Shown: positions 1-64,000 of the stretch, one piece after another
Position numbering within the stretch: position 1 is the first letter of the stretch
Layout: the number at the start of each line of letters is the position of its first letter
Source of the DNA: Dehalococcoidia bacterium
GTDB lineage: Bacteria > Chloroflexota > Dehalococcoidia > Lucifugimonadales > CATOSD01
Direction of reading: 5' to 3'
NCBI GenBank assembly: GCA_034421955.1
Contig: DAOUJZ010000044.1
Span: 2,310 to 66,309, forward strand
DNA length: 64,000 nt
The notes under the pieces: generated by a model
Told to the model about the DNA's origin: nothing
The model's input: the letters and a program-made list of their open reading frames with translations, nothing else
The model's database searches: none
Made by a program: the position numbers and the translations under genes

Positions 1-859
1 GGGCGTCGGCGATGGCCTTGAGCGGGAAGCTGGTGCCCTGCTGGGCGCTGATGTACTTCCACCACGCCTCGGACTGGTCCTGGGTGTAGTCGGTTCCGAT
101 TCCAACGTGGTCTATGCCGACCTGCTCGACCAGGTGGTCGATGGCGTCGATGTAGTCCTCGATGGTGGAGTCGAAGCCGGTGCGCAGCATGCTGGTGATG
201 CAGGTGGCGCCTATGACGCCGCCCTTTTCGGCCAGCAGCTTTATCGCCTCGAGCTCCTTGTTGCGGGGCATGTCGTGGTAGGACTTGGCGTTGGCGTGGG
301 TTACGGCGACGGGCTGCTCGGAGAGCTCGATGGTCTCCATGGTGGTGCGGACGCCGACGTGGGACAGGTCCATGAGGATGCCCAGCCTGTTCATCTCCTT
401 CACCGCATCCACGCCGAAGTGGGTCAGACCGTAGTCGTAGCGCTCGTAGCAACCGCTGCCGAGTAGGTTGGCCTCGTGGTAGGTGACCTGGATGATGCGG
501 ACGCCCAGCGCGTGGAAGAGAGCCAGACGATCCAGGTCGTTCTCTATCGGCGAGGCGTTCTGGAAACCGAGGATGACGCCCACCTTGCCGTCGCGCTTGG
601 CGCGGCGTATGTCCTGGGCGCTCTTGATTTGCGAAAGGACGTCGGGGTTGTCGCGGAAGCGGCGCATCCAGCGTGTGACGTGGTTGAGGGTCTCCAGGAA
701 GTTGTCCCAGGTGGCGATGGTGGCGTTGATGGCGGTCACGCCGCCGGCGCTGAGGCTGTCGTAGACGGCGGGGCTGTCCCAGTTGCTGACGTTCAGCGCG
801 TCGATGACGATGGAGTTGGCGTAGAGGTCCTGAGCGGTAGCGTCGGGTTGGGTCGCCAT
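1..859 (-). CDS. Membrane dipeptidase-like protein (peptidase M19 family); C-terminus outside window
   Basis: Not in the ORF track because it runs off the left edge. My reverse-strand translation from ATG 859-857 gives MATQPDATAQDLYANSIVIDALNV...KVGVILGFQNASPIENDLDRLALFHALGVRIIQVTYHEANLLGSG...LMDLSHVG...VAVTHANA...IDHVGIGTDY, an M19 dipeptidase pattern. Plus-strand ORFs 107..466 and 476..895 are antisense shadows. The ATG overlaps the upstream stop (TAATG). Confidence 0.75.
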   Translation of the reverse strand, partial: MATQPDATAQDLYANSIVIDALNVSNWDSPAVYDSLSAGGVTAINATIATWDNFLETLNHVTRWMRRFRDNPDVLSQIKSAQDIRRAKRDGKVGVILGFQNASPIENDLDRLALFHALGVRIIQVTYHEANLLGSGCYERYDYGLTHFGVDAVKEMNRLGILMDLSHVGVRTTMETIELSEQPVAVTHANAKSYHDMPRNKELEAIKLLAEKGGVIGATCITSMLRTGFDSTIEDYIDAIDHLVEQVGIDHVGIGTDYTQDQSEAWWKYISAQQGTSFPLKAIADA

Positions 860-2022
860 TACATTCTTCCCCTGCGGCTGACGCCTTCGGTGTGAAGGCG
901 TTCGCCGATGCGGAACAGGTCGCCCAGTGGGTTGGCCCTGTCCTCGACAGCGTCGGCTATGACCTCGCCAATGGAGCCTCCGAACTTGAAGCCGTGGCCG
1001 CTGCCACCGCCCGCTACGACGGTCCTGTTCATGCCGGGCGCCCAGTCCACCACGAAGTGGCCGTCGGGGGTGTTGGTGTACAGGCAGGAGCGCCCGCCCA
1101 GGAACTCGCCCTTGGCAAGCTCGGGCAGACGCCTGGCGGCGAACTCGCGGACCTCTTCGAGGAAGTCCTGGGTGTTGGTGCGCTCGACGTCGCTGTCCAC
1201 CTCTTCACCCACCATGTCGTTTGCGATCTTCACGGTGCCGTCGGCGAGCAGCGGGAAACCGTACCAGCCCTGGGTCTTGGGATGCCAGGACCAGCCGGGG
1301 AACACGTCCCTGCGAAACGGAGCGGGATCCACGGGGCGGTAGAAGGCCATCTGCTGGCGGCTTATGAGCATGGACTCACCGACGGGGGGCAGCAGTCTGC
1401 CGACCCAGGGTCCAGCGGCGACAACCGTCCTGTCGAAGCTGAACGAGTCTCGGTCGGTGGCAACCTCCACGCCCGATTCGGACTCTTCTATACCGACGAC
1501 GCGGGTGTGTTCTTTCAGGGTCACGCCCTCGTCACCGGCGAGCCGGGACAGATCGGTCACGGCCTGGCCGCTGGCCAGGTAGCCGGCCCAGGCGTCGTAG
1601 ATGAGTCGCTCGTCGGTGTCGTCGAACGCGAGCTGGGGGAAGCGCTCGGTGGCCTGTTCGCGGGAGAGGGTGCGAAACTCTTTCCGGGTGGACTCGAGGT
1701 GCTCGATGCTGGCCAGCGCATCGCCTCCGTCTGTCAGCTCAGACTCGGAATAGATGGAGAGTTGGCCGGACTGGAAGTAGAAGGAGCCGCCGAGTCGCTG
1801 CTGCCACTCGGCCCACTTGCGGCCGGAGCGCTCGACCAGCTCGACGTAGGGGTGATTCGGCGCGTAGTTGACGCGGCGGATGGCCTTGGCGACGTCGGTG
1901 GAGCTGGCGTTTTCGTAGGGTATGGCGCCCTGCTCGAACAGGGTGACGTCGTGGCCCCGGCCCCGCAGCTCGATGGCGGCGCCCATGCCGAATATGCCCG
2001 CGCCCACAACGCCAACTCCCAT
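859..2022 (-). CDS. FAD-dependent oxidoreductase (DAO / sarcosine-oxidase-like)
   Basis: ORF 859..2067. I moved the start to ATG 2022, which has a GAGGAGG RBS 7 nt upstream. The N-terminus MGVGVVGAGIFGMGAA carries a GxGxxG dinucleotide-binding motif, and length and composition fit the DAO family. Confidence 0.8.
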   Translation of the reverse strand: MGVGVVGAGIFGMGAAIELRGRGHDVTLFEQGAIPYENASSTDVAKAIRRVNYAPNHPYVELVERSGRKWAEWQQRLGGSFYFQSGQLSIYSESELTDGGDALASIEHLESTRKEFRTLSREQATERFPQLAFDDTDERLIYDAWAGYLASGQAVTDLSRLAGDEGVTLKEHTRVVGIEESESGVEVATDRDSFSFDRTVVAAGPWVGRLLPPVGESMLISRQQMAFYRPVDPAPFRRDVFPGWSWHPKTQGWYGFPLLADGTVKIANDMVGEEVDSDVERTNTQDFLEEVREFAARRLPELAKGEFLGGRSCLYTNTPDGHFVVDWAPGMNRTVVAGGGSGHGFKFGGSIGEVIADAVEDRANPLGDLFRIGERLHTEGVSRRGRM

Positions 2023-2106
2023 GGCCTGACCTCCTCGGCAGCTATCTGTCCGGGCTGGAGCCGCCATTGTGGGCGGCGGACTCGGACGTTTCGATGGGGA
2101 AATGAA

Positions 2107-2182
2107 TGGTCGGGGTGGCGAGACTTGAACTCGCGACCTCTACGTCCCGAACGTAGCGCCCTACCGACTGGGCCACACCCCG
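2107..2182 (-). tRNA. tRNA-Pro (anticodon CGG), CCA encoded
   Basis: The reverse complement CGGGGTGTGGCCCAGTCGGTAGGGCGCTACGTTCGGGACGTAGAGGTCGCGAGTTCAAGTCTCGCCACCCCGACCA folds as a cloverleaf. Acceptor is CGGGGTG/CACCCCG, anticodon stem CTACG/CGTAG with loop TTCGGGA, and T-arm GCGAG-TTCAAGT-CTCGC. Confidence 0.9.
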
Positions 2183-2244
2183 ACGCGCCATAACGGCTTA
2201 CATATCTTATAGGGAAGGGCGCGGTTGGGCAAGGATAGCGGCGC

Positions 2245-2267
2245 GCGCATCGCAAAGAGTGATGCGC
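2245..2267 (-). terminator. Hairpin downstream of sat (candidate terminator)
   Basis: GCGCATC-9 nt loop-GATGCGC lies 7 nt past the sat stop codon. There is no clear U-tract. Confidence 0.3.
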
Positions 2268-2273
2268 CGTCTG

Positions 2274-3509
2274 TTAGGCCAGAGGGCCGAATGTCAGCAC
2301 GGGTTGCCGGTTCTTGAGGTAGTTCTCGGTTACGAAGGGAGAGCCGAAGCCGTACTTCTCCGCGCACTCCATGACCAGTTCGAACACCTCGGCGCGGAAG
2401 ATGAGCGGCGACGGCGTGACGCCGCCCTCGAGGGTGGCGCGCATGAGCGTGCCGCTGAGGTCCTGCTTGCTGTCCGGGTGGCCGCAAAGGCCCTCGTAGG
2501 CTATGCCCGCGCACACGGGGCAGTTCCACCACTCCAGCGTCACCACCGGCTCGATGCCGATGGGCGGTATCTCGTCGAATATGCGGTGCGAGGCGTAGGG
2601 GTCGTAGTAGGAGCCGACGCCGGCGTGGTCTCGACCGAACATGTGGTGGGTGCAGCCGAGGTTCTTGCGCACGATGGCGTGGAAAACGGCCTCGCGCGGT
2701 CCGGCGTAGCGCATGTCCCACAGCAGCATGGAGGCCATGTGGACGTCCTGGCGGAAGTAGCCCGCATCTCGCAGCACGTCGTGGGCGAGGATGATCGCCT
2801 CGTCAATGAAGTCGCCTATCTTCTTCTCGCCGATTACGGCGTTCACCAGCACCGCGTCGGCGTTGGCGGCGAACCAGGCGCCCTTCATCAGCCATTCGTG
2901 CCCGGCGTGCGGGACATTGCGCGTCTGGTGGGCGGCGACGCGATCCCAGTCGTTATCGGCGAAGCGCTGCCGCATGACTGAGGGCGGCAGCCAGAAGCGG
3001 TCGAACGGCGGGTTGATGGTGGGCGGATTGACCAGGGTGATCCTGCCGCCGACGAACACGTCCTCGTAGGCGTAGGTGCGCTGAACGCCGGGGTGGTTGG
3101 CGTCCGTGGTGCCGTAGACAGCCGCGGCCATGCGCTGCTTGTCGAAGGCGTAGAGCTGCTCTACGTCGAGCGTGGCCACCGGCTGCTCCTCGTGAGTCAG
3201 CAGCAAGGCGTCGCCCTCTCGCAGGGACAGCCGGTCGACATCGGCCTGGGACACGTCGAAGACCACGGGGACGCTCCAGACGTAGCCGCTCGCGAGGGTC
3301 ATGCGCTCGCAGACGGCCTCAACGTCCTCGCGCAGCATGAAGCCTTCGATCGGCGAGAAGAAGCCGTAGGCGATGCCTACGCACTCGTGGGCAATCTGGT
3401 CGCGTATAGCGATGGACTTCAGGCCGCGCAGGGAAGCGGCGGGCACGGGTTGGGGCGCTACGCGGTCGACGAGTGCGCCGCCGTGGGGTGAGAGAGAGTT
3501 GTCTACCAT
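2274..3509 (-). CDS. sat: Sulfate adenylyltransferase (ATP sulfurylase)
   Basis: 411 aa ORF with AAHQTRNVPHAGHEWL (QTRNxxHxxH) and GCTHHMFGRDHAGVG (GRDHAG) motifs, plus an N-terminal PUA-like region typical of Sat. Confidence 0.9.
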   Translation of the reverse strand: MVDNSLSPHGGALVDRVAPQPVPAASLRGLKSIAIRDQIAHECVGIAYGFFSPIEGFMLREDVEAVCERMTLASGYVWSVPVVFDVSQADVDRLSLREGDALLLTHEEQPVATLDVEQLYAFDKQRMAAAVYGTTDANHPGVQRTYAYEDVFVGGRITLVNPPTINPPFDRFWLPPSVMRQRFADNDWDRVAAHQTRNVPHAGHEWLMKGAWFAANADAVLVNAVIGEKKIGDFIDEAIILAHDVLRDAGYFRQDVHMASMLLWDMRYAGPREAVFHAIVRKNLGCTHHMFGRDHAGVGSYYDPYASHRIFDEIPPIGIEPVVTLEWWNCPVCAGIAYEGLCGHPDSKQDLSGTLMRATLEGGVTPSPLIFRAEVFELVMECAEKYGFGSPFVTENYLKNRQPVLTFGPLA

Positions 3510-3519
3510 GGTGGTGGGG

Positions 3520-3915
3520 TCATTCTCTTCCGTTCGCGTCGTACTCGCCGATGAGGACGGCCATGCGACGCACGTATGCGCTGACGGCAGGTCGGCCGGC
3601 CTCTATATCGTAGTCCTCCATGTCGCCGTGGGAGAAGTGAATGTGAAACCTCTCGGCAACAAAGAACCCGGACGAAAGGAACAGATCGCCATACTCTTGC
3701 GCCAGCCTGGTGGTGGCGTTTTTGTTGTCCCGGTGGGAGCGGAACGCCCAGCCGCGTTGCTTGGCGGCGGCCATGACTACCTGGCACGCCGCGCCGTACA
3801 GCTTCTCGGCGCCCTGGCGCGTGTCGCCCGCCTCGAATTCAGCTTCGGACTGGACGAGGAACGCCAACGCCTGCTCTACGCATTCTTCGACCGTTGTTTC
3901 GTGTTGTGTCGTCAT
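3520..3915 (-). CDS. PaREP1-like (HEPN-superfamily) protein, copy a
   Basis: 131 aa. The pattern AEKLYGAACQVVMAAAKQRGWAFRSHR...AERFHIHFSHGDMEDYDIE...VSAYVRRM matches the PaREP1 pattern (EKxWGAxxxAxKAxA..GW...SH...lH..FY...). It is a tandem paralog of 3953..4348. Confidence 0.6.
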   Translation of the reverse strand: MTTQHETTVEECVEQALAFLVQSEAEFEAGDTRQGAEKLYGAACQVVMAAAKQRGWAFRSHRDNKNATTRLAQEYGDLFLSSGFFVAERFHIHFSHGDMEDYDIEAGRPAVSAYVRRMAVLIGEYDANGRE

Positions 3916-3952
3916 TGAAGATCAATCCTCATGTTGCGACAGAAGGGTGGCC

Positions 3953-4348
3953 TCACGCCCTGCCGTAGGCCTCGTACTCTCCGACGAGGGCGGCCATGTG
4001 CCGCACGTAGGCCCTGACGGCAGGGCGGCTGGCTTCTATGTCGTAGTCCTCCATATCGCCATGGAAGAAATGTATGTGAAACCTCTCGGCGGCAATGAAA
4101 CCCAGGGAAAGGGAGCCGTCTCCGTACTCGTCGGCCAGTCTGGTGGTGGTGTTCTTGTTGTCCCTGTGGGAGCGGAACGCCCAGCCGCGTTGCTTGGCGG
4201 CGGCCATGACTACCTGGCACGCCGCGCCGTACAGCTTCTCGGCGCCCTGGCGTGTGTCACCCGCCTCGAATTCGGCCTCGGATTGGGCGAGGAATGCCAG
4301 GGCCTGTTCTACGCACTCTTCGACCGTTGTTTCGTTTTGTGTCGTCAT
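3953..4348 (-). CDS. PaREP1-like (HEPN-superfamily) protein, copy b
   Basis: 131 aa and near-identical to copy a, including an 85-nt identical DNA run (4168-4252 = 3735-3819). Confidence 0.6.
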   Translation of the reverse strand: MTTQNETTVEECVEQALAFLAQSEAEFEAGDTRQGAEKLYGAACQVVMAAAKQRGWAFRSHRDNKNTTTRLADEYGDGSLSLGFIAAERFHIHFFHGDMEDYDIEASRPAVRAYVRHMAALVGEYEAYGRA

Positions 4349-4357
4349 GGCATCGAG

Positions 4358-5626
4358 CTAGTTGTCGCGGGTGGGCACCTTGCCTATGACGCCCTCAGCT
4401 TCGAGGTCGGACAGCTCGGATTCATCGAGGCCAAGCAGCTCGCCGAAGACGGTCTCGTTGTGCTCGCCGAGTCTGGGGGTCGGCCAGCGGACGCCGCCGG
4501 GTGTCTTCGACATCTTCCAGCTAATGCCGGGCATGAACTGCGGGCCGGTCGATGGGTGGTCGACCAGTTCCATCAGGCCTCGCTCCTGGTAGTGGGGGTC
4601 GTCGAATATCATTTCCGCGGACTCGACGGGCGTGGCGGCGATTCCGACGGCCTGGAGCGTTTGCATCACGTCGTTGCTGTCCTTGTCCCGCGTCCACTCT
4701 GACAGGATGGCGTCCAGCTCGTCCTGGCGTCGCCAGCGGCCCAGGGCGTCGGCGTAGCGCTCGTCTTCCGCGAGGCCGGGCCTGTCGATAGCGGCGCAGA
4801 GCCGTTGCCATTCGGCGTCGGAGGCGACGGCGATGGCCACCCACTCCTCTTCTTCACCACGGCATCTGTATATGCCGTGGGGCGCCATGTAGGGATGACG
4901 GTTGCCCCGACGGTCCGGGTTGCGGTTGTTCATCTGGTAGCCCAGTATGGCGTCGCCTATGAGCGAGACCGACGAGTCGAGCTGGGACAGGTCCACGTAG
5001 ACGCCGCGGCCGGTTCGCCGGCGGTAGAGGAGCGACGCGAGCATGGCGCCGGTGGCGTGCGAGCCGGTGATGGGGTCGCCGTGGTTTATGCCGGATTTCA
5101 TCGGGCCGTCTTCGTCCAGGTAGCCGGTCATGTCGGCCATGCCGGAGAGCTGCTCCTGGCCTATGCCGTACTGCACGAAGCCCTTCCATCGGCCCTTGTT
5201 GCCGAACGCCGGCATGGAGATGAGCACGATGTCGGGTCGCAGCGACCGCAGCTTTTCGTAGTCGAAGCCCAGCCGCGCGAGAACGCCAAGCCGGTAGTTC
5301 TCGATGACGGCGTCGCTGATGGTGACGAGGTGCGAGAACAGGTCCTTGCCGCTTTCCTTGGCGAGGTTGATTGTGACTCCGTACTTGCTGAGGTGCAGCG
5401 AGTTGAACCAGCCGTTGCGGTTCCAGGGGTCTTCGCCAGGCTCGGCCTCCGGGTAGTTGCCGGATCCCGATGGTGGGTTGATGCCGCCCCTGGTGGTGTC
5501 CATCCTGTCTACGGACTCTATCTTGATTATGTCGGCTCCCATGTCGGCCATCAGCTTGGTGGCGTAAGGGCCGGCCCATATGCGGGAGAGGTCGAGTATT
5601 CTTATGCCTTCGAGGGCTTGAGTCAT
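4358..5626 (-). CDS. CoA-transferase family III (CaiB/BaiF-like)
   Basis: 422 aa. The N-terminus LEGIRILDLSRIWAGPYATKLMADMGADIIKIE is the canonical family-III CoA-transferase signature. Confidence 0.9.
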   Translation of the reverse strand: MTQALEGIRILDLSRIWAGPYATKLMADMGADIIKIESVDRMDTTRGGINPPSGSGNYPEAEPGEDPWNRNGWFNSLHLSKYGVTINLAKESGKDLFSHLVTISDAVIENYRLGVLARLGFDYEKLRSLRPDIVLISMPAFGNKGRWKGFVQYGIGQEQLSGMADMTGYLDEDGPMKSGINHGDPITGSHATGAMLASLLYRRRTGRGVYVDLSQLDSSVSLIGDAILGYQMNNRNPDRRGNRHPYMAPHGIYRCRGEEEEWVAIAVASDAEWQRLCAAIDRPGLAEDERYADALGRWRRQDELDAILSEWTRDKDSNDVMQTLQAVGIAATPVESAEMIFDDPHYQERGLMELVDHPSTGPQFMPGISWKMSKTPGGVRWPTPRLGEHNETVFGELLGLDESELSDLEAEGVIGKVPTRDN

Positions 5627-5674
5627 GGTTGCGGTTCCTTAAGGGCTTCCTTTACTTGGAAGTGGTCCGGGGAC

Positions 5675-5714
5675 TCACCCCCATCCTGACCTTGCCCCAT
5701 CAAGGGGGAAGGGA
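5675..5714. repeat. REP-like intergenic hairpin element, copy 1
   Basis: TCACCCCCATCCTGACCTTGCCCCATCAAGGGGGAAGGGA sits immediately after the stop of 5715..6917. Stem is CCTTGCCCC/GGGGGAAGG. Related copies are at 13831 and 8208. Confidence 0.7.
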
Positions 5715-6917
5715 CTAAATGATACCGGAGGCGCGCAGGGTTACGAGCTCTTTTGGCGACAGGTCCAGGGTCTCGCCGTACACCTCGGCGTTGTGCTCGC
5801 CCAACAGCGGAGCGCGCGTCCAGTCGAACGGCACGCCCTCCGGCTGGAAGGGGGGGCCGGCGTAGTCCAGGGTACCGGCCTCGGGGTGTTCTATCTGGAC
5901 GAAGTAGTCGCGGTCGCGCAGGTGCTCCCAGGAGTATATCTCGCCGGGGCTGGCGACGTATGCGAAGGCGATGCCCATGTTCTGCGCCTTCTCGAATATC
6001 TCGCGCTTGTTGTTGCGCATGAGCCAGGGCTCCATGAGCGCCTCCAACTCGTCGGCGTACACCTGGCGCCCTCGCGCGGTGGAGAAGCGCTCGTCGTTGA
6101 GGCGCGGCTCTTCCATCAGCTCGGCCATGGCGGGCCAGCGGTGGGCAGGTCCGGCTATGACGCCCACGTAGCCGTCCTTGCAGGGGTACATGCCCCAGGC
6201 GGCGCGTCCGTAGCCGCGGTGGCCCATGCGCGTGACCTTGTGGCGGGTGTAGCTGTACATCGTGAGGGCGTTTTCGAGGATGGACGCGCTGTACTCAGCC
6301 ACGGAGATGTCGACGTGCTGGCCTTCGCCGGTGGACTCGCGGTGCCAAAGCGCCGTCAGCGTGGCGACGAAGGCGTTCTGGCCGGTGCCGTACTCCGGCA
6401 CGCGCGGCCCCATCTGGAGGGGCTCTTTGTCCGGGCGGCCGGTTATGTACATGAGGCCGCCGTAGGCGTAGTGGTTGAGTGTTTTGGCGGTGTGGTCTTT
6501 GTACGGACCGGTCTGGCCGAAGTTTGTAACGGACGTCATGATAAGGCGAGGGTTGGCGGCATGGAGCGCGTCGAAGGTGACGCCCACCTCAGCGGCGCGC
6601 GAGGGCGCGTAGCTCTCCACCAGCACGTCGGCCCACGACGCCAGCCGCAGCAGCATCGCGCGGCCAGTGGGGGTATCGAGATCGAGCGTAACGCCCCTCT
6701 TGGCGATGTTGAGGTAGAGGAAGAGGGCGCTGCGCTCGGGGTGTGGCTCGTCGTCGGGGAACGGCCCCTCACGCCGGGACTCCTCGCCCTCGGGCGGCTC
6801 GACCTTGACCACGTCGGCGCCCATGGTGGCCATGAGCCGGGTGGCGTAGGGTCCCGCGACGCCGGAACTGAGGTCCAGGACCTTGTAGCCGGAAAGCAGC
6901 GCTTCGGATTCGGTCAA
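5715..6917 (-). CDS. CoA-transferase family III (CaiB/BaiF-like)
   Basis: Only the C-terminal ~400 aa of ORF 5715..7619 are protein-like (LSGYKVLDLSSGVAGPYATRLMATMGADVVKVE...). I set the start at TTG 6917, which has an AGGGGG RBS 9 nt upstream. The upstream R/P/G-rich extension overlaps real genes and was discarded. Confidence 0.85.
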   Translation of the reverse strand: MTESEALLSGYKVLDLSSGVAGPYATRLMATMGADVVKVEPPEGEESRREGPFPDDEPHPERSALFLYLNIAKRGVTLDLDTPTGRAMLLRLASWADVLVESYAPSRAAEVGVTFDALHAANPRLIMTSVTNFGQTGPYKDHTAKTLNHYAYGGLMYITGRPDKEPLQMGPRVPEYGTGQNAFVATLTALWHRESTGEGQHVDISVAEYSASILENALTMYSYTRHKVTRMGHRGYGRAAWGMYPCKDGYVGVIAGPAHRWPAMAELMEEPRLNDERFSTARGRQVYADELEALMEPWLMRNNKREIFEKAQNMGIAFAYVASPGEIYSWEHLRDRDYFVQIEHPEAGTLDYAGPPFQPEGVPFDWTRAPLLGEHNAEVYGETLDLSPKELVTLRASGII

Positions 6918-6937
6918 TTCGGATAACCCCCTGCGGT

Positions 6938-7291
6938 CTATTCTACCAGCGCCAGCATCTTGTCCACGTAGCGGCGCACGTCTTCGGCGGTTGGTTCCAG
7001 TTCTTCCTCCTCCATGTGGTCGTGGTAGAAGTTGGAATGGAACAATCGCGCCGACGCTATACCGGCGCGCAGGGCGTCGTCGTCCAACTCGTTCGCGATG
7101 CGACGGGCGGCTTCCAGCATCCTGCGGTGGCTTCCGAACTTCCAGCCGCGCTGCTGGGCGACGGCCATGATGGCATGGGCGGCGGCGCCCCACATCTTTT
7201 CCGACGCTTGCAGGTATTCGCCGGCGGCGAATTCGCGGTCGGCGTCGGCCAAAAACTTGCGCGCCGTGTCTCTGTGCTCTTCGACGATCAT
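6938..7291 (-). CDS. PaREP1-like (HEPN-superfamily) protein, copy c (divergent)
   Basis: 117 aa with ASEKMWGAAAHAIMAVAQQRGWKFGSHRR...ARLFHSNFYHDHMEEEEL...VRRYVDKM, the same pattern as copies a and b. Confidence 0.6.
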   Translation of the reverse strand: MIVEEHRDTARKFLADADREFAAGEYLQASEKMWGAAAHAIMAVAQQRGWKFGSHRRMLEAARRIANELDDDALRAGIASARLFHSNFYHDHMEEEELEPTAEDVRRYVDKMLALVE

Positions 7292-7306
7292 GTGCGCGGG
7301 AAGGTC

Positions 7307-8203
7307 CTAGCGCGAGCCGCGCAGCCTGGGGTCGAGGACGTCGCGGAGGGCGTCGCCGAACACGTTGATGCCGAACACGAGGGCGGTGAGGAAGAGGCCG
7401 GGGAATATGGCCATCCACGGCGCGAGGGCGAAGAACTGCAGCTTGTCGCGGCTGAGCAGCGAGCCCCATGTGACTGTCTCTTCGGGCGCGCCCGCTCCGA
7501 GGAAGCTGAGGCTGGCCTCGGCCAGGATGGCACCGCCCAGCGCCACGGAGGCGATCACGAGGTAGGGCGCCATGCAGTTGGGGGCGACGTGGTAGGTCAT
7601 TATGCGGAGGCTGGTGCAACCGGTGGCGCGCGCGCTGTCCACGTACTGCGTGGCCTTGATGGACAGGACGACGGACCTGACAGTGCGCAGCGCGTTCGGA
7701 ATGGTCGCTACGGAAATTGCCAGGATGAGGTTGAACATGGACGCGCCGAGCACGGACATTATGGTGAGCGCCAGGACGAGCGTGGGGATGGCCATCATGG
7801 CATCCACAAGTCTCTGGGTCAGCAGGTCCACCTTGCCACCGATGTAGGCGGTGATGACGGCGAGGACTGCCCCAACCGTCGTGCCCATGATTAGCACGGC
7901 GAACCCCACCATCATCGATATGCGGGAGCCGTAGAGGGTGCGGCTGAACAGGTCGCGCCCAAATTGGTCGGTGCCGAACCAGAAGGCCTCACTGGGGCCC
8001 TTCAGGATGGCGTCCGCGTTGGTGTCCAGAATGTCCTTGGGCACCACGTAGGGCGCCACGAGGGCCATGATGCCGAACGCGAGCATGATGGCGAGGCCCA
8101 GCGTTCCCAGCGGCTTCTGTCGAAGGAAGCGAGCGAATGACTGCAGATACGTCCGCTTGGGCCGCAGATCCGCCAGTCCCCGTGATTCCGCGACGGTCGT
8201 CAT
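7307..8203 (-). CDS. ABC transporter permease, peptide/nickel type (DppC/OppC-like)
   Basis: 298 aa multi-pass membrane protein. It has the N-terminal pattern PLGTLGLAIMLAF...FGTDQFGRDLFSRTLYGSRIS and an EAA-like loop ARATGCTSLRIMTYHVAPN. Confidence 0.85.
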   Translation of the reverse strand: MTTVAESRGLADLRPKRTYLQSFARFLRQKPLGTLGLAIMLAFGIMALVAPYVVPKDILDTNADAILKGPSEAFWFGTDQFGRDLFSRTLYGSRISMMVGFAVLIMGTTVGAVLAVITAYIGGKVDLLTQRLVDAMMAIPTLVLALTIMSVLGASMFNLILAISVATIPNALRTVRSVVLSIKATQYVDSARATGCTSLRIMTYHVAPNCMAPYLVIASVALGGAILAEASLSFLGAGAPEETVTWGSLLSRDKLQFFALAPWMAIFPGLFLTALVFGINVFGDALRDVLDPRLRGSR

Positions 8204-8207
8204 TGTA

Positions 8208-8271
8208 TCCCCCTCATCCCTTCGACAGGCTCAGGGCAGGCTTTGACCTTCTCCCGCCAGGGGAGAAGGGA
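8208..8271. repeat. REP-like intergenic hairpin element, long variant
   Basis: TCCCCCTCATCCCTTCGACAGGCTCAGGGCAGGCTTTGACCTTCTCCCGCCAGGGGAGAAGGGA lies between the two permease genes. Stem CCTTCTCCC/GGGAGAAGG carries a compensatory C>T/G>A change relative to copy 13831. Confidence 0.65.
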
Positions 8272-8285
8272 CTCTGGAGACATTC

Positions 8286-9245
8286 TTATGAGTATCTTAT
8301 TCGGGGGTCCAGCAGTGCGTATGCGATGTCCACCAGCAGGTTGAGCACCAGGAATATGAGCGTGAATGCCACCACTATGACCTGGAGCACGGGCTGGTCC
8401 AGCGAGCCGACCGCGTTGATGACCGGACGGCCGAGCCCCGGAATGTTGAAGACTATCTCGATGACGATCGTGCCGCCCAACAGGCCGCCGAGGAGCAGGC
8501 CGAGGATGGTCAGCACCGGCAGTACGGAGTTGCGGATCGCGTGACGGAATATGACCAGTCTTTCCGCGAGACCCTTCGCCCTGGCCGTGCGGACGTAGTC
8601 CTCGCGCATCACCTCCAGGAGCTGGGAGCGGGTCATGCGCATCGTGGTGCCCTGCGCGCTCAGTCCGAGAGCGAGCGCGGGGAAAATGAGCTGAGTGATA
8701 GAGGTCCTGGGGTCCTCCCAGAGGTTAACGAACTCGAGTGGAGGTATCCAGTTGAACCAGATGGACAAGGCGAGCAGTATGAGCAGCGCGAGCCAGAAGG
8801 TGGGCATGGCGAGGCCGAGTATGGCGAAGCCTCTGAAGATATAGTCCACCCAGGTGTCCTGCTTGACCGCCGCCAGCACACCTATGGGTATGCCAATGGT
8901 GGAGATCACGAAGAAGGAAAGCAGCGCGAGTTGGAGGGTTACCGGGTAGCGCCGCTTGAAGATGTCGGTGACTTTTTCGTTGGTCTGGAGAGAGCGCCCC
9001 CAGTCGAGCGTGATGATACCGTACGACCACTTGAAATACTGGACGTAGATAGGGTCGTTGAAGCCAAGCTGCTCCCTCATCGCCTCGTATTCTTCCACGG
9101 TGAAGGAACCTTCGTTGTCGGGCCCGGCGAGAATGAGCAGCACGGGGTCGCCCGGCACTATCCTGAGCATGGTGAAGATCATCACGCTCACCAGCACCAG
9201 CGTGGGTATGAAGAGGAGCAGGCGTCTCAGTATGTATTGCTGCAT
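8286..9245 (-). CDS. ABC transporter permease, peptide/nickel type (DppB/OppB-like)
   Basis: 319 aa. MQQYILRRLLLFIPTLVLVSVMIFTMLRIVPGDP is the typical DppB N-terminus, and the EAA loop is YVRTARAKGLAERLVIFRHAIRN. Confidence 0.85.
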   Translation of the reverse strand: MQQYILRRLLLFIPTLVLVSVMIFTMLRIVPGDPVLLILAGPDNEGSFTVEEYEAMREQLGFNDPIYVQYFKWSYGIITLDWGRSLQTNEKVTDIFKRRYPVTLQLALLSFFVISTIGIPIGVLAAVKQDTWVDYIFRGFAILGLAMPTFWLALLILLALSIWFNWIPPLEFVNLWEDPRTSITQLIFPALALGLSAQGTTMRMTRSQLLEVMREDYVRTARAKGLAERLVIFRHAIRNSVLPVLTILGLLLGGLLGGTIVIEIVFNIPGLGRPVINAVGSLDQPVLQVIVVAFTLIFLVLNLLVDIAYALLDPRIRYS

Positions 9246-9330
9246 CGCCCTAAGAAAGTCAGGCAGCCGCCCGCCAGTGCTCGGCGGGCGGCTGATGATT
9301 GGGGTTGCTTACTTGTTTAGAGGCCGCCGG

Positions 9331-11493
9331 CTAGCGGTTCGGTGCGCCGGCGTCCATATTCAGCCAGATGTGGTCCCAGCGGTAGGTGGACTGGTGGCTG
9401 AACTTGGGATGCACGTAGCCCACCATGTAGCTCCAGTTTATCTGGTTCAGCCTGGGACGAACGGTGCCCACGAATATCTGAGTGGCGAAGATGATGTCCG
9501 CCATCTCGCGCAGGTACACGCCGCGCTGAGCCTGGTCCAGCTCGACCTTCTGGAGTTCGTTCAGTTCCAGCCAGCGCTCGTTTTCCCACTTGGTCTTGTT
9601 GATGCCCGCGGTGGGGATGTAGAGCAGACCGTTGTAGGCGTCGGGGTCGTCGAACTCGGTGCCCTTGCTCTCGTGGTAGATCTGATAGTCCGTCCGGAGC
9701 GTCCTGTCGAGCCACACTGGGCCCGCCACGCGGTCGAACGAGACCTCTATCCAGGAGTCGTCAAGGCTGTCCGCCACCGTAACCTCGTCGCCCTCGTTTG
9801 TTCCGGCCATTATGCTGACCTGCAGCTTGTTGTCCTCACTGAAGCCCTTGGACTCCAGTATCCGCTTGGACTCCGCGAGATCTTCGTCAAAGCGGCCGTC
9901 GGGGAAGGAGCGGAAGCCAGGCCAGGTGTAGTACTCGTCGAACGAGTATATCCAGTCCCACAGGCCAAGGTACGGGCCGGCCAGTATGCCTACACCGTCG
10001 TGATGGATGGCATTGACCGCGTTACGGTCGATGGCCAAGTGGATCGCCTCGCGGATTTCGGGATCACTGAAGGGTTCAATCGTGTTATTGATCTGAATGC
10101 CGCGCTTGCCGGGCGCGACCACGCGGACGTAGGTTACATCGTCCCCGAACTCTTCCTTGATCTGGTCGGCCTGCGGCTTGCGAGGCGTGGAGAACGTGGG
10201 GAAGAAGTCCGCGCGCTTGGTCCTGAACGCCGCGATTCTGGCGCTGGCGTCCGACACTATCGCGAAGTTATAGCCGTCCAGGTATGGAAGGTCGGGGTCG
10301 GTCTCGTAGTAGTCCTCGAACCTGGTCGACTTGATTATGTTGTCCGGCACGTACTCGTTGAAGATGAAGGGCCCGATGCCGTCGACTTCTTCGACGTCCA
10401 GGTCACGCTGCGCTCCCGGCTCGTCCACGGGGGTCATGATGCCCTTGGGCTGGAGCAGCAGGTATGCCTGGCTGATGCACTTGAGGAAAGACGCCGCGGG
10501 CGCGGGTCCAGCCTCGGAGCCGGTGGTCATGATGACGGTGTGCGCGTCCGGCGCGGACACGTCAATGGTGGTGTTGCGGACGCAGCCGGCGCGGAGCATG
10601 CCCACGTCGTTGGGCTGGTTAAGCCAGCGCCAGACGTTGTAGCGCACGTCCTCAGCGTCGAACGTGTTCCCCTTGTGAGTGGTCAGGCCCTCTCGAATGT
10701 TGAAGGTCCACTGGGTGCCGTCATCGCTGACACTCCAGGACTCCGCCGCGTCACCGATGATCTTGTCACGGGACTGGGTGTCGACCTCGAGGATGTTCAG
10801 GTGGATGTTGGCGAACCACTGCATGGTGCCGATGCTGCGCACGCGGTGGAAGTCGATGGCCTGCAGGTTACCCGACTCCAGGGTGACCAGCGTGCCGCCG
10901 TGCACGGGGTCGCCCATGTCCATGGCGACAGGCGCGTCCAAGCGGACCTCGATGGATTCGGACACAGCGGCGATGATCTGGGCCTGCTGCGCCTCCATGG
11001 CCTGTGCGACTATCGCGGCGACCTGGTCCTCGGTTACACCGGGGCGCTCGGCCAGCGCCGCCGCAATAGCGTCGGCGACCTGGTCCTCGGTTACGCCGGG
11101 CTGTGCGCTGAGCGCCCGGGCTATCTCGTTGGCCACGTCCTGGGTGGTGACGCCGGGGCGCGCGTCCAGCGCGCTGGCGATGGCCGAGGCCACATCGTCG
11201 GACGTCACGCCGGGCCGTGCGCTAAGCGCCTTGGCTATCTCGTCGGCCACGTCCGCGGAGGTGAGACCCTCCTGCTGAGCCAAGGCCGACTGGATCGCAG
11301 CGGTGACGTCTTCAGTGGTGACTCCGGGCTGCTGGGCCTGCATCACCTGGTTGATTATCGCCGATACGTCTACCGGCGTCGGCGCGGGAGGCGCCTCTTC
11401 TTCCGCGGATGCACAGGCGACCGCGGCCAGCACTAGGGCGGCCACCGACGCGAGCATTGCGAAGACTAACAGTTTAGACCGTGCTCTCTTCAA
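9331..11493 (-). CDS. ABC transporter substrate-binding protein (family 5, peptide type) with N-terminal repeat domain
   Basis: I set the start at TTG 11493 (GGAGGA RBS). This gives MKRARSKLLVFAMLASVAALVLAAVAC, a signal peptide with Cys. Then come six or seven 18-20 aa repeats, followed by an SBP_bac_5-like body (...GTLVTLESGNLQAIDFHR...FNEYVPD...). Confidence 0.8.
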   Translation of the reverse strand: MKRARSKLLVFAMLASVAALVLAAVACASAEEEAPPAPTPVDVSAIINQVMQAQQPGVTTEDVTAAIQSALAQQEGLTSADVADEIAKALSARPGVTSDDVASAIASALDARPGVTTQDVANEIARALSAQPGVTEDQVADAIAAALAERPGVTEDQVAAIVAQAMEAQQAQIIAAVSESIEVRLDAPVAMDMGDPVHGGTLVTLESGNLQAIDFHRVRSIGTMQWFANIHLNILEVDTQSRDKIIGDAAESWSVSDDGTQWTFNIREGLTTHKGNTFDAEDVRYNVWRWLNQPNDVGMLRAGCVRNTTIDVSAPDAHTVIMTTGSEAGPAPAASFLKCISQAYLLLQPKGIMTPVDEPGAQRDLDVEEVDGIGPFIFNEYVPDNIIKSTRFEDYYETDPDLPYLDGYNFAIVSDASARIAAFRTKRADFFPTFSTPRKPQADQIKEEFGDDVTYVRVVAPGKRGIQINNTIEPFSDPEIREAIHLAIDRNAVNAIHHDGVGILAGPYLGLWDWIYSFDEYYTWPGFRSFPDGRFDEDLAESKRILESKGFSEDNKLQVSIMAGTNEGDEVTVADSLDDSWIEVSFDRVAGPVWLDRTLRTDYQIYHESKGTEFDDPDAYNGLLYIPTAGINKTKWENERWLELNELQKVELDQAQRGVYLREMADIIFATQIFVGTVRPRLNQINWSYMVGYVHPKFSHQSTYRWDHIWLNMDAGAPNR
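10984..11373 (-). repeat. In-frame tandem repeat (about 57 nt / 19 aa unit) inside the binding-protein gene
   Basis: PGVTTEDVTAAIQSALAQQE / GLTSADVADEIAKALSAR / PGVTSDDVASAIASALDAR / PGVTTQDVANEIARALSAQ / PGVTEDQVADAIAAALAER / PGVTEDQVAAIVAQAMEAQQ, preceded by a degenerate unit VDVSAIINQVMQAQQ. Confidence 0.85.
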
Positions 11494-11740
11494 TTTGTCC
11501 TCCTGTCCGGTTACGGTTTCAGAACGGAGGCATCCCTTACGCCCACCCCTCCTGGGCTGTCTCAAGACGCGGCCAAGCGGCCTTCCCCCGTCGACCAGAA
11601 GACGATTGGGGGAACGTTAGCAACGATTAGAGGCGATGTCAAGACATGGCGAGCCGGCGCCGTAAAGCGGATTCGATTCTTCTCGCGGCGTACGTGGTAA
11701 AATTCGACGGAAGGACTACCACCGAGGAGGTGACCACACG

Positions 11741-12640
11741 ATGCCTACCCCAAAACTGGACAAGGTGCTGCACATGCTGGAGATGCGGCGGCAGGCCGTC
11801 GGCGGGGCACCCCCCGGCGTCGGCCAACGCCGGGCGGGTATGGACGCGTTCTTCGGCTCGCTTGGCACGACCCCGGGCGTGTCCACGGAGGAGGTGGACG
11901 CTGGCGGCGTGCCGGCCGAGTGGGTGTCCGCCCCCGGCGCGAGCGCCGACCGCGCGGTGCTGTATCTCCACGGCGGCGGCTACAACGCCGGTTCCCCGGC
12001 CAGCCATCGCGAGCTCGCGAGGCGTCTGTCGGGGGCCGCGAGAGCGCGTGTCCTGGTGCTCGACTACCGGCTCGCCCCGGAGCATCCGTTTCCGGCCGCG
12101 GTGGACGACGCCACGGCGGCGTACCGCTGGCTGCTGACGCAGGGCGTCGACCCTGAGCGAACGGCGATCGGTGGCGACTCGGCGGGCGGCGGTCTGACGG
12201 TGGCGGCGATGGTGGCGCTGCGCGACGCGGGGGACCCGCTGCCGGCGGCGGGCGCGTGCCTGTCGCCCTGGGTGGACATGGAGGCGTCGGGCGAGTCCAT
12301 GACGACGCGGGCCAAGCGGGACCCGATGGTGGGGCGCGATGGCCTGCTGGATTCGGCGGCCGCGTACCTGGCGGGCGCGGACACACGAACGCCGCTGGCC
12401 GCGCCCATATACGCCGACCTGCGGGGGCTGCCGCCGCTGCTGATACAGGTGGGCACGTCGGAGACGCTGTACGACGACTCCACGCGGCTGGACGAGCGGG
12501 CGCGTGCCGCCGGCGTGGATGCGACGCTCCAGGTCTGGGAGGAGATGGTGCACGTGTGGCACCTGTTCGCGCCGATACTGCCCGAGGGCCAGCAGGGCAT
12601 CGAGGCCATCGGCGAGTTCCTCAAGGACCGGTGGCAGTGA
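11741..12640 (+). CDS. Alpha/beta hydrolase (esterase/lipase, HSL-like fold-3 family)
   Basis: 299 aa with the HGGG oxyanion motif (VLYLHGGGYN) and nucleophile elbow GDSAGGG. GAGGAGGTG RBS precedes the ATG. Confidence 0.85.
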   Translation: MPTPKLDKVLHMLEMRRQAVGGAPPGVGQRRAGMDAFFGSLGTTPGVSTEEVDAGGVPAEWVSAPGASADRAVLYLHGGGYNAGSPASHRELARRLSGAARARVLVLDYRLAPEHPFPAAVDDATAAYRWLLTQGVDPERTAIGGDSAGGGLTVAAMVALRDAGDPLPAAGACLSPWVDMEASGESMTTRAKRDPMVGRDGLLDSAAAYLAGADTRTPLAAPIYADLRGLPPLLIQVGTSETLYDDSTRLDERARAAGVDATLQVWEEMVHVWHLFAPILPEGQQGIEAIGEFLKDRWQ

Positions 12641-13824
12641 TCGCCAGGCTTTCGTCGTTGGCGGCGCTGGCCTGCGCGCTTGCGCTGCTGGCGGCGTGCT
12701 CCACGGACGGCGGAGCGCCGGAGACGACTCCCACCGGCGCCAGCGTAGCCCCGAGTGCCGCAGCGCCGGCGAACGGAGACCTGCCTCCCGCGCGCCTCGG
12801 TCCCGCCCAGGAGCCGTCCAAGCCGAGCGGCGGCGCTCAGCCGAGCGCGACGCGCAAGCGCCCGACGCCCACGCCGCAGCCGGACGCCGGCGAGCTGGTG
12901 ATTCGCACCGTGCTGCCGTTCGACGCCATCCCCTCCATCGACGACCCCGAGTTCCTCGACGTCGAGCAGGCGTCCGAGCTGATGAGCGACGGCCACCTTA
13001 TCATCGGGCTGTCGGTAGGAGACGACCACAGGGCCTACTCCACCGCGTTCCTGAGCGGACACGAAATCGTGAACGACACGGTGGGAGGTGAGCCGGTGGC
13101 CGTGACGTGGTGACCGCTCTGCTTCACGGGCATAGTGTATGCCCGCACGGTGAAGGCGGAGACGCTGACGTTCGGGGTGTCCGGCAAGCTCATCATGAAC
13201 GCGCTGGTAATGTACGACAGGGAGACGGAGACGCTGTGGAGCCAGTTCCTGGGCGAAGGTGTGGAAGGGCCGCTGCTGGGGGAGCGGCTGACGCTGGTGC
13301 CGTCCCGGCTGACCACCTGGGGCGACTGGAAGGCGGAGCACCCGGACACGCTGGCGTTGGATACGGGAAGCGGACTCTATGACCCGTACGCGAGCTACTA
13401 CATCAGCGGCAGGACGGGCATCATGCCCGAGGCGAACAGCGACGAGCGGCTGTCCATCAAGGAGCTCGTGCTGGGCCTGGTAGGCGACAGCTCACAGCGG
13501 GCCTACGCTCACGCCGATCTGGACAGCGCCCAGGTGGTGAACGACGTGTTCGAGGGCGCGGAGATCGTGGTGGTGCGAGACGACGCCAGCCGCTCGGTGG
13601 GCGCGTTCGGCCGGCGGCTAGGCGACCGCGTGCTGACGTTCGATCAGGGGGACGCCCCGGACGAGATGGTGGACTCCGAGACCGGCTCGACGTGGAGCAA
13701 GCTGACCGGCGTGGCCGTCGCGGGCGAGCTGGAGGGCGAGCGGCTGGAGGACTACCCGTCGTTCAACGCGTTCTGGTTCGGCTGGAGCGACTACTACCCT
13801 GATTCGGAGTTGTGGGAGCCGTAG
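12637..13824 (+). CDS. DUF3179-family lipoprotein with in-frame TGA (13111-13113) at the CxxC cysteine position; candidate selenoprotein (or pseudogene)
   Basis: GTG 12637 overlaps the hydrolase stop (GTGA). The lipobox is LALLAAC. ORFs 12256..13113 and 13135..13824 share a frame, and the joined sequence reads HEIVNDTVGGEPVAVTW-TGA-PLCFTGIVY...FGVSGKL...MYDRETETLWSQ, which is the DUF3179 pattern. Confidence 0.6.
13123..13154 (+). promoter_or_regulatory. SECIS-like stem-loop downstream of the in-frame UGA
   Basis: The structure is TTCAC GGGCAT AGTGT ATGCCC GCACG GTGAA. Lower stem is 5 bp, the 3' bulge is 5 nt, the upper stem is 6 bp and the apical loop is AGUGU. It starts 10 nt after the UGA. 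Confidence 0.45.
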
Positions 13825-13830
13825 GGCGGG

Positions 13831-13870
13831 TCACCCCCATCCTAACCTTCCCCCTCGCAGGGGGAAGGGA
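13831..13870. repeat. REP-like intergenic hairpin element, copy 2
   Basis: TCACCCCCATCCTAACCTTCCCCCTCGCAGGGGGAAGGGA lies between convergent genes. It has a perfect stem CCTTCCCCC/GGGGGAAGG. Confidence 0.7.
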
Positions 13871-13879
13871 TCCGATTAT

Positions 13880-14746
13880 TCAGCCGCCCACCTGTTCCTT
13901 GAAGCGGCGGATGGCGTCGATGTGGTCGGCGGGCGTGGACAGCCCGGCGTTCATGGTGTTGACCGATATGTGCGTCGCGCCCAGTTCTCGCCAGCTTTCG
14001 ACGGCGGCGGCCCAATCGTCGGGGGAGCCGCGACCTATCGACACCCAGCTCTCGATGCCGATGGAGTCGGGGTCGCGGCCGGCGGCGCTCGTCTGCTCGC
14101 GCATGTCGTCTATGAGCGCGCGGCCCTCATCGTCGGGCGGGAACAGCGGGAACCAGCCGTCGCCCATGCGCGCGATGCGGCTGATGGTCTGGGGCGCGCG
14201 GCCTCCGAACCACACGGGTATGGGGCGCTGAACGGGCAGCGGGTTGATGCCGGCGTCGGTGATCTTGTGCCAGCGGCCCTCGAACGTGACAAGCTCCTCG
14301 GTCCAGAGGCGGCGCATCAGCTCGATCTGCTCCTCGGAGCGCATGCCCCTGTCACCGAAATTCTCGCCCAGCGCCTCGTACTCCACCGCGTTCCAGCCCA
14401 CTCCGATGCCCAGGCGCAGCCGTCCGCCGCTCAGCACGTCCACCGCGGCGGTCTGCTTGGCGACGAGCGCGGTCTGGCGCTGGGGCAGGATGATGACGCC
14501 GGTGACGAGCTCGATGCGCTCGGTGACGCCGGCGAGGTAGCCGAACAGGACGAACGGCTCGTGGAACTGGTCGGTGTGGCGGTAGGCGCCGCTCCAGCCG
14601 GGGCGGCTGTCGGCGTTCGCGCCGAGCACGTGGTCGAACGCGAGCAGGTGGTTGTAGCCGAGCGACTCGGCGGCTTGCGCGTACTCCTTGACGGCTGCGG
14701 GGTCGGAGGTTATCTCGGTCTGGGGGAAGACTACGCCTAGTTTCAT
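13880..14746 (-). CDS. LLM-class (luciferase-like) F420-dependent oxidoreductase
   Basis: I set the start at MKLGVVFPQ (ATG 14746). The patterns ...GYNHLLAFDHV..., IILPQRQTALVAKQTAAVDVLSGGRLRLGIGVGW and ...WFGG are typical of LLM/F420 enzymes. Confidence 0.8.
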   Translation of the reverse strand: MKLGVVFPQTEITSDPAAVKEYAQAAESLGYNHLLAFDHVLGANADSRPGWSGAYRHTDQFHEPFVLFGYLAGVTERIELVTGVIILPQRQTALVAKQTAAVDVLSGGRLRLGIGVGWNAVEYEALGENFGDRGMRSEEQIELMRRLWTEELVTFEGRWHKITDAGINPLPVQRPIPVWFGGRAPQTISRIARMGDGWFPLFPPDDEGRALIDDMREQTSAAGRDPDSIGIESWVSIGRGSPDDWAAAVESWRELGATHISVNTMNAGLSTPADHIDAIRRFKEQVGG

Positions 14747-15169
14747 GGTGGGGGACTCCTTTACTTGTGCAACACTCTCAGCCACACTCAGAAGCGGTTC
14801 GAATGTAACCGTCCCGTGGTGGCTGAGGGACAGTGTACTACAAGGGGCTGGGCGCCGGAGGGCCAGGCAGTTGGACAGAGAATCAGGCCCTCAGTCCTTG
14901 AAAATGAACTCCCTGTGATAGGCCAGGAACTCAGGATCAGGCGAGAACTTCTCGGGAAGGTCGATCTGCTGCCCGTGGTGGCGGCCTATGGCTTCTGAGA
15001 AATACCTGTCGAACCTCAAGGTTGGGGCCGAGTGGACGGTAGATGGCAACGTATTCGAGATGTGGCTAGAGGCTTTGTAAACCCGACTAGGGCGTGTTCA
15101 CACTAACAGTGCGTCGAATATTAGAGCCACCGTGATGAATCCTAATCGGAATGAAAAAAGCCCTGTGAA

Positions 15170-15895
15170 TCAGTCCAAGAGTGCTCGCGTTGCAATCTCA
15201 ATTTGCTCGACGAATGACGCCTCATGGCGCAGCTGTTCATCAATGTCCTTATGGCGAGGACTGTCGCTGACTATGTGTATGCTCGCCGCTTGCACACCCG
15301 ATCGATTTGCCACCGCGTAAAGACACGCAGTCTCAAGATCAATGGCGTAGTAGCCATCTCTCGCGAAGGATTCAACCATGACATCGTTCTCGAGCATGAG
15401 AGTATCGATGCTCACTATGGGCCCTACAGAGTATGTTGCGCTGCAGCGATCTAGGTTGCCGCAAAGTTTCGACATGAGCGATTCTGATGAACGGGCCAAC
15501 CCGTTGTTCGGTGAGTAGCTTCGTGTGCAGCCGTCTAAACCATTTGCACTCGACGGCACCAGATAGCTACCGACCCCTAAATCTTCAGCGACGCCTCCAA
15601 CATAGCCACAAGCAATGATTTTCTTCACTCCCAGAAGCGCAGCGACTTCTGTGTACATTGCCACAATCGGCGCGCCGAAAAGCGGTCGGCAGAAGGTGAG
15701 TGGGTTGCCCTTGAATCGCCCCCTGAAGAACACTCCCGATGACTCTATTCCCTCGAAGATGGCAGTGAATTGGTCCTCCTGAAACAGGTCCGGATTCCCA
15801 AACAGCATGAGCATTTCCGGCTCCAGCGAAAGGCCATCGTCTCCCTTGGAGAGCCAGTTCACGGCAACTTGCCTAATGTGTTCCTGCCAATCCAT
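15170..15895 (-). CDS. Nucleoside phosphorylase-family protein (PNP_UDP_1-like)
   Basis: 241 aa. The pattern ...FGAPIVAMYTEVAALLGVKKIIACGYVGGV...GSYLVPSSA...VSIDTLMLE...YAIDLETACLYAVA resembles purine/uridine phosphorylases. It lies in a visibly AT-richer segment. Confidence 0.55.
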   Translation of the reverse strand: MDWQEHIRQVAVNWLSKGDDGLSLEPEMLMLFGNPDLFQEDQFTAIFEGIESSGVFFRGRFKGNPLTFCRPLFGAPIVAMYTEVAALLGVKKIIACGYVGGVAEDLGVGSYLVPSSANGLDGCTRSYSPNNGLARSSESLMSKLCGNLDRCSATYSVGPIVSIDTLMLENDVMVESFARDGYYAIDLETACLYAVANRSGVQAASIHIVSDSPRHKDIDEQLRHEASFVEQIEIATRALLD

Positions 15896-16044
15896 ATTCT
15901 ATCCAAACCTTTTGTAACTAGTAATGGATACCTTTGGCCATTCTACATTATCGAATGAGCCGCGTGTTCACCCAAGGCTTCCTTGGATTCAACTTTGCCG
16001 CCTATCTCGGGTGGGTCCTTGCCACCATTGATGGGTGAGGGGCA

Positions 16045-16353
16045 ATGGAATCAGGATCCCAAGCCAAACGCGCTGGAAGAGGGCCTCAATCCATCGGCAA
16101 GTCCCGAGGGGGATGGACCACCAAGATTCATATGGTTGCCGCGAATGCTCGGACAGCCATGACCTTCTCCCTATCTCTTGGACAGACTCACGACGCGCCT
16201 GAAGAGCGCAAGCTTCTCAACCGCCTTGGACCACAGCAGGATTCAAGGAATTCATATGGCAATCGCATTGCTAATGCGCTTCAACTATCTTCACGCAACG
16301 AAGAGTTGTGCAAAATACCACCGCCGTTGACAGGGGCAAAGACGCGGGGATAG
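16045..16353 (+). pseudogene. IS5-family transposase fragment
   Basis: GPQSIGKSRGGWTTKIHMVAANARTAMTFSLSLGQTHDAPEERKLL matches the central DDE_Tnp_1 region of IS5-type transposases (sRGGltTKIH...GQ.HD). It is only about 100 aa, with no N- or C-terminal parts and no inverted repeats seen. Confidence 0.6.
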
Positions 16354-16591
16354 CCTACAAGGCAACACAATCGAGAGGAGGGACTGGGATGACGGGGGAA
16401 CAGGGGCAACAGTTAATGAGGGAGTAGGCGCCATAAAGGAGCTCCTTCCGCGCGACGACGAAAGGCTCGGCCGCATGGCAGCATCCTTGGAGAATATCGA
16501 GGGGAATACGAGGGGCATAGAGAGCGCGGTGTCGATGCGGCGCTAGGGAAGAGGGGCGCCCTGCAATCGACACAGGCGAAAATCGAATTCA

Positions 16592-17280
16592 ATGAAAACA
16601 CCAGCCATTGCCAATCTCATCGCTCTCGGAGAAGGATTTACTACCGAGTTTAAGCGGTCCATACCTTCTGACCTCGGCAGGGAGATATGCGCCTTTGCCA
16701 ACGCCTCCGGCGGGGTGATACCGATCGGGGTTGACGATGCCGGAACCGTGGTTGGCGCGGGAGATCACAACCGGCTGAAGTCCCAGGTTCAGAGCATTGC
16801 GCGTTCGTCGGACCCACCCGTGGCCGTTGAGGTGGAGATCGTGACGCCGGGCGGGCTGCCCGCCGGGATGCGTGAGGAAGACCAGGTAGCAAGAGTGTCC
16901 CGCGAAACCCCTTGCTCTTCAGTATGCTCTACCGGATGAGGCTAGTGGAGCAGATCGGCAGTGGCATCCGCCGCATTCACGACGCCTGCCTGGAACATGG
17001 CGTCGCGGAACCAGCCATACAGGTGTCCCCCGATTGGCTGACGATAACCTTCCCGCGTCAAGAAGTGGCAGTCACCCCACATGTGACCCACCATGTAAAA
17101 CGGCTCATCGCGGCTTTGCACGGAGAGATGGGCCGGGTGGAGCTTATGGACGCTCTCGGTTTGACAGACCGCGGACACTTTGCCAGCGCCTACCTGCAAC
17201 CCGGCGTTGAGGCGGGCCTCCGACCTGCCGTTCGAGGAATCCGGGCGTTCGCCCGCACCCGTAGCCCCGAACGCTCTTGA
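16592..17280 (+). pseudogene. Decayed AlbA_2 / HATPase_c_4 (Schlafen-like, RecG-related) regulator gene
   Basis: The N-terminus GEGFTTEFKRSIP...ICAFANASGGVIPIGVDDAGTVVG is an AlbA_2 domain. It then jumps to PGGLPAGM, and after a frameshift reads (S)RNPLLFSMLYRMRLVEQIGSGIRRI...EPAIQV. That implies an internal deletion plus a frameshift. Confidence 0.6.
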
Positions 17281-17537
17281 TTCTATAGCACGCACGTGCT
17301 ATTGTCTTCCTGAACAAACGCTGTGGCAGACCGTTCGCGGCGTCAGAGAGGCAGAGTCGGGCCCAGGACCACCCCCGCACTCCTGCGACATTCTGCGCCA
17401 CGCCTGCGCCAAATCTAACGCCGGTGTACCGCGAATGAACACAAAGAGGACAGGCCGCCCAGCTACGAATTGGACAGGATGTAGCAGAATTGAGCAGATT
17501 TTTTCGGACAGCCCCGCCCAGAGGCTCACGCCAGAGG

Positions 17538-18539
17538 TTAGATGCGCGGGACGACCTGGCGGGCGAGGAGGTCAAGCTGGCGGAGGACCTGGTCGTGGGG
17601 CATCCCGGGCCACTGCATGCGGAAGATGATCTGGGTGACGCCGAGGTCGCGCTCGTAACGCTCGATCTCGCGCACGATGTCGTCGGGGGTGCCGAGCACG
17701 AACCTGTCGCGGGCCAGCTCCGCGTAAGGCGAGGTGAAGTCCTCTTCTCCGGGCAGCGCCTTGTCCTGGCCCCAGGAGGCGTAGGCGGCGTATTTGCCCT
17801 CCAGGTAGGGCTGGCTCTCCACGAACGCGGTCTCCCTGTCGGCGGCGACGTACATCTCGCGGACCAGCGGCAGCTCGCCGGGGTCGGGCCGGCCGCTCTC
17901 GGCGAGCGCGTCGCGGTAGATCGGAATCTGGTCGGCGATCATGGTCATGGTGGCGTGGGGGTTGATCATCCAGGCGTAGCCCCAGCGTCCGGCGCGGCGG
18001 ATGGCGTTGTCGTGGTTGGCGGCGACCCAGATGGGCGGGTGCGGCTTCTGGACGGGCCGCGTGGTGGGGTTGGACCTGGGCACGTGGTAGAAGCGGCCGT
18101 CGACCTCGACCTCGTCCTCCGACCACAGCTTGCGGATGACCTCCAGAGACTCGGTCATGCGGGGGACGCGCTCGGAGCGGCGGACGCCGAACGCGGCGTA
18201 CTCCTCGTCGCGGTAGCCGAGGCCGATGCCGAAGATGAAGCGTCCGCCGCAGATGGCGTCCATGGTGGCGACGGTCTCGGCGACGTCGACGGGGTTGTGG
18301 AGCGGCAGCAGGATGATGCCGGCGCACACGGCCATGTCGCCGGACTCGGCGGCCATGCGGGCGAGGAAGGGCAGCGTGGCGGGCTGGGCGTAGGGCGCGG
18401 AGAGGTAGTGCTGGCCGGCGCAGACGACGTCGAACCCGGCGTCGCGGGCGGTGCGCACCTGCTCGGCGCAGTCGGCGATGACTTGCGGCAGCGCGTCGCT
18501 GTCGGGGGTCTGTGTATTGAGGAACAGTCCTATCTTCAA
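17538..18539 (-). CDS. LLM-class flavin-dependent oxidoreductase (luciferase-like monooxygenase)
   Basis: I set the start at TTG 18539 (GGAGAA RBS). The sequence LKIGLFLNT...AGFDVVCAGQHY...ILLPLHNPVDVAETVATMDAICGGRFIFGIGLGYR shows LLM hallmarks. Confidence 0.8.
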   Translation of the reverse strand: MKIGLFLNTQTPDSDALPQVIADCAEQVRTARDAGFDVVCAGQHYLSAPYAQPATLPFLARMAAESGDMAVCAGIILLPLHNPVDVAETVATMDAICGGRFIFGIGLGYRDEEYAAFGVRRSERVPRMTESLEVIRKLWSEDEVEVDGRFYHVPRSNPTTRPVQKPHPPIWVAANHDNAIRRAGRWGYAWMINPHATMTMIADQIPIYRDALAESGRPDPGELPLVREMYVAADRETAFVESQPYLEGKYAAYASWGQDKALPGEEDFTSPYAELARDRFVLGTPDDIVREIERYERDLGVTQIIFRMQWPGMPHDQVLRQLDLLARQVVPRI

Positions 18540-18589
18540 GAGCGTTCTCCGTATTGCGATGCCCGCCCTTGGATTGCCGAGCGGCGAAC

Positions 18590-18660
18590 TCCCCACCCCT
18601 GGATTCCGGCTCGGGGGCCGGAATCACGAGTTGAGGAGAGGGCCGGATTCGCGGCGGAAG
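18590..18660. repeat. REP-like element with GGATTCCGGC/GCCGGAATC hairpin
   Basis: CTCCCCACCCCTGGATTCCGGCTCGGGGGCCGGAATCACGAG...GGCCGGATTCGCGGCGG. The hairpin spans 18601-18625. A half-copy GGATTGCCG lies just upstream. Confidence 0.45.
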
Positions 18661-18716
18661 CGGGGGCGCAGTTGGGCTTGAACTGGCGAAAAGCCCTTGA
18701 TAAAATACAGGTGTGC

Positions 18717-18790
18717 TGGGGATTAGTCTAGTGGCAGAACGACGGACTCTGGATCCGTAGGCCGAGGTTCGAATCCTCGATCCCCAGCCA
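18717..18790 (+). tRNA. tRNA-Gln (anticodon CTG), CCA encoded
   Basis: TGGGGATTAGTCTAGTGGCAGAACGACGGACTCTGGATCCGTAGGCCGAGGTTCGAATCCTCGATCCCCAGCCA. Acceptor is TGGGGAT/ATCCCCA, anticodon arm ACGGA-CTCTGGA-TCCGT, and T-arm CGAGG-TTCGAAT-CCTCG. Confidence 0.9.
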
Positions 18791-18818
18791 GCCTGGCACC
18801 CCAGGCGGGCCTTAGCGT

Positions 18819-18895
18819 GGCGCATTCGTCTAGTGGCCTAGGACACCGCCCTCTCAAGGCGGAGATCAGGGGTTCGAATCCCCTATGCGCTACCA
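18819..18895 (+). tRNA. tRNA-Glu (anticodon CTC), CCA encoded
   Basis: GGCGCATTCGTCTAGTGGCCTAGGACACCGCCCTCTCAAGGCGGAGATCAGGGGTTCGAATCCCCTATGCGCTACCA. Anticodon arm is CCGCC-CTCTCAA-GGCGG and T-arm AGGGG-TTCGAAT-CCCCT. The D-region is like E. coli tRNA-Glu. Confidence 0.85.
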
Positions 18896-20499
18896 CCGTT
18901 TACTGTAGACAGAACCGGCTTGGGGATGGCGACGTCTTCGGCATTCATCCCGCCTATCCCGCTGTCCTGAGGCATCGGTATCGAGTACCGCACCTTGGCC
19001 TCGCCGGGGGCCACCACTATCTCCTTCACGAACGACTGGATGAACGACCTTCGCTCAGTTAGCTCGCTCTCGTTCAGCCACACGCTCATGTCCTTGGCGA
19101 ACGCCGTGATGGTCTCCACGTCGTCCAGCCGGACCCTACGCTCGGAGAGCATCGCCTTCGCCTCACGCGCAGAGTCCTGTAGCTTTCGCTCCCGCTCCCT
19201 GTGCTCTCGGATGCGCGGCGCTATGTCCGTGATGTCCAACTCGGTGGTCTCGATCGCACGGTAGAGCCTGTCCAGCCACCGCCGCACGTCCGCAAGCTCA
19301 CCCTCGATGGACTCCAGTTTTCTTCGTTGCTCCCGCGCGACGCCGTCCATCTCCTCGTCAACCAGCCTCACAAGTTCCCTGATATTGCTCTCGGTCAGGA
19401 TCGTGGAACGTATCTTTCCGACCACTAGCCTCTCGAATCGCCTGGCGTTAAGCCGTGGGGTCTTGCACGCTCCCTTTCCGTGCTTCAGGGCCGACTGGCA
19501 CACGTAGTACGAGAACCTGCCGCTCTTGGCGTCCTGGCCGGTGAGCGCTCTTCCACAGCTCTTGCAACTGACCAGTCCGCTGAGCAGGTAGGAGCTCGCC
19601 ACACGCCTGGGGTGGGCTCTGGACGGTGCCCTGGACCTGAGCAGTTCCGAGACTCGCTCGAACTGAGACTTGGAGACGATTCCTGGGAAGGCGTCTTCCA
19701 CCCTCACCGGAGGGGCCTTGTCCTTTGCCAAGGTTCCCCACACGAGCGTTCCCTTGTAGGCCTCGTTCGTCAGCATCTTATGAACCACGGTCTTCGACCA
19801 GCGCTTCCCGCCGGGACTCGCGATGCCCTCTGAGTTAAACTCCTTGGTAATGTCGAGAATGCTCTTGCCCGACTCGGCCATGCGAAACATCCGCTGCACC
19901 ACCACCGACGTACCCGGCTCTATCTCCAGCCTGGGCCGCTTCTTAGCGCCGTCTTGCACGTGCACCTTCCTGTAGCCGTAGGGGGCGCTCGGCGTTATCC
20001 AGAAGCCGCGAGAGGCCGCTTCCCGCATACCCCGAACGACTTCTTGCGCGAGATTCTCACTGTAGAACTCGTCCACGCTCTCTATGATGGCCTCCATGAG
20101 CTTGCCTGTTGGTGTGTCGTCGGCGTGCTCGGTGATGGAGACGACGCGAATGCCCTTGCGCCGCAGCATCGACTTGAAGGCGACCGCATGCTCGCGTTTT
20201 CTGGTGAACCGAGAGAACTTCCATACCAGAATGACGTTAAAGGGTGCCTCGTGACGACTCGCCTCTTCTATCATCTTGCGGAACTGTGGCCTGTCTGCAA
20301 TACGGCCACTCTCGGCTTCGTCCACGAACTCTCGGGCTACGGAATAGCCGTGGGCATTGGCGTAGTCCTTGAGCGCCCTCAACTGTGCCGATACGGACAG
20401 ATCCACGTCTTGCTTGTCGCTGGATACCCTGGCGTAGAGGGCGGCAGGGGTGTAGTCGTAACTATTTTTCATCTTCTTCTCCTGATTCATCCTGGCCAT
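18883..20499 (-). CDS. Large serine recombinase (integrase)
   Basis: 538 aa. ALYARVSSDKQ carries the catalytic Ser of the resolvase domain. It also has a recombinase domain, a zinc ribbon (CKSCGRAL...YYVCQS) and a C-terminal coiled coil. Its TAG stop (18883-18885) lies inside the tRNA-Glu acceptor 3' strand. Confidence 0.9.
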   Translation of the reverse strand: MARMNQEKKMKNSYDYTPAALYARVSSDKQDVDLSVSAQLRALKDYANAHGYSVAREFVDEAESGRIADRPQFRKMIEEASRHEAPFNVILVWKFSRFTRKREHAVAFKSMLRRKGIRVVSITEHADDTPTGKLMEAIIESVDEFYSENLAQEVVRGMREAASRGFWITPSAPYGYRKVHVQDGAKKRPRLEIEPGTSVVVQRMFRMAESGKSILDITKEFNSEGIASPGGKRWSKTVVHKMLTNEAYKGTLVWGTLAKDKAPPVRVEDAFPGIVSKSQFERVSELLRSRAPSRAHPRRVASSYLLSGLVSCKSCGRALTGQDAKSGRFSYYVCQSALKHGKGACKTPRLNARRFERLVVGKIRSTILTESNIRELVRLVDEEMDGVAREQRRKLESIEGELADVRRWLDRLYRAIETTELDITDIAPRIREHRERERKLQDSAREAKAMLSERRVRLDDVETITAFAKDMSVWLNESELTERRSFIQSFVKEIVVAPGEAKVRYSIPMPQDSGIGGMNAEDVAIPKPVLSTVNGGSA

Positions 20500-20704
20500 G
20501 GCCTCCCAGTCGAGACCTGAGCCTCTCCAATCGTTCCCGCCTTCGCCACTCGCGCTCTTCCATGTACAGCCTGATCGCCTCTCGAAGCAGTTCGCTGACG
20601 GAGCGGTCCTCCTCCTTCACAACCCGGCGCAGTTCCCGCGCCATATGCGGTGGAAGCGAGAAGGTGATAGTCTCGCTCTTCCTGGGCCTGGCTGGCATCG
20701 TCAC
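20462..20704 (-). CDS. Ribbon-helix-helix (CopG-like) protein
   Basis: 80 aa. ETITFSLPPHMARELRRVVKEEDRSVSELLREAIRLYM is a typical RHH beta-strand plus two helices. It lies immediately upstream of, and overlapping, the integrase gene. Confidence 0.65.
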   Translation of the reverse strand: MTMPARPRKSETITFSLPPHMARELRRVVKEEDRSVSELLREAIRLYMEEREWRRRERLERLRSRLGGHGQDESGEEDEK

Positions 20705-20743
20705 TCCTTGGCTGCAATTCGATAAGATATTGTCTTACTCTAT

Positions 20744-20775
20744 ATCATACCATCACCTACCTCCAACTAACAGTT
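20744..20775 (-). promoter_or_regulatory. Candidate promoter for the RHH-integrase unit
   Basis: The minus strand reads TTAGTTggaggtaggtgaTGgTATGAT. This is an extended -10 (TGnTATGAT) about 45 nt upstream of the RHH start, in an AT-rich gap. The -35 spacing is suboptimal at 15 nt. Confidence 0.3.
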
Positions 20776-20841
20776 AGCCTAAGGGGATTACCGCATGGGC
20801 CTCGGCATGTTCGACGCAATCGCTTGGAGTTCCAGCACTGA

Positions 20842-21677
20842 CTATTCAGGGCGAGGCACTGCAACCACTACGACCTTCGCCAGCTTTCTCTTCCATAGCA
20901 CCGGACGGGCGATGACGGCGTAGCCATCTCTGCGCTGATACTGTGTGCACACCCAGTGGACGGCACGATCGGCCAGAGAGCCCGCCGGCAACGGCCTGCC
21001 CCATCGGGGGAGCCCTCCCTCTGTTCCCGAGAGCAGGCGGGAGGGCCGAGTACCGAACCCGACGTCTTGCGAACCACCGTCGCCCGGAGGTCTGGCGGCT
21101 CGGTCCAGCATGCGGCCCCCCTCGAGACGTTCGTAGAGGACGGTCATCAGCGGCGGGTCCCGCACTACTTCGGCTAGGCGCAACGTCACTGACGCATATG
21201 AGCAGCGGAACTCGCGCCGCAGTGCCAGGACGTCCAGGCCAGTGTTTCGCGCCATGAGAGAGAACGGCTCCGGTTGCATCAACACCGCCGCTGCGAAGCG
21301 CTCCGCCTCCCTACAAACTCTGCGCCCCGGCGCCACCTCCGGGTGGAGCTCGCAGAGCGTCTCCCAGATGATCTCGTAGGTCTCGTGGAGTATCGTGAAC
21401 TCTCTGGCACCGTCCCAGAAGGGTCTGTCGGTAGTCGATGTCGTAGCACGCCGCCCGGAGCGCTGACGTGAACACCCCTCATACCGTCTAGGTGCGCTCC
21501 GTTCACCATGCCAAACCCGGCCCCTTCAAGTAGCGACTTCAGTGCGGCCATGGTGGGACGACCCGATAGGCCAAAGTATCTCACGAACCTAGCGGCCACA
21601 CTCTCCGGGTCTGGCTCCTCCCTAGTTAGGCCGTCTTCCAGCAGAGTGCGGCAGAAGTCCATTCTCCTCCTTCTCAT
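20842..21677 (-). pseudogene. ImmA/IrrE-like metallopeptidase (DUF955-like), frameshifted
   Basis: The N-terminal part is in the frame of ORF 21279..21677. The C-terminal part (REFTILHETYEIIWE...EAERFAAAVLMQPEPF) continues in the frame of ORF 20842..21336, upstream of its listed start. At least one -1 shift near 21400-21440 is needed to join them. Its start overlaps the stop of the XRE gene (ATGA). Confidence 0.5.
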
Positions 21678-22114
21678 TCCAGCAGCCTCTTGTCTGTGAA
21701 GCGCTCGTACATCTCGACGATGAAACGCTTGGCGCTGACGGACAGCGGGCCGTCAGGTCGCGTTCCAACGCGGAAGGCGGGGTCAGCAAGCACGAACCGA
21801 AATGCCCGCTCGACGTCCAAGGCCTCGTCGCTGTTGGGTGAGGGTTGCCCCGTGAGCCCCGCGCGCCTTATCAACAGTTCGGCATCCACGTTGTAGGCTT
21901 CGGCCAGCCTGCGAACGAGGCTCCGCCCAGGCCTCCGGGCTCCCCTCTCGATCTGTGAAAGGTACGAGGCCGAGACCCCCACCATCCTGGTCACGTCGCG
22001 CAGGCTCAGTGCTCCCCTCAGCCTTCTCAGAAGCATTCCTAGATCCTCTACTGCGTCCGCGTTCTCGACCAGATGGTCTAGGCGCTCTTCCATGACGCTC
22101 TCTCCTTGCTGCAA
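21674..22114 (-). CDS. XRE-family HTH regulator (ImmR/CI-like repressor candidate)
   Basis: 146 aa. LRRLRGALSLRDVTRMVGVSASYLSQIERGARRP is a canonical HTH_3 motif. It is divergent from a Cro-like HTH operon and coupled to the ImmA-like gene. Confidence 0.8.
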   Translation of the reverse strand: MQQGESVMEERLDHLVENADAVEDLGMLLRRLRGALSLRDVTRMVGVSASYLSQIERGARRPGRSLVRRLAEAYNVDAELLIRRAGLTGQPSPNSDEALDVERAFRFVLADPAFRVGTRPDGPLSVSAKRFIVEMYERFTDKRLLE

Positions 22115-22237
22115 GATCGGACTTGCCTCCTGCCGGTCTCTGCCACATGGTTGCTACATTGATGTTCAAACAGAGGGAACACTTTGGTTCTTCAAGCCTG
22201 ATTGCTTGCCAGGGGTCTTGCATCCGTGGGCCGAGTG

Positions 22238-22266
22238 TTGTTACGCTCTGGCGTACAGAACATTAT
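22238..22266 (+). promoter_or_regulatory. Candidate rightward promoter in the switch region
   Basis: TTGTTA (22238-22243), a 17-nt spacer, then CATTAT (22261-22266), about 85 nt upstream of GTG 22351. It is surrounded by repeated GAACA/TGTTC half-sites. Confidence 0.3.
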
Positions 22267-22350
22267 TTCTATTGCTCGAACAAGTATACATCACGGGCGC
22301 GGGATGGGTCTACTGCCTTGACCGCACACCGGAACCGCGGGAGCTGAAGC

Positions 22351-22515
22351 GTGAGTGGCAAGGGCAAGCAGGGACTTACAGAGGAACAGGAACGGCGTCG
22401 CATTGCCGGGCTTCGGATACTGGCCCGCATCATAGCTCGCCACTGCCTGGCCCACCCCGAACTGTACGAGAAAGACGCGGCCGGGGAGACGGCCCGGAAG
22501 GAGGGCGCGGCGTGA
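22351..22515 (+). CDS. Small hypothetical protein (54 aa)
   Basis: Below the ORF-track size cut-off. GTG start with a GGGAG RBS. Translation is VSGKGKQGLTEEQERRRIAGLRILARIIARHCLAHPELYEKDAAGETARKEGAA. Its stop overlaps the next start (GTGA). Confidence 0.35.
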   Translation: MSGKGKQGLTEEQERRRIAGLRILARIIARHCLAHPELYEKDAAGETARKEGAA

Positions 22516-22751
22516 CGCGTAGGCAGCCATCTTCGAAAGTGAGGCTCAACCCCGACAGGGTGTGGGAGCTACTCAACAGGCTCAACATGTCCCAGAACGA
22601 GCTTGCACAGCTTGCCGGCACGTCGTCGGGCTACCTGTCGCAGCTCATGTCCGGTACACGGAGACCGTCGGCCCAGCTTCGGAAGAGGCTGATGGAGGCT
22701 CTCGGAGTCACACGCTTTGAGGATCTGTTCATCCTGGAAGTCGTGAAGTGA
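22512..22751 (+). CDS. XRE-family HTH protein (Cro-like)
   Basis: The real part of ORF 22092..22751 is VTRRQPSSKVRLNPDRVWELLNRLNMSQNELAQLAGTSSGYLSQLMSGTRRPS... Confidence 0.7.
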   Translation: MTRRQPSSKVRLNPDRVWELLNRLNMSQNELAQLAGTSSGYLSQLMSGTRRPSAQLRKRLMEALGVTRFEDLFILEVVK

Positions 22752-23074
22752 GAACCGGCCGGCTGCCATCCCATTTCATCCTGTACGATGGCCTCATACC
22801 GGAGGACTTCCCAAAGAGGCTCGACACCTTCAAAGAGACCACGGAACTCTCTTGGGACTCACTCGCAGCGTGCTTGGGGGTGGACACTCGCCAGCTTCAG
22901 CGGTGGCGCAAGGGGACCAAACCCAGCGGCGACGGACTGTTCGCGCTACTACTGCTGGCGGCACGCGTTCCCGGCGGAGTCCACACGCTGTTGGGCGTGC
23001 ACGTCCTCCCCCCGGTGGTGATCAACGACGCTGCACGGGACGCAGGCTTCACTGCGTCTTGCGACGACCGATAG
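22748..23074 (+). CDS. Small HTH-like protein, paralog 1 of 3
   Basis: The shared pattern is DFPxRLxxFKExxxLSWxxLAxxLGVxxRQLxxWRxGxxPSG...LLLLA...PGG. The GTG start overlaps the previous stop. Confidence 0.55.
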   Translation: MRTGRLPSHFILYDGLIPEDFPKRLDTFKETTELSWDSLAACLGVDTRQLQRWRKGTKPSGDGLFALLLLAARVPGGVHTLLGVHVLPPVVINDAARDAGFTASCDDR

Positions 23075-23083
23075 GAACTAGCG

Positions 23084-23380
23084 TTGGGAGTGCAGCGCCG
23101 CGTACACCGATATGTCGAGTTCGATTTTCCGGCTGACTTTCCGGAGCGGTTGGCGCAGTTCAAGGATGCCAGCGGGTTGAGTTGGAGAGGGATCGCCCGT
23201 GCGCTAGGTGTCAGCCCCCATCGTCTGCGGCAGTGGCGCAACGGGCGTGCGGTTCCCGGCACCGCCCATCTATTTCTGCTACTGACCGTCGCCGAGAGCA
23301 TGGGCCTACGCGACGGGGTCCTGATGTGTCCGCGCCGCGATCTTCCAGAGTGCGCGGACCTGGACGTCCGAAGGCGATGA
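23084..23380 (+). CDS. Small HTH-like protein, paralog 2 of 3
   Basis: FPADFPERLAQFKDASGLSWRGIARALGVSPHRLRQWRNGRAVPGTAHLFLLLTVAE. Confidence 0.55.
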   Translation: MGVQRRVHRYVEFDFPADFPERLAQFKDASGLSWRGIARALGVSPHRLRQWRNGRAVPGTAHLFLLLTVAESMGLRDGVLMCPRRDLPECADLDVRRR

Positions 23381-23468
23381 CAAGATTGCAGGATGATTCG
23401 ATGACGTACCTATATCGCCGAAAAGGCAAAGGATGTAGTCGCAATTCAAGAAACAAGGAGGAAGAACC

Positions 23469-23768
23469 ATGACTACTGCGGATCGGAACCGAATCGATAG
23501 GCGAGGCCTGCCGCCCTTTCCTAAGGACTTCGGAGAGCGGCTCGAGCTGCTGAGGGAGATGAGTGGCATGTCGCGGACGGAATTCGCTGACATGATCGGA
23601 GTGACGGAGCGCGGGCTTGCTAAGTGGCTCAAAGGAGGGCCACCTTCGGGGGCTTACTTCTGGGCCATTTTGGAGTTGGCCCAGGACGTTCCCGGCGGCT
23701 TGGAGCTAGTCTTGTACGGACCTGACTGGGTCGAGAGGCAAGAAACGGGCGGGTGGGTGAACGTGTGA
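23469..23768 (+). CDS. Small HTH-like protein, paralog 3 of 3
   Basis: FPKDFGERLELLREMSGMSRTEFADMIGVTERGLAKWLKGGPPSGAYFWAILELAQDVPGG. It has an ATG start. Confidence 0.6.
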   Translation: MTTADRNRIDRRGLPPFPKDFGERLELLREMSGMSRTEFADMIGVTERGLAKWLKGGPPSGAYFWAILELAQDVPGGLELVLYGPDWVERQETGGWVNV

Positions 23769-24606
23769 ACTCCTCTAATCTGAACGAAACCGACGCCTCC
23801 GCGTTTAGGTCCATATCGACAGTAGTGCGGGTCAGAGTGAAAGCCGGTTAGGAAGGGTCGCCTAGGTGAAAGACCTTGGGCGCTATGGCCCAGACCTGCG
23901 GGCTGGGCATTCCTGCCCAACCATTAGACCTTCGAGGCACCGAATCCCATGCTGGCCTCCATGAGCGTGCTAGTAGAACAGCTGTGTCTGTCATCCGGGG
24001 ACAGAATTCTCGCGCTTCTGGTCCCCCTGTTCGTCGGGTTGATGATGTCCGTCCGGACATAGACTGGGGACCGCCGAACTATCTCGTCGCACGCTAACTT
24101 CCTCTCGGTCCCTGGACCTGAGTTGAAGGCAGTCCCGTGTGGTCTTGGATTTCCGCAAATCGGAGGCTGGGCGCCAGACCGTCTCAACCCTGGTGCTAGC
24201 TGCCGAACCTCCCGGCGAACAGTCGCGGACCACGGTGATGAAGGCACCCAGTCGCAAGGAGCATGCCCGGGCGGGATGCCGGGTTACAGGGGGAGACCCT
24301 GAGACCGCGCCTGTCGAATTGGCTCGGAACGCCAGAGTGTTCACAGGCTGCCAGGCTCGATATGGAGATGGTGTTGCCTACCGCCCAATACGCCTTCAAA
24401 ATGTTGGCTGGCATGGATCCGTGTTCGAAGACTTCCGCAGGTCTGACTTGGGGAACATTGCAGGAAGTTCCCTACCATCACCTGCCATTCGCGAGTCATC
24501 GACTCCGGTTCTGAGGTTCCGGCGGTAATGTCCGTCGGTATGCCGTGGAGCAAGCACAGCCATTGGCGTCCGACGTGAGTGAAATCTGACTGTTCGTGCT
24601 ACCGAC
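23769..24606. other. ORF-poor region of about 840 nt, hairpin-rich, no recognisable coding potential
   Basis: All six frames are broken into short ORFs with no recognisable motifs. Local hairpins include GGGCA-ttcc-TGCCC (23904), GGTCCCC...ATGTCC-gtcc-GGACAT...GGGGACC (24020-24072) and GGTCT...AGACC (24141-24180). Confidence 0.4.
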
Positions 24607-24668
24607 AGCCGTCCGCAGGGAGTGGGTTCTCAAGTAGAGGCGGAGACCCTCCTGCCGCCGGGACGGCT
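24607..24668 (-). terminator. Long nested hairpin downstream of the replication-relaxation gene
   Basis: AGCCGTCC-GCAGG(G)AG-...GGGT-CTC-aagta-GAG-ACCC...-CTCCTGC-cgccg-GGACGGCT. It lies about 50 nt past the stop at 24718. Confidence 0.45.
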
Positions 24669-24717
24669 CAGACTCACAGTTCGTTTCCGGGGTGGCACAC
24701 CCGTGTACCTTGGGCTG

Positions 24718-26361
24718 CTACAGCGGAAATCCAGGCTCCTGATCGCTCGGAGCTCGCCACGCTTGTCCCAGTGGCCCCTCGCGCTCCAGGAGGCTGCGGT
24801 AGGAGACCAGCAGGGGAAGGGGAGTTTTCGACCGCGCCATCTCCTCGAGCGCTACACGCATGAAGTGAACTCCCGGGAGATCCTCTTCGAACACGATGAG
24901 GACGGAGGGCCTGGCGCCGTGGTCGTCGATGGGTCGGTGTGTGGAGTAATACCGCAGGTAGGGCGCCAGCCGAGCAGCCATCGTAACCGGTCGCACGGCC
25001 CTGCGCTCCCACTCCAGGAAGAATGACCAAGTGATTTCGTTGCGCCGAATCACGCCGAAGGCGTCGGGTTGTATCGAGCGCAACTGTCCGAAGTGCCGGA
25101 AGTAGCGCGACGCCCTGCGGGGCGGATCAAGCTGGATGGTCTCCCAACCCAGGTCGCGAGCCTGCCTCGACAGCGCTGCCAGGAACCCGTGTACGGAGGC
25201 CGTGTGCTCCATGTTTCGAAGAAGCTGGCGAGTGCGGCTACCCGTCACATCGCGCCAGTTTCCGGCGTCGGCTGGCACCGAGCTCCACCGCCCCTTCGCC
25301 GCGCCTATCGAGGCGCGATCCCTGCGGGCGAGCACCGCCAGCCCCGCGTCGGTGAGAACGAGGCGGCCGCCATCGCCGCCGTGCCTGCGGGCGAGCAGGC
25401 CGGCGCCCTGCAGCGCCGTCGCGAGCGTGGACGCCCGCTGGCGCGTGACTCCCAGAAGCCCGGCCATATTGTCGAGAGCTATCCAGGGCCAGTCGGAGAG
25501 CAGGTCGAGGAGTCGCTTTTCGGCGGGCCTGAGTAGCACCGGCACCATGTGGCCGGGGATCTTTCCTCCAGTCCCTGTCCCCCCGATGCTTCCGGGCATA
25601 GAGGGCCTGGCAAGGGGCCGCTCGGCGGGAAGTGCGCCGCCATGCGGCAGCCTGTCGATGGCTGGCCGGAGTCCGGCCCGAGCGTTAACGGACGGAAGCC
25701 TCCACACGGCATCGTCAGGACCTGCCGTGGCCGCCTCCCTCTCCAACGCGAGGAGCGCGGTGACCGGCGTCTGGAACAGCAGCCTCCGGGCGTACCGAAG
25801 CCGTACTTCGTCGGGCGAAAGCAATAGCACGACCCCGGGGCGAGGCCCGCTGGCGAGACGCCAGAGCCGCTTCGAGAAGCCCGTCCTGTCGGTTGCCAGC
25901 CCCTGGCGAACGATTCCAACGGTGCGTCCGCCGGGAAGTTCCAGAGCGGCGTCGAGCGGCAGACCCCGGTACCAGCGGAACCGACCGATGGGGTGGACGA
26001 CATCGACGATCGCCGACACCAGGCGGTAGATGACCGCCACAGCGTCGAGCCTCTCCATCAGGACGCTTCGCCACCGGGCCGAGACGGGCAGACCTCGGAG
26101 CAGACCTGCGCGCGACGTGACCTCCTCGCCAGCCAGCCGGTAAAGCCCATCCGCGGTGACGTGGAACCTGCGCGTCGGTGGAACCAGGTCTATGCCGTGG
26201 GGAACGGAGGAGATCAGGCCCGCGTGCTCGAGCTGCCGGACGGCCTCGTACACCGCACCCGTCGACCGGCCGGTGACGGCCGCCATCTCCAGCCGGTCGA
26301 GGAAGGGCATCTCGGCCAGCCGTCCAAGCAACTCCAGCCTTCCCCCGGTAAGCGGCCTCAT
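24718..26361 (-). CDS. Replication-relaxation family protein (putative relaxase-like, with two wHTH domains)
   Basis: 547 aa. wHTH 1 is LELLGRLAEMPFLDRLEMAAVTGRSTGAVYEAVRQLEHAGLI and wHTH 2 is LLDLLSDWPWIALDNMAGLLGVTRQRASTLATALQGAGLLAR. The C-terminal part HTASVHGFLAAL...IQPDAFGVI...FFLEWERR...LAPYLRYY is nuclease-like, as in Replic_Relax proteins. Confidence 0.5.
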   Translation of the reverse strand: MRPLTGGRLELLGRLAEMPFLDRLEMAAVTGRSTGAVYEAVRQLEHAGLISSVPHGIDLVPPTRRFHVTADGLYRLAGEEVTSRAGLLRGLPVSARWRSVLMERLDAVAVIYRLVSAIVDVVHPIGRFRWYRGLPLDAALELPGGRTVGIVRQGLATDRTGFSKRLWRLASGPRPGVVLLLSPDEVRLRYARRLLFQTPVTALLALEREAATAGPDDAVWRLPSVNARAGLRPAIDRLPHGGALPAERPLARPSMPGSIGGTGTGGKIPGHMVPVLLRPAEKRLLDLLSDWPWIALDNMAGLLGVTRQRASTLATALQGAGLLARRHGGDGGRLVLTDAGLAVLARRDRASIGAAKGRWSSVPADAGNWRDVTGSRTRQLLRNMEHTASVHGFLAALSRQARDLGWETIQLDPPRRASRYFRHFGQLRSIQPDAFGVIRRNEITWSFFLEWERRAVRPVTMAARLAPYLRYYSTHRPIDDHGARPSVLIVFEEDLPGVHFMRVALEEMARSKTPLPLLVSYRSLLEREGPLGQAWRAPSDQEPGFPL

Positions 26362-28937
26362 TGGCTACGCTCCCCGCCGGCTTGCCCCGCCGTCGTGTTC
26401 CCGCTCTTCCGGTCGCGCCTGGTGCGCACCTTGCGCCGTCCCTGCGCGGCGGGCTGTTTTCCTCTGTCCGCCGCCCGCTCGCTCCTTAGCTTCGCGAGCT
26501 CTCCACGGTACTTGCCCACGATGTCCTGGAGTCCCTCCCCCGTCGCTGCCACGTCGGCGGCCGGGGTGAGGTACGTCTCGGCAACGGCGCGCACTCGCTC
26601 CGCGACCCCAGGGTCGCCGTCGCCCGGCTTCCTCACCATCATGGAGAACGCATCCATGCGCTCCGTGCCCACGGTGGCCCTGACGTAGCAGTGGTGGACG
26701 GGGAGCGAAGTTATGTCGTCCTCCGTCACGCGCTCCCTTCCGAGTTCCCACGATAAGTGGCGTGCGTCCGACCCGGATACCTGGAATACGGCGAGGCAAC
26801 CCACGTTGGCCAGCAGCGTGTCGCGCATGGTGCGTGACAGGTCGTCCAGCTTGGCGAGGCTCTGGGTGGCCAGCACGAACGACGCCCCGAACTTTCCCAA
26901 CTCCGACAGCATAGACTCATAGTCCACACCGGGCATCGACTGCATCTCGTCCACAACTACCAGCACGCCACGTCTCCTCTCCGGCGGCAGGTCACCCTGC
27001 TCGCGGATAACCGAGTCGACCAGGTTGAGCAGCGAAGCTCCCACTAGGGCGGCTACGTCCCTGCCGACCGTTCCCTGCGCGGTAGATACAAGTAGGATGC
27101 CCCCGTCGTGAATGGTGCGGCGCAGGTCTATGGTGGAGCGGGACTGGCCCAGCACGGCCCGCGCCCGCTTCGATGAGGCGTAGTAGGATAGGCGGGTCTG
27201 CACCGGCGCCAGGGCGTCGGCTCGGGTCTCGTGGCGCCAACCGCCGAAGTCCCTGGCCCACCACTGGAGGAGGTACGGGTCGTTCAGCTTCTCCAGCACA
27301 CCGTTGCGAAAACCCTCATCGGCGAGAAGCTTCAGCCCGTCCAGGATGGTGTGCTGATCACCGGCCTCGAGTTGGCCGTTGGCCTCGTGGAGGGCCTTCA
27401 CGGTGTGCTCCAGGATGGACTGCATTCTGGGGCCCCACTGGTCCCAGAGGCCGCGGCACACCCGCACAACCGAGTCCGCGGTGCGGTCGCGGTCCGCGAA
27501 GATGCGCGCGTCTAGGAGGTTGATGCCTGGGGCCCCGCGGTTGTCCGCCAGGTCGATGAGCCGGACGCCATCCGCGAGCCTTGCCGGCACATGCCTCAGC
27601 AGTCCATCGACGAGGTCGGCGTGGGGGTCGACCACGACGATGGCGTCGCCGTCTCTTCCCACCGCCTTCTCCGCCAGCTTGTGGCTCACGACGTGGTGCA
27701 TGAGAGTCGACTTGCCCATGCGCGTTCGGGCGACGTAGAGGTGGTGTCTCCTTAGCAAGTCTTCCGGAAAGTGTATCTTCCTGGGGGTCCCGGCGACGGT
27801 GTCACCAACGTGGGCGCCGCCCCTGATGCTCCGGGCGCTCGGCGGCAACACCCTCGCCCCGGTGCGGGCCACCAGGGGTGTCTCATCCCGGCCTCCCGGC
27901 GGGTGCCACAGGCACGCCGCCTCGCGCACGCCCAGAATGCTGCGCTTCCCGAAAAGGCCGGGACCCGAGGGGTGTAGAGACTCCGGGTCAGGCACGACCG
28001 GACGCGCCCTGTCGGCCGTGAAGCGCGTGCCCGCCGGGTTGTCGTAGTGGCGGTAGGCCGCCACCACCTGGTCGAGTAATTCCATCGCCCGCTGGGGCCC
28101 CGTGCCGTCTGGCAGCGCCGCCACCACCCGAATTTCTCCCTCGAAGGCCATGCGAGAGACCTTCTCCCTGACCTGCAGCGGGTCGCAGACTCGGCTCCGC
28201 GCCTTTTTCCACTTGTGCCACGCCCATCCGGCCACGGTCAGGGCGATGGAGATGCTCAAGCCAAGAAGCACGGCCTTCCAGGTCTCGCCGGCCCGCACCC
28301 AAAGGTAACTCTGGAGGGCCGCCAGGGCAGCCACCCCCAAGACGGCCATCGTCACGCCCTCGCTGCGGCCAGCGCGTGTCCGGCTGCTCTCCGCGTCCTG
28401 AGGCGTCGCCGCCGGACGCCCGTGCGCCTTCTCCATGTGGGGCTCTGACCAGTCCGGGCCTAGGGAATTGAGCAGCAGTCTCGCCACCACACGCTCCCCC
28501 TCGTTCAGATTCGAGAGCGCTCCCATGATGGCGATTAGCGGGTCCGATCCGGGGTCGACGAGGTCGTCATCTCTGAACGTTCTCAGCGGCGCGTACTCCG
28601 GCCCCCCGGACCTCAGGGACATGCCCCACGCCCGCTCGTCCTCGCCCAATCGTAGGGGATCCTCTTCGGGAGAAACCTCATGTATTCGTGCCTGAGGATA
28701 GCAGGCGGCGATCTGTCCGCGCACCACCCTGTCGTCCAGGCAGCGGACCATCAGCGTCACCCCGTCCATGTCTCCAGCCAGCTCCAGCGAAAACGGCTCT
28801 GGGACGGCGATAGAGCCCAGCATGTTCTCTACTGCCAGCAGCGTACGCTCCCCCGTGCGGGGCGGCGTCACCGCCAGGAGTACGGGTCGTCTCTCTTCCT
28901 CCTCATGGAACAGCCACTTGATGGGGTTCAGTCTCAT
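26358..28937 (-). CDS. Type IV secretion coupling-protein-like ATPase (VirD4/TraD/TraG-like)
   Basis: 859 aa. Two TM helices lie around aa 195-240. Walker A is ARTRMGKSTLMHH and Walker B is RGVLVVVDEMQSM. The stop overlaps the next start (ATGA). An N-terminal domain of about 190 aa precedes the TM helices. Confidence 0.6.
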   Translation of the reverse strand: MRLNPIKWLFHEEEERRPVLLAVTPPRTGERTLLAVENMLGSIAVPEPFSLELAGDMDGVTLMVRCLDDRVVRGQIAACYPQARIHEVSPEEDPLRLGEDERAWGMSLRSGGPEYAPLRTFRDDDLVDPGSDPLIAIMGALSNLNEGERVVARLLLNSLGPDWSEPHMEKAHGRPAATPQDAESSRTRAGRSEGVTMAVLGVAALAALQSYLWVRAGETWKAVLLGLSISIALTVAGWAWHKWKKARSRVCDPLQVREKVSRMAFEGEIRVVAALPDGTGPQRAMELLDQVVAAYRHYDNPAGTRFTADRARPVVPDPESLHPSGPGLFGKRSILGVREAACLWHPPGGRDETPLVARTGARVLPPSARSIRGGAHVGDTVAGTPRKIHFPEDLLRRHHLYVARTRMGKSTLMHHVVSHKLAEKAVGRDGDAIVVVDPHADLVDGLLRHVPARLADGVRLIDLADNRGAPGINLLDARIFADRDRTADSVVRVCRGLWDQWGPRMQSILEHTVKALHEANGQLEAGDQHTILDGLKLLADEGFRNGVLEKLNDPYLLQWWARDFGGWRHETRADALAPVQTRLSYYASSKRARAVLGQSRSTIDLRRTIHDGGILLVSTAQGTVGRDVAALVGASLLNLVDSVIREQGDLPPERRRGVLVVVDEMQSMPGVDYESMLSELGKFGASFVLATQSLAKLDDLSRTMRDTLLANVGCLAVFQVSGSDARHLSWELGRERVTEDDITSLPVHHCYVRATVGTERMDAFSMMVRKPGDGDPGVAERVRAVAETYLTPAADVAATGEGLQDIVGKYRGELAKLRSERAADRGKQPAAQGRRKVRTRRDRKSGNTTAGQAGGERSQ

Positions 28938-29019
28938 AATCTTGGTCCTCTCTACGTCGGTTTCCTCTACCGGTGCATCGTCGTATTCGTGTCCATACCT
29001 GGCATTGGCTCACCTCCAT

Positions 29020-31362
29020 CTAGTGCCTGCCTGGCCTCCACTCGATAACCTCCGTCTCCTCCGGGGTGGCCTCAATGCGCACGGGGAAGCGGTTGCCCCT
29101 GGCGAGCAGGAGTCCGTCTCCACGCGGGCACGACAGCAGCCATCGCTGGAGATCCTCCGGCAGGTCGAAGGCGTCGCCGACGGTGCCCACGGCGGCTGCG
29201 TCCTGCTGGAGAAGGAGCTTGAAGGCGGCGTTCTGAAGCAGCGCCCTTCCCGAGTGGCCGGTGATGGCCCTGGACGAGTCCTCGCTAAGAAGGTCCTGCA
29301 CGTCCTGGGTTATGAACTGGAGGCCAAGGCGGTGCTTGCGCGCCCGCTTGGCCATGCTGACCATGAAAGCCGCGCCCTCCGGGTGCTGCATGATCGACCA
29401 CACCTCGTCCACGACCAGCAGTCGGGGCTTAGGGTCTCGGGCCGCAGCGGCCCACACCGTCTCGGTGCAGACCATGGCCGCGGCGGGCCGGAGTTCCGGC
29501 TCCAGCAGCCGAAGGTCGAACACCGTGACAAGCGCTTCGTTTCCGAGCAGGTCGTCGCCCTCGTCCGAGAGCAGGTGGCGGAGACTGCCGGTGGCGAAGG
29601 GTCGCAGCAGCAGGGACAACCCCTCGTCGCCCGCCTTGTCGTCCTGAAGGTACCCGTAAAAGTCGCGGAAGCCGGTGCGCTCCCTGGGGCTTGAGTAGTA
29701 GCCCGCGAGCGCGTGATCCAGCGCGGCTCGCCGCTCGGCGGAGAGGCGCTCGCCCACCATCACCTCGATGAGCCGCCTCAGGCTGCCGATTCGCTGGAGC
29801 ATCTCCTCGGAGTCGCCGCGGTCTATGACGAATGGGTTCATGCCCTCTCCGGGTACGCCGGGGGAGAGCACCCGTCCGCCGGCGGCGCGGGCCATGTCCG
29901 CGTACTCGCCCTCCGGGTCTATGACGTAGGCGGTCACGCCCCGGCACAGTCCCCTTAGCACGCCAAGCTTGGTCGAAAAACTCTTGCCGGAGCCCGACCT
30001 CGCCAGCACGGCGGTGTTCGCATTCAGGTGGGTGCCGTCCCAGGGGTCGTACACGACAGGCGAACAGGATCGCATGTCGATGCCGTAGAGGGTTCCGCTG
30101 CGGGTGTCCATGTCCGGCGGGGAGAATGGAAACAGGCGGGCGATGCTGGACGTGTCCAGGCTGCGCCACTCCGCCACGGCGTTCAGCGCGAGGGGCAATG
30201 TTGAGAGCAGCCCCTCGCGCTGCCGGAAGGCAAGATCGTCCAGCTTGCCCAGGGTTGCGGCAAAGTGCCCTTTCGCGCGCTGGGTCAGCTCGGTAAGAGA
30301 GGCCTCGTCATCTGCGTGAAGCGTTACTGACAGGGAGGAATGGAAGAGCCGCTCCCGTCCCCGCTGCACCTCATCCCGGAGCCTGTTGATGTCCTCCAGG
30401 GCGATCTCCGCCTCGGGGGACATGGTGCGGCCTCTCCTGAAAGACAGCGACTGGGCAGACTCGAACCTGACCTTCTGCCACTCCAGCGTTCTCGCCGCCT
30501 GCTCCGCCGGTACCGGCCCTAGATGCACGGACAGGTCCAGCGGAGCGCCAGAGGCCATCAGCCCCTGGAGGAACCCCGGGGCCAGGGATCGGGGCCACTT
30601 GCCCAGGTGCAGTGAGCGCACGAGGGAATTGCCGACGCGCATGTGGCGGCGGTTGATCTCCACTTTGACCCGGTCGTCCTCGTCGAACTCGGCCGGGGAG
30701 CCGCCCAGGGCCGCCGATACGAGGAACATGCGTAACCGGCGGCCTGTCAGCGCGTGGACGGACAGCCCGGCCCTCGCCAGCAGGCCCCGCAGCTCGTCGA
30801 AGCGGGGAAACTCACACACGGCGTAGAAACGCCTGTCTAGGATGCCGTCGCGGGACTCGAGCTCCCCGAGAAGCCGACGCAAGGACTCCGAAGCGGCTTT
30901 CGTCTGTGGCGGAAGGTTGGGCGGCTCGGCCTCGCTCAGCTTGTTCCTCAGGCCACCGAGGCGCGGCGGGTGTTGCCTGACGAGCAGTTGGAAGGGGAAG
31001 TCGCAGGCGTTGAGGGTGCCCGCGAATGCTCCCAGCTTCGGCTCGTCCAGCTCCAGTCCCATCACCTCACAGATGCCGAGCTTGACGCCGTCTAGGCGCA
31101 CCGGTCCGTCCTTTTCGAGGTGGGACAGCATGAAGAACAGCGACAGGTCGGGCGGCGGCTTGGGGGTCGGAGTCTCCATTGTGCCCCGCAGGTATAGCGG
31201 TCCTTCCTTGCCGTTTATAGGTGCTGCGCAACTCTCCATTGCTTCCGAAGACTCAACCCGCTCGGTTTGCCGGGGGCTGGTCTTCGTGCGCAGGGCCGAC
31301 AGCATGCGTCTGAGATCGTGAACTCTCAGGCGGGCACGTTCGACTACGCTCGTTACATTCAA
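29020..31362 (-). CDS. VirB4/TraE-like conjugative ATPase
   Basis: 780 aa. Walker A is VLARSGSGKSFSTK and Walker B is RLLVVDEVWSIM. It also has ...KHRLGLQFITQDVQDLL, and its size and order fit the VirB4 family. Confidence 0.7.
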   Translation of the reverse strand: MNVTSVVERARLRVHDLRRMLSALRTKTSPRQTERVESSEAMESCAAPINGKEGPLYLRGTMETPTPKPPPDLSLFFMLSHLEKDGPVRLDGVKLGICEVMGLELDEPKLGAFAGTLNACDFPFQLLVRQHPPRLGGLRNKLSEAEPPNLPPQTKAASESLRRLLGELESRDGILDRRFYAVCEFPRFDELRGLLARAGLSVHALTGRRLRMFLVSAALGGSPAEFDEDDRVKVEINRRHMRVGNSLVRSLHLGKWPRSLAPGFLQGLMASGAPLDLSVHLGPVPAEQAARTLEWQKVRFESAQSLSFRRGRTMSPEAEIALEDINRLRDEVQRGRERLFHSSLSVTLHADDEASLTELTQRAKGHFAATLGKLDDLAFRQREGLLSTLPLALNAVAEWRSLDTSSIARLFPFSPPDMDTRSGTLYGIDMRSCSPVVYDPWDGTHLNANTAVLARSGSGKSFSTKLGVLRGLCRGVTAYVIDPEGEYADMARAAGGRVLSPGVPGEGMNPFVIDRGDSEEMLQRIGSLRRLIEVMVGERLSAERRAALDHALAGYYSSPRERTGFRDFYGYLQDDKAGDEGLSLLLRPFATGSLRHLLSDEGDDLLGNEALVTVFDLRLLEPELRPAAAMVCTETVWAAAARDPKPRLLVVDEVWSIMQHPEGAAFMVSMAKRARKHRLGLQFITQDVQDLLSEDSSRAITGHSGRALLQNAAFKLLLQQDAAAVGTVGDAFDLPEDLQRWLLSCPRGDGLLLARGNRFPVRIEATPEETEVIEWRPGRH

Positions 31363-31387
31363 CTTGGGCCTCCTCTGTTTCTTCGAC

Positions 31388-31702
31388 CTAGGGGGTTGGG
31401 AACTCGACCAGGCCGCTGCGCAGCAGCGCAGAGACCGCCTTGGCCGACATCACCAGCACCAGTCCCGCGATCGCCAGAACCACGGCGCCCCTCGCCCCGC
31501 CGCCGCTCCTCTCCTCTCCACCCTCGGCCATCAGCAGGAAGCCCGCCCAGACGATGGCGAAGAGGCACAGGCCGGCACCGGCGTAGGCCATCGCCGTAAG
31601 CACCCGGTCGAAGGCGGTGAGCATGACCTCTTCTTCCGGAGCGGCCCCCGTAAGGACGAGGGCCGCTCCGGCGAGCGCCGGCAGGGTCGCGAGCCACCTC
31701 AC
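31388..31702 (-). CDS. Small two-TM membrane protein (VirB2/TrbC-pilin-like candidate)
   Basis: 104 aa. It has a signal-like N-terminus and then two hydrophobic helices separated by AEGGEERSGGGARG. Confidence 0.35.
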   Translation of the reverse strand: MRWLATLPALAGAALVLTGAAPEEEVMLTAFDRVLTAMAYAGAGLCLFAIVWAGFLLMAEGGEERSGGGARGAVVLAIAGLVLVMSAKAVSALLRSGLVEFPTP

Positions 31703-33366
31703 TTGGACGTCTCCCAGCCTTCAAGGCTTCCCGCGGGCTCATGCCCGCCCAGCGGCTCTGCGGGGGAAAGCTCCGGCAGGAACAGCAGGCGGAACGGGGC
31801 GTCGGAGCCGATCCGGGATTCTGCAGCCAGGTTCTCGCGCCTGGTGCGGGTTACCGGGGATCTCACTTCCACCTCGGCCTCCACACGCTCGGGGTGGACC
31901 AATATGAACGTCACGTCCCGTTCGATCCACTCGCCGGCCACCGACAGCGTGGCGGAGATAGTGTAAGGGCGCGTCGTGCCGTCGGGGTTGGCCACCTGTA
32001 CCGTCTTGCTGACGGACTTTCTAACTCCCGGCCTGAATAGCCTTACCCTCTCGGTAAGTTTCTCGATGCGCTCCGCGCGGTGGGTGAGACTCGTAAGCGG
32101 CGGTATGGCGATGCGCAGCGACGCCTCCAGTTCGATGCCGACGGCAACGGCGTGAAGAGCATCGCCAGTGGGCACGACTATCCGGAAACGGGTCTCACCG
32201 CCGGGGACAAAGGGTACGGCGGCCTCTGCGGTGCCGTTCGACACGATGACAGTGCCGGTGACCGCCGTCACCTGCGCGTCCATCAGCGCGGTCTCCGCAA
32301 CGCTCGCGTGCCCGACCACGGTCTGAAGCTCCACGGGGTGAACGGTGCGATTCACGCACTCGGCCTCGATTACGCCGCTCACGGCCCCGGGCGTCCAGCT
32401 TAGGCTGGCGAGCCGGGCGTCGCATAGCTCGCCCTCCACCTCAGGCAGCGGGTACGGAATCCTCTCGCCGTCTATGGTGATCGCCCCGGCCTGACCGGCA
32501 GAGTCTTCCCACGCGAACGTGAACGACGGCCGCGGACCGTCTAGGGGCAGCGAGTAGTTGATGCGTTCGCCCTGAGCCAGCGTTGCCATGCCCCAGAACC
32601 GTGGGGTGACGCCCTCCGGCCCGCCGTACGCCCTCACCCGCAGATCGATGTCCGTCGCGGCTCTGAGGGTCACGGCGGCGCGATCGTTCGACACGGTGAG
32701 TGCCTCTACGAACACCCGTCGACCCTGCACCTCCTCCGGAAGATCGAAGCCAATCTCGTCCTCCCAGTACTTGTCGGCAAGCGCCGCCTGAGGAGCCGCG
32801 GCAGCCACCACGAGCGCGAGCACCACCGCGACGGCGACCCAGCCCTTCGGGGCGTTGTTCTTGTGCTCTCCACCGGTGTTGTTGCGGCGCTTGCCGAACC
32901 AACCGTGAGCCCGGAAGGGGGGCCTTCCACCTGGGCGGGCTCTCCCTCTACGCCTCTTTTTTCGCAGGCTGCGAAGGGCCCGCTTCGCCTTTCTCGCCAC
33001 CAAGTTGAAGGGGCCGGGACCGCTTCGAGAGGGCTGAACCGGAGCAGGCAGTTCGCTTCTCGCCAGCTGCGACACGGATCCCGTGTGTATGCGCGACCCA
33101 AGCCTGTACCTCAGCAGGTCGGCGGCCATCAACGGCAGGCGCCGGCTGCCGACCTTGCCCACGATCATCACAATCCCGGCTAGGCTCATCAGGACGGCAA
33201 TCGCCATCCTGACGGCGGAAGGCCCCACGGGAGCGTAGCGGTAGGCGCCGTAGGACAATGCGCACACCGCCACCACCGCAACAATTTGCGGAAACGTGAA
33301 CCACAGCAGCACCCTGTCCTCGGTCTGCACGTGGGTCGGCACCTCGTGTTCTCTCAAGGTTTTCAC
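31699..33366 (-). CDS. PrgI/VirB3-like N-terminal domain fused to a large extracytoplasmic domain
   Basis: 555 aa. The N-terminus EVPTHVQTEDRVLLWFTFPQIVAVVAVCALSYGAY followed by a second TM helix matches the PrgI-family pattern. About 380 aa of beta-rich ectodomain follow. Confidence 0.45.
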   Translation of the reverse strand: MKTLREHEVPTHVQTEDRVLLWFTFPQIVAVVAVCALSYGAYRYAPVGPSAVRMAIAVLMSLAGIVMIVGKVGSRRLPLMAADLLRYRLGSRIHTGSVSQLARSELPAPVQPSRSGPGPFNLVARKAKRALRSLRKKRRRGRARPGGRPPFRAHGWFGKRRNNTGGEHKNNAPKGWVAVAVVLALVVAAAAPQAALADKYWEDEIGFDLPEEVQGRRVFVEALTVSNDRAAVTLRAATDIDLRVRAYGGPEGVTPRFWGMATLAQGERINYSLPLDGPRPSFTFAWEDSAGQAGAITIDGERIPYPLPEVEGELCDARLASLSWTPGAVSGVIEAECVNRTVHPVELQTVVGHASVAETALMDAQVTAVTGTVIVSNGTAEAAVPFVPGGETRFRIVVPTGDALHAVAVGIELEASLRIAIPPLTSLTHRAERIEKLTERVRLFRPGVRKSVSKTVQVANPDGTTRPYTISATLSVAGEWIERDVTFILVHPERVEAEVEVRSPVTRTRRENLAAESRIGSDAPFRLLFLPELSPAEPLGGHEPAGSLEGWETSK

Positions 33367-33381
33367 CTCCTTCCCAAACGA

Positions 33382-33699
33382 CTACTTTTCCTGGCCGATC
33401 TCGGTGTTGGTGTTGCCGCTGCCTCCGCTCGTCTCCGGCTCGGGAAGTTCGCCCACGTCCACGACCGGGTCCACCACCGCGTTCATCACCACTTCCACCA
33501 CGCCGAACGCCACCATCGCCAGGATGATGCCCGCAAGCGCCGTCATCATCGCGCTCTTGCCGCGCTCCATCTGGTGCGGCGCTCCGGCTGCCGTCAGGTA
33601 CATGTAGGCCCCGTAGACGAAGTAGCCCACGCCCACAACCCCGACGATGCCCAGAAGTATCCCCACCAGGTTCGATATGGTCTGTGTCAGGTCTTCCAT
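33382..33699 (-). CDS. VirB2/TrbC-like pilin candidate
   Basis: 105 aa. Two hydrophobic helices (LVGILLGIVGVVGVGYFVYGAYMYL / MMTALAGIILAMVAFGVVEVV) are separated by the short polar loop AAGAPHQMERGKS. Confidence 0.45.
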   Translation of the reverse strand: MEDLTQTISNLVGILLGIVGVVGVGYFVYGAYMYLTAAGAPHQMERGKSAMMTALAGIILAMVAFGVVEVVMNAVVDPVVDVGELPEPETSGGSGNTNTEIGQEK

Positions 33700-33859
33700 A
33701 AGTTGCTTCTCCTCTTGTTTGGATTCATGGCCTGACGGCGGTTTCCGCCGGTTCCGATTCCTTCACTCGATTAGCTAAGCACCTCTCCCACCTCCCTCTA
33801 GTTATTCGATTGGCAAGTCTCGCCCGTTGCGTTCAGTACTTGTCATGGCGACAGGCGGT

Positions 33860-34822
33860 CTACTCGCCGGAGCTCCTGGGTATGCCACCACCGCCGCCGG
33901 CGGACGGAGTGGCCATGGACGCCGCCGACCTGATGCCGCCCGCCGCGGCCGAAAGGCCGGCTCCGCCCACTGCGGCCCCCGCTGCCATGCCGGCCGGACC
34001 CCCGGCCAGCATTCCCAGGGTCCTCGCGGAGCGCATCAGAGTGCCGGGCAGGTTGAGTCCGAAGTAGAGCGTACTCGGCCAGGAGTCGAAGGTGCCCGCG
34101 TTGCCGAGCATCGACGGCACCCGCGTCGCCATGTAGACGAACGCCACTGAAATGAGGAGTTTCCATACCAAGTCTTGTCCGGGTTCGAACGCCTCTATGG
34201 TCGCAACCTCGTTCAGGAACGCGAACGCCAGCGCCAGCGCGATGAGCTGGATCGCCTGCTGGAACACCGTCGTCATGAACAGCCTCAGCCACTGGTGGCC
34301 CCAGCCCGAGGTGTGGGGCAGTATCCAGAGCCCTAGCGCAACCGGCGCCAGCGCCAGCAGGATGTCGATCAGCGCCAGTCTTAGCACCATCTGCACGATC
34401 ACGTAGAGCACGAAGAAGCCGTAGACCAGGTAGAGCACGGCCATGAACAACGCCAGGCCTACGCTCCCCGCCTGCGTCGCGGTGATCAGCGTCTCCTTGG
34501 TGGAGCGCAGCAGGTCGCCAGCCGTGACGCCCAGGGACGCGGCGACGAACCCGGACACCGCATCGGAGACGTCGATCACCAGCGCGCACCACCAGAGCGA
34601 GGACGCCGCGGCCACCAGGCCCAGCACCAGCCGGGGCACCAGTTCCCGCCATCCCGCCTGCTGCCTGCCCAAGTGGTCGCCTACGATGAGGCCCAGGCCC
34701 ATCCAGCCCAGGATGACCGCGAGCGCGCCCGAGGCTATGGCCCAGACGACCGTCCACGCCTGCTGCACAATAGGGTGGCCGTAGGTGAGCTCTGCGGGGG
34801 TGCCGGTGATCACGTCTTCCAC
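33860..34822 (-). CDS. VirB6/TrbL-like polytopic membrane protein
   Basis: 320 aa with six or more TM helices and a Gly/Ala-rich C-terminal tail. It sits within the T4SS operon. Confidence 0.45.
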   Translation of the reverse strand: MEDVITGTPAELTYGHPIVQQAWTVVWAIASGALAVILGWMGLGLIVGDHLGRQQAGWRELVPRLVLGLVAAASSLWWCALVIDVSDAVSGFVAASLGVTAGDLLRSTKETLITATQAGSVGLALFMAVLYLVYGFFVLYVIVQMVLRLALIDILLALAPVALGLWILPHTSGWGHQWLRLFMTTVFQQAIQLIALALAFAFLNEVATIEAFEPGQDLVWKLLISVAFVYMATRVPSMLGNAGTFDSWPSTLYFGLNLPGTLMRSARTLGMLAGGPAGMAAGAAVGGAGLSAAAGGIRSAASMATPSAGGGGGIPRSSGE

Positions 34823-34825
34823 GGC

Positions 34826-35452
34826 TTACCCTCCACCGCAGTTGGCGGCGTCGGCACCGGTCGCGCGCTCCACCACACCGCACAGGGCACCGTGTACGCC
34901 CTCTATCACCCAACCTGCGAAGGCCCTCGCCCACCGCGCCGGGTTGAGCGCCCCTAGAATCCGGTCCCACAGTCCCGTTGGCTGGTGGACGGGTATGAGC
35001 GAGTGGAAGGTCCCCTTCGTGCCGTCCTCCGCACCCGCCAGCATCACCAGCAGGTAGGAGCGCCCGGGGTTGAGGTCCGGATGCGCATCCAGGGCGGGAT
35101 ACTCCCAGGAGTACTCCCAGCCGTCGCGGAGCCTCTTCTCGCCGCCGATGACCCGGTACATGGGCGTTATCCAGTCGCCGGTGTCAGCGTCGCGGACGCC
35201 GTAGTAGACGCGCTCGATCCTGCGGTCGAAAACGGGCCGGGCGATGAACTCGCCGCCCTTCTTGCGCTCAACGAAGTCGCGGTCGGCGTTTACCAGCAGC
35301 ACCTCGTCGGCTTGGGCACGGGCTTGGCCCACGATTGACAAGGCCAAGACTGCGGTCAGTAGCGCCGCGGCTGGGACGATCAGCCGCCTGAGGACTGCGG
35401 TTCTGTGTATGTACCTAGAAAATCTCACTTGCGCGCCTCCACGGTTGTCCAT
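34826..35452 (-). CDS. Secreted/anchored hypothetical protein (first gene of the T4SS operon)
   Basis: 208 aa. It has the signal-anchor LIVPAAALLTAVLALSIVGQARA. No recognisable domain. Confidence 0.5.
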   Translation of the reverse strand: MDNRGGAQVRFSRYIHRTAVLRRLIVPAAALLTAVLALSIVGQARAQADEVLLVNADRDFVERKKGGEFIARPVFDRRIERVYYGVRDADTGDWITPMYRVIGGEKRLRDGWEYSWEYPALDAHPDLNPGRSYLLVMLAGAEDGTKGTFHSLIPVHQPTGLWDRILGALNPARWARAFAGWVIEGVHGALCGVVERATGADAANCGGG

Positions 35453-35509
35453 TGGGTCGAAGAGCCTGCAATCGAGTCTGGGGAGTCTGGAAGCGGGATG
35501 TCATGGCGT

Positions 35510-35541
35510 GTGAGGGGGGCACGCGCGCGTGCCCCCCTCAC
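35510..35541. promoter_or_regulatory. Perfect 32-bp palindrome in the divergent control region (oriT or operator candidate)
   Basis: GTGAGGGGGGCACGCG|CGCGTGCCCCCCTCAC lies between the divergent starts at 35452 (-) and 35859 (+). It is flanked by GATGTCAT repeats. Confidence 0.5.
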
Positions 35542-35601
35542 GGGGTCTGCACTCCGCGGGCTCGGATGTGATGTCATACCCGTGTACAGGGAGTTGCGCG
35601 T

Positions 35602-35615
35602 TTGCAGAAATGCAA
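35602..35615. promoter_or_regulatory. TTGCAGAAATGCAA inverted-repeat box, copy 1
   Basis: TTGCA-GAAA-TGCAA. An identical 14-mer recurs 109 nt downstream. Confidence 0.45.
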
Positions 35616-35710
35616 GTCGGGGGTGGATCCGTAGCTGAATCAGGTCCCGGATAGGGGTCTCATCGCCATATCGGCAAGCGCTTCGGTGAATGCGCCGGTT
35701 CCGGTGGGAA

Positions 35711-35724
35711 TTGCAGAAATGCAA
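35711..35724. promoter_or_regulatory. TTGCAGAAATGCAA inverted-repeat box, copy 2
   Basis: Identical to 35602-35615. A related TGCGGAAATGCAC overlaps the start codon at 37480. Confidence 0.45.
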
Positions 35725-35858
35725 ACTGAAATCCGCTGGGCGGCTGCGAATGCCCGCCACATCGGAGCGAGCGATCCAGGGAGCGGGAATTGAGCCGGGA
35801 CGAATACTCCCCTACAGGATGGACAGCTTGAGGACTTGCGAGCAACGGAGATGGACCC

Positions 35859-36773
35859 ATGAACGAGACGCGGACGCACGGTGAAAGCGAAGAGGCAGCG
35901 GGGGTGTACGAGACGGGGCCGGCGGCGGGTCCCGCGGCGGACGGCGATACAGGCGGTGGCGGGAGCGCCGACCCGGAGTCCCAGCGAATCCGGCACCTTG
36001 TCGAGTTCCTGCGGGAGCTTGTGCAGGAGGAGGGGAAGACGGAGGCCGCCGGGCTGCTGGGGGTCAACTACCGAACCTTGGTCAGGGCTGAGGAGTCTGG
36101 CGAGCTGACCGGGCGCATGAGAGACGCCCTTGAGCGGCTGCTGTTGGCCCGGGAAGACCCCTACAGCCAGGACGCGGACGGGGCGCTGGTCGAACTGGCG
36201 GAACGGGTCGAACGGCTTGAGGACGAAGTGCAGAAGGTGCGCCAGTCCCTCGAGGAGGTCCAGGTCGTGGTACGAAGACAGGAAAGTTCCCCGGACGGCG
36301 CGGCGGGCAAAACGAGCCGGGGCGGAGAACAGTGGACGGGCGAAATGGCGCCGGGTGATCCGGTTGGCGCCAGCTCTCGCGTAGCCGGGCAGGGACACTC
36401 AAAACCCGTGGTGGAGTGGCGTCGGGACCCAGAGGTCGTGACCGAGGAACCCGAGGGCGACGACGCCTGCGTGTACGGTGCCGCGTGGACGCTGGTCGAG
36501 GAGTGGCGGAGTCTACGCTCAGGACACCCAAACCAGGGCAGGACACTGTCGTGGCTCACAACCGAGGAGCGGTTGCTCACGCTCGAACTCGCGATGCTGG
36601 AGGACCATGGGCTGACGCTGCCTCCCGAGAAACAGCCGCTGCGGGGCTTCGGGCGCAGGGGCCAGATCACCTGGCGACGGACGGCGCTGGGCGACACGCG
36701 AAGGGCGCTGCGCAGGCGAAGGCGGCTTCGGTGGTTGCGCAGAGTCCTCACACTGGGGATGTGGCGGAAGTAG
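35859..36773 (+). CDS. Hypothetical protein with HTH-like segment and coiled coil
   Basis: 304 aa with a GGAG RBS. Features are EAAGLLGVNYRTLVRAEESGELT (HTH-like), LVELAERVERLEDEVQKVRQSLEEVQ (coiled coil) and a basic C-terminus. The overlapping minus ORF 35640..36398 is R/P/S-rich junk. Confidence 0.55.
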   Translation: MNETRTHGESEEAAGVYETGPAAGPAADGDTGGGGSADPESQRIRHLVEFLRELVQEEGKTEAAGLLGVNYRTLVRAEESGELTGRMRDALERLLLAREDPYSQDADGALVELAERVERLEDEVQKVRQSLEEVQVVVRRQESSPDGAAGKTSRGGEQWTGEMAPGDPVGASSRVAGQGHSKPVVEWRRDPEVVTEEPEGDDACVYGAAWTLVEEWRSLRSGHPNQGRTLSWLTTEERLLTLELAMLEDHGLTLPPEKQPLRGFGRRGQITWRRTALGDTRRALRRRRRLRWLRRVLTLGMWRK

Positions 36774-36981
36774 GTGGCGCCTGGGACAGTCTTCGGCGTT
36801 GCCACATCGCTGCCGCGTGGTTGCACGACTACTGCGCGTGATCCGGACGCGGCGGACACTTCTCTCTTGCGCCAGCTCAGTCGTTCGGGTAACAATTGAC
36901 GCAGTTTCTGGCTTTTTCCAGTGTTTCGTGCCGAGAAAACTGGAGGATTCACCGTCCCCCGAATCCAGAACCGGCCGCTCA

Positions 36982-37051
36982 GGATCGAGCCCTCGCTCTC
37001 CGAGCCGCCGCCCAAGGACTGACCGGAAGGATTGAGCCCTTGCTCTCCCGA
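36982..37051. repeat. Two direct repeats of about 23 nt in a 700-nt non-coding gap
   Basis: GGATCGAGCCCTCGCTCTCCGA (36982-37003) and GGATTGAGCCCTTGCTCTCCCGA (37029-37051). Confidence 0.5.
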
Positions 37052-37479
37052 AGGTCGTCCAGGAGGGACAAGCGCCATCCCGTGGCGTGAGTCGGTCGAA
37101 AGGTCGAGCATCGCTCCCCCGATGCCGGTTCGTAATACGGGAACCTCTGGTCGAAGTGGGAATCTGCTTCGACCGGCTCCTCACGTCCGCGGCACGGTCG
37201 ATCCAGACTGATCCGCCTATTCCCCCACGCGCGCCGGTCCACGACCACAGGGTCCTAGCCCGACCGCTTCCCCCTCCGTCGCAGCCTGCCGGGTCGGGCT
37301 GCACCCTTATCCTCTCACGCCGCGCGGCGACTTCACGGTTGCCGTCGGCGCCTTACTCACGCACCCGCGCGCGCTGGCATCCGCTGGGCCGGGCTGCGCA
37401 AACAGATGCAAGAACAGGCAGGTTCCTCGCGCTTCGGATGCCGCGCGTGGCCAGCAACAGACAAAAAGGAGGTGCGGAA

Positions 37480-37740
37480 ATGCACGCTTTGAAACGGGTC
37501 GCAAGGGTAATCGGAATGGTCGCCAGGTTCGTGGTGCAGCACAAGCGCCTAGCGCTCGCGGTCGCCGTGGCGGCGCTGCTGGTTCTCCCGCTGGCGCTCA
37601 CGCGGAACCTGGAGGTGTTCGTGCTGAACGCGCTCGGTCTCGGCATCGCGGCGCTGATAGCAAGGCGCGTCGTGCGCATCGGAAGAGGCCGGCAGACGGC
37701 CAGGTATTCACGGCAACGAAGTTCACAGAAAGGAGAGTGA
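37480..37740 (+). CDS. Small membrane protein
   Basis: 86 aa with a strong AAAGGAGGTG RBS. It has two hydrophobic helices and a basic tail. Confidence 0.55.
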   Translation: MHALKRVARVIGMVARFVVQHKRLALAVAVAALLVLPLALTRNLEVFVLNALGLGIAALIARRVVRIGRGRQTARYSRQRSSQKGE

Positions 37741-37743
37741 GTC

Positions 37744-38202
37744 ATGTTGACGGCAACGGCATTGATGAGCAACCAGGCCGGAGCGGTCCGGCCGGGACGC
37801 AGCCTCGAGGAACTGGTCGACCGGCTGATAGACGCGCTGCTCAGGGAGGATTCGGACAAGACGGCACCGGGCGTGGCATCGACCATACACGAGGCCAGAC
37901 GGCTAAGGCGGGCGGGGGACGTCGACGGAGCGCTGGCGGTTCTCGCCAGAGTGGACGTCGACGGCGCGGATACGCGGGAGGCCCGGTGGGCCTACACTGA
38001 ATGGAAGGGGTTGGTGAAGCGGCGGTCCGGCGCCGGCGACGCCCTGGTCTACAGCCAGGGCACTGGGCGTGCCGCCGCGCTTGTGCCCCTCGGCGACGGG
38101 ACTCTGGAGGTGGTCGCGGTGCTGGGTATACGCTGGACGCCAGGCAAGGTAGTCTCGCGACGCAGCCTCCGCGGCCTGCGGCCGCTGTACGGAGGTGCGT
38201 GA
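37744..38202 (+). CDS. Hypothetical protein
   Basis: 152 aa with an AAAGGAGAG RBS. The stop overlaps the primase start (TGATG). Confidence 0.5.
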   Translation: MLTATALMSNQAGAVRPGRSLEELVDRLIDALLREDSDKTAPGVASTIHEARRLRRAGDVDGALAVLARVDVDGADTREARWAYTEWKGLVKRRSGAGDALVYSQGTGRAAALVPLGDGTLEVVAVLGIRWTPGKVVSRRSLRGLRPLYGGA

Positions 38203-39242
38203 TGGTCACCATCGACATCCCCGCGCTGAAGGCGCGCCACCCGCTGGGCGACACCGTGGAGGCGGCCGGAGTGCGGCTCAGGGGACAAGGCCGTGTCCGC
38301 CAAGGCGTCTGCCCCTTCCACGACGAGGTGGAGGGCAGCTTCACGGTGTACGCGGACTCGGAGCGGTTCTACTGCTTCGGCTGCGGAGAGGGCGGCGACG
38401 TGCTGGATTTCGTTCGGCGGACCGAGGGACTGTCGCTGCCCCAGGCCATCGCGCGGTTGGACGGCAGCCCCGGGCTTGCGACCCGGGTCGCCGTTCGTCC
38501 TGCCCAGACGCGACGCACCGCGTCCGCCGCACCTGCTCCCCGCGACGCCGCCCTGCTCACGGCGGCAGCGCGCTTCTACGCCGGACAACTCCGGCGAAGT
38601 CGTGACGGACAAGAATACCTGGGATCTCGGGGCGTCGACCGCGGCGCCGCGGTCCGCCTCGGTCTCGGCCACGCATCCGGCGGCGGTCTAAGGCAGGCTC
38701 TCGAGTCCCGCGGCTTCTCCGAGAAGCGCATCTGGACCTCCGGACTCTTCACCGAGCGGGGTTCGGAGCGGTTCGCCGGCATGGTCGTCGTTTCTGAAGT
38801 CGCGGGCGACCTCGTACGCTGGCTCGTGGGCCGTGCCCTGGACCCAGACAGGAGACCCCGGTTCCAGGCGCTACCCGGCCCCAAGCCAGTGCTCGGACTC
38901 GGCAGGCTCGGCCCCGCGCCGACGTGGGCAGTCGTGACCGAGGGCGTCTTCGACTGGGTCGCGATAGCGGGCTGGGACATCCCTGCCTGCGCGGCCCTAG
39001 GCACACAGGGAGTCGAGCAAGTGGCCTCCGCTCTCCGCGGCTGCCGCCGTGTCTTCCTCGCCTTCGACGCGGACGACGCGGGCAGGGAAGCGACGGAGCG
39101 GCTCCTTGCCCTGCTGGGTCGCAGGGCCGCCGCCATCACTCTTCCTCGTGGCGCCGGGGACGTGGCCGAGCTGGCCACACATCCCCATGGCCGGGCAGTG
39201 TTCCTGCGCCTGCTGTCGCAGGCTGCGCGATCCGCCCGATAG
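38202..39242 (+). CDS. DNA primase (CHC2 zinc finger + Toprim)
   Basis: I set the start at ATG 38202. It has CPFHDEVEGSFTVYADSERFYCFGCGEGGDVLDFV (CHC2 finger) and the Toprim motifs VVTEGVFDW and FLAFDADDAGREA. Confidence 0.85.
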   Translation: MVTIDIPALKARHPLGDTVEAAGVRLRGQGRVRQGVCPFHDEVEGSFTVYADSERFYCFGCGEGGDVLDFVRRTEGLSLPQAIARLDGSPGLATRVAVRPAQTRRTASAAPAPRDAALLTAAARFYAGQLRRSRDGQEYLGSRGVDRGAAVRLGLGHASGGGLRQALESRGFSEKRIWTSGLFTERGSERFAGMVVVSEVAGDLVRWLVGRALDPDRRPRFQALPGPKPVLGLGRLGPAPTWAVVTEGVFDWVAIAGWDIPACAALGTQGVEQVASALRGCRRVFLAFDADDAGREATERLLALLGRRAAAITLPRGAGDVAELATHPHGRAVFLRLLSQAARSAR

Positions 39243-39478
39243 TCCCGGCCACTTCCCGATTCCAGCTTCCTTCTACAGGGCTTCCCCAGCCCGCTTCCTC
39301 CCTGTCTTGACTCATGCCCGGGAGTCCACTCCCGACTCCGACCGGGGGAGAATCAATACTCGATCTGCGACGGGCATTGCCCACACACGGCTTCCCCTTG
39401 TGCCTACCCGGTTCCAATGCGGAGCCAGCCGCATCAGAGGCACCAGCTACGGAAACACACCACGAAAGGAGATTAGAG

Positions 39479-40333
39479 ATGCTGAATGGCAGCAACAACG
39501 GACACAACCGAAACGGCGTTCCCCAGGACACCACCATGGTCGCAAGGAACGACAGCGGGGCGCACACCACCCCCGCCGTAATCGACGAGCGCGAGCTCGG
39601 CTGGGACGGGCTACCACCCGCTGTTACCAATGCCCTCGAGCAGCCCATTGACCCCGCGCTGGTCTCGCGTCGTAAGGGCCGCGCCGGGCGAACTTTCTCA
39701 TACATCGAGGGCCACACCGCGATCTCCGAGGCCAACAGGGTCTTCGGCTTCGGCGGCTGGGGCTTCGAGCTGGTGGAGAACGTCAGCCTGCGCCGCATAG
39801 AGACCATCGACCACAGCACCGGCGAGATCAAGGTCATCAACGCCTACACGGCTCCGGTGCGCTTCACCGTCCCCGGTGCGCCTCCCCGCACCGACGTCGG
39901 CTTCCACGCGGTGACCGACGAAACCGCGGACGGTCACGAGACGGCCATCAAGGGGGCCGTCACCGACGGCTTGAAGCGGGCGCTCAGGAGCTTTGGCGAT
40001 CGCTTCGGCAACGGGCTGTACGGGGACCAGGCGCAGCCGAGCGCCTCACCCAACCCCGAGAGGGTCCCGGCCAAGGCCACACCCTCGACCGGATCGATGA
40101 GCAATGGCGGCGAGTCTCAGGCCGTAAGGCTCCGCAAGCGGCTCATCGAGATAGCCGTTCGGCAGGGCTTCGACGAGGACGCCGTTCGCACCGCCGTCGA
40201 GACGCGGACGGGCCGGAGCCTAGACGACCTGGCGGCCGAGGAACTTGCCCCGTTGGTGGAGGCCGCGGCCAACAAGCTCAAGCAGATGCAAGAGGCCAAG
40301 GGACCGCTCCCTGCCGGGCAGGGCGGCGCATAG
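39479..40333 (+). CDS. Rad52/Rad22-family single-strand annealing protein
   Basis: I set the start at ATG 39479 (AAAGGAG RBS). RTFSYIEGHTAISEANRVFGFGGWGFEL...AIKGAVTDGLKRALRSFGDRFGNGLY matches the Rad52_Rad22 pattern. Confidence 0.75.
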   Translation: MLNGSNNGHNRNGVPQDTTMVARNDSGAHTTPAVIDERELGWDGLPPAVTNALEQPIDPALVSRRKGRAGRTFSYIEGHTAISEANRVFGFGGWGFELVENVSLRRIETIDHSTGEIKVINAYTAPVRFTVPGAPPRTDVGFHAVTDETADGHETAIKGAVTDGLKRALRSFGDRFGNGLYGDQAQPSASPNPERVPAKATPSTGSMSNGGESQAVRLRKRLIEIAVRQGFDEDAVRTAVETRTGRSLDDLAAEELAPLVEAAANKLKQMQEAKGPLPAGQGGA

Positions 40334-40363
40334 AACGCACCCAAAATCGAATGAGACACGGAG

Positions 40364-40396
40364 AGCGGGGTTCGTCCTTCACGGGGCGGCCCCGCT
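40364..40396 (+). repeat. ICE intergenic GC-hairpin, family member a
   Basis: AGCGGGGttcgtccttCACGGGGCGGCCCCGCT lies about 30 nt upstream of the next start codon. Confidence 0.5.
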
Positions 40397-40427
40397 TTCC
40401 GTTTGCCTACGGGAAGGAGAGTACGAC

Positions 40428-40928
40428 ATGACCGAGACACTCGTTTACACGCCATGGGGCTGGACGAAGGACATCGAGAAGCTTGCCGAGGGCGTCTGGA
40501 GGGTCACCACCCCCGGCCACGGCGGGCTGAAGCTCAGCCGCGAACGGTGGAACGAGCTTCCCGCCGCAGTCCGGGAGACCATGCTCAACCCCACCTTCGC
40601 CGAGGAGGACTGCGAGGAGCCCATCGTGAGACTGCTCCTGGATGTCGGCGACGACAGGGACCGGGAGATGGCGCTCACGGTGGCGGGCTACTTCGAGCGC
40701 TACGCCCCGGCGCTGCCCTTCATCCGCGGCTACCCGCCCGGCCTGCACTACCACGTCTTTATCTACTGGGACACGTACGGGACGGAGTCCTTCGAGCGGT
40801 TCGACACTCGCGTGGAGGCCGAGTCCTTCGCGGTCGACCCGGAGATGGTGAGGAAGTACGGCCGAATGGAGGCCATCGAGTGCACCCGGACGCGCCCGCT
40901 CTGCCTTCCGGAAGGGGAAAGGCCATGA
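40428..40928 (+). CDS. DUF7007-like protein
   Basis: 166 aa with a GGAAGGAG RBS. The N-terminus YTPWGWTKDIEKLAEGVWRVTTPGHGGLKLS matches the pattern I recall for DUF7007 proteins of conjugative elements. Confidence 0.45.
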   Translation: MTETLVYTPWGWTKDIEKLAEGVWRVTTPGHGGLKLSRERWNELPAAVRETMLNPTFAEEDCEEPIVRLLLDVGDDRDREMALTVAGYFERYAPALPFIRGYPPGLHYHVFIYWDTYGTESFERFDTRVEAESFAVDPEMVRKYGRMEAIECTRTRPLCLPEGERP

Positions 40929-41371
40929 CCGCGACGACGCGGGCCACCAGGCCCCGCAGCCTGCCCAGCACCACCACGAAGCTGCAAACCGAGTTCGGAA
41001 GCCTGTTCGTCACAGTCTCCGTTGACGAGAACGGCGAACCGTTCGAGGTTTTCGGCCACCTGGGGAAGGGCGGTAGCTTCCAGCACGGGGTAACCGAGCT
41101 GGCCTGCCGGCTGGTCTCCCTGCACCTGCGGCGAGGAACGCCCCTGGACGAGATCATCGACCAGTGCCAAGGCATTGCGGAGATGCAGCCTTTCTGGAAC
41201 CGGCTGGGCGACGGCTCGAGCGTGCCTGTTCACGGCATCGGCGACGGTATCGTCCACGTTCTCACGAGCCTGTCTCGGATTCGATCTGGGAACCACACGG
41301 AGACCGTTGATGAGCGGGTGCCGAAGCGGGGCGAGGGAACGGAAGCGAAGGAAACGAAGGCAGCCGCATGA
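40925..41371 (+). CDS. TSCPD-domain-like protein (RNR class II C-terminal-like)
   Basis: 148 aa. GSLFVTVSVDENGEPFEVFGHLGKGGSFQHGVTELACRLVSLHLRRGTPLDEIIDQCQGI matches the TSCPD domain core. The eponymous motif position reads HGIGDG. The start overlaps the previous stop (ATGA). Confidence 0.5.
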   Translation: MTATTRATRPRSLPSTTTKLQTEFGSLFVTVSVDENGEPFEVFGHLGKGGSFQHGVTELACRLVSLHLRRGTPLDEIIDQCQGIAEMQPFWNRLGDGSSVPVHGIGDGIVHVLTSLSRIRSGNHTETVDERVPKRGEGTEAKETKAAA

Positions 41372-41395
41372 TCGGGGCACGCAACCAATCGACAC

Positions 41396-41425
41396 GGGGC
41401 CGTCTCCCTCCCTGGGGGCGGCCCC
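41396..41425 (+). repeat. ICE intergenic GC-hairpin, family member b
   Basis: GGGGCCGtctccctccctggggGCGGCCCC has a 7-bp stem GGGGCCG/CGGCCCC. Confidence 0.5.
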
Positions 41426-41457
41426 GCTCTTATCCACGTCATACAGGAGGTGACGAC

Positions 41458-42555
41458 GTGACGACTCAGACCACGGACAGGGCGGACGTCTTCTCCCGCC
41501 CTGCGGCGAGGTTCGACGACGACGGCAACATCGAAGTACGGGCATCTGCGGCCCTGGGCTGCCGCCGCGCCCTCTGGTACGCCGCAACGGGCTACGAGCC
41601 CACCAACCCGCCCGGCGACGACTCGCTGACGGCGATGGAGGCGGGCAACGCCCTGGAGCCGGTGGTGGTGCGGGCGATGGAGCGAGCCGGCTGGAGGGTG
41701 GACGCCGCCGATCCCCTTGACCCGCGGCAGGTCGCCGTGAGGGTCGGCCCAAATATGCTGGTCACGGGACATCCGGACGGCACGGTGCGAATGCCGCTAC
41801 CGGAAGATGAGGCCCTTCCGCAGCTGTTCCTCTTCGACGGCGAGTCGCAGGCTCTCGCTTACGGCGACCCGATGGTCGTCGAGATCAAGACGCGCGGGCC
41901 GGATGCGTTCAAACGCTGGCGGACACTGGGGGCCGAGCGCAGCCATCCGGCGTCAGTGGCCCAGGCCGCCATCTACACGCTGGGAATCTGCGGCGAGATG
42001 CGTGACGCCGTAATCGCCACGATGGACACGGGCAGCCGCACCTGGGACTACGAGGTCATCCCTGCCGACCGGCTGGAGATCGCCCTGCAGGACGCCTGCG
42101 CTTGGCTCGGCGAACTCGGGGCCCACCACGTCGAGTACGGCCCCGACTCGGACGCGCCGCCCGGGCGAGATTTTTCCGCCACGAGTTGGCAGTGCCGGGC
42201 GTGTCCCTACCTGGCCACCTGCCTGCCGGGCGCAGCGGATGACGGCGGACCGGACGACGACCCGGAGATGGAGCAGGTGAGCGACGAAGAGGCACGGGAC
42301 GCTGTGGCCGCCTACGCCGCCGCGCAGGACGCCTTGAAGGAGCCGGAGAAGGCCAAGCGCAAGGCGCTCGACACCTTGAAGGCGTGGATGCACCGGCAGG
42401 GGGACGCGAAGGCGACGGTCAACGGAAGGAAGGTCAGCCTCGTCAAGTCCAAACGCTACTCCGTCAACTACAGGAAGCTCAACGAGCTGCTTGACCCCGA
42501 GACTAGGGCCGGTGTGGTGACGGAGAGCGAATCGGAGTACGTGCGGGTCAGCTAG
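41458..42555 (+). CDS. PD-(D/E)XK exonuclease, Cas4/RecB-like with Cys cluster
   Basis: I set the start at GTG 41458 (AGGAGG RBS). It has ...GHPDG...MVVEIKTRG... (D..EXK core), an N-terminal Cys (ALGCRRA) and a C-terminal CRACPYLATC (CX2CX5C), as in Cas4-type Fe-S nucleases. Confidence 0.65.
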   Translation: MTTQTTDRADVFSRPAARFDDDGNIEVRASAALGCRRALWYAATGYEPTNPPGDDSLTAMEAGNALEPVVVRAMERAGWRVDAADPLDPRQVAVRVGPNMLVTGHPDGTVRMPLPEDEALPQLFLFDGESQALAYGDPMVVEIKTRGPDAFKRWRTLGAERSHPASVAQAAIYTLGICGEMRDAVIATMDTGSRTWDYEVIPADRLEIALQDACAWLGELGAHHVEYGPDSDAPPGRDFSATSWQCRACPYLATCLPGAADDGGPDDDPEMEQVSDEEARDAVAAYAAAQDALKEPEKAKRKALDTLKAWMHRQGDAKATVNGRKVSLVKSKRYSVNYRKLNELLDPETRAGVVTESESEYVRVS

Positions 42556-42645
42556 ACGCCTCCTGGCGGAGGTGCACACGGAGACCGCCTCCCTCCCGGG
42601 GCGACTCCGCCGGGACGCAACAGACGCAGTAGGAAAGGAGAAACC

Positions 42646-43014
42646 ATGACCAACGCAACGGGATCGACAGTTACCTGGCAGGACGCACACAGCGAGATCC
42701 GCGGGCACATGCTGATGACGAAGGAACTGGGGGACACGATACCGGCTCTCAACGCCAACGACAACGTCGGGAATCTCGACGACGTGCTCGTCCCCGTGAA
42801 GCTGTTCAGCCCATACACCGGCTGGACCTGGTACGTCACCGAGTGGGATCCGGCGACCGGGACCTGCTTCGGACTCGTGGAGGGTTACGAGACCGAGTTC
42901 GGCTACTTCGATCTGACCGAGCTTGCCGAAGTCACCGTGTTCGGCGCCGTGCCCGCGGTGGAGCGGGACCTGTACTGGGAGCCGAAGACCCTCGGAGAGC
43001 TCAGGGGGAGGTAA
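42646..43014 (+). CDS. DUF2958-domain protein, copy 1
   Basis: 122 aa. LGDTIPALNANDN...VKLFSPYTGWTWYVTEWDPATGTCFGLVEGYETEFGYFDLTELAEV...VERDLYWEPKTL is the classic DUF2958 pattern. Confidence 0.75.
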   Translation: MTNATGSTVTWQDAHSEIRGHMLMTKELGDTIPALNANDNVGNLDDVLVPVKLFSPYTGWTWYVTEWDPATGTCFGLVEGYETEFGYFDLTELAEVTVFGAVPAVERDLYWEPKTLGELRGR

Positions 43015-43052
43015 CACCCCGCCGGGACGCCCTCCCAGGGAGCGCACCACGT

Positions 43053-43084
43053 GGCCGTCCTCACCCTCCACAGGGGGCGGCCCC
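43053..43084 (+). repeat. ICE intergenic GC-hairpin, family member c
   Basis: GGCCGtcctcaccctccacagggggCGGCCCC has the same tail ...CAGGGGGCGGCCCCGC as members a, b and d. Confidence 0.45.
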
Positions 43085-43146
43085 GCAACAATCTCTCACA
43101 CGCGCGGCCAGAACGCGCGACGACATCCACACAGGAGGAAACCGAA

Positions 43147-43500
43147 ATGGCAAGGACGATCAACAAGGTGGAGCTGCTGGGCCGGGTCGGGACCGACCCC
43201 GAGATGACTTACACGCCGAACGGAGCCGCCGTCGCCAAGCTGCGGCTGGCGACCGACCGCTACCGCAGGGACGGCGAGAACGGCACCGACTGGCACAACG
43301 TGGTGTGCTGGAGCAAGACCGCCGAGGCGGTGAACCGCTACGTCGGCAAGGGCGACCGCGTCTACATCGCGGGCCGCCTGGTCCAGAACAGCTGGGAGGG
43401 CGAGGACGGCAGGCGCCGCCACCGCACCGAGGTGCACGCCTCCGAGGTGGTGTTCCTCGACTCCCGCGGCAACGGCGGGGAGGAGGACTCTCTCTTCTAG
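43147..43500 (+). CDS. ssb: Single-stranded DNA-binding protein
   Basis: 117 aa. MARTINKVELLGRVGTDPEMTYTPNG...WHNVVCWSK...GDRVYIAGRL is an OB fold, and the acidic tip is EEDSLF. Confidence 0.85.
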   Translation: MARTINKVELLGRVGTDPEMTYTPNGAAVAKLRLATDRYRRDGENGTDWHNVVCWSKTAEAVNRYVGKGDRVYIAGRLVQNSWEGEDGRRRHRTEVHASEVVFLDSRGNGGEEDSLF

Positions 43501-43554
43501 CCTAGAACCCAGAGCCGGATATCGGCGCCCGCGATCCGGCGGGCGCGCTCACAC

Positions 43555-43585
43555 GGGGCCGCCTCCTATCCACGGGGGCGGCCCT
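43555..43585 (+). repeat. ICE intergenic GC-hairpin, family member d
   Basis: GGGGCCGcctcctatccacggggGCGGCCCT. It is preceded by a separate hairpin GCGCCCGC-gatcc-GGCGGGCGC right after ssb. Confidence 0.45.
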
Positions 43586-43620
43586 GCCACACGTATGAGT
43601 CCTAACCGGAGGAGAAAACC

Positions 43621-44175
43621 ATGTGCAGAGAGAAGAACGCAAGCGACGGCCGGAACGGAACGCAGCCCGTCACCGCCGCGGACGCCGGCCCCGAGGGCCC
43701 GGCGCTGCTGGAGGCGCTGCGCAGCAACCTCAGCCTGCTGGGGGAGCTGGCGGTGCGATACGACATAGCCACCAGGTCCACGGCGCCAGAGGACATGCCC
43801 TCGATCTCCTGCCCAGAGGACGTCGCCCGCCTGCTGGGGCCGGAGATGGCACCGCTCGCGCAGGAGCAGCTGAGGGTGCTGCTGCTCAACACCAAGAATA
43901 AGGTGCTCGGCCAGCGGGTGATATACCAGGGGAACGTGAACTCGTCGGTGGTGAGGCCGGCGGAGGTGCTCAGGCCCGCCGTGGTGGAGTCCGTGCCCTC
44001 GATCATAGTCGCCCACAACCACCCGTCAGGAGATCCCCAGCCCAGCCCGGAGGACAGGAACATCACCCGGAAGCTGTCTCAGGCGGCCCAACTGCTGGAC
44101 ATCGACCTGCTCGACCACGTGGTCATCGGCGGCAGACGCCACGCCAGCCTCAAGAACCTGGGGTTCATGTCCTGA
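43621..44175 (+). CDS. radC: RadC-like JAB/MPN domain protein
   Basis: 184 aa with ...IIVAHNHPSGDPQPSPEDRNITRKL..., the JAMM-like HNHPSG...S..D motif of RadC. Confidence 0.8.
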   Translation: MCREKNASDGRNGTQPVTAADAGPEGPALLEALRSNLSLLGELAVRYDIATRSTAPEDMPSISCPEDVARLLGPEMAPLAQEQLRVLLLNTKNKVLGQRVIYQGNVNSSVVRPAEVLRPAVVESVPSIIVAHNHPSGDPQPSPEDRNITRKLSQAAQLLDIDLLDHVVIGGRRHASLKNLGFMS

Positions 44176-44270
44176 ACGACAGCGACCGGGTCGCGGCGCA
44201 GCGCCCGGCATCCCACGCGGGGACTTGCCCCGCGCTCCACTCACAACACAAAGGACGAAGGAGGACCGCG

Positions 44271-44915
44271 ATGAACGCGACACACCCCATCGACCCCGAC
44301 GATCTCTACACCATCTCCGCGGGCGGCTTCAACGCCACCGCGGACGCCTTCGCCCGTGACGACCGCACCGACGGCCTCTGGTTCGTCTCCATGGTCGGCT
44401 CGCAGACCGCGCTCAAGGCCATCTGGGCGTCGTTGCTCAAGCAGCCGCCGGACACCGCGCACATCATCCGCGGCGCCGACGGCATGGCGCTGTCCGGCGG
44501 CTACCAACGGTGCGTGGTGCCACACGAGACGATGGGCACCTGGACGACGAAGATATCCAGGCTGCCGGTCTCGGGCGGATGGCACGCCCTGGTCTACACG
44601 AAGACCGCGGAGTACGGCTACGAGAGAAACTCCTTCCTGCTGCTCGCGCAGTCGGAGGACGAGGCCCCGGCGCTGCACCACCGGTTCCTGGACCGGCGAA
44701 GCCCGCTGCCCCTGCACGGCTCCTGGGCCGGATGGCTCTGGGAGAGGGGCCTGAGCGAGGGGGAGATAGTCCCCCTGCAGTCGGTCGGGGTTTCCGCCTA
44801 CAGGTGCTCCCCCAAGGCCGACAAGCTCCGTGAGGACCTCTCCGACGCCGTGGCGGTGGGCAGGCTCACACTGCCCAGGGAGGCGTCCGGGGCGGTGGTA
44901 GGGGCGACGTCATGA
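44271..44915 (+). CDS. Hypothetical protein
   Basis: 214 aa with protein-like composition and no recognisable motif. The stop overlaps the next start (ATGA). Confidence 0.5.
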   Translation: MNATHPIDPDDLYTISAGGFNATADAFARDDRTDGLWFVSMVGSQTALKAIWASLLKQPPDTAHIIRGADGMALSGGYQRCVVPHETMGTWTTKISRLPVSGGWHALVYTKTAEYGYERNSFLLLAQSEDEAPALHHRFLDRRSPLPLHGSWAGWLWERGLSEGEIVPLQSVGVSAYRCSPKADKLREDLSDAVAVGRLTLPREASGAVVGATS

Positions 44916-45397
44916 TCGACTACCGCTATGACGACGGCGGCCGGGAGGCGGCGGGATACCGGGGCAAGACGGGCGACTGCGTCGTCCGCGCCATCGCCAT
45001 CTGCGCCCGCGAGGACTACAAGGCCGTCTACGCGACGATGGCCGAGCACATGAAGCACAACGGCTACGCCGCCAGCGGCAACGCCTACGCCACACGGGAG
45101 CGCAACCGCAAAGCGCCCCGCCGCAGGGGTCAGCTCACCGCCCGCCGCGTGCAGGACCGCGTCCTTGAAGCCTACGGCTTCAGGAAGGTCCGCCTGCCGG
45201 CGGGAGAGCGACCCACGTTCACGGAGGCGCACCACCGGTTCGGCGACTGCATCGTCAGCACGACCAAGCACGTGGCCGCCATCGTGGACGGCGCCCTCCG
45301 AGACACCTTCGACGGCCGCACCTACGAGTGGGACTTCGAGACGCGCGACCGCAAGGCCCAGTCCGTATGGGTGCCACGCCAGACGACGGAAGAGTAA
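44912..45397 (+). CDS. Hypothetical protein (possible Cys-His hydrolase fold)
   Basis: 161 aa. GDCVVRAIAI near the N-terminus and KHVAAIVDG...DTFD near the C-terminus are reminiscent of a papain-like Cys/His/Asp arrangement. This is speculative. Confidence 0.4.
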   Translation: MIDYRYDDGGREAAGYRGKTGDCVVRAIAICAREDYKAVYATMAEHMKHNGYAASGNAYATRERNRKAPRRRGQLTARRVQDRVLEAYGFRKVRLPAGERPTFTEAHHRFGDCIVSTTKHVAAIVDGALRDTFDGRTYEWDFETRDRKAQSVWVPRQTTEE

Positions 45398-45416
45398 GCA
45401 AGAAAGGAGACACGAC

Positions 45417-46454
45417 ATGAGACTCGCTGCACAGGCAAAGGGCGGATTCTATCCGACTCCCGACCGGGTGGTGGACCTGGTCGCCGACCTGATTCAGACC
45501 CCCAACGGCTACTACTACCGCAACACCGAGACATTGCGTATCCTCGATCCCTGCTGCGGGGCCGGGGAGGCGCTCTTCCGGCTTGCCGAGGGCCTCAACC
45601 GGCCCAACGCCGTCTCCATCGAGACCTACGGCGTCGAGCTGCACCGCGACCGGGCGGAGGAGGCCGAGAGGCGGCTCGACCGCGCCCTGGCCTCGGACCT
45701 GTTCGCCACCTCCATAGCGAACGGCGCATTCGGGATGCTGCTTTTGAATCCGCCCTACGACTACGACTCGGAGGATAAGCGCACCGAGCACGCCTTTTTG
45801 ACCCAGACCACCCGCTACCTGGCAGACGACGGCCTGCTGGTCTTCATCGTCCCTCGGCAGAGGCTCGGGGTCTCGGCCCGCTACCTGTCCACCCACTACA
45901 GCAGGATGCGGTGCTGGGCCTTCCCGCAGCCCGAAAGGGAGGTCTTCGACCAGGTGGTCCTGTTCGGCTACCGCAAGGCCGACCCCGTTCCCGACGCCCA
46001 TGCCGAGAGCATGGTCATGGAGTGGTCTATGGGGGAGCCGGAGCCCCTGCGCTCATACGTCTACGCGGAGTACACCCCGGCCACGACGCCTAGGGGCGAC
46101 ATCCTGTTCGCCACGCGGACCGTCGATCCCGTCGCCGCCGCTGAGGAGGCACGCCGGTCGGGGCTGTGGACGAACACGGAGATAACCGACACCCTCTGGC
46201 CCGCGCAGGTCGCTCGCACCCGCCCGCTCATGCCCCTGAGACGGGGGCACATTGCGATGCTGGTGGCGGCGGGCTTCCTCAACAACCTGGTCCTCGAAGC
46301 CGATGACCGACGCATCCTGGTCAAGGGGCGAACCGGCAAGGAGATGACGCTGGTGGAGGACTCCCCGCAGAAGGAGGTCCACCGCGAGCGGCTCGTGACC
46401 ACCGTGGTCGCCCTCGACCTTGACGGCGGCCACATCGAGGACATCGCCGCCTAG
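45417..46454 (+). CDS. SAM-dependent DNA methyltransferase (NPPY type; DUF6094-like)
   Basis: I set the start at ATG 45417 (AAAGGAG RBS). Motif I is ILDPCCGAGEAL and motif IV is LLLNPPYD. It is paired with an SNF2 helicase, as in many ICEs. Confidence 0.7.
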   Translation: MRLAAQAKGGFYPTPDRVVDLVADLIQTPNGYYYRNTETLRILDPCCGAGEALFRLAEGLNRPNAVSIETYGVELHRDRAEEAERRLDRALASDLFATSIANGAFGMLLLNPPYDYDSEDKRTEHAFLTQTTRYLADDGLLVFIVPRQRLGVSARYLSTHYSRMRCWAFPQPEREVFDQVVLFGYRKADPVPDAHAESMVMEWSMGEPEPLRSYVYAEYTPATTPRGDILFATRTVDPVAAAEEARRSGLWTNTEITDTLWPAQVARTRPLMPLRRGHIAMLVAAGFLNNLVLEADDRRILVKGRTGKEMTLVEDSPQKEVHRERLVTTVVALDLDGGHIEDIAA

Positions 46455-46558
46455 ACGGCCCGCTCAGGACCGCATCCCCACGAGGCTCCGCCTTCTCTAC
46501 AGGAACGGCGGGCCTCGCTTCGTTTCGGACGAAACCCCACATATGGAAGGAGAAGAAG

Positions 46559-46855
46559 ATGCAGACGATGATGGTCATGGAACCCTGCTGCCGGTGCGGG
46601 CAGCCCATCGCCCCTGGCGAACCGGCCATGCAGACCGCCTCGGTTGACCTGGACGAGTACGGCAGGGCCGTGTCCTCACCGGTGAAGTCCTGCCACCTGA
46701 GCGGGCGCTGCTACGAGGAGCACAGGCGCCCTGAAAGCCGCCTAGGCTACGCGACCAAGCGCCTCGACGCTTGCAGGGCTTACCGGCAAGTCGTCTTGCC
46801 TGTATCACGTCCCGGTTTGGATGGCAATGTCAAGCGAGAGGAGAAGAGTCAGTGA
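46559..46855 (+). CDS. Small Cys-rich hypothetical protein
   Basis: 98 aa. It has CCRCG near the N-terminus plus additional Cys/His residues. GGAGAAGAAG RBS. Confidence 0.4.
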   Translation: MQTMMVMEPCCRCGQPIAPGEPAMQTASVDLDEYGRAVSSPVKSCHLSGRCYEEHRRPESRLGYATKRLDACRAYRQVVLPVSRPGLDGNVKREEKSQ

Positions 46856-47097
46856 CTACGCAACGAAGAATCTACGGTGAACGCATCCATAAGGGAGAGG
46901 TCATCGGGTATCTCCCGTCCGCTCGGAGAGCGGAGTTCAAGACGGACGGCGGCGAAGTGATAGTCTGCGACGTCGATCTGTCCACCGGGAACTGCGACCT
47001 CAACGCATACCTGGAGAGGCCGCACAGCGCCTGCGTCACCCGGCATGGCCCGGACCGCCCCGTCATGGTGGAGTTCTACCCTGCGGAAGGGGGATGA
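46852..47097 (+). CDS. Small hypothetical protein
   Basis: 81 aa. GTG 46852 overlaps the previous stop (GTGA). Translation is VTTQRRIYGERIHKGEVIGYLPSARRAEFKTDGGEVIVCDVDL... Confidence 0.4.
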   Translation: MTTQRRIYGERIHKGEVIGYLPSARRAEFKTDGGEVIVCDVDLSTGNCDLNAYLERPHSACVTRHGPDRPVMVEFYPAEGG

Positions 47098-47264
47098 TCG
47101 ACACCAAGACGACACCCGGCCCGGCCATCAAGAACGGTACTTCGGCCCCGCCTGTCCGTAGATACGGCGCGGCACTGGACCGCCAAGCCCAATAGACGGC
47201 TCTCCCAGAGCCGCAGATCACGAGGCCCGCCGTCCGCGTGTCTCGCACAGCCAAGCAACCGCCT

Positions 47265-47293
47265 GGGGGCGTTGCCAGAGCCGAAACGCCCCC
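47265..47293 (+). terminator. 9-bp GC hairpin in the 317-nt gap upstream of the helicase gene
   Basis: GGGGGCGTT-11 nt-AACGCCCCC, with no U-tract. Confidence 0.35.
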
Positions 47294-47372
47294 AAGTGGG
47301 GCGACGCACACTGCGTTGTCCCGCAATCTCCGCCCTCCGGCGTTGATTGGGGGAGTGGTGCGCCCGGCTCAC

Positions 47373-47413
47373 GGCGTCGTCCTCCGGCCCACAACGCATA
47401 GGAGGACGACGCC
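47373..47413 (+). promoter_or_regulatory. RBS-sequestering perfect 13-bp hairpin directly in front of the SNF2 helicase start codon
   Basis: GGCGTCGTCCTCC-ggcccacaacgcata-GGAGGACGACGCC-c-ATG. The 3' arm contains the GGAGGA Shine-Dalgarno and ends 1 nt before ATG 47415. Confidence 0.5.
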
Positions 47414-47414
47414 C

Positions 47415-49766
47415 ATGAACCTCGGAGGATTCATAGATACTTTCAAGGACGCCATCGCCCGGCGGGTGGTGGAGTCCTACCCGCCGCTCTACCGGCCCTC
47501 GGAGAACGGCGGCACGCTCCCCCGCCTGCTTCGGCGGCCCCTCGGAGCGCAGGCCGACGCCATCAGGGGCGCGGCCCTCTCGCTTCAGGCCCACCGGGGC
47601 ACCACCGTCGTCGGCGAGATGGGAACGGGCAAGACCTTCATCGGGGCCGCCGCCGCGCACATGGCGGGCTTCCAGCGGGTGCTCGTCATTTGCCCGCCGC
47701 ACCTGGTGCGGAAGTGGAAGCGGGAAGTGGAGGAGACGGTGCCCCTGGCCCGGGCCGTCATCGTCACCTCCATCACCGACCTGGAGAAGCTCAGGCTCTC
47801 CATCGGCTCCGGCCCCCTCTTCGCGGTAATGAGCAGGGAGCGGGCCAAGCTGTCCTACCGCTGGACGGCCGCCGTCATCTACCGGTGGGCCACGTCCAAG
47901 GGCAGGCTCATCAGGGAGAAGGCGACCGGGGAGCCCTTCAAGGTTCCCTGCTGCCCGACCTGCACGGCGCAGGTCGTGGACAAGGACGGGGTGCCCCTGA
48001 CGGACAAGGTGCTGAACCGCAGGAAGCACGTCTGCGTGGACTGCGGCTCACCCCTGTGGCAGGCCGACAGGTCCGGTCCCGCCCGCTACCCACTCAGCGA
48101 CTACGTGAAGCACCACATGCCGGGCTTCTTCGACCTGCTCATCGGGGACGAGGTGCATGAGTTCAAGGCCCGCGGCTCGGCCCAGGGCATCGCCGCGGGA
48201 GTCCTCGCCGACGCCTGCGGCAAGTCCCTCAGCCTGACCGGGACCCTCCTCGGCGGCTACGCCTCCACCATCTTCCATCTCCTCTACAGGTTCAGCCCGG
48301 AGATTCGCACGGAGTTCGGGCGCTCCGACGAGGGGCGGTGGATCAAGCGGTACGGCTTCGAGGAGCACTCCATCGGCAAGAACGACGACGACGCCCTGGA
48401 GGATGGGCGCAACAGCCGCCGCCGCAAGTTCCGCAAGGTGGTCAGGGAGAGGCCGGGCCTCGTGCCCTCGGCGCTGTTCCACATCATCGGCAACACGGTG
48501 TTCCTGCGGCTCTCCGACGTGGCCTCGGGCCTGCCCGACTACGACGAGCAGATCCTCCTGTCCTCGATGGACTCGGAGGAGGACGCCACCGGCTACTCCC
48601 AGCGCAGCGCCTACAACACCGTGTTCGAGGAACTGAAGAGGGAACTGTCCAAGGCGCTCAAGGCCGGCTCCAAGCGGCTGCTGGCGACCTACCTCCAAAC
48701 CCTGCTGGCCTACCCGGACGGCTGCACGAAGGGTGAGTCGGTGTTCGACCCCCGGAGCGGCGACCTTATCGTGCAGGTGCCACCGCTGTCGGAGGAGCGG
48801 CTCTACCCCAAGGAGCAGGCGCTGGTGGACCTGGTGGCCGCCGAGCGGCTGGCGGGGCGCAGGGTGCTGGTCTACGTCACCCACACGGGGACGCGGGACA
48901 TCACCGGCCGCATGGACGACATACTCACCCGGCACGGGTTCCGGGTGGCCGTGATGAAGGCCGAAGCAGTGGCTCCCGACAGGCGGGAGGCGTGGGTGGC
49001 CGACAGGGTGGCGAAGGGGCTGGACGTGCTCATCTGCCATCCCCGGCTGGTGCAGACGGGCCTCGACCTCATCGACTTCCCGACGATTTGCTGGTACGAG
49101 ACCGACTACTCGGTCTACGTGATGCGGCAGGCTTCCCGCCGGTCGTGGCGCATCGGGCAGACCCGCCCGGTGAAGGTGGTGTTCATGTCCTACCGGAACA
49201 CCCTGCAGGCCGACGCCCTGAAGCTCGTCGCCAAGAAGCTGCAAAGCTCCCTGGCCGTCGAGGGCGAGCTGCCGGAGGACGGGCTGGCCGTCTACGGCGA
49301 CGACGGGGACGCCCTGATGATGGCCTTGGCCCGAAAGATCGTGAGCGGCGACGAGGAGGACGCCGACGACGAGACGGTGGAGGAGGTCTTCGCCCAGGCC
49401 AGAGACGCCGAGGCCAGCGCCGAGGAGCTGCTGGTGGACGAGGGATGGGAGGCCGTCGAGTTCGAGCCGGAGACCATAGCGGTCAACGGCAACGGGACCG
49501 ACGGACACCACGCCAACGGCCACGACGACCTCCTCGGGCCGACGGTCAAGCTCGTACCGAGCACGGCCCAGACCTCTAACGGCAACGGGGCTAACAGACA
49601 CCACGACGAGGCTGAGGAGCCGCAGCAGTCGCTGTTCTCCTGGGCCGAGTTCCTGGCCGAGCCGGTCAAGCCGAAGCGCCGCAACGGGAAGCCCCAGCCC
49701 GCCTCCATGTCCATGTTCGAGTGGGCAATGGAGCAGGAGAGGGAGACGGTCGGCGCGGGACGCTAG
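47415..49766 (+). CDS. SNF2-family helicase with inserted zinc-ribbon
   Basis: I set the start at ATG 47415. Walker A is GEMGTGKT, DEAH-like motif LLIGDEVHEF, and motif VI QASRRSWRIGQTRPV. The insert is CCPTC...CVDCGSPLW, and the C-terminal tail is acidic. Confidence 0.8.
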   Translation: MNLGGFIDTFKDAIARRVVESYPPLYRPSENGGTLPRLLRRPLGAQADAIRGAALSLQAHRGTTVVGEMGTGKTFIGAAAAHMAGFQRVLVICPPHLVRKWKREVEETVPLARAVIVTSITDLEKLRLSIGSGPLFAVMSRERAKLSYRWTAAVIYRWATSKGRLIREKATGEPFKVPCCPTCTAQVVDKDGVPLTDKVLNRRKHVCVDCGSPLWQADRSGPARYPLSDYVKHHMPGFFDLLIGDEVHEFKARGSAQGIAAGVLADACGKSLSLTGTLLGGYASTIFHLLYRFSPEIRTEFGRSDEGRWIKRYGFEEHSIGKNDDDALEDGRNSRRRKFRKVVRERPGLVPSALFHIIGNTVFLRLSDVASGLPDYDEQILLSSMDSEEDATGYSQRSAYNTVFEELKRELSKALKAGSKRLLATYLQTLLAYPDGCTKGESVFDPRSGDLIVQVPPLSEERLYPKEQALVDLVAAERLAGRRVLVYVTHTGTRDITGRMDDILTRHGFRVAVMKAEAVAPDRREAWVADRVAKGLDVLICHPRLVQTGLDLIDFPTICWYETDYSVYVMRQASRRSWRIGQTRPVKVVFMSYRNTLQADALKLVAKKLQSSLAVEGELPEDGLAVYGDDGDALMMALARKIVSGDEEDADDETVEEVFAQARDAEASAEELLVDEGWEAVEFEPETIAVNGNGTDGHHANGHDDLLGPTVKLVPSTAQTSNGNGANRHHDEAEEPQQSLFSWAEFLAEPVKPKRRNGKPQPASMSMFEWAMEQERETVGAGR

Positions 49767-49860
49767 ACCGCATGGAAACGGGAGAGGCCGTCGCACACAA
49801 AAGCGGCGGCCTTCCCGCACACGGAAATGCATGTATCACAATCGGAAAGGAGAAACACCA

Positions 49861-50058
49861 ATGGCACGCGTGTTTGTGTACGACGACAGGGAGTTCCCGG
49901 ACCCCGACCCCCAGATGACCGTCGAGCAGGTGAAGGGAACGCTCGCCGACTTCTACGGCGAGATCGCCAACGCCTCGGTCAAGGAGACCAAGCGGGGCGA
50001 GGACACCGTCTACGAGTTCCAGCGGCGGGTGGGCACCAAGGGGGCCTTCACCCGGTAA
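49861..50058 (+). CDS. PRTRC system protein C (ubiquitin-like)
   Basis: 65 aa starting at MARVFVYDD (GGAAAGGAG RBS). RVFVYDDREFPDPDPQMTVEQVKGTLADFYGEIANASV...DTVYEFQRRVGTKG matches the PRTRC_C pattern, including the C-terminal G(T)KG. Confidence 0.7.
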   Translation: MARVFVYDDREFPDPDPQMTVEQVKGTLADFYGEIANASVKETKRGEDTVYEFQRRVGTKGAFTR

Positions 50059-50069
50059 GGAGGCTTCCG

Positions 50070-50300
50070 ATGGACACCCGAACCTTCGCGGGTCTGCTGG
50101 CGGCCTCGCCGCCGGTGGACCTGCGCATCATCGAGCTCACGGCGGAGCTCACACGGCCCGACGGCACCCTCGACCTGGACGCCGCGGCGGCACGGCAAAA
50201 GGACGTGGAAGCGGCCTGCGCCCAGGCGCAGGACTACGCCTCGACCACGGGGCGGCTCAAGGAGGCGCTGCGGTGGCGACTGCGGCCCCGACGCTCCTGA
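50070..50300 (+). CDS. Small hypothetical protein inside the PRTRC cassette
   Basis: 76 aa with an AAGGAGG RBS. Translation is MDTRTFAGLLAASPPVDLRIIELTAELTRPDGTLDLDAAAARQKDVEAACAQ... I could not equate it with PRTRC protein E. Confidence 0.4.
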   Translation: MDTRTFAGLLAASPPVDLRIIELTAELTRPDGTLDLDAAAARQKDVEAACAQAQDYASTTGRLKEALRWRLRPRRS

Positions 50301-51175
50301 GCGGCCTATCCCAACTGCTCCTGCGGCGTCCGCCGTCGCTGCGGGAGCTGGTGACCATCGTCGGGTACGCCGACGACTACGCATGGTTCACGGAGCTGGT
50401 GCGCCGCCTCTTCCCCGACGGGGCGGAGGAGGCGCTCTCGGCCCCCGACGTGCGCACCAGGGTGGAGCGCTTCGCCAACCTGTTCGCAGGGAAGCACTTC
50501 CCCCTCTACATGCCGGTGATCGAGTACTGGATGGAATGGGAGGGGGAGGAGCCTCCCTGGAGCTGGATGCGGAGGGGCATCCCCTTCGACCTGATGGGCT
50601 TCGGCTACGAAGGTCTCCACGAGCTGTGGAACGGCTACCGGGACGGCATCTCGGCCCTGCTCCTGCTGGCCAGACCCCCTGACTCTCTCTACGGGGAGTC
50701 CGACGAGATACGGACGGCCTGGCTGGAGTCGGCCGCCGAGCGCATCCCGCAAGAGACCCTGGAGAGGATTCCCCAGAGCGGCATACCCGTCGAGGCCCTC
50801 ACCGAGGCGGTGAAGGACACCCCGTTCGAGGGGACGGCCAAGGCCGCCTCCTGGGTCTTCGCCGAGACGGGCAACTTCTTCCTCGATAACTGCTACGAGG
50901 ACGGGGCGTTTGATGGGTTCTGCGACCCCTGGGAGGACGAGATCATCGCCGAGGGGACGGAAGAGTGGCGCAAGGCCAGCGCCCTGATGGACTCGGTGTT
51001 CACCCTGGCCGACTGGCTGGAGGAGGACCTCCCCGGCCGCTTCGCCGAGATGCTCGACTTTGTGCTGCCGCGAGTGCCCGAACAAGAACAAGGAAAGGAG
51101 GCTAATGACCATGACGACCGACATGGAGAAGACCGAGTGGTCCCTGCCGGGACCGGCGGACATGCCCGCGGATAA
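50273..51175 (+). CDS. PRTRC-associated protein in the position of protein F
   Basis: 300 aa. GTG 50273 has an AAGGAGG RBS. The assignment is by gene order only (C - F - B - A - ThiF). It overlaps the next gene by 71 nt. Confidence 0.35.
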   Translation: MATAAPTLLSGLSQLLLRRPPSLRELVTIVGYADDYAWFTELVRRLFPDGAEEALSAPDVRTRVERFANLFAGKHFPLYMPVIEYWMEWEGEEPPWSWMRRGIPFDLMGFGYEGLHELWNGYRDGISALLLLARPPDSLYGESDEIRTAWLESAAERIPQETLERIPQSGIPVEALTEAVKDTPFEGTAKAASWVFAETGNFFLDNCYEDGAFDGFCDPWEDEIIAEGTEEWRKASALMDSVFTLADWLEEDLPGRFAEMLDFVLPRVPEQEQGKEANDHDDRHGEDRVVPAGTGGHARG

Positions 51176-51821
51176 GCTGAACCTCCAACTGGAGGTCTAC
51201 GAGGAGACCCTGCTGCTGCGGGGCTTCGAGGACGAGTCCGTCTGGGTCAGGACCGTCTCGGCGGACGAGATCGCCAACGTGTTCACCCAGCACCTGGGCT
51301 TCTCCTCGGGGCTCTTGCCCCAGGACGCCCTCTGGTGGAACCAGGGCGAGACCGGGCAGGTGGTGGCCCTCTGGCGGCCGCCCCAGGTCTGGCCCGTGGC
51401 CCTGCAACGGGAGGCGTTCAAGCCGCCCGCCCGGCTCCGGCTTCCCATGCCGGGGCTGGTCTTCGTCTGCTCGCCGGCACGGGCGCCCTGGGTCTACGCG
51501 GCGCCGGAGCGTCCCACGGACCCCGAGCAGCTACTCTACCGCGCCCCCGCCTTCAACGTCTTCAGGGACGGGCGGGTCTGCCCCGGAAGCCACCGGTTCC
51601 CCGAGGAGACAGCACAGATACCGGAGTCCTTCTTCCGGTCCTTCTTCTCCATGACCGGGGACTCGCGGGAGCGTTCGAGAAAGCACCCCGACAACCTGCA
51701 CGTGCTATGGGAGGAGCTGGATGGAAAGACTGAGTACCCGGTTGAGGACCTTGTTCCCCAGTGCACGGTGGCCCAGGCCATCGCGGCCAGCCAAGGGAGA
51801 CGGGGCTATGGCTACCGCTAG
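51105..51821 (+). CDS. PRTRC system protein B
   Basis: I set the start at ATG 51105 (GGAAAGGAGG RBS). LPMPGLVFVCSPARAPWVYAA...LYRAPAFNVFRDGRVCPGSHRFP...ESFFRSFFSMTGD matches the PRTRC_B pattern. Confidence 0.6.
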   Translation: MTMTTDMEKTEWSLPGPADMPADKLNLQLEVYEETLLLRGFEDESVWVRTVSADEIANVFTQHLGFSSGLLPQDALWWNQGETGQVVALWRPPQVWPVALQREAFKPPARLRLPMPGLVFVCSPARAPWVYAAPERPTDPEQLLYRAPAFNVFRDGRVCPGSHRFPEETAQIPESFFRSFFSMTGDSRERSRKHPDNLHVLWEELDGKTEYPVEDLVPQCTVAQAIAASQGRRGYGYR

Positions 51822-52488
51822 CGAGACGCCGCCGGTCGGCTACCTCTTCAATCACAAGGACGGGCTGAGCGGAGCGCAAGGCATCGGCTACGACTACGTT
51901 CTCGGAGCGGGCGGGCTCTTCGTCCAGTCCGAGAGCGCCCACCTGACGGCGCGGATTCCGGTCGCCCCCTGCGAGGTGCGCGGCCTCGCTCCCGTTGCCG
52001 AGAAGGTGGAGCTGGCCCACGGCCCCATCCCGTCCCGGCTGTTCGAGCTGGGGCTGGGCTGGTTTCAAGACGACCCGGACACCGAGCGGTTCTTCGCCGT
52101 GCGCTGGGACGGGCGCTCCTACCGGCTGGTGGTGCCCGAACAGGAAGGGACGGCCACGCGCCTCACCTACCGGCCCCCGGCAGGGGTGGTGGCCGAGTTC
52201 CACTCCCACGGACGCTCCCGCACCTTCTTCTCGGCCATAGATAACAAGGACGAGCAGGGCTTCCGCGTGTACGGCGTCGTGGGACGCCTCGATGCCGACC
52301 GGCCCGAGCTGAGCCTCCGGGTCGGCGTCTATGGCCACTTCGCCCCGGTGGAGTGGCCGCAGGTCTTCGACGGGCCGGAGGCGTGCGTCCGGTTCATCGG
52401 CGAAGACATTGATCTCACAGACAAGGAGGTAATCGAAGAATGCCCTACCACCTGGACAACGCGTTCCTGCTGGACAACCCCTGGATAA
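51808..52488 (+). CDS. PRTRC system protein A (JAB/MPN-like)
   Basis: I set the start at ATG 51808. VVAEFHSHGRSRTFFSAIDNKDEQGFRVYGVVG shows the HxH...S..D JAMM-like motif. It sits before ThiF, as in PRTRC cassettes. Confidence 0.6.
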   Translation: MATASETPPVGYLFNHKDGLSGAQGIGYDYVLGAGGLFVQSESAHLTARIPVAPCEVRGLAPVAEKVELAHGPIPSRLFELGLGWFQDDPDTERFFAVRWDGRSYRLVVPEQEGTATRLTYRPPAGVVAEFHSHGRSRTFFSAIDNKDEQGFRVYGVVGRLDADRPELSLRVGVYGHFAPVEWPQVFDGPEACVRFIGEDIDLTDKEVIEECPTTWTTRSCWTTPG

Positions 52489-53246
52489 CCGTGGTCGGCT
52501 GCGGCGGGACCGGCGGCTTCGTCGCCGAGGGCCTCTGCCGCCTCTTCCAGGGACGGGAGGCCACCATCGTCCTGGTCGACCACGACCGGGTGGAGCCCCA
52601 CAACCTGCTGCGCCAGAACTTCTACGCCGGGGACGTGGGAAGGTTCAAGAGCGAGGCCCTGGCCGACCGGCTGACCAAAGCCTACCGGCGTGCCATCGGA
52701 TACTCGGTCTACCCCTTTCGGGAGTTCGACGACGACTCCCGACCGAACAGGCACGGCTACCCCGGCCTCATCGACTACGGCGAGAGTCTCATCATCGGCT
52801 GCGCCGACAACGCCCTCGCACGGAAGGCAATGGCCGAGTGCCTGCCGGGCCACCCGGCCCGCTGGCTCATCGACGCGGGCAACGACACCAACTGGGGACA
52901 GGTCCTCGTGGGCAACGTCTCCGGCAGGGTGGACTGGGAGGAGCCGCCCTTCGAGGGCGAGACCTGCTACCTGGCCCCCGCGCCCACGCTCCAGCGGCCC
53001 GACCTCCTGACGGCCGTGTCAACCAGGCCGCCCGACGTGGACTGTGCGGCGGCCCTCGACCTCACCGACCAGGACCCGACCATCAACCAGATGATGGCGT
53101 CGCTGGTGCTACAGGTTGTTCGCCGGATGGTGGCGGGCACCTGCCCCTTCATGGCCCTGTACCTGGACATGGACCTGGGAACGGTCACGCCCACCTACGT
53201 CACCCCGGAGGCGGTGGAGCGGACGGTGGGGACCCACGTCGAGTGA
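52440..53246 (+). CDS. PRTRC system ThiF-family (E1-like) protein
   Basis: 268 aa with an AAGGAGG RBS. ITVVGCGGTGGFVAEGLCRL...LVDHDRVEPHNLLRQNFYAGDVGRFKSEALADRL shows the ThiF/MoeB/E1 nucleotide-binding motif. Confidence 0.8.
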   Translation: MPYHLDNAFLLDNPWITVVGCGGTGGFVAEGLCRLFQGREATIVLVDHDRVEPHNLLRQNFYAGDVGRFKSEALADRLTKAYRRAIGYSVYPFREFDDDSRPNRHGYPGLIDYGESLIIGCADNALARKAMAECLPGHPARWLIDAGNDTNWGQVLVGNVSGRVDWEEPPFEGETCYLAPAPTLQRPDLLTAVSTRPPDVDCAAALDLTDQDPTINQMMASLVLQVVRRMVAGTCPFMALYLDMDLGTVTPTYVTPEAVERTVGTHVE

Positions 53247-53291
53247 TCGGCGCACGTGAACGCAATCATAGAACAAGGAGAGGAGAAAACG

Positions 53292-53681
53292 ATGTCTGAC
53301 AAGAACGGAACCACCACGATCATCTGGCAGGACAACCACAGCGGGCTCCGCAGGCACAAGCTGATGACGAAGGAGTTGGGGGACACCATCCCCGCGCTCT
53401 ACGCCAACGAGAACGTCAAAGATTACGACTCCGTCCTCGCTCACGTGAAGCTGTTCAGCCCCTACAGCAACTGGACCTGGTACGTCACCGAGTGGGAGGC
53501 GGAGACCGGCCTCTGCTTCGGCCTCGTCGAGGGGTTCGAGACGGAGCTGGGCTACTTCAGCCTCGACGAGCTGGCGGAGGTCACCGTGTTCGGCGGCGTC
53601 CCCGCCGTGGAGCGCGACCTCTACTGGAAGCCGCAGACCCTGGGCGAGATAAAGAGACAGGCGTCGGGGATCGCCGCCTAG
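53292..53681 (+). CDS. DUF2958-domain protein, copy 2
   Basis: I set the start at ATG 53292 (GGAGAGGAG RBS). It is about 80% similar by eye to 42646..43014 (VKLFSPYSNWTWYVTEWEAETGLCFGLVEGFETELGYFSLDELAEV...VERDLYWKPQTL). Confidence 0.75.
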   Translation: MSDKNGTTTIIWQDNHSGLRRHKLMTKELGDTIPALYANENVKDYDSVLAHVKLFSPYSNWTWYVTEWEAETGLCFGLVEGFETELGYFSLDELAEVTVFGGVPAVERDLYWKPQTLGEIKRQASGIAA

Positions 53682-53733
53682 CCAACTGCGCCCACGAGCG
53701 CAGCCACGGAATCGAACAATGAAAGGAGAGACC

Positions 53734-54237
53734 ATGCCTGACGAAGTTGGAACGGAAGCGACCCGCTCGGATGGCCCGAGCGCCGACGACAGCCTCTTCG
53801 GCGATGCGCCGGACGAGACGACTGCCGCAGACCCGGTGACGGAGGAAGCCACACAGGATACCCCGCAGGACGGGCAGGACGCCGGCGACGAGACGGCACA
53901 GGACGGCAGGGACTCCGGCGACTCAGGGGAGGAGACACCCCAATCGGAGGACCTGAAGGTCGTCGTCTCCATCAAGGGCAGTAGGGCCACTATCGGGGTG
54001 CAGCGGCCCTCGGTGGACCCGCACATCGAGACCTTCGAGGGCCATGACCTGTCCGGTCTGGCCGAAGAGGTCCCGGCGGTGACCGAGAGGGCGAAGGCCA
54101 GGTGGGAGGAGACACCCAAGCACCCGGCCTACGAGAGACCCGCTCCCCCGGCGCGGCGTCGGAACCGTCGCCAGCAGGAGGCAACCGCCGAGGCTGAGAC
54201 CGAACAGCAGCAGCAACAGACGCTGAGGCTGTTCTAG
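53734..54237 (+). CDS. Acidic hypothetical protein
   Basis: 167 aa from MPDEV (AAAGGAGAG RBS). It has a D/E/T/Q-rich disordered N-half, then VVVSIKGSRATIGVQRPSVDPHIETFEG..., then a basic/Q-rich tail. Confidence 0.5.
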   Translation: MPDEVGTEATRSDGPSADDSLFGDAPDETTAADPVTEEATQDTPQDGQDAGDETAQDGRDSGDSGEETPQSEDLKVVVSIKGSRATIGVQRPSVDPHIETFEGHDLSGLAEEVPAVTERAKARWEETPKHPAYERPAPPARRRNRRQQEATAEAETEQQQQQTLRLF

Positions 54238-54272
54238 GAGCCGGTCGGGGTCACCATCGACCGCAGGAGTAC

Positions 54273-54310
54273 GGGGGAGGCTTGTCGCCGCAAGTGCGAC
54301 GGCCTCCCCC
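54273..54310 (+). terminator. Strong nested hairpin after the last ICE operon gene
   Basis: GGGGGAGGC-tt-GTCGC-cgcaagt-GCGAC-g-GCCTCCCCC, 36 nt past the stop at 54237. Confidence 0.55.
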
Positions 54311-54400
54311 GCCCGGACCCATATATGGGGCCTTTTCGCATTACAGGCATGCGTGGGACCTCTTTGCATTTCGGGAGCACTCAAGAAAGGAAGGAAGACG

Positions 54401-54600
54401 ATGAAACTCCATCACTCCGAAATTCTGAAGGCGACCCCGGAGACCGAAGGGAGATTCCAATTGATCAGATACGAAGCGTTCGAGCCGCACCTGTTCGACG
54501 AGAATGCCGCGGAGGAGCAGGCCCATTGCGGCAGGGACACCACCCGCACCGAACGAATCGGCGAGAGGGAATACCTGAATGACCGGCTGAACGGTAACCG
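54401..54600 (+). pseudogene. 5' part of an unknown gene, apparently truncated near 54600
   Basis: GAAAGGAAGGAAG RBS plus ATG 54401. MKLHHSEILKATPETEGRFQLIRYEAFEPHLFDENAAEEQAHCGRDTTRTERIGEREYLNDRLNG looks protein-like. Beyond about 54600 the frame runs on antisense to the next gene, with odd composition. Confidence 0.3.
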
Positions 54601-54963
54601 GCCCCGCGCCGCCAGTATGGCGTCGGCGAAGCTGGCGATGATCGTGTCCTTGTTGTGCTCGAACCATTGTACCGTGGTGAACTGGTGTATGTCCCAGCTC
54701 AACCCGGCGCCATAGTACGGGTCGAAGGGTGACGTGGCTTTGGGTTTAGGCATGCCCGGTGTAGCCGTAGGCCCCGGTGTGCCAAAGCTCATGAAGCGTC
54801 GGTCGAGCGGTATCGGGTAGGTCGGAGTGGGCGGGTGGTACGGGCGGACGGTCGGTGTCGGGGCAGCAGTAGGTGTTGCTGGAGCAACGTGCTTGTCAGT
54901 GCCTCCACAGGCCACCAGAACAAGTAGAACGAACAAGGCCCTGCTCAGCCACGCTACGATCAT
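54600..54963 (-). pseudogene. Lipoprotein gene, apparently truncated near 54600
   Basis: MIVAWLSRALFVLLVLVACGG (lipobox), a PT-rich linker, then DPYYGAGLSWDIHQFTTVQWFEHNKDTIIASFADAILAARG. After that the ORF continues to 54412 as S/R-rich junk antisense to the previous feature. Confidence 0.35.
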
Positions 54964-54975
54964 CCCCGCTCCCCG

Positions 54976-55212
54976 TCACCTGGTCGTCCTCAGCGTCACG
55001 TACTTCGCCAGTGTGCGCCCGTAGTTCACTTCCTGCTCATAGGAGTCGCCAATGCCGGACTCGCGAACGATGGCGGCGGCCGTCAGGACGCTGACGACAT
55101 CTGGGTACATGATGCCGAAGAGAATGACGTGGGCTCCCTGTTCTCTATGCGGCGCGCCCTCGTACATCGCCCTCAGTCTCGCGCCAGCCTGCGCCAGTGT
55201 CATTCGCGGCAT
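54976..55212 (-). CDS. Small hypothetical protein (variable partner of repeat module 1)
   Basis: 78 aa. MPRMTLAQAGARLRAMYEGAPHREQGAHVILFGIMYPDVVSVLTAAAIVRESGIGDSYEQEVNYGRTLAKYVTL. The ATG is 6 nt after the stop of 55219..55482. Confidence 0.5.
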   Translation of the reverse strand: MPRMTLAQAGARLRAMYEGAPHREQGAHVILFGIMYPDVVSVLTAAAIVRESGIGDSYEQEVNYGRTLAKYVTLRTTR

Positions 55213-55218
55213 GGTGCG

Positions 55219-55482
55219 TCACCCTCTCTCTCTGCCGGGAAGATGTGGGCCACTAGTGTACACATCATCGAAGACTGAAATTGTGTCCACGAAGCCATTC
55301 TTCCTGTGCGCTTCAACCTCGTCACTCAACAGGTTGGCCCGTCCCAACAGCCCCTCTATATCGGCGTGTAGCTCCAAACCTTGGTGCCGCGCTATGACTG
55401 CCAGAAGCTCTGCAATGGCGTCGAACGCGCCGACTGCGTACTGAGTATCTGCCGCAACCTGCTTATCCCTATCTCCCAACAT
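55219..55482 (-). CDS. Conserved small acidic protein, module copy 1
   Basis: 87 aa from ATG 55482 (AAAGGAG RBS). MLGDRDKQVAADTQYAVGAFDAIAELLAVIARHQGLELHADIEGLLGRANLLSDEVEAHRKNGFVDTISVFDDVY... is a paralog of 59066..59341. Confidence 0.55.
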   Translation of the reverse strand: MLGDRDKQVAADTQYAVGAFDAIAELLAVIARHQGLELHADIEGLLGRANLLSDEVEAHRKNGFVDTISVFDDVYTSGPHLPGRERG

Positions 55483-55543
55483 CACTTCTCGACTCCTTTC
55501 TTTTTCTATTGGCCAGCCTGTGTCTTCAGCCAGGCGACGAACC

Positions 55544-55610
55544 GTTCCGTTTACTTTGGGGGTTTTCTCACCCAACGCTGTTCCTGCTAGACCCCGCAAT
55601 TTGATGGAAC
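55544..55610 (-). repeat. Leader inverted-repeat element, copy A
   Basis: GTTCCGTTTACTTTGGGGG-ttttctcacccaacgctgttcctgctaga-CCCCGCAATTTGATGGAAC (plus-strand text). It lies about 60 nt upstream (in gene orientation) of the small acidic gene. Confidence 0.65.
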
Positions 55611-55642
55611 CGCTCCCTTCCGCGCCTATGGTATTTTTCGAG

Positions 55643-57484
55643 TCACCGCAACGGCGGGTGCGACTGCCCGTCCGAGTTACTACCCCAGCAGATGATCACC
55701 CCATCCTCTCGCAGACCACACGTGTGATCCCGACCACTGGATATGTCGGTGAAACGCACATCTTCTGGTGGAGAGGATTGCCCGTATTCGTCAGATCCCC
55801 AGCACACAGCAGCCGAATCTGGACGCAGGCCACATGTGTGTCGCCATCCACTGGATATCTGCGTAAGACGCAAATCGTCCGGCGGCGAGGCTCGCCCATC
55901 CCAGTTGCTTCCCCAACAGACGACAGCCCCAGTGTCTAGTAAACCGCAGGCGTACCTGTCCCCGGTGCTGATTGATGTGAACCCTCCGACTTGCGGCGTT
56001 GAGGACACCACCTGGCCATACTCCTCCCAACACACGACGTAGCCGTCGTCCCGCAAACCACAGCCGAACAGACGAGGGGGGTACTGTGAAGTTTGGATGC
56101 TTATGGACACGAAACGTTCATGGGCTGGGGGTTCGTAACTCGGCTCTGAACAATGCGTGACACCATCTGCTCGCAATCCACAGGTGATCCACTCAGCGCT
56201 GCTGGTGATGGATGTGTACTGCTCGCCTTTAGGCAGTAACGAATGCGATCCCCATGGCGACCAACAGGCCGCAGTCCAGTCGTCTCGCAAACCACAGACA
56301 TAGGTGCCCCCACCGTTTATGGTGGAGAATCTATCGTCGCCTGCAGGTGGTCTCATCAGACCCCTGCACACGACTGTCCCGTCTTTACGCAGGCCACATG
56401 TGTACCCACGCTGATCACTGTCGCCGACCGTTAAGTCCACGAACGGAGGAAGTGGCGTGGGCGTGGGGGTCGGTGTAAAGGTCGGCGTCTGAGTCGGCGT
56501 CGGCTCGGGAGTTGGGGTTGGCACTGGCGTCGGCGTCGGCTCCGGAGTTGGGGTAAACGTAGGTGTAGGCGTAGGTTCGGGCGTCCACGTTGGGGCAGGC
56601 GTCCATGTCGGGGCAGGTGTTGGCGTTGGGACTGCCACCCACGTGGGCGCGGGCGTCCAGGTGGGAACTGCGGTCCACGTTGGAACCGGCGTCCACGTTG
56701 GGGCCGACGTAGGACCTGCGGGAGTAGGGGCAGCCGCCTGTCCGCCCAGCAGCCCGGCGAACTCGGCCGCGGAGACGGCGAGGCCGACGCCGGCCACGGG
56801 CCGACCGCTCTGCGTCTCCGACACCCTCAAAGTGTTGACGCCGACAGCTTCCCCGGCCATGTTGACCAGCGGGCCGCCGCTGTTGCCGGGGTTGAGCGCC
56901 GCGTCGGTCTGGAGCAGGTCGACGCCATCGACGCTCCTCACCGCCGATATGATGCCCCGCGTTACCGTCAGGGATATGCCAAGGCCCTCGGCGACCGCAG
57001 GGTAGCCAAGCGCCAGCACCTCGTCGCCCAGGCGCATCTGTCCCGCATCCCCCACGGCCAACGCGGTGAACGGCCCGCCGCCCCGTATCCTCACCGTGGC
57101 AAGGTCGGTCATGTCTTGCGTTGCTACGACCTCGCCGGAGTAGCGACGGCCGTCAGAGAGGATCACCTCCACGCTGTCGAAACCGTCAACGACGTGGCTG
57201 TTCGTAACCAACAGACCGTTGGGGTTGACGATGAATCCAGAGCCGCCGCCCGGACCGGCGACCACCTGCACGACCGCCGGATGAATCCTCTCGACCAGCT
57301 CGGCAAGCGCGCTCCGCGTCTCCCCCGTCAGTGCCTCACCCCCAACAAAGTTGATATGGATTGCGGACGCGTCCGCCTGAGTCACCCCCGGCGTGACCGT
57401 CGATACCGCCGCAGGCGTATCAGAGCCTTGACTTGAGCAGGCGGCCAGGGCCACCAGGAGCAGGCCGAACAGGGCGAAGCGCAT
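55643..57484 (-). CDS. Lipoprotein: trypsin-like (HtrA/S1C-type) serine protease domain + PT-rich linker + RCC1-like repeats
   Basis: 613 aa. The lipobox is LVALAAC. Protease motifs are GSGFIV...LVTNSHVV, ...DLATVRI... and DAALNPGNSGGPLV. Then comes a (PTWTP)n / PTPTP linker, followed by six or seven repeats of the type HTCGLR.DG..(V)CWG. Confidence 0.8.
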   Translation of the reverse strand: MRFALFGLLLVALAACSSQGSDTPAAVSTVTPGVTQADASAIHINFVGGEALTGETRSALAELVERIHPAVVQVVAGPGGGSGFIVNPNGLLVTNSHVVDGFDSVEVILSDGRRYSGEVVATQDMTDLATVRIRGGGPFTALAVGDAGQMRLGDEVLALGYPAVAEGLGISLTVTRGIISAVRSVDGVDLLQTDAALNPGNSGGPLVNMAGEAVGVNTLRVSETQSGRPVAGVGLAVSAAEFAGLLGGQAAAPTPAGPTSAPTWTPVPTWTAVPTWTPAPTWVAVPTPTPAPTWTPAPTWTPEPTPTPTFTPTPEPTPTPVPTPTPEPTPTQTPTFTPTPTPTPLPPFVDLTVGDSDQRGYTCGLRKDGTVVCRGLMRPPAGDDRFSTINGGGTYVCGLRDDWTAACWSPWGSHSLLPKGEQYTSITSSAEWITCGLRADGVTHCSEPSYEPPAHERFVSISIQTSQYPPRLFGCGLRDDGYVVCWEEYGQVVSSTPQVGGFTSISTGDRYACGLLDTGAVVCWGSNWDGRASPPDDLRLTQISSGWRHTCGLRPDSAAVCWGSDEYGQSSPPEDVRFTDISSGRDHTCGLREDGVIICWGSNSDGQSHPPLR

Positions 57485-57486
57485 TA

Positions 57487-57594
57487 CGGTCTCCCTCCCA
57501 CGATCACCAGATGCACCTCGCCCGGGCCGTGGACGCCGGTGACGAGTTGGTGCTCGATGTCAGCGGAGCGGCTGAGGCCGGTGATGATGTTCAT
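57487..57594 (-). pseudogene. 3'-terminal fragment of a LUD-domain (LutB/LutC-like) gene
   Basis: Below the ORF-track cut-off. (M)NIITGLSRSADIEHQLVTGVHGPGEVHLVIVGGRP* resembles the extreme C-terminus of LUD-domain proteins (GPSrtADIE...GvHGP...). The TAA overlaps the protease ATG (TAATG). Upstream coding sequence is replaced by repeat copy C. Confidence 0.45.
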
Positions 57595-57598
57595 GTAG

Positions 57599-57664
57599 GT
57601 TCCGTCGACTTACGGCGGTTAGTAGGAACAGCGTTGGGTGAGAAACCCCCAAAGTAAACGGAAC
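57599..57664 (+). repeat. Leader inverted-repeat element, copy C (opposite orientation, no gene attached)
   Basis: GTTCCGTCGACTTACGGCGG-ttagtaggaacagcgttgggtgagaaa-CCCCCAAAGTAAACGGAAC is the reverse complement of the A/B consensus. It sits exactly between two truncated genes. Confidence 0.65.
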
Positions 57665-57968
57665 CGCCGCGCTGCACGATGTGGCGCTCGATCACTTCGG
57701 CGTACCGCTCTTTCGTCCCCTGTCTGCGGCGCGGCGTCACCACCTCCGCCATCCACCGATCGAGCCACTCCCTCGGCGTCACCCAACCCATCGGCAGGCC
57801 CATGCCCTGGTCCAGCGTCGACAGCAGCTCGCGCGGCCTGCGCTGGGCGTAGCGCTTCGACCCCCGCACCGTCACATACTTGCGGCGCCGCTTCCCCGAC
57901 AAGTCCCGCCCCACGTCCAGCGTCAGCTCCCACGTGCCGGAGCTACGCTGTCTAATAGAACCGTTCAT
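57665..57968 (-). pseudogene. Tyrosine recombinase (phage-type integrase) N-terminal fragment
   Basis: MNGSIRQRSSGTWELTLDVGRDLSGKRRRKYVTVRGSKRYAQR...TPREWLDRWMAEVVTPRRRQGTKERYAEVIERHI covers the arm-binding and SAM-like N-domain pattern. The catalytic domain is missing. The ORF tail (GGSVYFGGFSPNAV...) is a translation of repeat C. Confidence 0.65.
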
Positions 57969-57969
57969 C

Positions 57970-58006
57970 GTTCCAAGTGTTTCTGAACCCCGTAAGTAAA
58001 CGGAAC
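57970..58006 (-). repeat. Partial copy D of the leader element
   Basis: GTTCCaagtgtttCTGAACCCCGTAAGTAAACGGAAC matches the arm-2 half of copy B (CTGAACCCCGTAAGTGAACGGAAC). It abuts the start of the integrase fragment. Confidence 0.5.
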
Positions 58007-58007
58007 G

Positions 58008-58250
58008 CTATTTTTCATTACTTTCTTTCTTCAGTGCTATCAGTTCTCGAAGTGCGTTCCGTATGGCTCCTAGCCTCGCCAGGATCCAACCGCCCAATAT
58101 CCACAGTGAAATGAAAATGAACCAGAGCACGGCAGCAGCCGAAGTGTCGTCCCGTATCACCGCAACTTTAACGTAAGTCTCGCCCACCGTACTTCCACAG
58201 CCGATAGTCAGGACGATCAGCAAAGGCGACAGGATTAACAGCTTCTTCAA
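58008..58250 (-). CDS. Small membrane/lipoprotein-like protein
   Basis: 80 aa. It has MKKLLILSPLLIVLTIGCGS followed by a TM helix. The segment is AT-richer. Confidence 0.45.
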   Translation of the reverse strand: MKKLLILSPLLIVLTIGCGSTVGETYVKVAVIRDDTSAAAVLWFIFISLWILGGWILARLGAIRNALRELIALKKESNEK

Positions 58251-58525
58251 TATGTGCCTTCCAATCCCAGCAGTCTTGTGAGACGTTGGAGTTCTCGTCT
58301 TCCTTTATCGGTGAGACCGTCTATCGCTGGATGCCATGGGATTTCGTGAGGATTGATTTCGTGATTTTGCCCGGTGTTGTAGACATGCGGTTGGTAGTGG
58401 CCTTGAATGGTCGCTACCAATTCGTTACCCATGCAATAACTTATCTCGTCCTTCGTAACATCAACGAGCCAGAGCCTACTGCTATAAGCCTCCCGCAGTA
58501 TTTCCCACAATCGAGATTCTTTCAT
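58247..58525 (-). CDS. Hypothetical protein
   Basis: 92 aa with overlapping start/stop codons with both neighbours. No motif recognised. Confidence 0.4.
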   Translation of the reverse strand: MKESRLWEILREAYSSRLWLVDVTKDEISYCMGNELVATIQGHYQPHVYNTGQNHEINPHEIPWHPAIDGLTDKGRRELQRLTRLLGLEGTY

Positions 58526-58734
58526 TGGCCAACCCCTTCCCTCGCTGTCCTCGCGTCCGACACAGATCGCATCTTGGTCGGGTACTGCTCGAAATCGCGC
58601 TTCATTTCCTCACGAATGAGAATCCGCACGAACGATGAGGCAGACACCCCGCGAGATTCGGACTCCAACATGACATACGCCCTTTCGTCGGGCGTGAGCA
58701 AGACACGGACTTCTTTCGTTCTCCTCTGCGGCAT
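58522..58734 (-). CDS. Ribbon-helix-helix protein (CopG/MobC-like)
   Basis: 70 aa. KEVRVLLTPDERAYVMLESESRGVSASSFVRILIREEM shows the RHH pattern. Confidence 0.5.
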   Translation of the reverse strand: MPQRRTKEVRVLLTPDERAYVMLESESRGVSASSFVRILIREEMKRDFEQYPTKMRSVSDARTAREGVGQ

Positions 58735-58749
58735 AATGGCCTCCCTTTC

Positions 58750-59073
58750 CTACCGCCAGTACTCGTACACCCTCTCGCACTCCTCATACCAAAACCCCAC
58801 TTCGCCCTGGTCGGTGAGACGGCCATACTCCCGGGCCAAGTCGAAGAACCCAGTACCAGGGATCTTGGTGTCGTCAAGAACCACCAGGGCAGTCAGCATC
58901 GGCCTGCCATGACGATGCTCGTAGCGCGATATGGGCTCCAGAATGACTCGCCCCACCGAGCGTGCGATAACGCCAGTCAACTCTCCGACCACGCCGTAGG
59001 TTGTAGTAGTCGACGCCCTCGCCACTTCCGAAATCAAAAAAGACCGCGCTACGTCCACACGACGCTCAAGCAC
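58750..59073 (-). CDS. wHTH-like protein (MGMT/ATL DNA-binding-domain-like), variable partner of repeat module 2
   Basis: I set the start at GTG 59073, overlapping the stop of 59066..59341 (GGTGCTTGA). TTYGVVGELTGVIARSVGRVILEPIS...GRPMLTALVVLDDTKIPGTGFF resembles the TYGeiA...aRaVG...P..vV pattern. Confidence 0.4.
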   Translation of the reverse strand: MLERRVDVARSFLISEVARASTTTTYGVVGELTGVIARSVGRVILEPISRYEHRHGRPMLTALVVLDDTKIPGTGFFDLAREYGRLTDQGEVGFWYEECERVYEYWR

Positions 59074-59341
59074 CCTCCCACCCCCTCTCTCTGCCGCGAG
59101 GATCTGGGCCACGAGTGTACACACTATCGAATATTGCAATTGTGTCCACAAAGCCAGTCTTCCTGTGCGCCTGAAACTCGTCACTCAACAGGTTGGCCCG
59201 TGCCAACAGCCCCGCTATATCGTCGTCTAGCTCCAAGCCTTGCTTCTGCGCCATCACTGCCAGAAGCTCCGCAATGGCGTCAAATGCGCCGAGCGCATAC
59301 TGAGTATCCGCCGCAACCTGCGCATCCCTATCTCCCAACAT
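59066..59341 (-). CDS. Conserved small acidic protein, module copy 2
   Basis: 91 aa from ATG 59341. MLGDRDAQVAADTQYALGAFDAIAELLAVMAQKQGLELDDDIAGLLARANLLSDEFQAHRKTGFVDTIAIFDSVY... It has the same RBS and leader as copy 1. Confidence 0.55.
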   Translation of the reverse strand: MLGDRDAQVAADTQYALGAFDAIAELLAVMAQKQGLELDDDIAGLLARANLLSDEFQAHRKTGFVDTIAIFDSVYTRGPDPRGRERGWEGA

Positions 59342-59402
59342 CACTTCTCGACTCCTTTCTTTTTCTATTGGCCAGCCCGTGTCTTCAGCCAGGCTACGAA
59401 CA

Positions 59403-59469
59403 GTTCCGCTTACTTTGGGGGCTTTCTCGCCCAATGCTGTTCCTGCTGAACCCCGTAAGTGAACGGAAC
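59403..59469 (-). repeat. Leader inverted-repeat element, copy B
   Basis: GTTCCGCTTACTTTGGGGG-ctttctcgcccaatgctgttcctgctga-ACCCCGTAAGTGAACGGAAC (plus-strand text). Confidence 0.65.
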
Positions 59470-59545
59470 CTCTTCTGTATGTCGCTCAGCTTTTTCAGAG
59501 CGGCCTCTTTCTTCGAGAGACTTCTGAACGACTCTGGGCAGGCCT

Positions 59546-59815
59546 TCAGCGTCTTGGCTGGCGTCGAGGGCCTGTTCTTTTAGCCATCCGCTCAATCGCT
59601 GCCGAAACAACGGAATCACCACGAAGCTGCTGAAGCAGTCGTGCGGCAAAGTGTGAGTCGTGGCCCGGCGTAAAGAAGCCTGCTCTCGTTAGCGCGCCGC
59701 ATCCACAATGGCATCTGCCAGTCGGATACCTGTCCCGGTGTCGGCTAAACTCTTCAATCACGCCGCTTGGCTCAGAACTGGACCTATACACACAGCCCTC
59801 CCTTACAGTCCGCAA
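59546..59815 (-). CDS. Small zinc-binding-like protein (CxCGCG...PGHD motif)
   Basis: 89 aa. GRCHCGCGALTRAGFFTPGHDSHFAARLL is a motif I recall from small actinobacterial or phage-borne proteins. Confidence 0.4.
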   Translation of the reverse strand: MRTVREGCVYRSSSEPSGVIEEFSRHRDRYPTGRCHCGCGALTRAGFFTPGHDSHFAARLLQQLRGDSVVSAAIERMAKRTGPRRQPRR

Positions 59816-60083
59816 TAGTAGCAGGCCGCCCCGGAGGGCCCTACTTCCACGTAGCTAAAGAGTGTTGACATCGATTTTCACGCGCGGGCCGGACTGAGAA
59901 TCGCCCGCATCCCAGCCTAACTGCTGGTCGCGGGCACTGACAGCGAACGGCGGACATCCGTTGCCTGCTGGACATGCAACCTGCGCCACCGCTGGCGGCA
60001 CGTAGCGCAAGAGTATGAGCCAGCCTCACTATTGTGCAACTTCGCATTATTCTGTTCTTCTCCGCCTCCCGGGACCGGCGCGG

Positions 60084-61058
60084 CTAGCGCGCGCGCCCGC
60101 GCCTGATCCGGATAGCAATGCCGACGCCGACCGCCGTCGCCACTAGCAGTACGATCACGATTACGAGCCACGCCGGCGGGCCTGCCTGGTCGCGCGGTTC
60201 CATCGCTGGCGCGGCGGTCGCCGTCGGCTCCGGCGCGGGCGTCGCCGTCTCGGGCGCGGCGGTGGGCGCGGGCGCGGCGGGCTCGGCGGCGGGTACGACC
60301 GCGGGCGTGAACGTGGCGGTTGGCGCGGGCGAGGGCGTGGCCGTCACCGGCGCGGGCGTGGCCGTCGCGCGGGTGGGCGTGGCCGTCGCGGGCGCGGCTG
60401 TCGGCTCCGGTTCAGCTGTCGCGGGGGCGCTCGTCGGTTCCGTCGCGGGCGCGGACGTCGGCTCGGGCGCGTGTGTGGCCGTCGCGGGCGCGGACGTCGG
60501 TTCCGCCGTCGCTGTCGGCGTGGGCGTGGCTGTCGGCTCGGGCGCCGGCGTGGGCGTCGCGGGGACGGGCGTAGGCGTCGGCTCGGGCGTGGGTGTCGGC
60601 GTGGCCGGGAGCGCGACCGTGATCCGGGTGTCGCCCGCGACCGCCCGCTCGTCCCTGTCCTGGTCCTTTATCATGCCGGAGAAGACGTAGGAGCCCTCCG
60701 TCTCCGGGGCGGCGACGGTATAGACGACGCTCTCCACGGCGCCGATGAGGATGAAGGAGACGGTTTGGCCGTCGGCATCCACCGCGCGCTCGTCAACGCT
60801 GGAGCTTTGGTAGACGAACCCGTCGGGGAGCGTCTCCACAAGCTGGGCGAACGCGCCGTATTGCGCCAGGGCGACGGTGACCTCGACGACCTCGCCGGGC
60901 GCGGCGCGGGGAACGGAGAAGGACCGTTCGGCGGTGTGCGACGACGCCAGAGCGTCGGGATGAGTAAACAACGACAGGAGCGTCGCCAGGGCCGCGGCAG
61001 CGATGAGCAGCGCCGAGCGTCCCGCCTTGCTCAGGTTCCTAGTTTTCATGGTCTTCAT
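60084..61058 (-). CDS. Secreted, C-terminally anchored surface protein with PT/AP-rich linker
   Basis: 324 aa. It has a signal peptide, a beta-rich domain of about 120 aa, a long (A/P/T/E)-rich low-complexity linker, and a C-terminal TM helix plus RIRRGRAR. Confidence 0.65.
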   Translation of the reverse strand: MKTMKTRNLSKAGRSALLIAAAALATLLSLFTHPDALASSHTAERSFSVPRAAPGEVVEVTVALAQYGAFAQLVETLPDGFVYQSSSVDERAVDADGQTVSFILIGAVESVVYTVAAPETEGSYVFSGMIKDQDRDERAVAGDTRITVALPATPTPTPEPTPTPVPATPTPAPEPTATPTPTATAEPTSAPATATHAPEPTSAPATEPTSAPATAEPEPTAAPATATPTRATATPAPVTATPSPAPTATFTPAVVPAAEPAAPAPTAAPETATPAPEPTATAAPAMEPRDQAGPPAWLVIVIVLLVATAVGVGIAIRIRRGRAR

Positions 61059-61077
61059 GCTGTCTCTCTCGAATTCG

Positions 61078-64000
61078 TCAGTTGGTGAAATAGACCCTGG
61101 CGATGTCCAGCATCTCTTCCAGCGTCAGCCGGCCGCCGAAGTAGTCGCGCAGCGCCGACATGACCTCGCCCAGGTCCAGTTTCTCGTCGCCGTTGGCGTC
61201 GTAGCCGCCCGCCTTGCCGGGCAGTTGGACGTCGGTGACGTTGACGGTCACGGCCAGTTGGCGGCTCTCGCCGGAGCCGTCGGCGTCGCTCGCCGTCACG
61301 ACGAGGACGTAGGTCCTGCGCCCTTCCTCGTAGTCGAACGCGGCGCCCGTGCCGACGGTGATCTGGCCGGTGCTTTCGTCTATGGAGAACTTGGCGTCCT
61401 GGCCGCCGAGGCTGTACGTCAGCGCGTCGCCCTCGGGGTCCGTCGCCGTGACGGGGTCGCCAACGGCGTCGCCCCCGGTCGCGTTTTCGGGCACGGAGCG
61501 GGTCACGGGCGGCCGCTCGTCGAACCGGGGAGGCTGGTTGACGACGGCCGCGGCGCCGCCGCCTCCGCCAGCGCCGCCTCCGACTCCAGTGCCGCCTCCG
61601 CCGCCGCCCGGGCCGCCGCCGCCGACCGTGGGCGGGCCGACGTCGCCGCCCGTGGTGGGCGTGCCGCCGCCGGGGCTGCTCACCGTGACGATCACCTTTC
61701 GATACTGGCCGTCGTACACGGAGTCCGAGCTGGCCGCGTTGTGATTGATCCGCGTGGTGCCCGGTGCGACGCCCCGCACCGTGACTCGCTGCGGAGCCTC
61801 CCAGTTCTGCGGCGTGAACGTCAGCGGCGACGGCGTGACCGTGGCCCTGCTCGGGTGCGCGCTGGACAGCGTCACCATCACGTCCGCGGTGGGCGCCACG
61901 GTCAGCCGGATGGTGTAGCGGGTCGTCGACCCCGGCCGCACGGTCACGGTCGCCTGGCGGCTGATGCCCAGCTCGGCCTCGCCCCTGCTATCCGGCGGCC
62001 CGTCGCCGTCGCCGGTGGGCGTTGTGGGCGTGGTGGGCCTGGGCGGAGGCGGGTCGGTCGGGTTCGACGTGGGCGCGTTAACCCTCACGTTCAGGGTCTC
62101 GGCAGCGTTGTTGTACGCGCCGTCCGTGCTCGCCGCCGTGTGCGTGATCCGCGTGCTGCCGCGCGCCACGGCCCGCACCGTGACCTGCTGCGGCGCCTGC
62201 CAGTTCTGCGGGGTGAACGTGAGCGATTCCGGCGACACCGTCGCCTTGGACTCGTCCTCGCTCTGGAGCGCGACCGTCACTGCCGCGCTGGGGCGCGTGG
62301 TCAGCCGCACGGTGTAGTTGGCGGACGTGCCCTGCTGCGAACCCGCGCCCTCGGCCACCGTCACGATGCTCTCGCTCAGCAACAGCCCCGGCGTGTCTAT
62401 GTCGGAGATGCCGATCTCGAAGTTGAACAGGTTCTGCGAGAACGTGACCGTGAGGCTCGGATTCGTCGTCGCCGTGAACCGCAGGGTCTTCGACCCGTCC
62501 ACGGTCTGGTCCGTGGGCAGCCGGATGACGGCCGTGGCCGTGGTCTCCCCCGCCGGGATGACGAACGGCGCCGGGAAGGTGTAGTCGCTTGGCTGCGCCG
62601 GGTCCGATGCCGTCGAGTGTGGGGTTGCGCTGGTGGTGTCCAGCACCAGCGTCACCGTCACCCCGCCCTGGTCCGCCGGGACGTCCAGCGTCGCCCGCAC
62701 CGTCACCGTCTGCCCCTCCCGGACGTTGGCGGTCGATTGAGCCAGAGGGTGGTTGGGGTTGTCCAGCCGCACCGACGTCGGAACGTCCTCGCTGTCGATG
62801 GTGATGACGGCCTGCAGGTTGCCCGCCGGCTTGCGCTGGAACAGGTCCTCCACGTCCCGCGCCGGCGTCCGCGCAGGGGCGAAGCCCAGCCGGATGGTCT
62901 CGTCCGGCTCGCCGAGCGCGTCGTCGCAGATGGTTATGGCGAGGTCCTCGGTGGTCGCGCCCACGGGGATGGTGACCGTCTTGTTGGCGATGTGGAAGTC
63001 CCCCTGCCCGTTCGTGCAGGCCGTTGCGGAACTCGCCTCGCGCGCGGTGCTGTCCGGCAGCGCCCGCACGGTGAACGCCAGCGGCTCGGCCGCGGCGCCG
63101 CTTACGATCACCGGCACGGTCAGCGTCCCGCCGGTGACGTCCTCTATCACCGTGGCTTGGTAGACGTTGGTCCGCGCGGCGTTGTTGCCGAAGGCGATTG
63201 TCGCCTCGCCGCCGTCGTCGTCGGTGTAGGAGATCGTCACGCTGCCCTTGCCGCTCCTGGCGGTCCACGACTGCCGCGAGGCCCTGACTTCGATCCGCTT
63301 CACGCCCACGGTCGGCGCGTCGTCGTCCGGCAGCGTGACCGACGCGTCCGCGCGGCGCTTGCCCTCCGGCACCGTCACCGTCACGCCCCGCTCGTCGTCG
63401 ACGATGGTGACGGTCAGGCCCGTCCCCGTCAGGGTGGGGCCGGTCGACGCCACCGTCAGCACGATGGTCTCGTTGTCCGGGTCGTCGTCCTGTCGAGTGG
63501 TGAGCGTAACCCACCCGGAGGTCTTGCCCGCCGCGATGCTGATGGTCGTCGGCAGCGTGTAGTCCGTCGTCTCCGCCGTGGAGGACATGTCCACCGTCAG
63601 CGTCACCGTGGTGCCCGATACCGACGCCTGGTTCAGCGTGGCGATGACCAGCAGGCTGCCGCCCTCGTTGACCCTGTTCATGGGGGCGTTGGTTGAAAGA
63701 GCCAGACCCCCGGGGGTGACGGCCGCCGTCGCCACCGTCACGTCCACCGAGCCGACCGTCGCGCCCTCGTAGCTCGTGTCGGCGCTGGTGGCGGTGTGGG
63801 TGATCATGGCCGTGCCCGTGGCGACGCCTGTCACGGTGAACTCCTGCGGGGTCGCCCAGTTCGACGTGGTGAACGTCCGCGACGCCGTCACGGTCGCGTT
63901 GGATGCGGTGCCGCTGTTGGCCGCGATGGTGACGTTCGCCGTCGGCTGCGAGTTCAGCCGCACGGTGTACGTCGACGTATTCCCGGCGCCGCTCGCCGTC
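61078..64000 (-). CDS. Giant adhesin-like protein (Ig-like/Calx-beta-like repeats, cadherin-like domain, C-terminal dockerin/EF-hand-like motif); N-terminus outside window
   Basis: The frame stays open to the window edge (TASGAGNTSTYTV precedes the listed GTG). It has repeats of the type YTVRLTxxPxAxVTVxL...ATVxPxSLTFTPQNWxAPQxVTVRxVAxG. A Gly-rich linker follows, then NQPPRF...VTATDPEGDALTYSL...FDYE (cadherin-like), and the protein ends in DANGDEKLDLGEV. Confidence 0.75.
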   Translation of the reverse strand, partial: TASGAGNTSTYTVRLNSQPTANVTIAANSGTASNATVTASRTFTTSNWATPQEFTVTGVATGTAMITHTATSADTSYEGATVGSVDVTVATAAVTPGGLALSTNAPMNRVNEGGSLLVIATLNQASVSGTTVTLTVDMSSTAETTDYTLPTTISIAAGKTSGWVTLTTRQDDDPDNETIVLTVASTGPTLTGTGLTVTIVDDERGVTVTVPEGKRRADASVTLPDDDAPTVGVKRIEVRASRQSWTARSGKGSVTISYTDDDGGEATIAFGNNAARTNVYQATVIEDVTGGTLTVPVIVSGAAAEPLAFTVRALPDSTAREASSATACTNGQGDFHIANKTVTIPVGATTEDLAITICDDALGEPDETIRLGFAPARTPARDVEDLFQRKPAGNLQAVITIDSEDVPTSVRLDNPNHPLAQSTANVREGQTVTVRATLDVPADQGGVTVTLVLDTTSATPHSTASDPAQPSDYTFPAPFVIPAGETTATAVIRLPTDQTVDGSKTLRFTATTNPSLTVTFSQNLFNFEIGISDIDTPGLLLSESIVTVAEGAGSQQGTSANYTVRLTTRPSAAVTVALQSEDESKATVSPESLTFTPQNWQAPQQVTVRAVARGSTRITHTAASTDGAYNNAAETLNVRVNAPTSNPTDPPPPRPTTPTTPTGDGDGPPDSRGEAELGISRQATVTVRPGSTTRYTIRLTVAPTADVMVTLSSAHPSRATVTPSPLTFTPQNWEAPQRVTVRGVAPGTTRINHNAASSDSVYDGQYRKVIVTVSSPGGGTPTTGGDVGPPTVGGGGPGGGGGGTGVGGGAGGGGGAAAVVNQPPRFDERPPVTRSVPENATGGDAVGDPVTATDPEGDALTYSLGGQDAKFSIDESTGQITVGTGAAFDYEEGRRTYVLVVTASDADGSGESRQLAVTVNVTDVQLPGKAGGYDANGDEKLDLGEVMSALRDYFGGRLTLEEMLDIARVYFTN

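Follow-up and report, generated by a model that had tools for sequence, protein, structure and literature searches.

We found that positions 18,896 to about 54,597 of the window (the whole stretch of 64,000 nucleotides analysed here) are probably a member of a large family of integrated conjugative elements (ICEs) of the class Dehalococcoidia. A compact monoderm-type type IV secretion system (T4SS), a PRTRC-like cassette and a long recombination and anti-restriction operon occur together in one integrated conjugative element, as a preliminary description of this DNA had proposed, and nearly every gene that it named on the two strands was recognised by Pfam and NCBIfam. The same description regarded the combination as unusual. 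This view falls, because the architecture is common in the host class: VirB4 was present in 66 genomes of an even sample of 401 from Dehalococcoidia, and on closed chromosomes 24 of 44 loci had the PRTRC ThiF gene at a distance of 20.4–32 kb to VirB4, with side and strand as expected.

Most VirB4 matches in the 401-genome sample were 77–91% identical and spanned several GTDB families and orders. VirB4 homologues numbered more than 1,350 overall, and 551 loci lay in species-representative genomes, where the matches listed were all from Dehalococcoidia MAGs (78–91% identity). The best 80 of these 551 loci were kept for comparison (79 labelled as Dehalococcoidia MAGs and 1 as a Chloroflexi MAG). 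Often several copies of the element occur per genome, and some relatives sit inside closed Dehalococcoidia chromosomes. ThiF was present in 43 of 47 genomes (80–96% identity), and roughly half of the family carries this PRTRC-like cassette with unchanged spacing to VirB4. The literature searched contained no description of the family.

Integration at tRNA-Glu and extent of the element

The integration target, which retains the left half of attB, is a tRNA-Glu(CTC) gene (18,819–18,895, plus strand) recognised by ARAGORN and Rfam, by the empty site in a genome of the same genus (G051) and by junction alignment. The element begins at 18,896–18,898, immediately 3' of the tRNA-Glu CCA, and not at 18,883 as first described. 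The right limit first given, 54,600, is fair because family homology ends at about 54,346–54,372 in DNA (blastn end points) and at about 54,597 in protein comparison. It is a truncation point and not an att site: since family homology stops near 54,597, the right terminus of the element is missing, and the small HTH gene and the attR side of the family have been lost. The window copy looks partly decayed and probably can no longer excise alone. In G051 the site is empty and both flanks are joined; relative to it, the insertion reaches about 59,975 and the empty-site flank picks up again at 59,986. Between the truncated element and this original flank lies a patch of unrelated mobile DNA outside the ICE family (54,598–59,975), for which similarity to the ICE relatives was looked for and none was found. 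Relatives at tRNA-Val, tRNA-Ala-GGC and tRNA-Ile showed a junction geometry identical to that of the tRNA-Glu copy in the junction alignment, and that of a relative at tRNA-Ala-TGC also matched, with an offset tRNA end call. No flanking direct repeat was found at the tRNA-Glu element, nor was the tRNA sequence repeated within 30 kb in any of four relatives.

The MAG has 97 contigs and an estimated contamination of 7.9%, so an element of another organism might have been wrongly joined to a Dehalococcoidia contig by assembly or binning. However, the left flank is 86–92% identical to eight genomes of the same genus, the empty site in G051 is exact, another genome (G050) retains the remnant of a recombinase at this tRNA-Glu, and relatives lie in closed chromosomes of the class. 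An artefact is therefore of negligible probability and already effectively refuted.

The left end encodes a large CcrB/DsiB-like serine recombinase of 538 aa (18,883–20,499, minus strand; Pfam Resolvase, Recombinase and Zn_ribbon_recom, best NCBIfam match CcrB). Its stop codon is inside the tRNA, the last codons (GSA and stop) being the antisense of the acceptor stem, and orthologues (59–70% identity) are found at about 35 of the 80 related loci. The ssrA-specific genomic islands of Dehalococcoides carry the serine recombinase DsiB (McMurdie et al. 2011, PMC3146451). They belong to the same bacterial class, have a CcrB-like serine recombinase (about 540 aa) on the reverse strand that adjoins attL, at the 3' terminus of a gene for a small stable RNA, and stack in tandem downstream of their target. 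In contrast, their insertion point is in the T-loop and a 20-bp direct repeat results, whereas the element here joins the tRNA at its CCA end and showed no repeat; and they are without conjugation genes, whereas a full transfer operon is present here. No DsiA-like small recombinase was seen in the element.

Candidate regulators follow. An ImmA-like gene (20,842–21,677, minus strand; Pfam Peptidase_M78) is split by two apparent frameshifts relative to orthologues of 306–308 aa, according to a three-frame comparison with three related loci (L071, L072 and L074); these frameshifts could be sequencing errors. Its ImmR-like partner is a candidate XRE-type HTH repressor (21,674–22,114, minus strand; Pfam HTH_31/HTH_3). 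On the plus strand (22,092–23,768), Pfam recognised an HTH_3 protein and then three small paralogous HTH genes (22,748–23,074, 23,084–23,380 and 23,469–23,768), which tblastn linked to the 81-aa HTH gene found at the end of the relatives.

Transfer operon and its relatives

The minus-strand transfer operon, from the VirB6-like protein to the relaxase, is kept at 74–80 of the 80 related loci, with median identities of 57–87%. It is headed by a membrane-anchored or secreted protein of 208 aa (34,826–35,452), whose AF2 core (pLDDT 73–91) is Ig/FnIII-like by Foldseek; an identity as VirB8 was rejected on account of this core. Then come a polytopic VirB6/TrbL-like membrane protein (33,860–34,822), which has multiple transmembrane (TM) segments, scores 24.5 bits with PF04610, just below the cut-off of 25.9, and has a median identity of 79% in relatives; VirB2-like pilin 1 (33,382–33,699; PF18895, 44.8 bits, and the NCBIfam Mbov_0395 pilin-like model, 39 bits against a cut-off of 40); a PrgI/VirB3-like fusion protein (31,699–33,366); and VirB2-like pilin 2 (31,388–31,702; PF18895 T4SS_pilin, 27.4 bits against a cut-off of 26.6). 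In the fusion protein (555 aa), a two-TM PrgI/VirB3-like N-terminus is followed by a third TM helix and by about 355 aa of ectodomain with three tandem Ig-like extracellular domains, as indicated by hhalign (E 4e-4, 35% probability against the Embleya PrgI family protein), hydropathy, and an AF2 model that matches tandem Ig/FnIII domains in Foldseek. The AF2 models are of moderate confidence (mean pLDDT 61–63), and support for the assignments to VirB6 and PrgI is weak. Pfam, NCBIfam and Foldseek revealed neither a VirB8-like nor a VirB1-like component in the element.

The VirB4 ATPase (29,020–31,362) was recognised by Pfam, and its best NCBIfam match was conju_CD1110 (218.7 bits against a cut-off of 325). 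Its tree placed it in the monoderm/archaeal group, split 100/100 from the MPF_F and MPF_B references, and neither tree nor search placed it in any well-described PRTRC-carrying ICE family, a placement that the preliminary description had named as counting against its reading. The operon continues with a VirD4-type coupling protein (26,358–28,937; TrwB_AAD_bind and TraG-D_C) that has two TM helices by hydropathy and a median identity of 73% at 79 of the 80 loci, and ends with a candidate MOB_C-type relaxase (24,718–26,361; PF13814, 34.9 bits against a cut-off of 25.3) composed of wHTH and Replic_Relax regions, the latter of the PD-(D/E)XK fold family. MOB_C relaxases include TraX of pAD1 and MobC of CloDF13, from which the window protein differs in its length (547 aa) and in two extra winged-helix regions. 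It had been described as a replication-relaxation protein standing in place of a canonical MOB relaxase, but PF13814 is recognised as the MOB_C relaxase superfamily in CONJscan (PMC5357655). A MOB_C relaxase likewise occurs together with a serine integrase and a coupling protein of the VirD4 type in class 8 of the streptococcal IMEs (PMC5357655).

The best plasmid matches of VirB4 (34–35% identity) were in Actinomycetota plasmids (Embleya sp. NBC_00896, NZ_CP108778, 274–286 kb; Streptomyces sp. BHT-5-2), although the tree leaves a sister relationship with these proteins unsettled. The Embleya region has a large membrane protein, PrgI family protein, VirB4, VirD4-type T4CP and replication-relaxation protein in the same order. 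It differs in carrying an NlpC/P60 wall hydrolase and no annotated pilin, and in lying on a linear plasmid and not at a tRNA; tblastn of the window's proteins matched only its VirB4 and T4CP, and no PRTRC-like cassette was present within 20 kb on either side. To our knowledge, these plasmid regions are annotated only and have had no experimental study.

Among the MPF_FATA systems of Firmicutes (pCF10 Prg/Pcf, pIP501, pSK41/pGO1 and the C. difficile CD1110-family transposons) and the Mycoplasma ICEs, VirB4 matched the CD1110 family best and then the Mycoplasma ICE VirB4, with all scores under the family cut-offs and identities of 20–29%. They share with the element a PrgI-like gene adjoining VirB4, and pilin 1 resembles the Mbov_0395 pilin-like protein of Mycoplasma. 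The host also seems to lack peptidoglycan, like the wall-less Mycoplasma: murG was lacking from the host and from 12 relatives but scored over the cut-off in 9 of 14 control genomes, so that this single marker gene points to hosts without peptidoglycan. Classical FATA systems are without VirB2-like pilins (PMC12102498) and have VirB1-like and VirB8-like parts, whereas two pilins and neither of those parts were found here; moreover, their relaxases are MOB_P, MOB_Q or MOB_T instead of MOB_C.

For the monoderm-type T4SS with pilins in Patescibacteria, roles such as DNA uptake, protein delivery or cell-cell contact have been put forward, and the system here might serve such a role, the recombinase only moving a genomic island. 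The VirB4, PrgI-like and VirB6-like proteins and PF18895 pilins do resemble the Patescibacteria set (PMC12102498), and no VirB8 or VirB1 component was found. However, unlike in most Patescibacteria clusters, the coupling protein and MOB_C relaxase adjoin VirB4 in 76–79 of 80 loci. The element has its own integrase and several copies per genome, and its identity of 77–91% across GTDB families and orders fits recent horizontal spread. A non-conjugative role is thus improbable, and conjugation remains the preferred reading.

Plus-strand operon and PRTRC-like cassette

The two operons are separated by a divergent control region (35,453–35,858) with candidate promoters and possibly oriT; positions of about 35,450–35,650 are kept in nine relatives (blastn coverage). 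The first part of the 18.5-kb plus-strand operon (35,859–42,555), assigned by Pfam, NCBIfam and motifs, encodes a 304-aa protein, small ORFs, a DnaG-type primase (38,001–39,242), a Rad52 SSAP (39,314–40,333), a TSCPD-domain protein (about 40,925–41,371) and a Cas4-like nuclease (41,368–42,555). The nuclease had no match in the Pfam search; its assignment stands on the Cas4-type pattern C...D...ExK...QxxxY...CxxCx5C read from the sequence. The second part (42,646–49,766) contains a first DUF2958 gene (42,646–43,014), SSB, RadC and two further genes, a DUF6094/N6 methyltransferase with NPPY at residue 195 (about 45,417–46,454), a small Cys-rich protein and an SF2 helicase (47,238–49,766). The helicase carries ResIII/Helicase_C, and the label SNF2 given to it earlier comes from weak matches only.

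The PRTRC-like cassette (49,831–53,246) consists of C (49,831–50,058; TIGR03738, 51.1 bits, over the 45.95 cut-off), a 76-aa and a 300-aa protein, B/E2 (51,060–51,821; Pfam Prok-E2_D), A/JAB (51,721–52,488; Prok-JAB) and ThiF/E1 (52,440–53,246; ThiF). The last three matched TIGR03737, TIGR03735 and TIGR03736 at about half the equivalog cut-offs. Beyond it (53,256–54,597) lie the other DUF2958 gene, an acidic protein of 172 aa, a terminator-like hairpin, a conserved motif of about 25 nt that is present twice (54,320–54,372) and a small gene from 54,401 that is cut off after about 65 codons, where family homology ends.

The cassette keeps the PRTRC order (TIGR03734–TIGR03742) of Ub-like C, E2-like B, JAB-like A and E1-like ThiF, and likewise lies on a conjugative element in linkage with DUF2958 and with genes for a helicase and a methylase. 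It is without the ParB-family gene, and PRTRC D, E and F were not detected in the element. Because the PRTRC TIGRFAM models are the best matches for four proteins and the literature mentions PRTRC mostly for proteobacterial plasmids and ICEs, a proteobacterial PRTRC/DUF2958/helicase-methylase module might have been grafted recently onto a monoderm-type T4SS element. However, the combination is kept at fixed spacing in 24 of the 44 loci on closed chromosomes, GC content is even over both operons, and ThiF shares only about 30% identity with plasmid homologues, against 80–96% among Dehalococcoidia. Its nearest plasmid homologues are from cyanobacteria and a Ca. Chlorohelix (Chloroflexota) plasmid, which also carries a VirB4-like gene. 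With these relatives and with A, B and ThiF far below the cut-offs, the cassette is best read as an old, diverged relative and not as the proteobacterial import first suggested; a recent chimera is highly improbable.

Proposed transfer cycle

In an intact member of this ICE family, the recombinase would excise the element as a circle, and the MOB_C relaxase would nick oriT, possibly in the divergent region. The coupling protein would then pass single-stranded DNA into a small VirB4-powered pore, with pilins and Ig-like surface proteins making the cell contact. Because hosts appear to lack peptidoglycan, this pore may need no cell-wall hydrolase. The plus-strand operon would act in the recipient cell. 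By analogy with the same genes in other conjugative elements, the primase, SSB and the Rad52 and Cas4-like recombination pair may rebuild and protect the incoming strand, and the orphan methylase, helicase, RadC, DUF2958 and PRTRC-like ubiquitin-type cassette may counter host defences.

Gene content and occurrence of the element

Open reading frames were called with GC3 guidance and then scanned with Pfam and NCBIfam. The preliminary description was correct in recognizing an integrated conjugative element, which lies at 18,896 to ~54,597, and almost every gene that it listed was confirmed. From right to left on the minus strand, the transfer operon encodes a 208-aa protein whose N-terminus has a single hydrophobic segment, a TrbL/VirB6-like polytopic protein, a T4SS_pilin protein (pilin 1; PF18895, 44.8 bits), a 555-aa protein that matched no family, another T4SS_pilin protein (PF18895, 27.4 bits, above the cut-off), VirB4 (matching VirB4 families), a VirD4-type coupling protein (T4CP) of 859 aa (TrwB_AAD_bind/TraG-D_C) and a 547-aa replication-relaxation (Replic_Relax) protein with winged-helix regions (PF13814, 34.9 bits; cut-off 25.3). 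The relaxase, T4CP, VirB4 and mating-pore genes expected of an ICE were present, with weak support for VirB6 and PrgI. Beyond a 950-nt gap (23,769-24,717), whose nucleotide sequence was conserved in none of 80 loci of relatives, several HTH genes, an XRE repressor, an ImmA-like M78 gene and a large serine recombinase of 538 aa follow on the minus-strand side; the recombinase exceeded the Pfam cut-offs for Resolvase (123.3 bits), Recombinase (75.3 bits) and the zinc ribbon (49.2 bits). Rfam detected three tRNAs in the window and nothing else.

The plus-strand operon starts at 35,859 with a DnaG-type primase and Rad52, followed by a TSCPD-domain protein and a Cas4-like protein of 395 aa. The latter was recognized by a motif pattern read off the sequence; it had no HMM hit, and a PDB sequence search with it returned nothing useful. 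DUF2958, SSB and RadC genes come after it, then genes for a DUF6094/N6 methylase (NPPY motif at residue 195) and a ResIII/Helicase_C helicase; the PRTRC-like set, the other DUF2958 gene and a gene for a 172-aa acidic protein follow. The stand-alone TSCPD protein (40,925-41,371), which sits between the Rad52 and Cas4-like genes, is kin to the C-terminal part of B12-dependent ribonucleotide reductases.

The joining of a monoderm-style T4SS to a PRTRC cassette had been put forward as an unusual chimera. The distribution of the element in Dehalococcoidia did not support this claim, since the same architecture is common in the host group, an outcome that the preliminary description itself had named as refuting. 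The protein collection contained more than 1,350 homologues of VirB4, of which the 120 best were 81-91% identical, and a scan of one genome per species gave 551 VirB4 loci. Of the best 80 of these 551 loci, 79 were in MAGs labelled Dehalococcoidia and one in a MAG labelled Chloroflexi; many were on closed chromosomes, with at most five of the 80 per genome. The transfer genes were conserved in 74-80 of these best 80 loci, with median identities of 87% for VirB4, 85% for pilin 1, 79% for the VirB6-like protein, 73% for T4CP, 58% for the Replic_Relax protein and 57% for the 555-aa protein. In a sample of 401 genomes spread evenly over the class, 66 had a VirB4 match (E <= 1e-30), most of them 77-91% identical and distributed over several GTDB families and orders. 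The window's own genome contained one copy of the family.

The PRTRC-like cassette travels with these transfer genes. Its ThiF gene was found in 43 of the 47 genomes of these loci (80-96% identity), and at 24 of 44 loci on closed chromosomes it stood 20.4-32 kb away from VirB4 with the side and strand as expected; the corresponding distance in the window is 21 kb. PRTRC protein C, encoded by a 75-aa gene (49,831-50,058), passed its cut-off (TIGR03738, 51.1 bits; cut-off 45.95). For PRTRC A (51.9 bits; cut-off 101.8), B (66.3; 131.45) and ThiF (89.5; 144.75), the PRTRC families were the best hits at about half the cut-offs. No ParB domain was detected by Pfam and NCBIfam in the ~40 proteins of the element scanned. 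In the literature searched, PRTRC was mentioned almost exclusively in proteobacterial contexts and in a few others. The nearest plasmid relatives of the PRTRC-like ThiF were cyanobacterial (~30% identity), and among them was a Ca. Chlorohelix plasmid that bears a VirB4-like gene and an E2 - JAB - ThiF - helicase row. This plasmid of Ca. Chlorohelix allophototropha, a member of the Chloroflexia (NZ_CP128402.1, regions 840-8,191 and 92,027-98,792), combines the row with a VirB4/T4CP pair, and each is ~30% identical to its counterpart in the window. The supposed oddity of finding these genes beside a monoderm-type T4SS was not borne out; the PRTRC-like cassette, helicase, methylase and DUF2958 are a widely shared accessory module of conjugative elements and not a proteobacterial signature. 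The element fits a general type of ICE that is already known, in which a serine recombinase is combined with a T4SS of monoderm type and a predicted MOB_C relaxase, and it belongs to an abundant family.

Class and parts of the transfer apparatus

Among VirB4 profiles, the window's protein matched the CD1110 family best (218.7 bits; cut-off 325), then Mycoplasma ICE VirB4 and then F-type TraC. Among PLSDB plasmids, the best matches were from Embleya and Streptomyces (34-35% identity), followed by Geobacillus, the Ca. Chlorohelix plasmid and Firmicutes. In a maximum-likelihood tree of 23 sequences, the window's VirB4 and four relatives formed a clade (100/100) whose stem was long, at 1.06 changes per column. 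This clade was nested within a larger group (100/100) that also held sequences from Firmicutes, Actinomycetota, Mycoplasma, archaea and other Chloroflexota. The group, in which the branching order was poorly supported, lay away from the MPF_F and MPF_B references, in a tree whose references did not include MPF_FA or MPF_T. Other families of the class yielded a further Dehalococcoidia VirB4 lineage, which shared 36-42% identity with that of the window and was separate in the tree (G160:C4:34087-35745, G313:C23:165260-166918, G221:C1:807114-808772 and G261:C219:769-2436). This suggests at least two families of T4SS elements in Dehalococcoidia. In the Embleya plasmid region, genes for a large membrane protein, a PrgI family protein, XF1762, VirB4, T4CP, a replication-relaxation protein and NlpC/P60 follow one another; our element is therefore not alone in having the order VirB4 - T4CP - Replic_Relax.

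The preliminary description also held that a replication-relaxation protein stood in place of a canonical MOB relaxase. This was wrong, because PF13814 represents the MOB_C relaxase superfamily (MobC) in CONJscan (PMC5357655). By its domain content, the Replic_Relax protein is a candidate MOB_C relaxase. Mobilizable elements of streptococci likewise combine a MOB_C relaxase with a serine integrase and a VirD4 coupling protein (PMC5357655).

The 555-aa protein carries two TM helices in residues 6-76, and this stretch could be aligned by hhalign (E 4e-4, 28% identity) to the start of the PrgI family protein from Embleya; no alignment was obtained between its N-terminus and an Enterococcus PrgI. 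By that alignment and the score of the VirB6-like TrbL protein (24.5 bits; Pfam cut-off 25.9), the element has weakly supported candidates for the PrgI/TrsC (VirB3-like) and PrgH (VirB6-like) parts of MPF_FATA. The AlphaFold2 model of the 555-aa protein had a mean pLDDT of 61, with residues 215-515 mostly at 70-92, and contained three tandem beta-sandwich domains whose Foldseek matches were Ig/FnIII repeats. The idea of a wall hydrolase hidden in this protein was rejected, as its ectodomain models as three Ig-like domains. The secreted 208-aa protein was considered as a VirB8-like part, a reading rejected because its predicted model has an Ig/FnIII-like sandwich core (pLDDT 73-91, Foldseek). 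Neither a hydrolase domain (VirB1-like) nor an NTF2-like domain (VirB8-like, PrgL) was detected in the element by Pfam and NCBIfam.

The host may account for the missing hydrolase. Neither the host genome nor those of 12 relatives, some of them closed (G000, G048-G055 and G058-G061), gave a hit to the marker murG (TIGR01133), which exceeded the cut-off in 9 of 14 control genomes. This one marker gene suggests that the host lineage is without peptidoglycan, which would explain the lack of a wall hydrolase in the element. The element also differs from MPF_FATA in its two PF18895 pilin genes above the cut-off, as pilins are absent from MPF_FATA (PMC12102498). The T4SS repertoire described in 2025 for Patescibacteria, namely VirB4, PrgI, VirB6 and PF18895 pilins, is similar to that of our family; the Patescibacteria clusters are mostly without relaxase, and the origin of the pilins was not settled in that paper (PMC12102498). 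We hypothesize a link between the family and the Patescibacteria T4SS.

Integration at tRNA ends and state of this copy

The left end of the element adjoins tRNA-Gln and tRNA-Glu(CTC) genes (18,717-18,895), and the stop codon of the recombinase (18,883-18,885) lies inside the tRNA. In a closed genome of the same genus with an empty site (G051), the left flank was 91-92% identical to the window up to 18,897, and a few bases further the sequence resumed matching the window at 59,986-60,213. Because the two flanks are joined directly in that genome, 18,898 to ~59,975 represents inserted DNA. The element has its own recombinase, a defined chromosomal site and an empty counterpart of that site, as expected of an ICE. 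Ten related copies likewise have their recombinase gene directly next to a tRNA gene, for Val-GAC, Ala-GGC, Ala-TGC or Ile-GAT (window 18,880-18,925; relatives L003, L011, L014, L020, L023, L030, L031, L050, L053 and L069 near 19.4-21.2 kb). In the window and nine of these ten copies, the conserved element end (...ACGGTAGAYAGMACCGAGCC...) starts directly after the CCA, at a constant spacing of 9 nt from a conserved GTAGA motif. In the tenth (Ala-TGC), the predicted tRNA end was off by a few bases, which we read as a prediction offset. The last few recombinase codons derive from the target tRNA.

No direct repeat of the tRNA-Glu 3' end was present in the window, and no copy of the tRNA 3' end was found within 30 kb on the opposite side in four relatives. 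Since the element begins after the CCA and no repeat was found, the junction coincides with the extreme 3' end of the tRNA gene and involves no duplication. DsiB, the CcrB-like recombinase (540 aa) of the Dehalococcoides ssrA islands, in contrast, inserts in the T-loop with a 20-bp repeat (PMC3146451). For the window and the four relatives, we rejected insertion into the T-loop in the manner of DsiB, with a tRNA end carried along, as the direct repeat was found in none of them. A few other cases in which serine recombinases integrate into tRNA genes were described as rare (PMC3218068). Recombinases with 97% identity do not share one tRNA species: that of L003 adjoins Val and that of L030 Ala-GGC, and likewise L053 (Ala-GGC) differs from L023 (Ala-TGC). 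This suggests a relaxed, tRNA-end-directed target choice for the family recombinase. Other recombinase subfamilies occupy non-tRNA sites (L008, L019 and L026; L018, L025, L027, L028, L036, L040 and L073). The shared non-tRNA sequences that such subfamilies abut suggest sets of elements aimed at particular protein-coding genes.

At the right end, DNA homology to seven relatives stops at 54,336-54,372, just past a hairpin and two copies of a ~25-nt motif. A small gene starting at 54,401 still matches the relatives for ~65 codons, and unrelated sequence begins at ~54,597. The ~25-nt motif (CATATGTGCGGCCTTTTTGCGTTTCAGG-like) occurs at 54,320-54,372 and at the same places in the right ends of the relatives (L082-L088), where it borders variable cargo blocks. 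Beyond the point where homology to the window ends, the relatives carry 0.4-6.4 kb of variable cargo and then a conserved HTH gene of 81-84 aa (MPRQRI...), which faces inward and lies ~40-100 nt from the end of the homology between copies (L082 3,900-4,350; L083 9,280-9,600; L084, L085, L086, L087 and L088). After circularisation, this gene would lie directly downstream of the recombinase on the same strand, and the two may form an excision-dependent operon. On the right side of the window, neither the terminal HTH gene nor the family's right-end sequence was found, the latter being missing from the window as a whole; the window holds only three paralogues of the gene, at 22,748-23,768, and no inverted copy of the left-end half-site. 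Because the terminal gene and right-end sequence are missing, this copy looks truncated at its right. Two intact ends, and with them an attL/attR pair, are present in relatives but not in this copy. The stretch at 54.6-59.98 kb showed no similarity to any ICE relative; we dropped it as ICE cargo for this reason and treated it as unrelated mobile DNA.

The ImmA-like M78 gene (20,842-21,677, minus strand) has two frameshifts compared with its 306-308-aa orthologues in three relatives (L071, L072 and L074), which could be due to decay or sequencing error. In the relative L068, the ImmA-like gene has a frame change as well. In another genome of the genus (G050), only the last 56 codons of a recombinase are left at the same tRNA-Glu. 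This remnant indicates that the tRNA-Glu site was used and eroded before. The same genome has a degenerate second tRNA-Glu ~36 kb off, 80% identical and uncalled by ARAGORN (G050:C1 ~1,737,087-1,773,270; L101-L103).

Implications for gene flow in Dehalococcoidia

Two features remain of moderate interest: a pilin-bearing, hydrolase-free T4SS in a host apparently without peptidoglycan, and the tRNA-end targeting of the recombinase. Taking them together, we tentatively propose, at rather less than even odds, that Dehalococcoidia conjugate mainly by means of this family, and that it is unlike the described classes in uniting a pilus-building, hydrolase-free T4SS with a generalist tRNA-end recombinase. 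In this proposal, the T4SS would be of monoderm type with a VirB2-type pilus and, its host being free of peptidoglycan, would need no wall hydrolase. It would also be a conjugative counterpart of the T4SS that the sister phylum Patescibacteria has with pilins but no relaxase, and possibly a source of it. The recombinase part of the proposal is insertion after the CCA without duplication, at several tRNA species, with the enzyme's own last codons supplied by the target.

In the Dehalococcoidia and Chloroflexota literature on ICEs, T4SS, VirB4 and conjugation, we found no description of the family, and no paper on conjugation genes in Dehalococcoidia was found in the literature searched. Because the dehalogenase islands of Dehalococcoides encode no transfer genes, their mode of transfer was left open by McMurdie et al. 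2011 (PMC3146451). The closed genomes offer intact copies of the family as material for studying excision, recombinase target choice and pilus formation; one intact member is located at about 575-615 kb of OZ242014.1. The family, predicted to be self-transmissible, occurs in about one in seven species of the class, often in several copies, with 77-91% identity between GTDB families and orders. This spread makes it a concrete candidate vehicle for gene flow in the abundant and mostly uncultured Dehalococcoidia.

Follow-up and report, generated by a model that had tools for sequence, protein, structure and literature searches.

A PRTRC-related ubiquitin-like gene cassette on a conjugative element of sponge-associated Chloroflexota

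What does a set of genes resembling a ubiquitin conjugation pathway do on a bacterial mobile element? The question is raised by six tightly packed plus-strand genes (49861-53246), in the order Ubl-X-F'-E2-JAB-E1, on a conjugative element (ICE) in a sponge-associated Chloroflexota genome. They lie in the window, a 64,000-nt stretch of DNA (Table 1). A preliminary description had listed six genes with this content, which our results confirm, and had read them as PRTRC (ParB-Related, ThiF-Related Cassette). As it also stated, a function of PRTRC is not described in the literature searched, in which we found no experiment on PRTRC-type cassettes. We lean towards the view that the cassette is a diverged, ParB-less sister branch of PRTRC and a functional module for attaching and removing a ubiquitin-like (Ubl) protein, which forms part of the fixed ICE backbone and serves the element.

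Table 1. Genes of the cassette and its flanks (positions in the window)
Product	Position	Strand	Remarks
SNF2/ResIII-type helicase	47415..49766	+	PF04851, PF00271 matches
C, pro-form Ubl modifier (PRTRC-C / Prok_Ub)	49861..50058	+	65 aa, end ...RRVGTKGAFTR
X76, small helical protein	50070..50300	+	ATG 50070, 76 aa, cassette-variant-specific
F', all-alpha 'F slot' protein	50273..51175	+	GTG start, 300 aa
B, predicted E2-like transfer protein (PRTRC-B / Prok-E2_D)	51111..51821	+	236 aa
A, JAMM/JAB metallopeptidase (PRTRC-A)	51808..52488	+	JAB-N-like N-terminal region
ThiF-type single-domain E1	52440..53246	+	268 aa
DUF2958 protein	53292..53681	+	Between E1 and E-like gene; PF11171 E 5e-11
E-like seventh conserved member	53719..54237	+	Beyond the 49861-53246 span

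Family placement and operon structure

The claimed fit to PRTRC as defined by TIGRFAMs did not hold. In searches with TIGR03734-TIGR03742, only C scored above the NCBI curated cut-off (TIGR03738, 50.0 versus 45.95 bits). PRTRC models were also the best matches of B, A and the ThiF-type E1, but these scored below cut-off (TIGR03737, 66.6 versus 131.45 bits; TIGR03735, 52.3 versus 101.8; TIGR03736, 89.5 versus 144.75), and the NCBIfam HMM search gave no match to the F, E or ParB models in the cassette. Pfam matches were found for C (PF14454, 56.6 bits, E 2e-15), B (PF14460, 64.7 bits, cut-off 25) and E1 (PF00899, 50.1 bits), while A fell just under the cut-off of PF14464 (22.3 versus 25 bits). 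Since C, B, A and ThiF each best match the corresponding PRTRC model, sequence comparison supports placing the cassette within the PRTRC / '6d' superfamily (Iyer et al., 2006).

ParB is missing, as had been noted. The contig contained no match to ParB_N (PF02195) or TIGR03734, and the sole ParB match of the genome is on contig C62. This bears on a reading proposed by Iyer et al. (2006; PMC1779556), a stability or addiction module tied to partition, in which E1 and E2 would act against JAB on a cellular target, making element loss harmful or regulating segregation; in this branch, ParB would have been replaced or lost. A ParB partner is always named in classical PRTRC, three plasmids carry the order ParB-E-C-F-B-(A)-ThiF, and the present element persists as multiple copies per genome, all of which would suit such a module. 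We nevertheless regard it as unlikely, because this branch lacks ParB: in 25 related complete genomes, no ParB_N match came closer to the cassette than 10 kb, and 13 of these genomes had no match anywhere. Moreover, no toxin-like component was recognised, and active partition is unnecessary for an ICE that is integrated.

Long overlaps between consecutive genes had been singled out as notable. Those of X/F' (28 nt), B/A (14 nt) and A/E1 (49 nt) were confirmed, whereas the reported 71 nt for F'/B applies only if B starts at ATG 51105. This start is disfavoured, as a GGAGG box (51097-51101) and 236-aa homologues point to ATG 51111, from which the F'/B overlap is 65 nt. C and X are separated by an 11-nt gap. 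The 28- and 14-nt overlaps are conserved among related loci, but the 65- and 49-nt overlaps are lineage-specific and ordinary. Each gene indeed has its own ribosome-binding site, of AGGAG type, 6-10 nt ahead of the start. The genes are thus RBS-coupled, and the cassette contains no internal promoter-like or convincing terminator-like sites, which supports a single operon.

Modifier, enzymes and accessory proteins

The modifier C ends in an invariant RRVGTKG61, followed by the 4-aa tail AFTR, and the end of the TIGR03738 model coincides exactly with G61. Among 73 distinct close sequences and the distant cassettes, GTKG never changes, but the residues after it form variable tails 2-12 aa long. 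An invariant GTKG with a variable tail implies that the tail is trimmed and that C is then conjugated via Gly61. In the JAB-less PRTRC of P. putida, the Ubl terminates at the Gly and has no tail.

All catalytic motifs are kept in the sequence alignments. The predicted catalytic residue of B, Cys157, lies within FNVFRDGRVC157PGSH161. No other Cys is invariant across the close family, the distant cassettes and the proteins from Burkholderia (PRTRC-B) and Leptolyngbya. H161, in contrast, is specific to the clade and missing from the last two proteins. The E...HxHx7Sx2D motif of A (E93, H132, H134, S142, D145) is complete and kept in all aligned relatives. E1 retains G20xGGTGG, D47xD...N55..R58Q59, K70 and D123. 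Cys157, the JAMM motif and the nucleotide and Arg-finger motifs of E1 are invariant from the close family through the distant cassettes to a classical PRTRC. Candidate thioester cysteines of E1 are C176, in the crossover loop, and C202; the site is uncertain, since the classical Burkholderia E1 lacks Cys176.

Among solved sequences, E1 comes closest to MccB and a ThiF-type protein, with E values of about 2e-5, and weaker NCBIfam matches include ThiF and MoeB models. Together with the single Gly at which a trimmed modifier would end, this might suggest that no protein is tagged, and that E1 and the small beta-grasp protein work together in sulfur carriage or peptide adenylation (as a ThiS/ThiF-, MoaD/MoeB- or MccB-like pair), yielding a cofactor or modified peptide. 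Such a pair is very improbable, however. The operon keeps a JAMM peptidase as well as a dedicated E2-fold protein in which one Cys is invariant throughout; rhodanese, ThiG/ThiH, MoaE and export genes are all absent; and the similarity of E1 is confined to a nucleotide-binding region of about 70 residues.

The 76-aa product, previously listed as an unknown in this position, had no match in Pfam, NCBIfam, PHROGs or PADLOC. Its position was correct, but it is a conserved core member, kept where F' is down to 26-44% identity. Its reading frame has stayed intact at 79 of the 80 related loci, and its variability by codon position (0.095/0.063/0.182) follows a coding-type pattern and resembles that of the neighbouring genes, which shows that X76 is a real gene. 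Alignable homologues occupy the same slot in the distant loci L087-L092.

F' has homologues in 502 cluster representatives (E<=1e-3) and no family match in Pfam, NCBIfam, PHROGs or PADLOC. Its AlphaFold2 model (pLDDT 88, pTM 0.80) is helical throughout, and Foldseek matched it to nothing in either the PDB (best E 2.3) or BFVD (best E 0.79). No relationship between F' and PRTRC-F was detectable: F' lacks a TIGR03742 match, and hhalign found no profile similarity to three classical PRTRC-F proteins (E 0.64). It is also unlikely to be the 'uncharacterised enzyme' of 6d, as it has no invariant charged residues: the (nearly) invariant positions among 45 diverse sequences are only P, F, G and W. The confident all-alpha model and the absence of invariant polar residues make F' a candidate non-catalytic scaffold or substrate adaptor.

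The flanks add one further conserved member. In the E-like protein, an acidic N-terminal region precedes a conserved core (LKVVVSIKG..TIGVQ...DPHIE.F...RA.A.WE..P.HP.Y.RP); the tail is basic or rich in Q and leads to the C-terminal TLRLF. Its gene occurs in 75 of 80 close loci, with an LRLF/LKLF ending in 73 of the 75, and alignable homologues directly follow E1 in the distant loci L088-L092, with the ends RLF, KLL, QLF and RLL. Neither HMM searches nor hhalign linked it to PRTRC-E, so the label 'E-like' reflects architecture only. The DUF2958 gene is a clade-specific neighbour: it comes after E1 in 76 of 80 close loci, whereas the distant cassettes lack it. As previously described, the cassette is directly downstream of an SNF2 helicase gene. 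The helicase gene keeps this place upstream of C in about 70 of 80 related loci, and an SNF2 gene likewise precedes classical PRTRC on the Burkholderia plasmid, but none is present beside Aromatoleum PRTRC, P. putida PRTRC or the distant cassettes. We treat the helicase as a neighbour rather than as a proven member of the cassette.

Mobile-element setting and possible role

The cassette had been presented as a mobile-element copy in a new host lineage. Our results instead place it in the fixed backbone of an abundant ICE family. The gene order Ubl-X-F'-E2-JAB-E1 was found by tblastn at 191 or more places in the species genomes of sponge-associated Dehalococcoidia; it recurs on distant contigs of phage-like character and on a plasmid from a cyanobacterium. 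Most of 80 loci share the order [TSCPD-nuclease-SSB-RadC-h214-MTase-h98-SNF2]-C-X-F'-B-A-E1-DUF2958-E-like. The cassette shares one long plus-strand operon with a primase, SSB, RadC and an orphan DUF6094 methyltransferase, and this operon adjoins T4SS, coupling-protein and relaxase genes. This conserved order, in a DNA-processing operon beside transfer genes, indicates backbone rather than cargo. No oriT was found for the element. Of the plasmids with a related ThiF, 63 of 139 are typed conjugative, and the distant copies lie within phage-like DNA-metabolism modules (ThyX, ligase, UvrD, HNH, DUF5131).

As a parts list, the kit on the ICE is complete: a tag, an activating enzyme, a transfer enzyme and a trimming protease, plus its own accessory proteins. 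By homology, on which each step rests, the JAMM peptidase A would trim the 65-aa pro-Ubl after Gly61, removing the variable tail. The ThiF-type E1 would adenylate the exposed Gly61 carboxylate and form an E1~Ubl thioester, probably on C176 or C202, from which the Ubl would pass to Cys157 of B. B would then join it to lysines on at least one target, possibly chosen or presented by F', X76 and the E-like protein with its TLRLF peptide, and the peptidase may also reverse the modification. The module would serve the mobile element itself, its targets being proteins of DNA replication, repair or host barriers while the element is transferred or becomes established.

Alternatively, the cassette might be anti-phage cargo merely carried by the ICE, attaching the Ubl to a phage protein in a Bil-like manner and thereby blocking assembly or replication. 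We give this a small but appreciable chance. Its parts list equals that of Bil (Ubl, E2, JAB, E1; PMC11601596), and it is unevenly distributed, occurring in 6 of 9 genomes of the genus to which the window belongs, in 15 of 61 relatives and in 20 of 401 across the phylum. Defence genes are common on mobile elements, which makes even a fixed element position compatible with defence. Furthermore, a 2026 preprint describes a PRTRC-B gene as a hotspot where sequence variation recurs in a Phocaeicola prophage with a diversity-generating retroelement (DGR); this suggests variable target recognition and would fit an arms-race or defence-like role. However, PADLOC models match none of C, X, F', B and A, and E1 is a single 268-aa domain rather than the tandem IAD-AAD-CYS E1 of Bil. 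The slot in the DNA-processing operon is fixed across about 80 loci and is not a variable cargo site, related cassettes on phage-like contigs fit an element-serving role better than host defence, and a preprint from the Corbett laboratory saw no phage protection by related Bub operons. Hence, we favour an element-serving function over the less likely anti-phage one.

Comparison with known systems

Classical PRTRC is exemplified by the Burkholderia contaminans plasmid NZ_CP090639.1 (SNF2-ParB-E-C-F-B-A-ThiF). In both cassettes, a small beta-grasp Ubl with the end G[TA]KG is accompanied by a JAMM protein A, a short ThiF-type E1 and an E2-like B whose invariant Cys is the same. They also share the relative order C-(F slot)-B-A-ThiF, carriage by conjugative elements and, in at least one classical example, an upstream SNF2 gene. 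In contrast, our cassette lacks ParB, the scores of its B, A and ThiF are roughly half the curated cut-off values, the undetectably related all-alpha family F' occupies the F slot, and C and F' are separated by an extra conserved 76-aa gene. Its E-like gene is 3' of E1, whereas PRTRC-E, to which it has no detectable similarity, is upstream of C.

The 6d operon type (Iyer, Burroughs and Aravind, 2006, Genome Biol 7:R60, PMC1779556) corresponds to Prok_Ub PF14454, Prok-E2_D PF14460 and Prok-JAB PF14464. Its published description comprises a Ubl whose C-terminal Gly is conserved, an alpha-helical protein, an E2-like protein that has a conserved Cys but lacks the classical HPN His, a JAB N-terminal extension with conserved Arg and Trp, and an E1-like protein without a rhodanese domain. 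All these parts are matched here, the Arg and Trp being R58 and W85. However, the downstream His of B is at +4 from the Cys, differing from the position given for 6d E2s, and is clade-specific; the alpha-helical protein has no invariant charged residues; and Chloroflexota are missing from the 2006 lineage list.

The closest plasmid relative is cyanobacterial, on Leptolyngbya sp. BL0902 NZ_CP046156.1 (identities: ThiF 33%, JAB 35%, B 28%). By hhalign, its F-slot protein is a homologue of F' (95%, E 3e-8). It has no ParB within 9 kb, and a Q/P-rich protein ending in ...QITLF is encoded upstream. It differs in that the E-like gene precedes the Ubl rather than following E1, and in that GTKG of the Ubl runs on into a fused C-terminal extension of 80 aa, where our cassette has X76 as a gene of its own; this extension shows no significant similarity to X76 (E 0.05-0.09).

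The suggested parallel with the Bil and Bub defence systems stands for the shared parts list but not for family membership, as PADLOC and NCBIfam models of Bil, Bub and CBASS fitted nothing beyond the generic nucleotide-binding region of E1. Protein families and architectures differ: Bil has a tandem-domain E1, Bub has fusions, a DUF6527 protease and serine E2s, and Cap2 of CBASS is an E1-E2 fusion acting on a CD-NTase. Like the present cassette, Bil (BilABCD), Bub (6E) and CBASS Cap2/Cap3 reside on mobile elements, and the general chemistry is expected to be shared: JAB would trim or deconjugate, E1 would adenylate, E2 would carry the intermediate, and the modifier would be conjugated via its C-terminal Gly.

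Composition and layout of the cassette

The six genes from C to E1 had been read, in the preliminary description, as a PRTRC cassette (ParB-Related, ThiF-Related Cassette), as defined by the models TIGR03734-TIGR03742. When 18 proteins of the window were scored against the curated NCBIfam cut-offs, this assignment held for C, whereas B, A and ThiF scored below theirs, and the ParB, F and E models found no match in the cassette (see table). The best NCBIfam match was the corresponding PRTRC model for all four of C, B, A and ThiF, with E values of 1e-14 to 1e-25 for the latter three. Judged by these profile scores, B, A and ThiF are relatives, not equivalogs.

Coordinates and model scores of the cassette genes, of other genes of the window and of genes compared at related loci (L-numbers)
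Feature	Coordinates	Strand	Product	NCBIfam model (bits; cut-off)	Pfam model (bits; cut-off)
C (ubiquitin-like, Ubl)	49861-50058	+	65 aa	TIGR03738 (50.0; 45.95), passes	Prok_Ub PF14454 (56.6; 25)
X76	50070-50300	+	76 aa		
F' (F slot)	50273-51175	+	300 aa, GTG start		
B (E2-like)	51111-51821	+	236 aa	TIGR03737 (66.6; 131.45), below	Prok-E2_D PF14460 (64.7; 25)
A (JAMM/JAB)	51808-52488	+	226 aa	TIGR03735 (52.3; 101.8), below	Prok-JAB PF14464 (22.3; 25), slightly below
E1 (ThiF type)	52440-53246	+	268 aa	TIGR03736 (89.5; 144.75), below	ThiF (50.1), only ThiF domain in 268 aa
E-like seventh member	53719-54237				
Large serine recombinase	18883-20499				
DUF2958, 5' copy	42646-43014				
DUF2958, 3' copy	53292-53681				
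Conserved gene of the operon	44271-44915		214 aa		
Optional gene of the operon	44912-45397		161 aa		
Small Cys-rich protein	46559-46855				
E-like homologue, distant cassette	L088:11336-11917				
E-like homologue, distant cassette	L089:12131-12445				
E-like homologue, distant cassette	L090:8792-9136				
E-like homologue, distant cassette	L091:3317-3931				
E-like homologue, distant cassette	L092:12714-13343				
Ubl, Leptolyngbya sp. BL0902 plasmid	L005:6219-6635		138 aa		
PRTRC, P. putida pNY5709-IMP	L096:5019-10579				
Plasmid dnaN, P. putida pNY5709-IMP	L096:14389-15498				

The block reads as one operon, because its genes are closely packed, an AGGAG-type ribosome-binding site stands 6-10 nt 5' of every cassette start, as had been claimed, and a consensus scan of the block gave no internal promoter-like site and a single weak terminator-like site, fewer than in shuffled sequence. 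For B, ATG 51111 is preferred over ATG 51105 as the start, since it stands 9 nt instead of 3 nt from the GGAGG box and since homologues by the hundred are 236 aa long with an N-terminus beginning MTT.

Long gene overlaps had been singled out as a special feature. They are present in the window, for instance with 49 nt between A and E1, but the overlap between F' and B is 65 nt rather than 71 nt, and their lengths vary among lineages. Across the family, C and X76 are separated by 10-14 nt, X76 and F' overlap by 28 or 25 nt (75 of 78 loci), and B and A by 14 nt (48 of 76 loci). The A/E1 junction is a 49-nt overlap in 26 loci and a small gap in about 40, and F' and B usually overlap by 11 nt, the F' stop being in most relatives the TGA inside ATGACGACTGA. 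In the window (51111-51175) this TGA has been lost (ACCGAC), and F' is extended by ~18 residues in a frame alternative to that of B; hence the overlap of 65 nt. With short overlaps or gaps so common at these two junctions, we rejected a special significance of the long overlaps, which are an ordinary outcome of drifting stop codons in an operon that is GC-rich and tightly coupled.

Conserved residues and accessory proteins

The cassette combines parts with conserved catalytic residues, a Gly followed by a variable tail, operon coupling and membership of the element backbone. Close relatives contributed 73-79 distinct sequences per protein to the alignments, which also took in six distant cassettes, one Burkholderia PRTRC and the cassette of a Leptolyngbya plasmid. 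The ...RRVGTKG61 of C is invariant, and behind it comes a variable tail, 2-12 residues long (AFTR in the window). GTKG plus a variable tail is common to all C relatives aligned, and G61 is the final position of TIGR03738. Among classical PRTRC cassettes, the C proteins of Burkholderia and Aromatoleum end ...AGAKG-SHA and ...AAGTKG, respectively, and in P. putida pNY5709-IMP, whose PRTRC has no JAB gene, C ends ...GDRG with no tail. In the Leptolyngbya Ubl, a helical extension of 80 aa comes after the GTKG that closes the beta-grasp part, and the whole looks like a natural pro-protein needing cleavage. The Gly-plus-variable-tail pattern, the tailless C of the JAB-less cassette and the extended Leptolyngbya Ubl are as expected if the JAMM peptidase exposes Gly for conjugation. 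The invariance of G61 in front of a variable tail is in line with the idea, raised in the preliminary description, that C ends in a conjugatable Gly after processing; that A would do the trimming we infer from this sequence pattern.

The sole universally invariant Cys of B is C157, in FNVFRDGRVC157PGSH161, preceded by FN and not by HPN. H161 is conserved within this clade only, and the helix His of Burkholderia B (FTHP) is missing from the window's B. A carries the complete E...HxHx7Sx2D motif (E93, H132, H134, S142, D145), and in its N-terminal region R58 and W85 are invariant in the clade. In E1, G20xGGTGG, D47xD..N55..R58Q59, K70 and D123 are conserved, and there are two candidate thioester Cys: C176, in the crossover loop and missing in Burkholderia E1, and C202, which is universal.

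These residues suggest the following cycle. The JAMM peptidase would trim pro-C after G61, and E1 would adenylate G61 and may form a thioester, from which Ubl would pass to C157 of B. B would modify target lysines, with F', X76 and the E-like protein selecting or presenting the targets, and the JAMM peptidase would reverse the mark.

Neither X76 nor F' gave a match in Pfam, NCBIfam, PHROGs or PADLOC. X76 is a real gene: 79 of 80 related loci have it intact, and it varies by codon position (0.095/0.063/0.182) in the manner of the neighbour genes. Its alignable homologues occupy the same slot in cassettes with an F' that is 26-44% identical. Two other origins were considered for it. As a detached counterpart of the 80-aa extension of the Leptolyngbya Ubl, X76 is collinear by eye with an hhalign E of 0.016-0.085, and we do not claim this relation; X76 and F' (76+300 aa) as a split PRTRC-F (364-379 aa) were rejected for lack of profile similarity.

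F' stands for a large family, with 502 cluster representatives at E<=1e-3, for which no relatives are known. Its AlphaFold2 model, based on a 45-sequence alignment, is confident and all-helical (pLDDT 88, pTM 0.80), and Foldseek found no match for it in PDB (best E 2.3) or BFVD (best E 0.79). Over 45 diverse homologues, positions that are at least 90% conserved hold only P, F, G and W, and F' looks like a scaffold rather than an enzyme. The protein has a homologue in the F slot of the Leptolyngbya plasmid cassette (hhalign 95%, E 3e-8), and its profile showed no similarity to three classical PRTRC-F proteins (hhalign E 0.64). F' did not match the PRTRC-F model TIGR03742 at E<=10, and nor did any of 45 diverse homologues; Burkholderia F, as positive control, scored 184.5 bits. 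By these comparisons, F' is not PRTRC-F.

The seventh member, E-like by its architecture, lies outside the stretch first described. It is acidic and Q/P-rich, and resembles PRTRC-E in its short beta-rich core, low-complexity tail and hydrophobic C-terminal tip. Of 80 close loci, 75 have it, and 73 of these 75 proteins end TLRLF or LKLF; alignable homologues stand directly 3' of E1 in distant cassettes and end RLF, KLL, QLF or RLL. Neither this protein nor X76 matches the PRTRC-E model TIGR03741 (hhalign E 0.19-0.67), against which Burkholderia E, as positive control, scores 105 bits. True homology with PRTRC-E was therefore rejected for want of HMM or hhalign support, and the likeness is one of architecture. 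We also rejected the tail as a mimic of the SSB C-terminal tip, since the SSBs of the element end D-x-S-P-F or S-L-F after acidic residues, unlike TLRLF. Apparent Rosetta-stone fusions (P0138, P0165, P0179, P0206, P0381) seem to be frameshifted or chimeric gene calls, not real fusions.

Element context, ParB and possible role

PRTRC-type cassettes are common on plasmids, ICEs and phages. The window bears an ICE-like element with a large serine recombinase, Replic_Relax, a TrwB/TraG-type coupling protein, a VirB4/TraC ATPase, TrbL/VirB6 and a DnaG-type primase. Next comes a long + strand operon of TSCPD, nuclease, SSB, RadC, DUF6094 methyltransferase and SNF2 helicase, with the cassette, DUF2958 and the E-like gene at its end; most of the 80 best loci keep this order complete, from TSCPD to E-like. 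A tblastn-confirmed scan of species-representative genomes gave 191 B relatives, the best 80 of which (78-91% identity) are nearly all from sponge-associated Dehalococcoidia/SAR202 MAGs, several with 2-3 copies, and metagenome proteins gave 964 B clusters at E<=1e-3. In the window's genus, 6 of 9 genomes have Prok-E2_D, as do 15 of 61 relatives and 20 of 401 Chloroflexota, the patchy distribution that mobile elements typically show. The neighbourhoods of distant cassettes are of a phage-like DNA-metabolism kind (ThyX, NAD-ligase, UvrD, HNH, DUF5131, integrase), the closest plasmid relatives are cyanobacterial, and 63 of 139 plasmids with a related ThiF are typed conjugative. SNF2 as an obligatory partner was rejected: one classical plasmid and the ICE family have it, but two other classical cassettes and the distant ones do not.

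Several observations concern single loci or single genes. Three diverged whole-element copies per genome, with 84-89% identity in B, occur in the Dehalococcoidia genomes OY760104.1 (L012, L031, L038) and CBDBNU01 (L033, L072, L076), which suggests that the ICE family is multiplying in sponge symbionts. L003 and L004 have a tyrosine integrase and a truncated SNF2 remnant 5' of the cassette. On short contigs of VXPO01, a sponge MAG labelled Gammaproteobacteria (L032, L071), the cassette is 78-84% identical to the Dehalococcoidia copies, either because the contigs were mis-binned or because it moved between phyla. DUF2958 is encoded twice in the window; most related elements have only the copy 3' of E1, and two loci have one between nuclease and SSB. 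The small Cys-rich protein (CCRCG...C...C..H) between methyltransferase and SNF2, conserved in 62 of 80 loci and with no family match, is probably a zinc ribbon. In P. putida pNY5709-IMP, the plasmid dnaN (sliding clamp) stands 4 kb 3' of PRTRC.

No ParB gene goes with the cassette, as had been noticed before. A six-frame search of the whole 3.4-Mb genome with PF02195 and TIGR03734 matched a single gene, on another contig (C62), at 56.4 bits against TIGR03734, far below the PRTRC-ParB cut-off of 278.6. The preliminary description had allowed for a ParB-like gene among the hypothetical genes at 44271-45397. Neither the 214-aa nor the 161-aa product is similar to ParB in Pfam, NCBIfam, PHROGs or a PDB profile search; for the former, the AlphaFold2 model (15 sequences) has a pLDDT of 52, too poor for a meaningful Foldseek comparison. 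The 214-aa protein has a median identity of 84% in 70 loci, above most of the operon, and no family or PDB profile match. The 161-aa gene is optional (19 of 80 related loci) and matches phrog_3754 (E 6e-9); Cys23 (GDC) and His120 (TKH) of its product are invariant, and it could encode a small cysteine peptidase or amidase.

The survey of ParB absence suggested earlier gave a uniform result: ParB_N was absent within 10 kb of the cassette in 25 of 25 related complete genomes, 13 of which had none genome-wide. No ParB was found near the Leptolyngbya cassette or six distant cassettes either. Because ParB is missing near all of these cassettes, the Ubl/E2/JAB/E1 core does not require it as a partner. 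PRTRC-D (TIGR03739) matched none of the 18 window proteins scanned, and the three classical plasmid cassettes that we inspected lack it too.

In the literature searched, there was no experiment on any PRTRC-type cassette and no paper on PRTRC function, which agrees with the earlier statement that this function is still without an account. A defence role like that of Bil is possible: according to a 2026 preprint, a PRTRC-B gene is a hotspot of recurrent sequence variation, beside the receptor-binding protein, in a prophage that bears a diversity-generating retroelement (DGR). We favour a role that serves the element itself, in establishment, in control of replication or repair, or in counter-defence, because the PADLOC defence catalogue does not contain the cassette, and because the cassette keeps a fixed slot in a DNA-processing operon, is carried alike by ICEs, plasmids and phage-like contigs, and has neighbours typical of early or establishment functions. 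Plasmid leading regions are enriched in SSB and orphan methyltransferases (PMC11541004).

In a much more specific version, which we consider improbable, mobile elements would use the cassette to direct tagging to the replisome. With its invariant C-terminal (Q)TLRLF the E-like protein would dock on a replication hub, either the sliding clamp of the host or another one, F' and X76 would bring the charged E2 to the docking site, and Ubl would be attached to clamp-bound or fork proteins. Such a system would be what PCNA ubiquitination is in eukaryotes, but in bacterial mobile elements, and the SNF2 helicase next to it would have a place like that of Rad5/HLTF. Through the tagging, the incoming element would have its replication, repair or recombination steered. 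Host DinB (L099) has QLTLAGF near its C-terminus, and by motif resemblance to it the E-like tip may be a sliding-clamp-binding peptide.

If the favoured element-serving role is true, with the module targeting replication, repair or host-barrier proteins in establishment, it would represent a means of host manipulation that is new for mobile DNA, and bacterial ubiquitin-like tagging would have a third biological context, in addition to CBASS regulation and Bil defence.

Relation to known systems

The interest of the cassette had been sought in its being a copy in a new host lineage; its value lies in deep sequence sampling and defined residues, not in rarity. This branch is a compact, very well sampled version with hundreds of natural sequence variants, which pinpoint the likely processing site (GTKG plus cleaved tail), the E2 Cys157 and three family-less accessory proteins (X76, F' and the E-like protein), F' being also without a known fold. 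The branch also shows that the core can dispense with ParB.

In 2006, it was predicted that PRTRC-type cassettes are ubiquitin-like conjugation systems of bacteria. The 6d operon type of Iyer, Burroughs and Aravind 2006 (PMC1779556) comprises a Ubl with C-terminal Gly, an alpha-helical protein, an E2-like protein that has Cys and lacks the HPN His, a JAB extended at its N-terminus and an E1-like protein. The composition of the window cassette fits this type, with a conserved Gly in the Ubl, Arg and Trp in JAB-N and a rhodanese-free E1. Where the 6d E2 has Cys, no HPN His and a downstream His, the window's B has C157 with FN, and H161 in its clade only. In the slot of the alpha-helical protein stands the all-alpha F'.

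The classical PRTRC of the Burkholderia plasmid has the order SNF2-ParB-E-C-F-B-A-ThiF. The window cassette differs from PRTRC in failing the curated tests for ParB, B, A, ThiF, F and E, and its branch has a conserved accessory set of its own. It is unlike Bil (BilABCD; architecture per PMC11601596) in that its E1 is a single ThiF domain, and C, B and A gave no PADLOC match. Whereas Bub (6E) has the DUF6527 serine protease BubE and Ubl-E2 or E2-E1 fusions, the components of the window cassette are all separate genes, and DUF6527 has no match among its proteins. The cassette is not Bil, Bub or Cap2/Cap3; it is clearly related to PRTRC/6d, and works like it.
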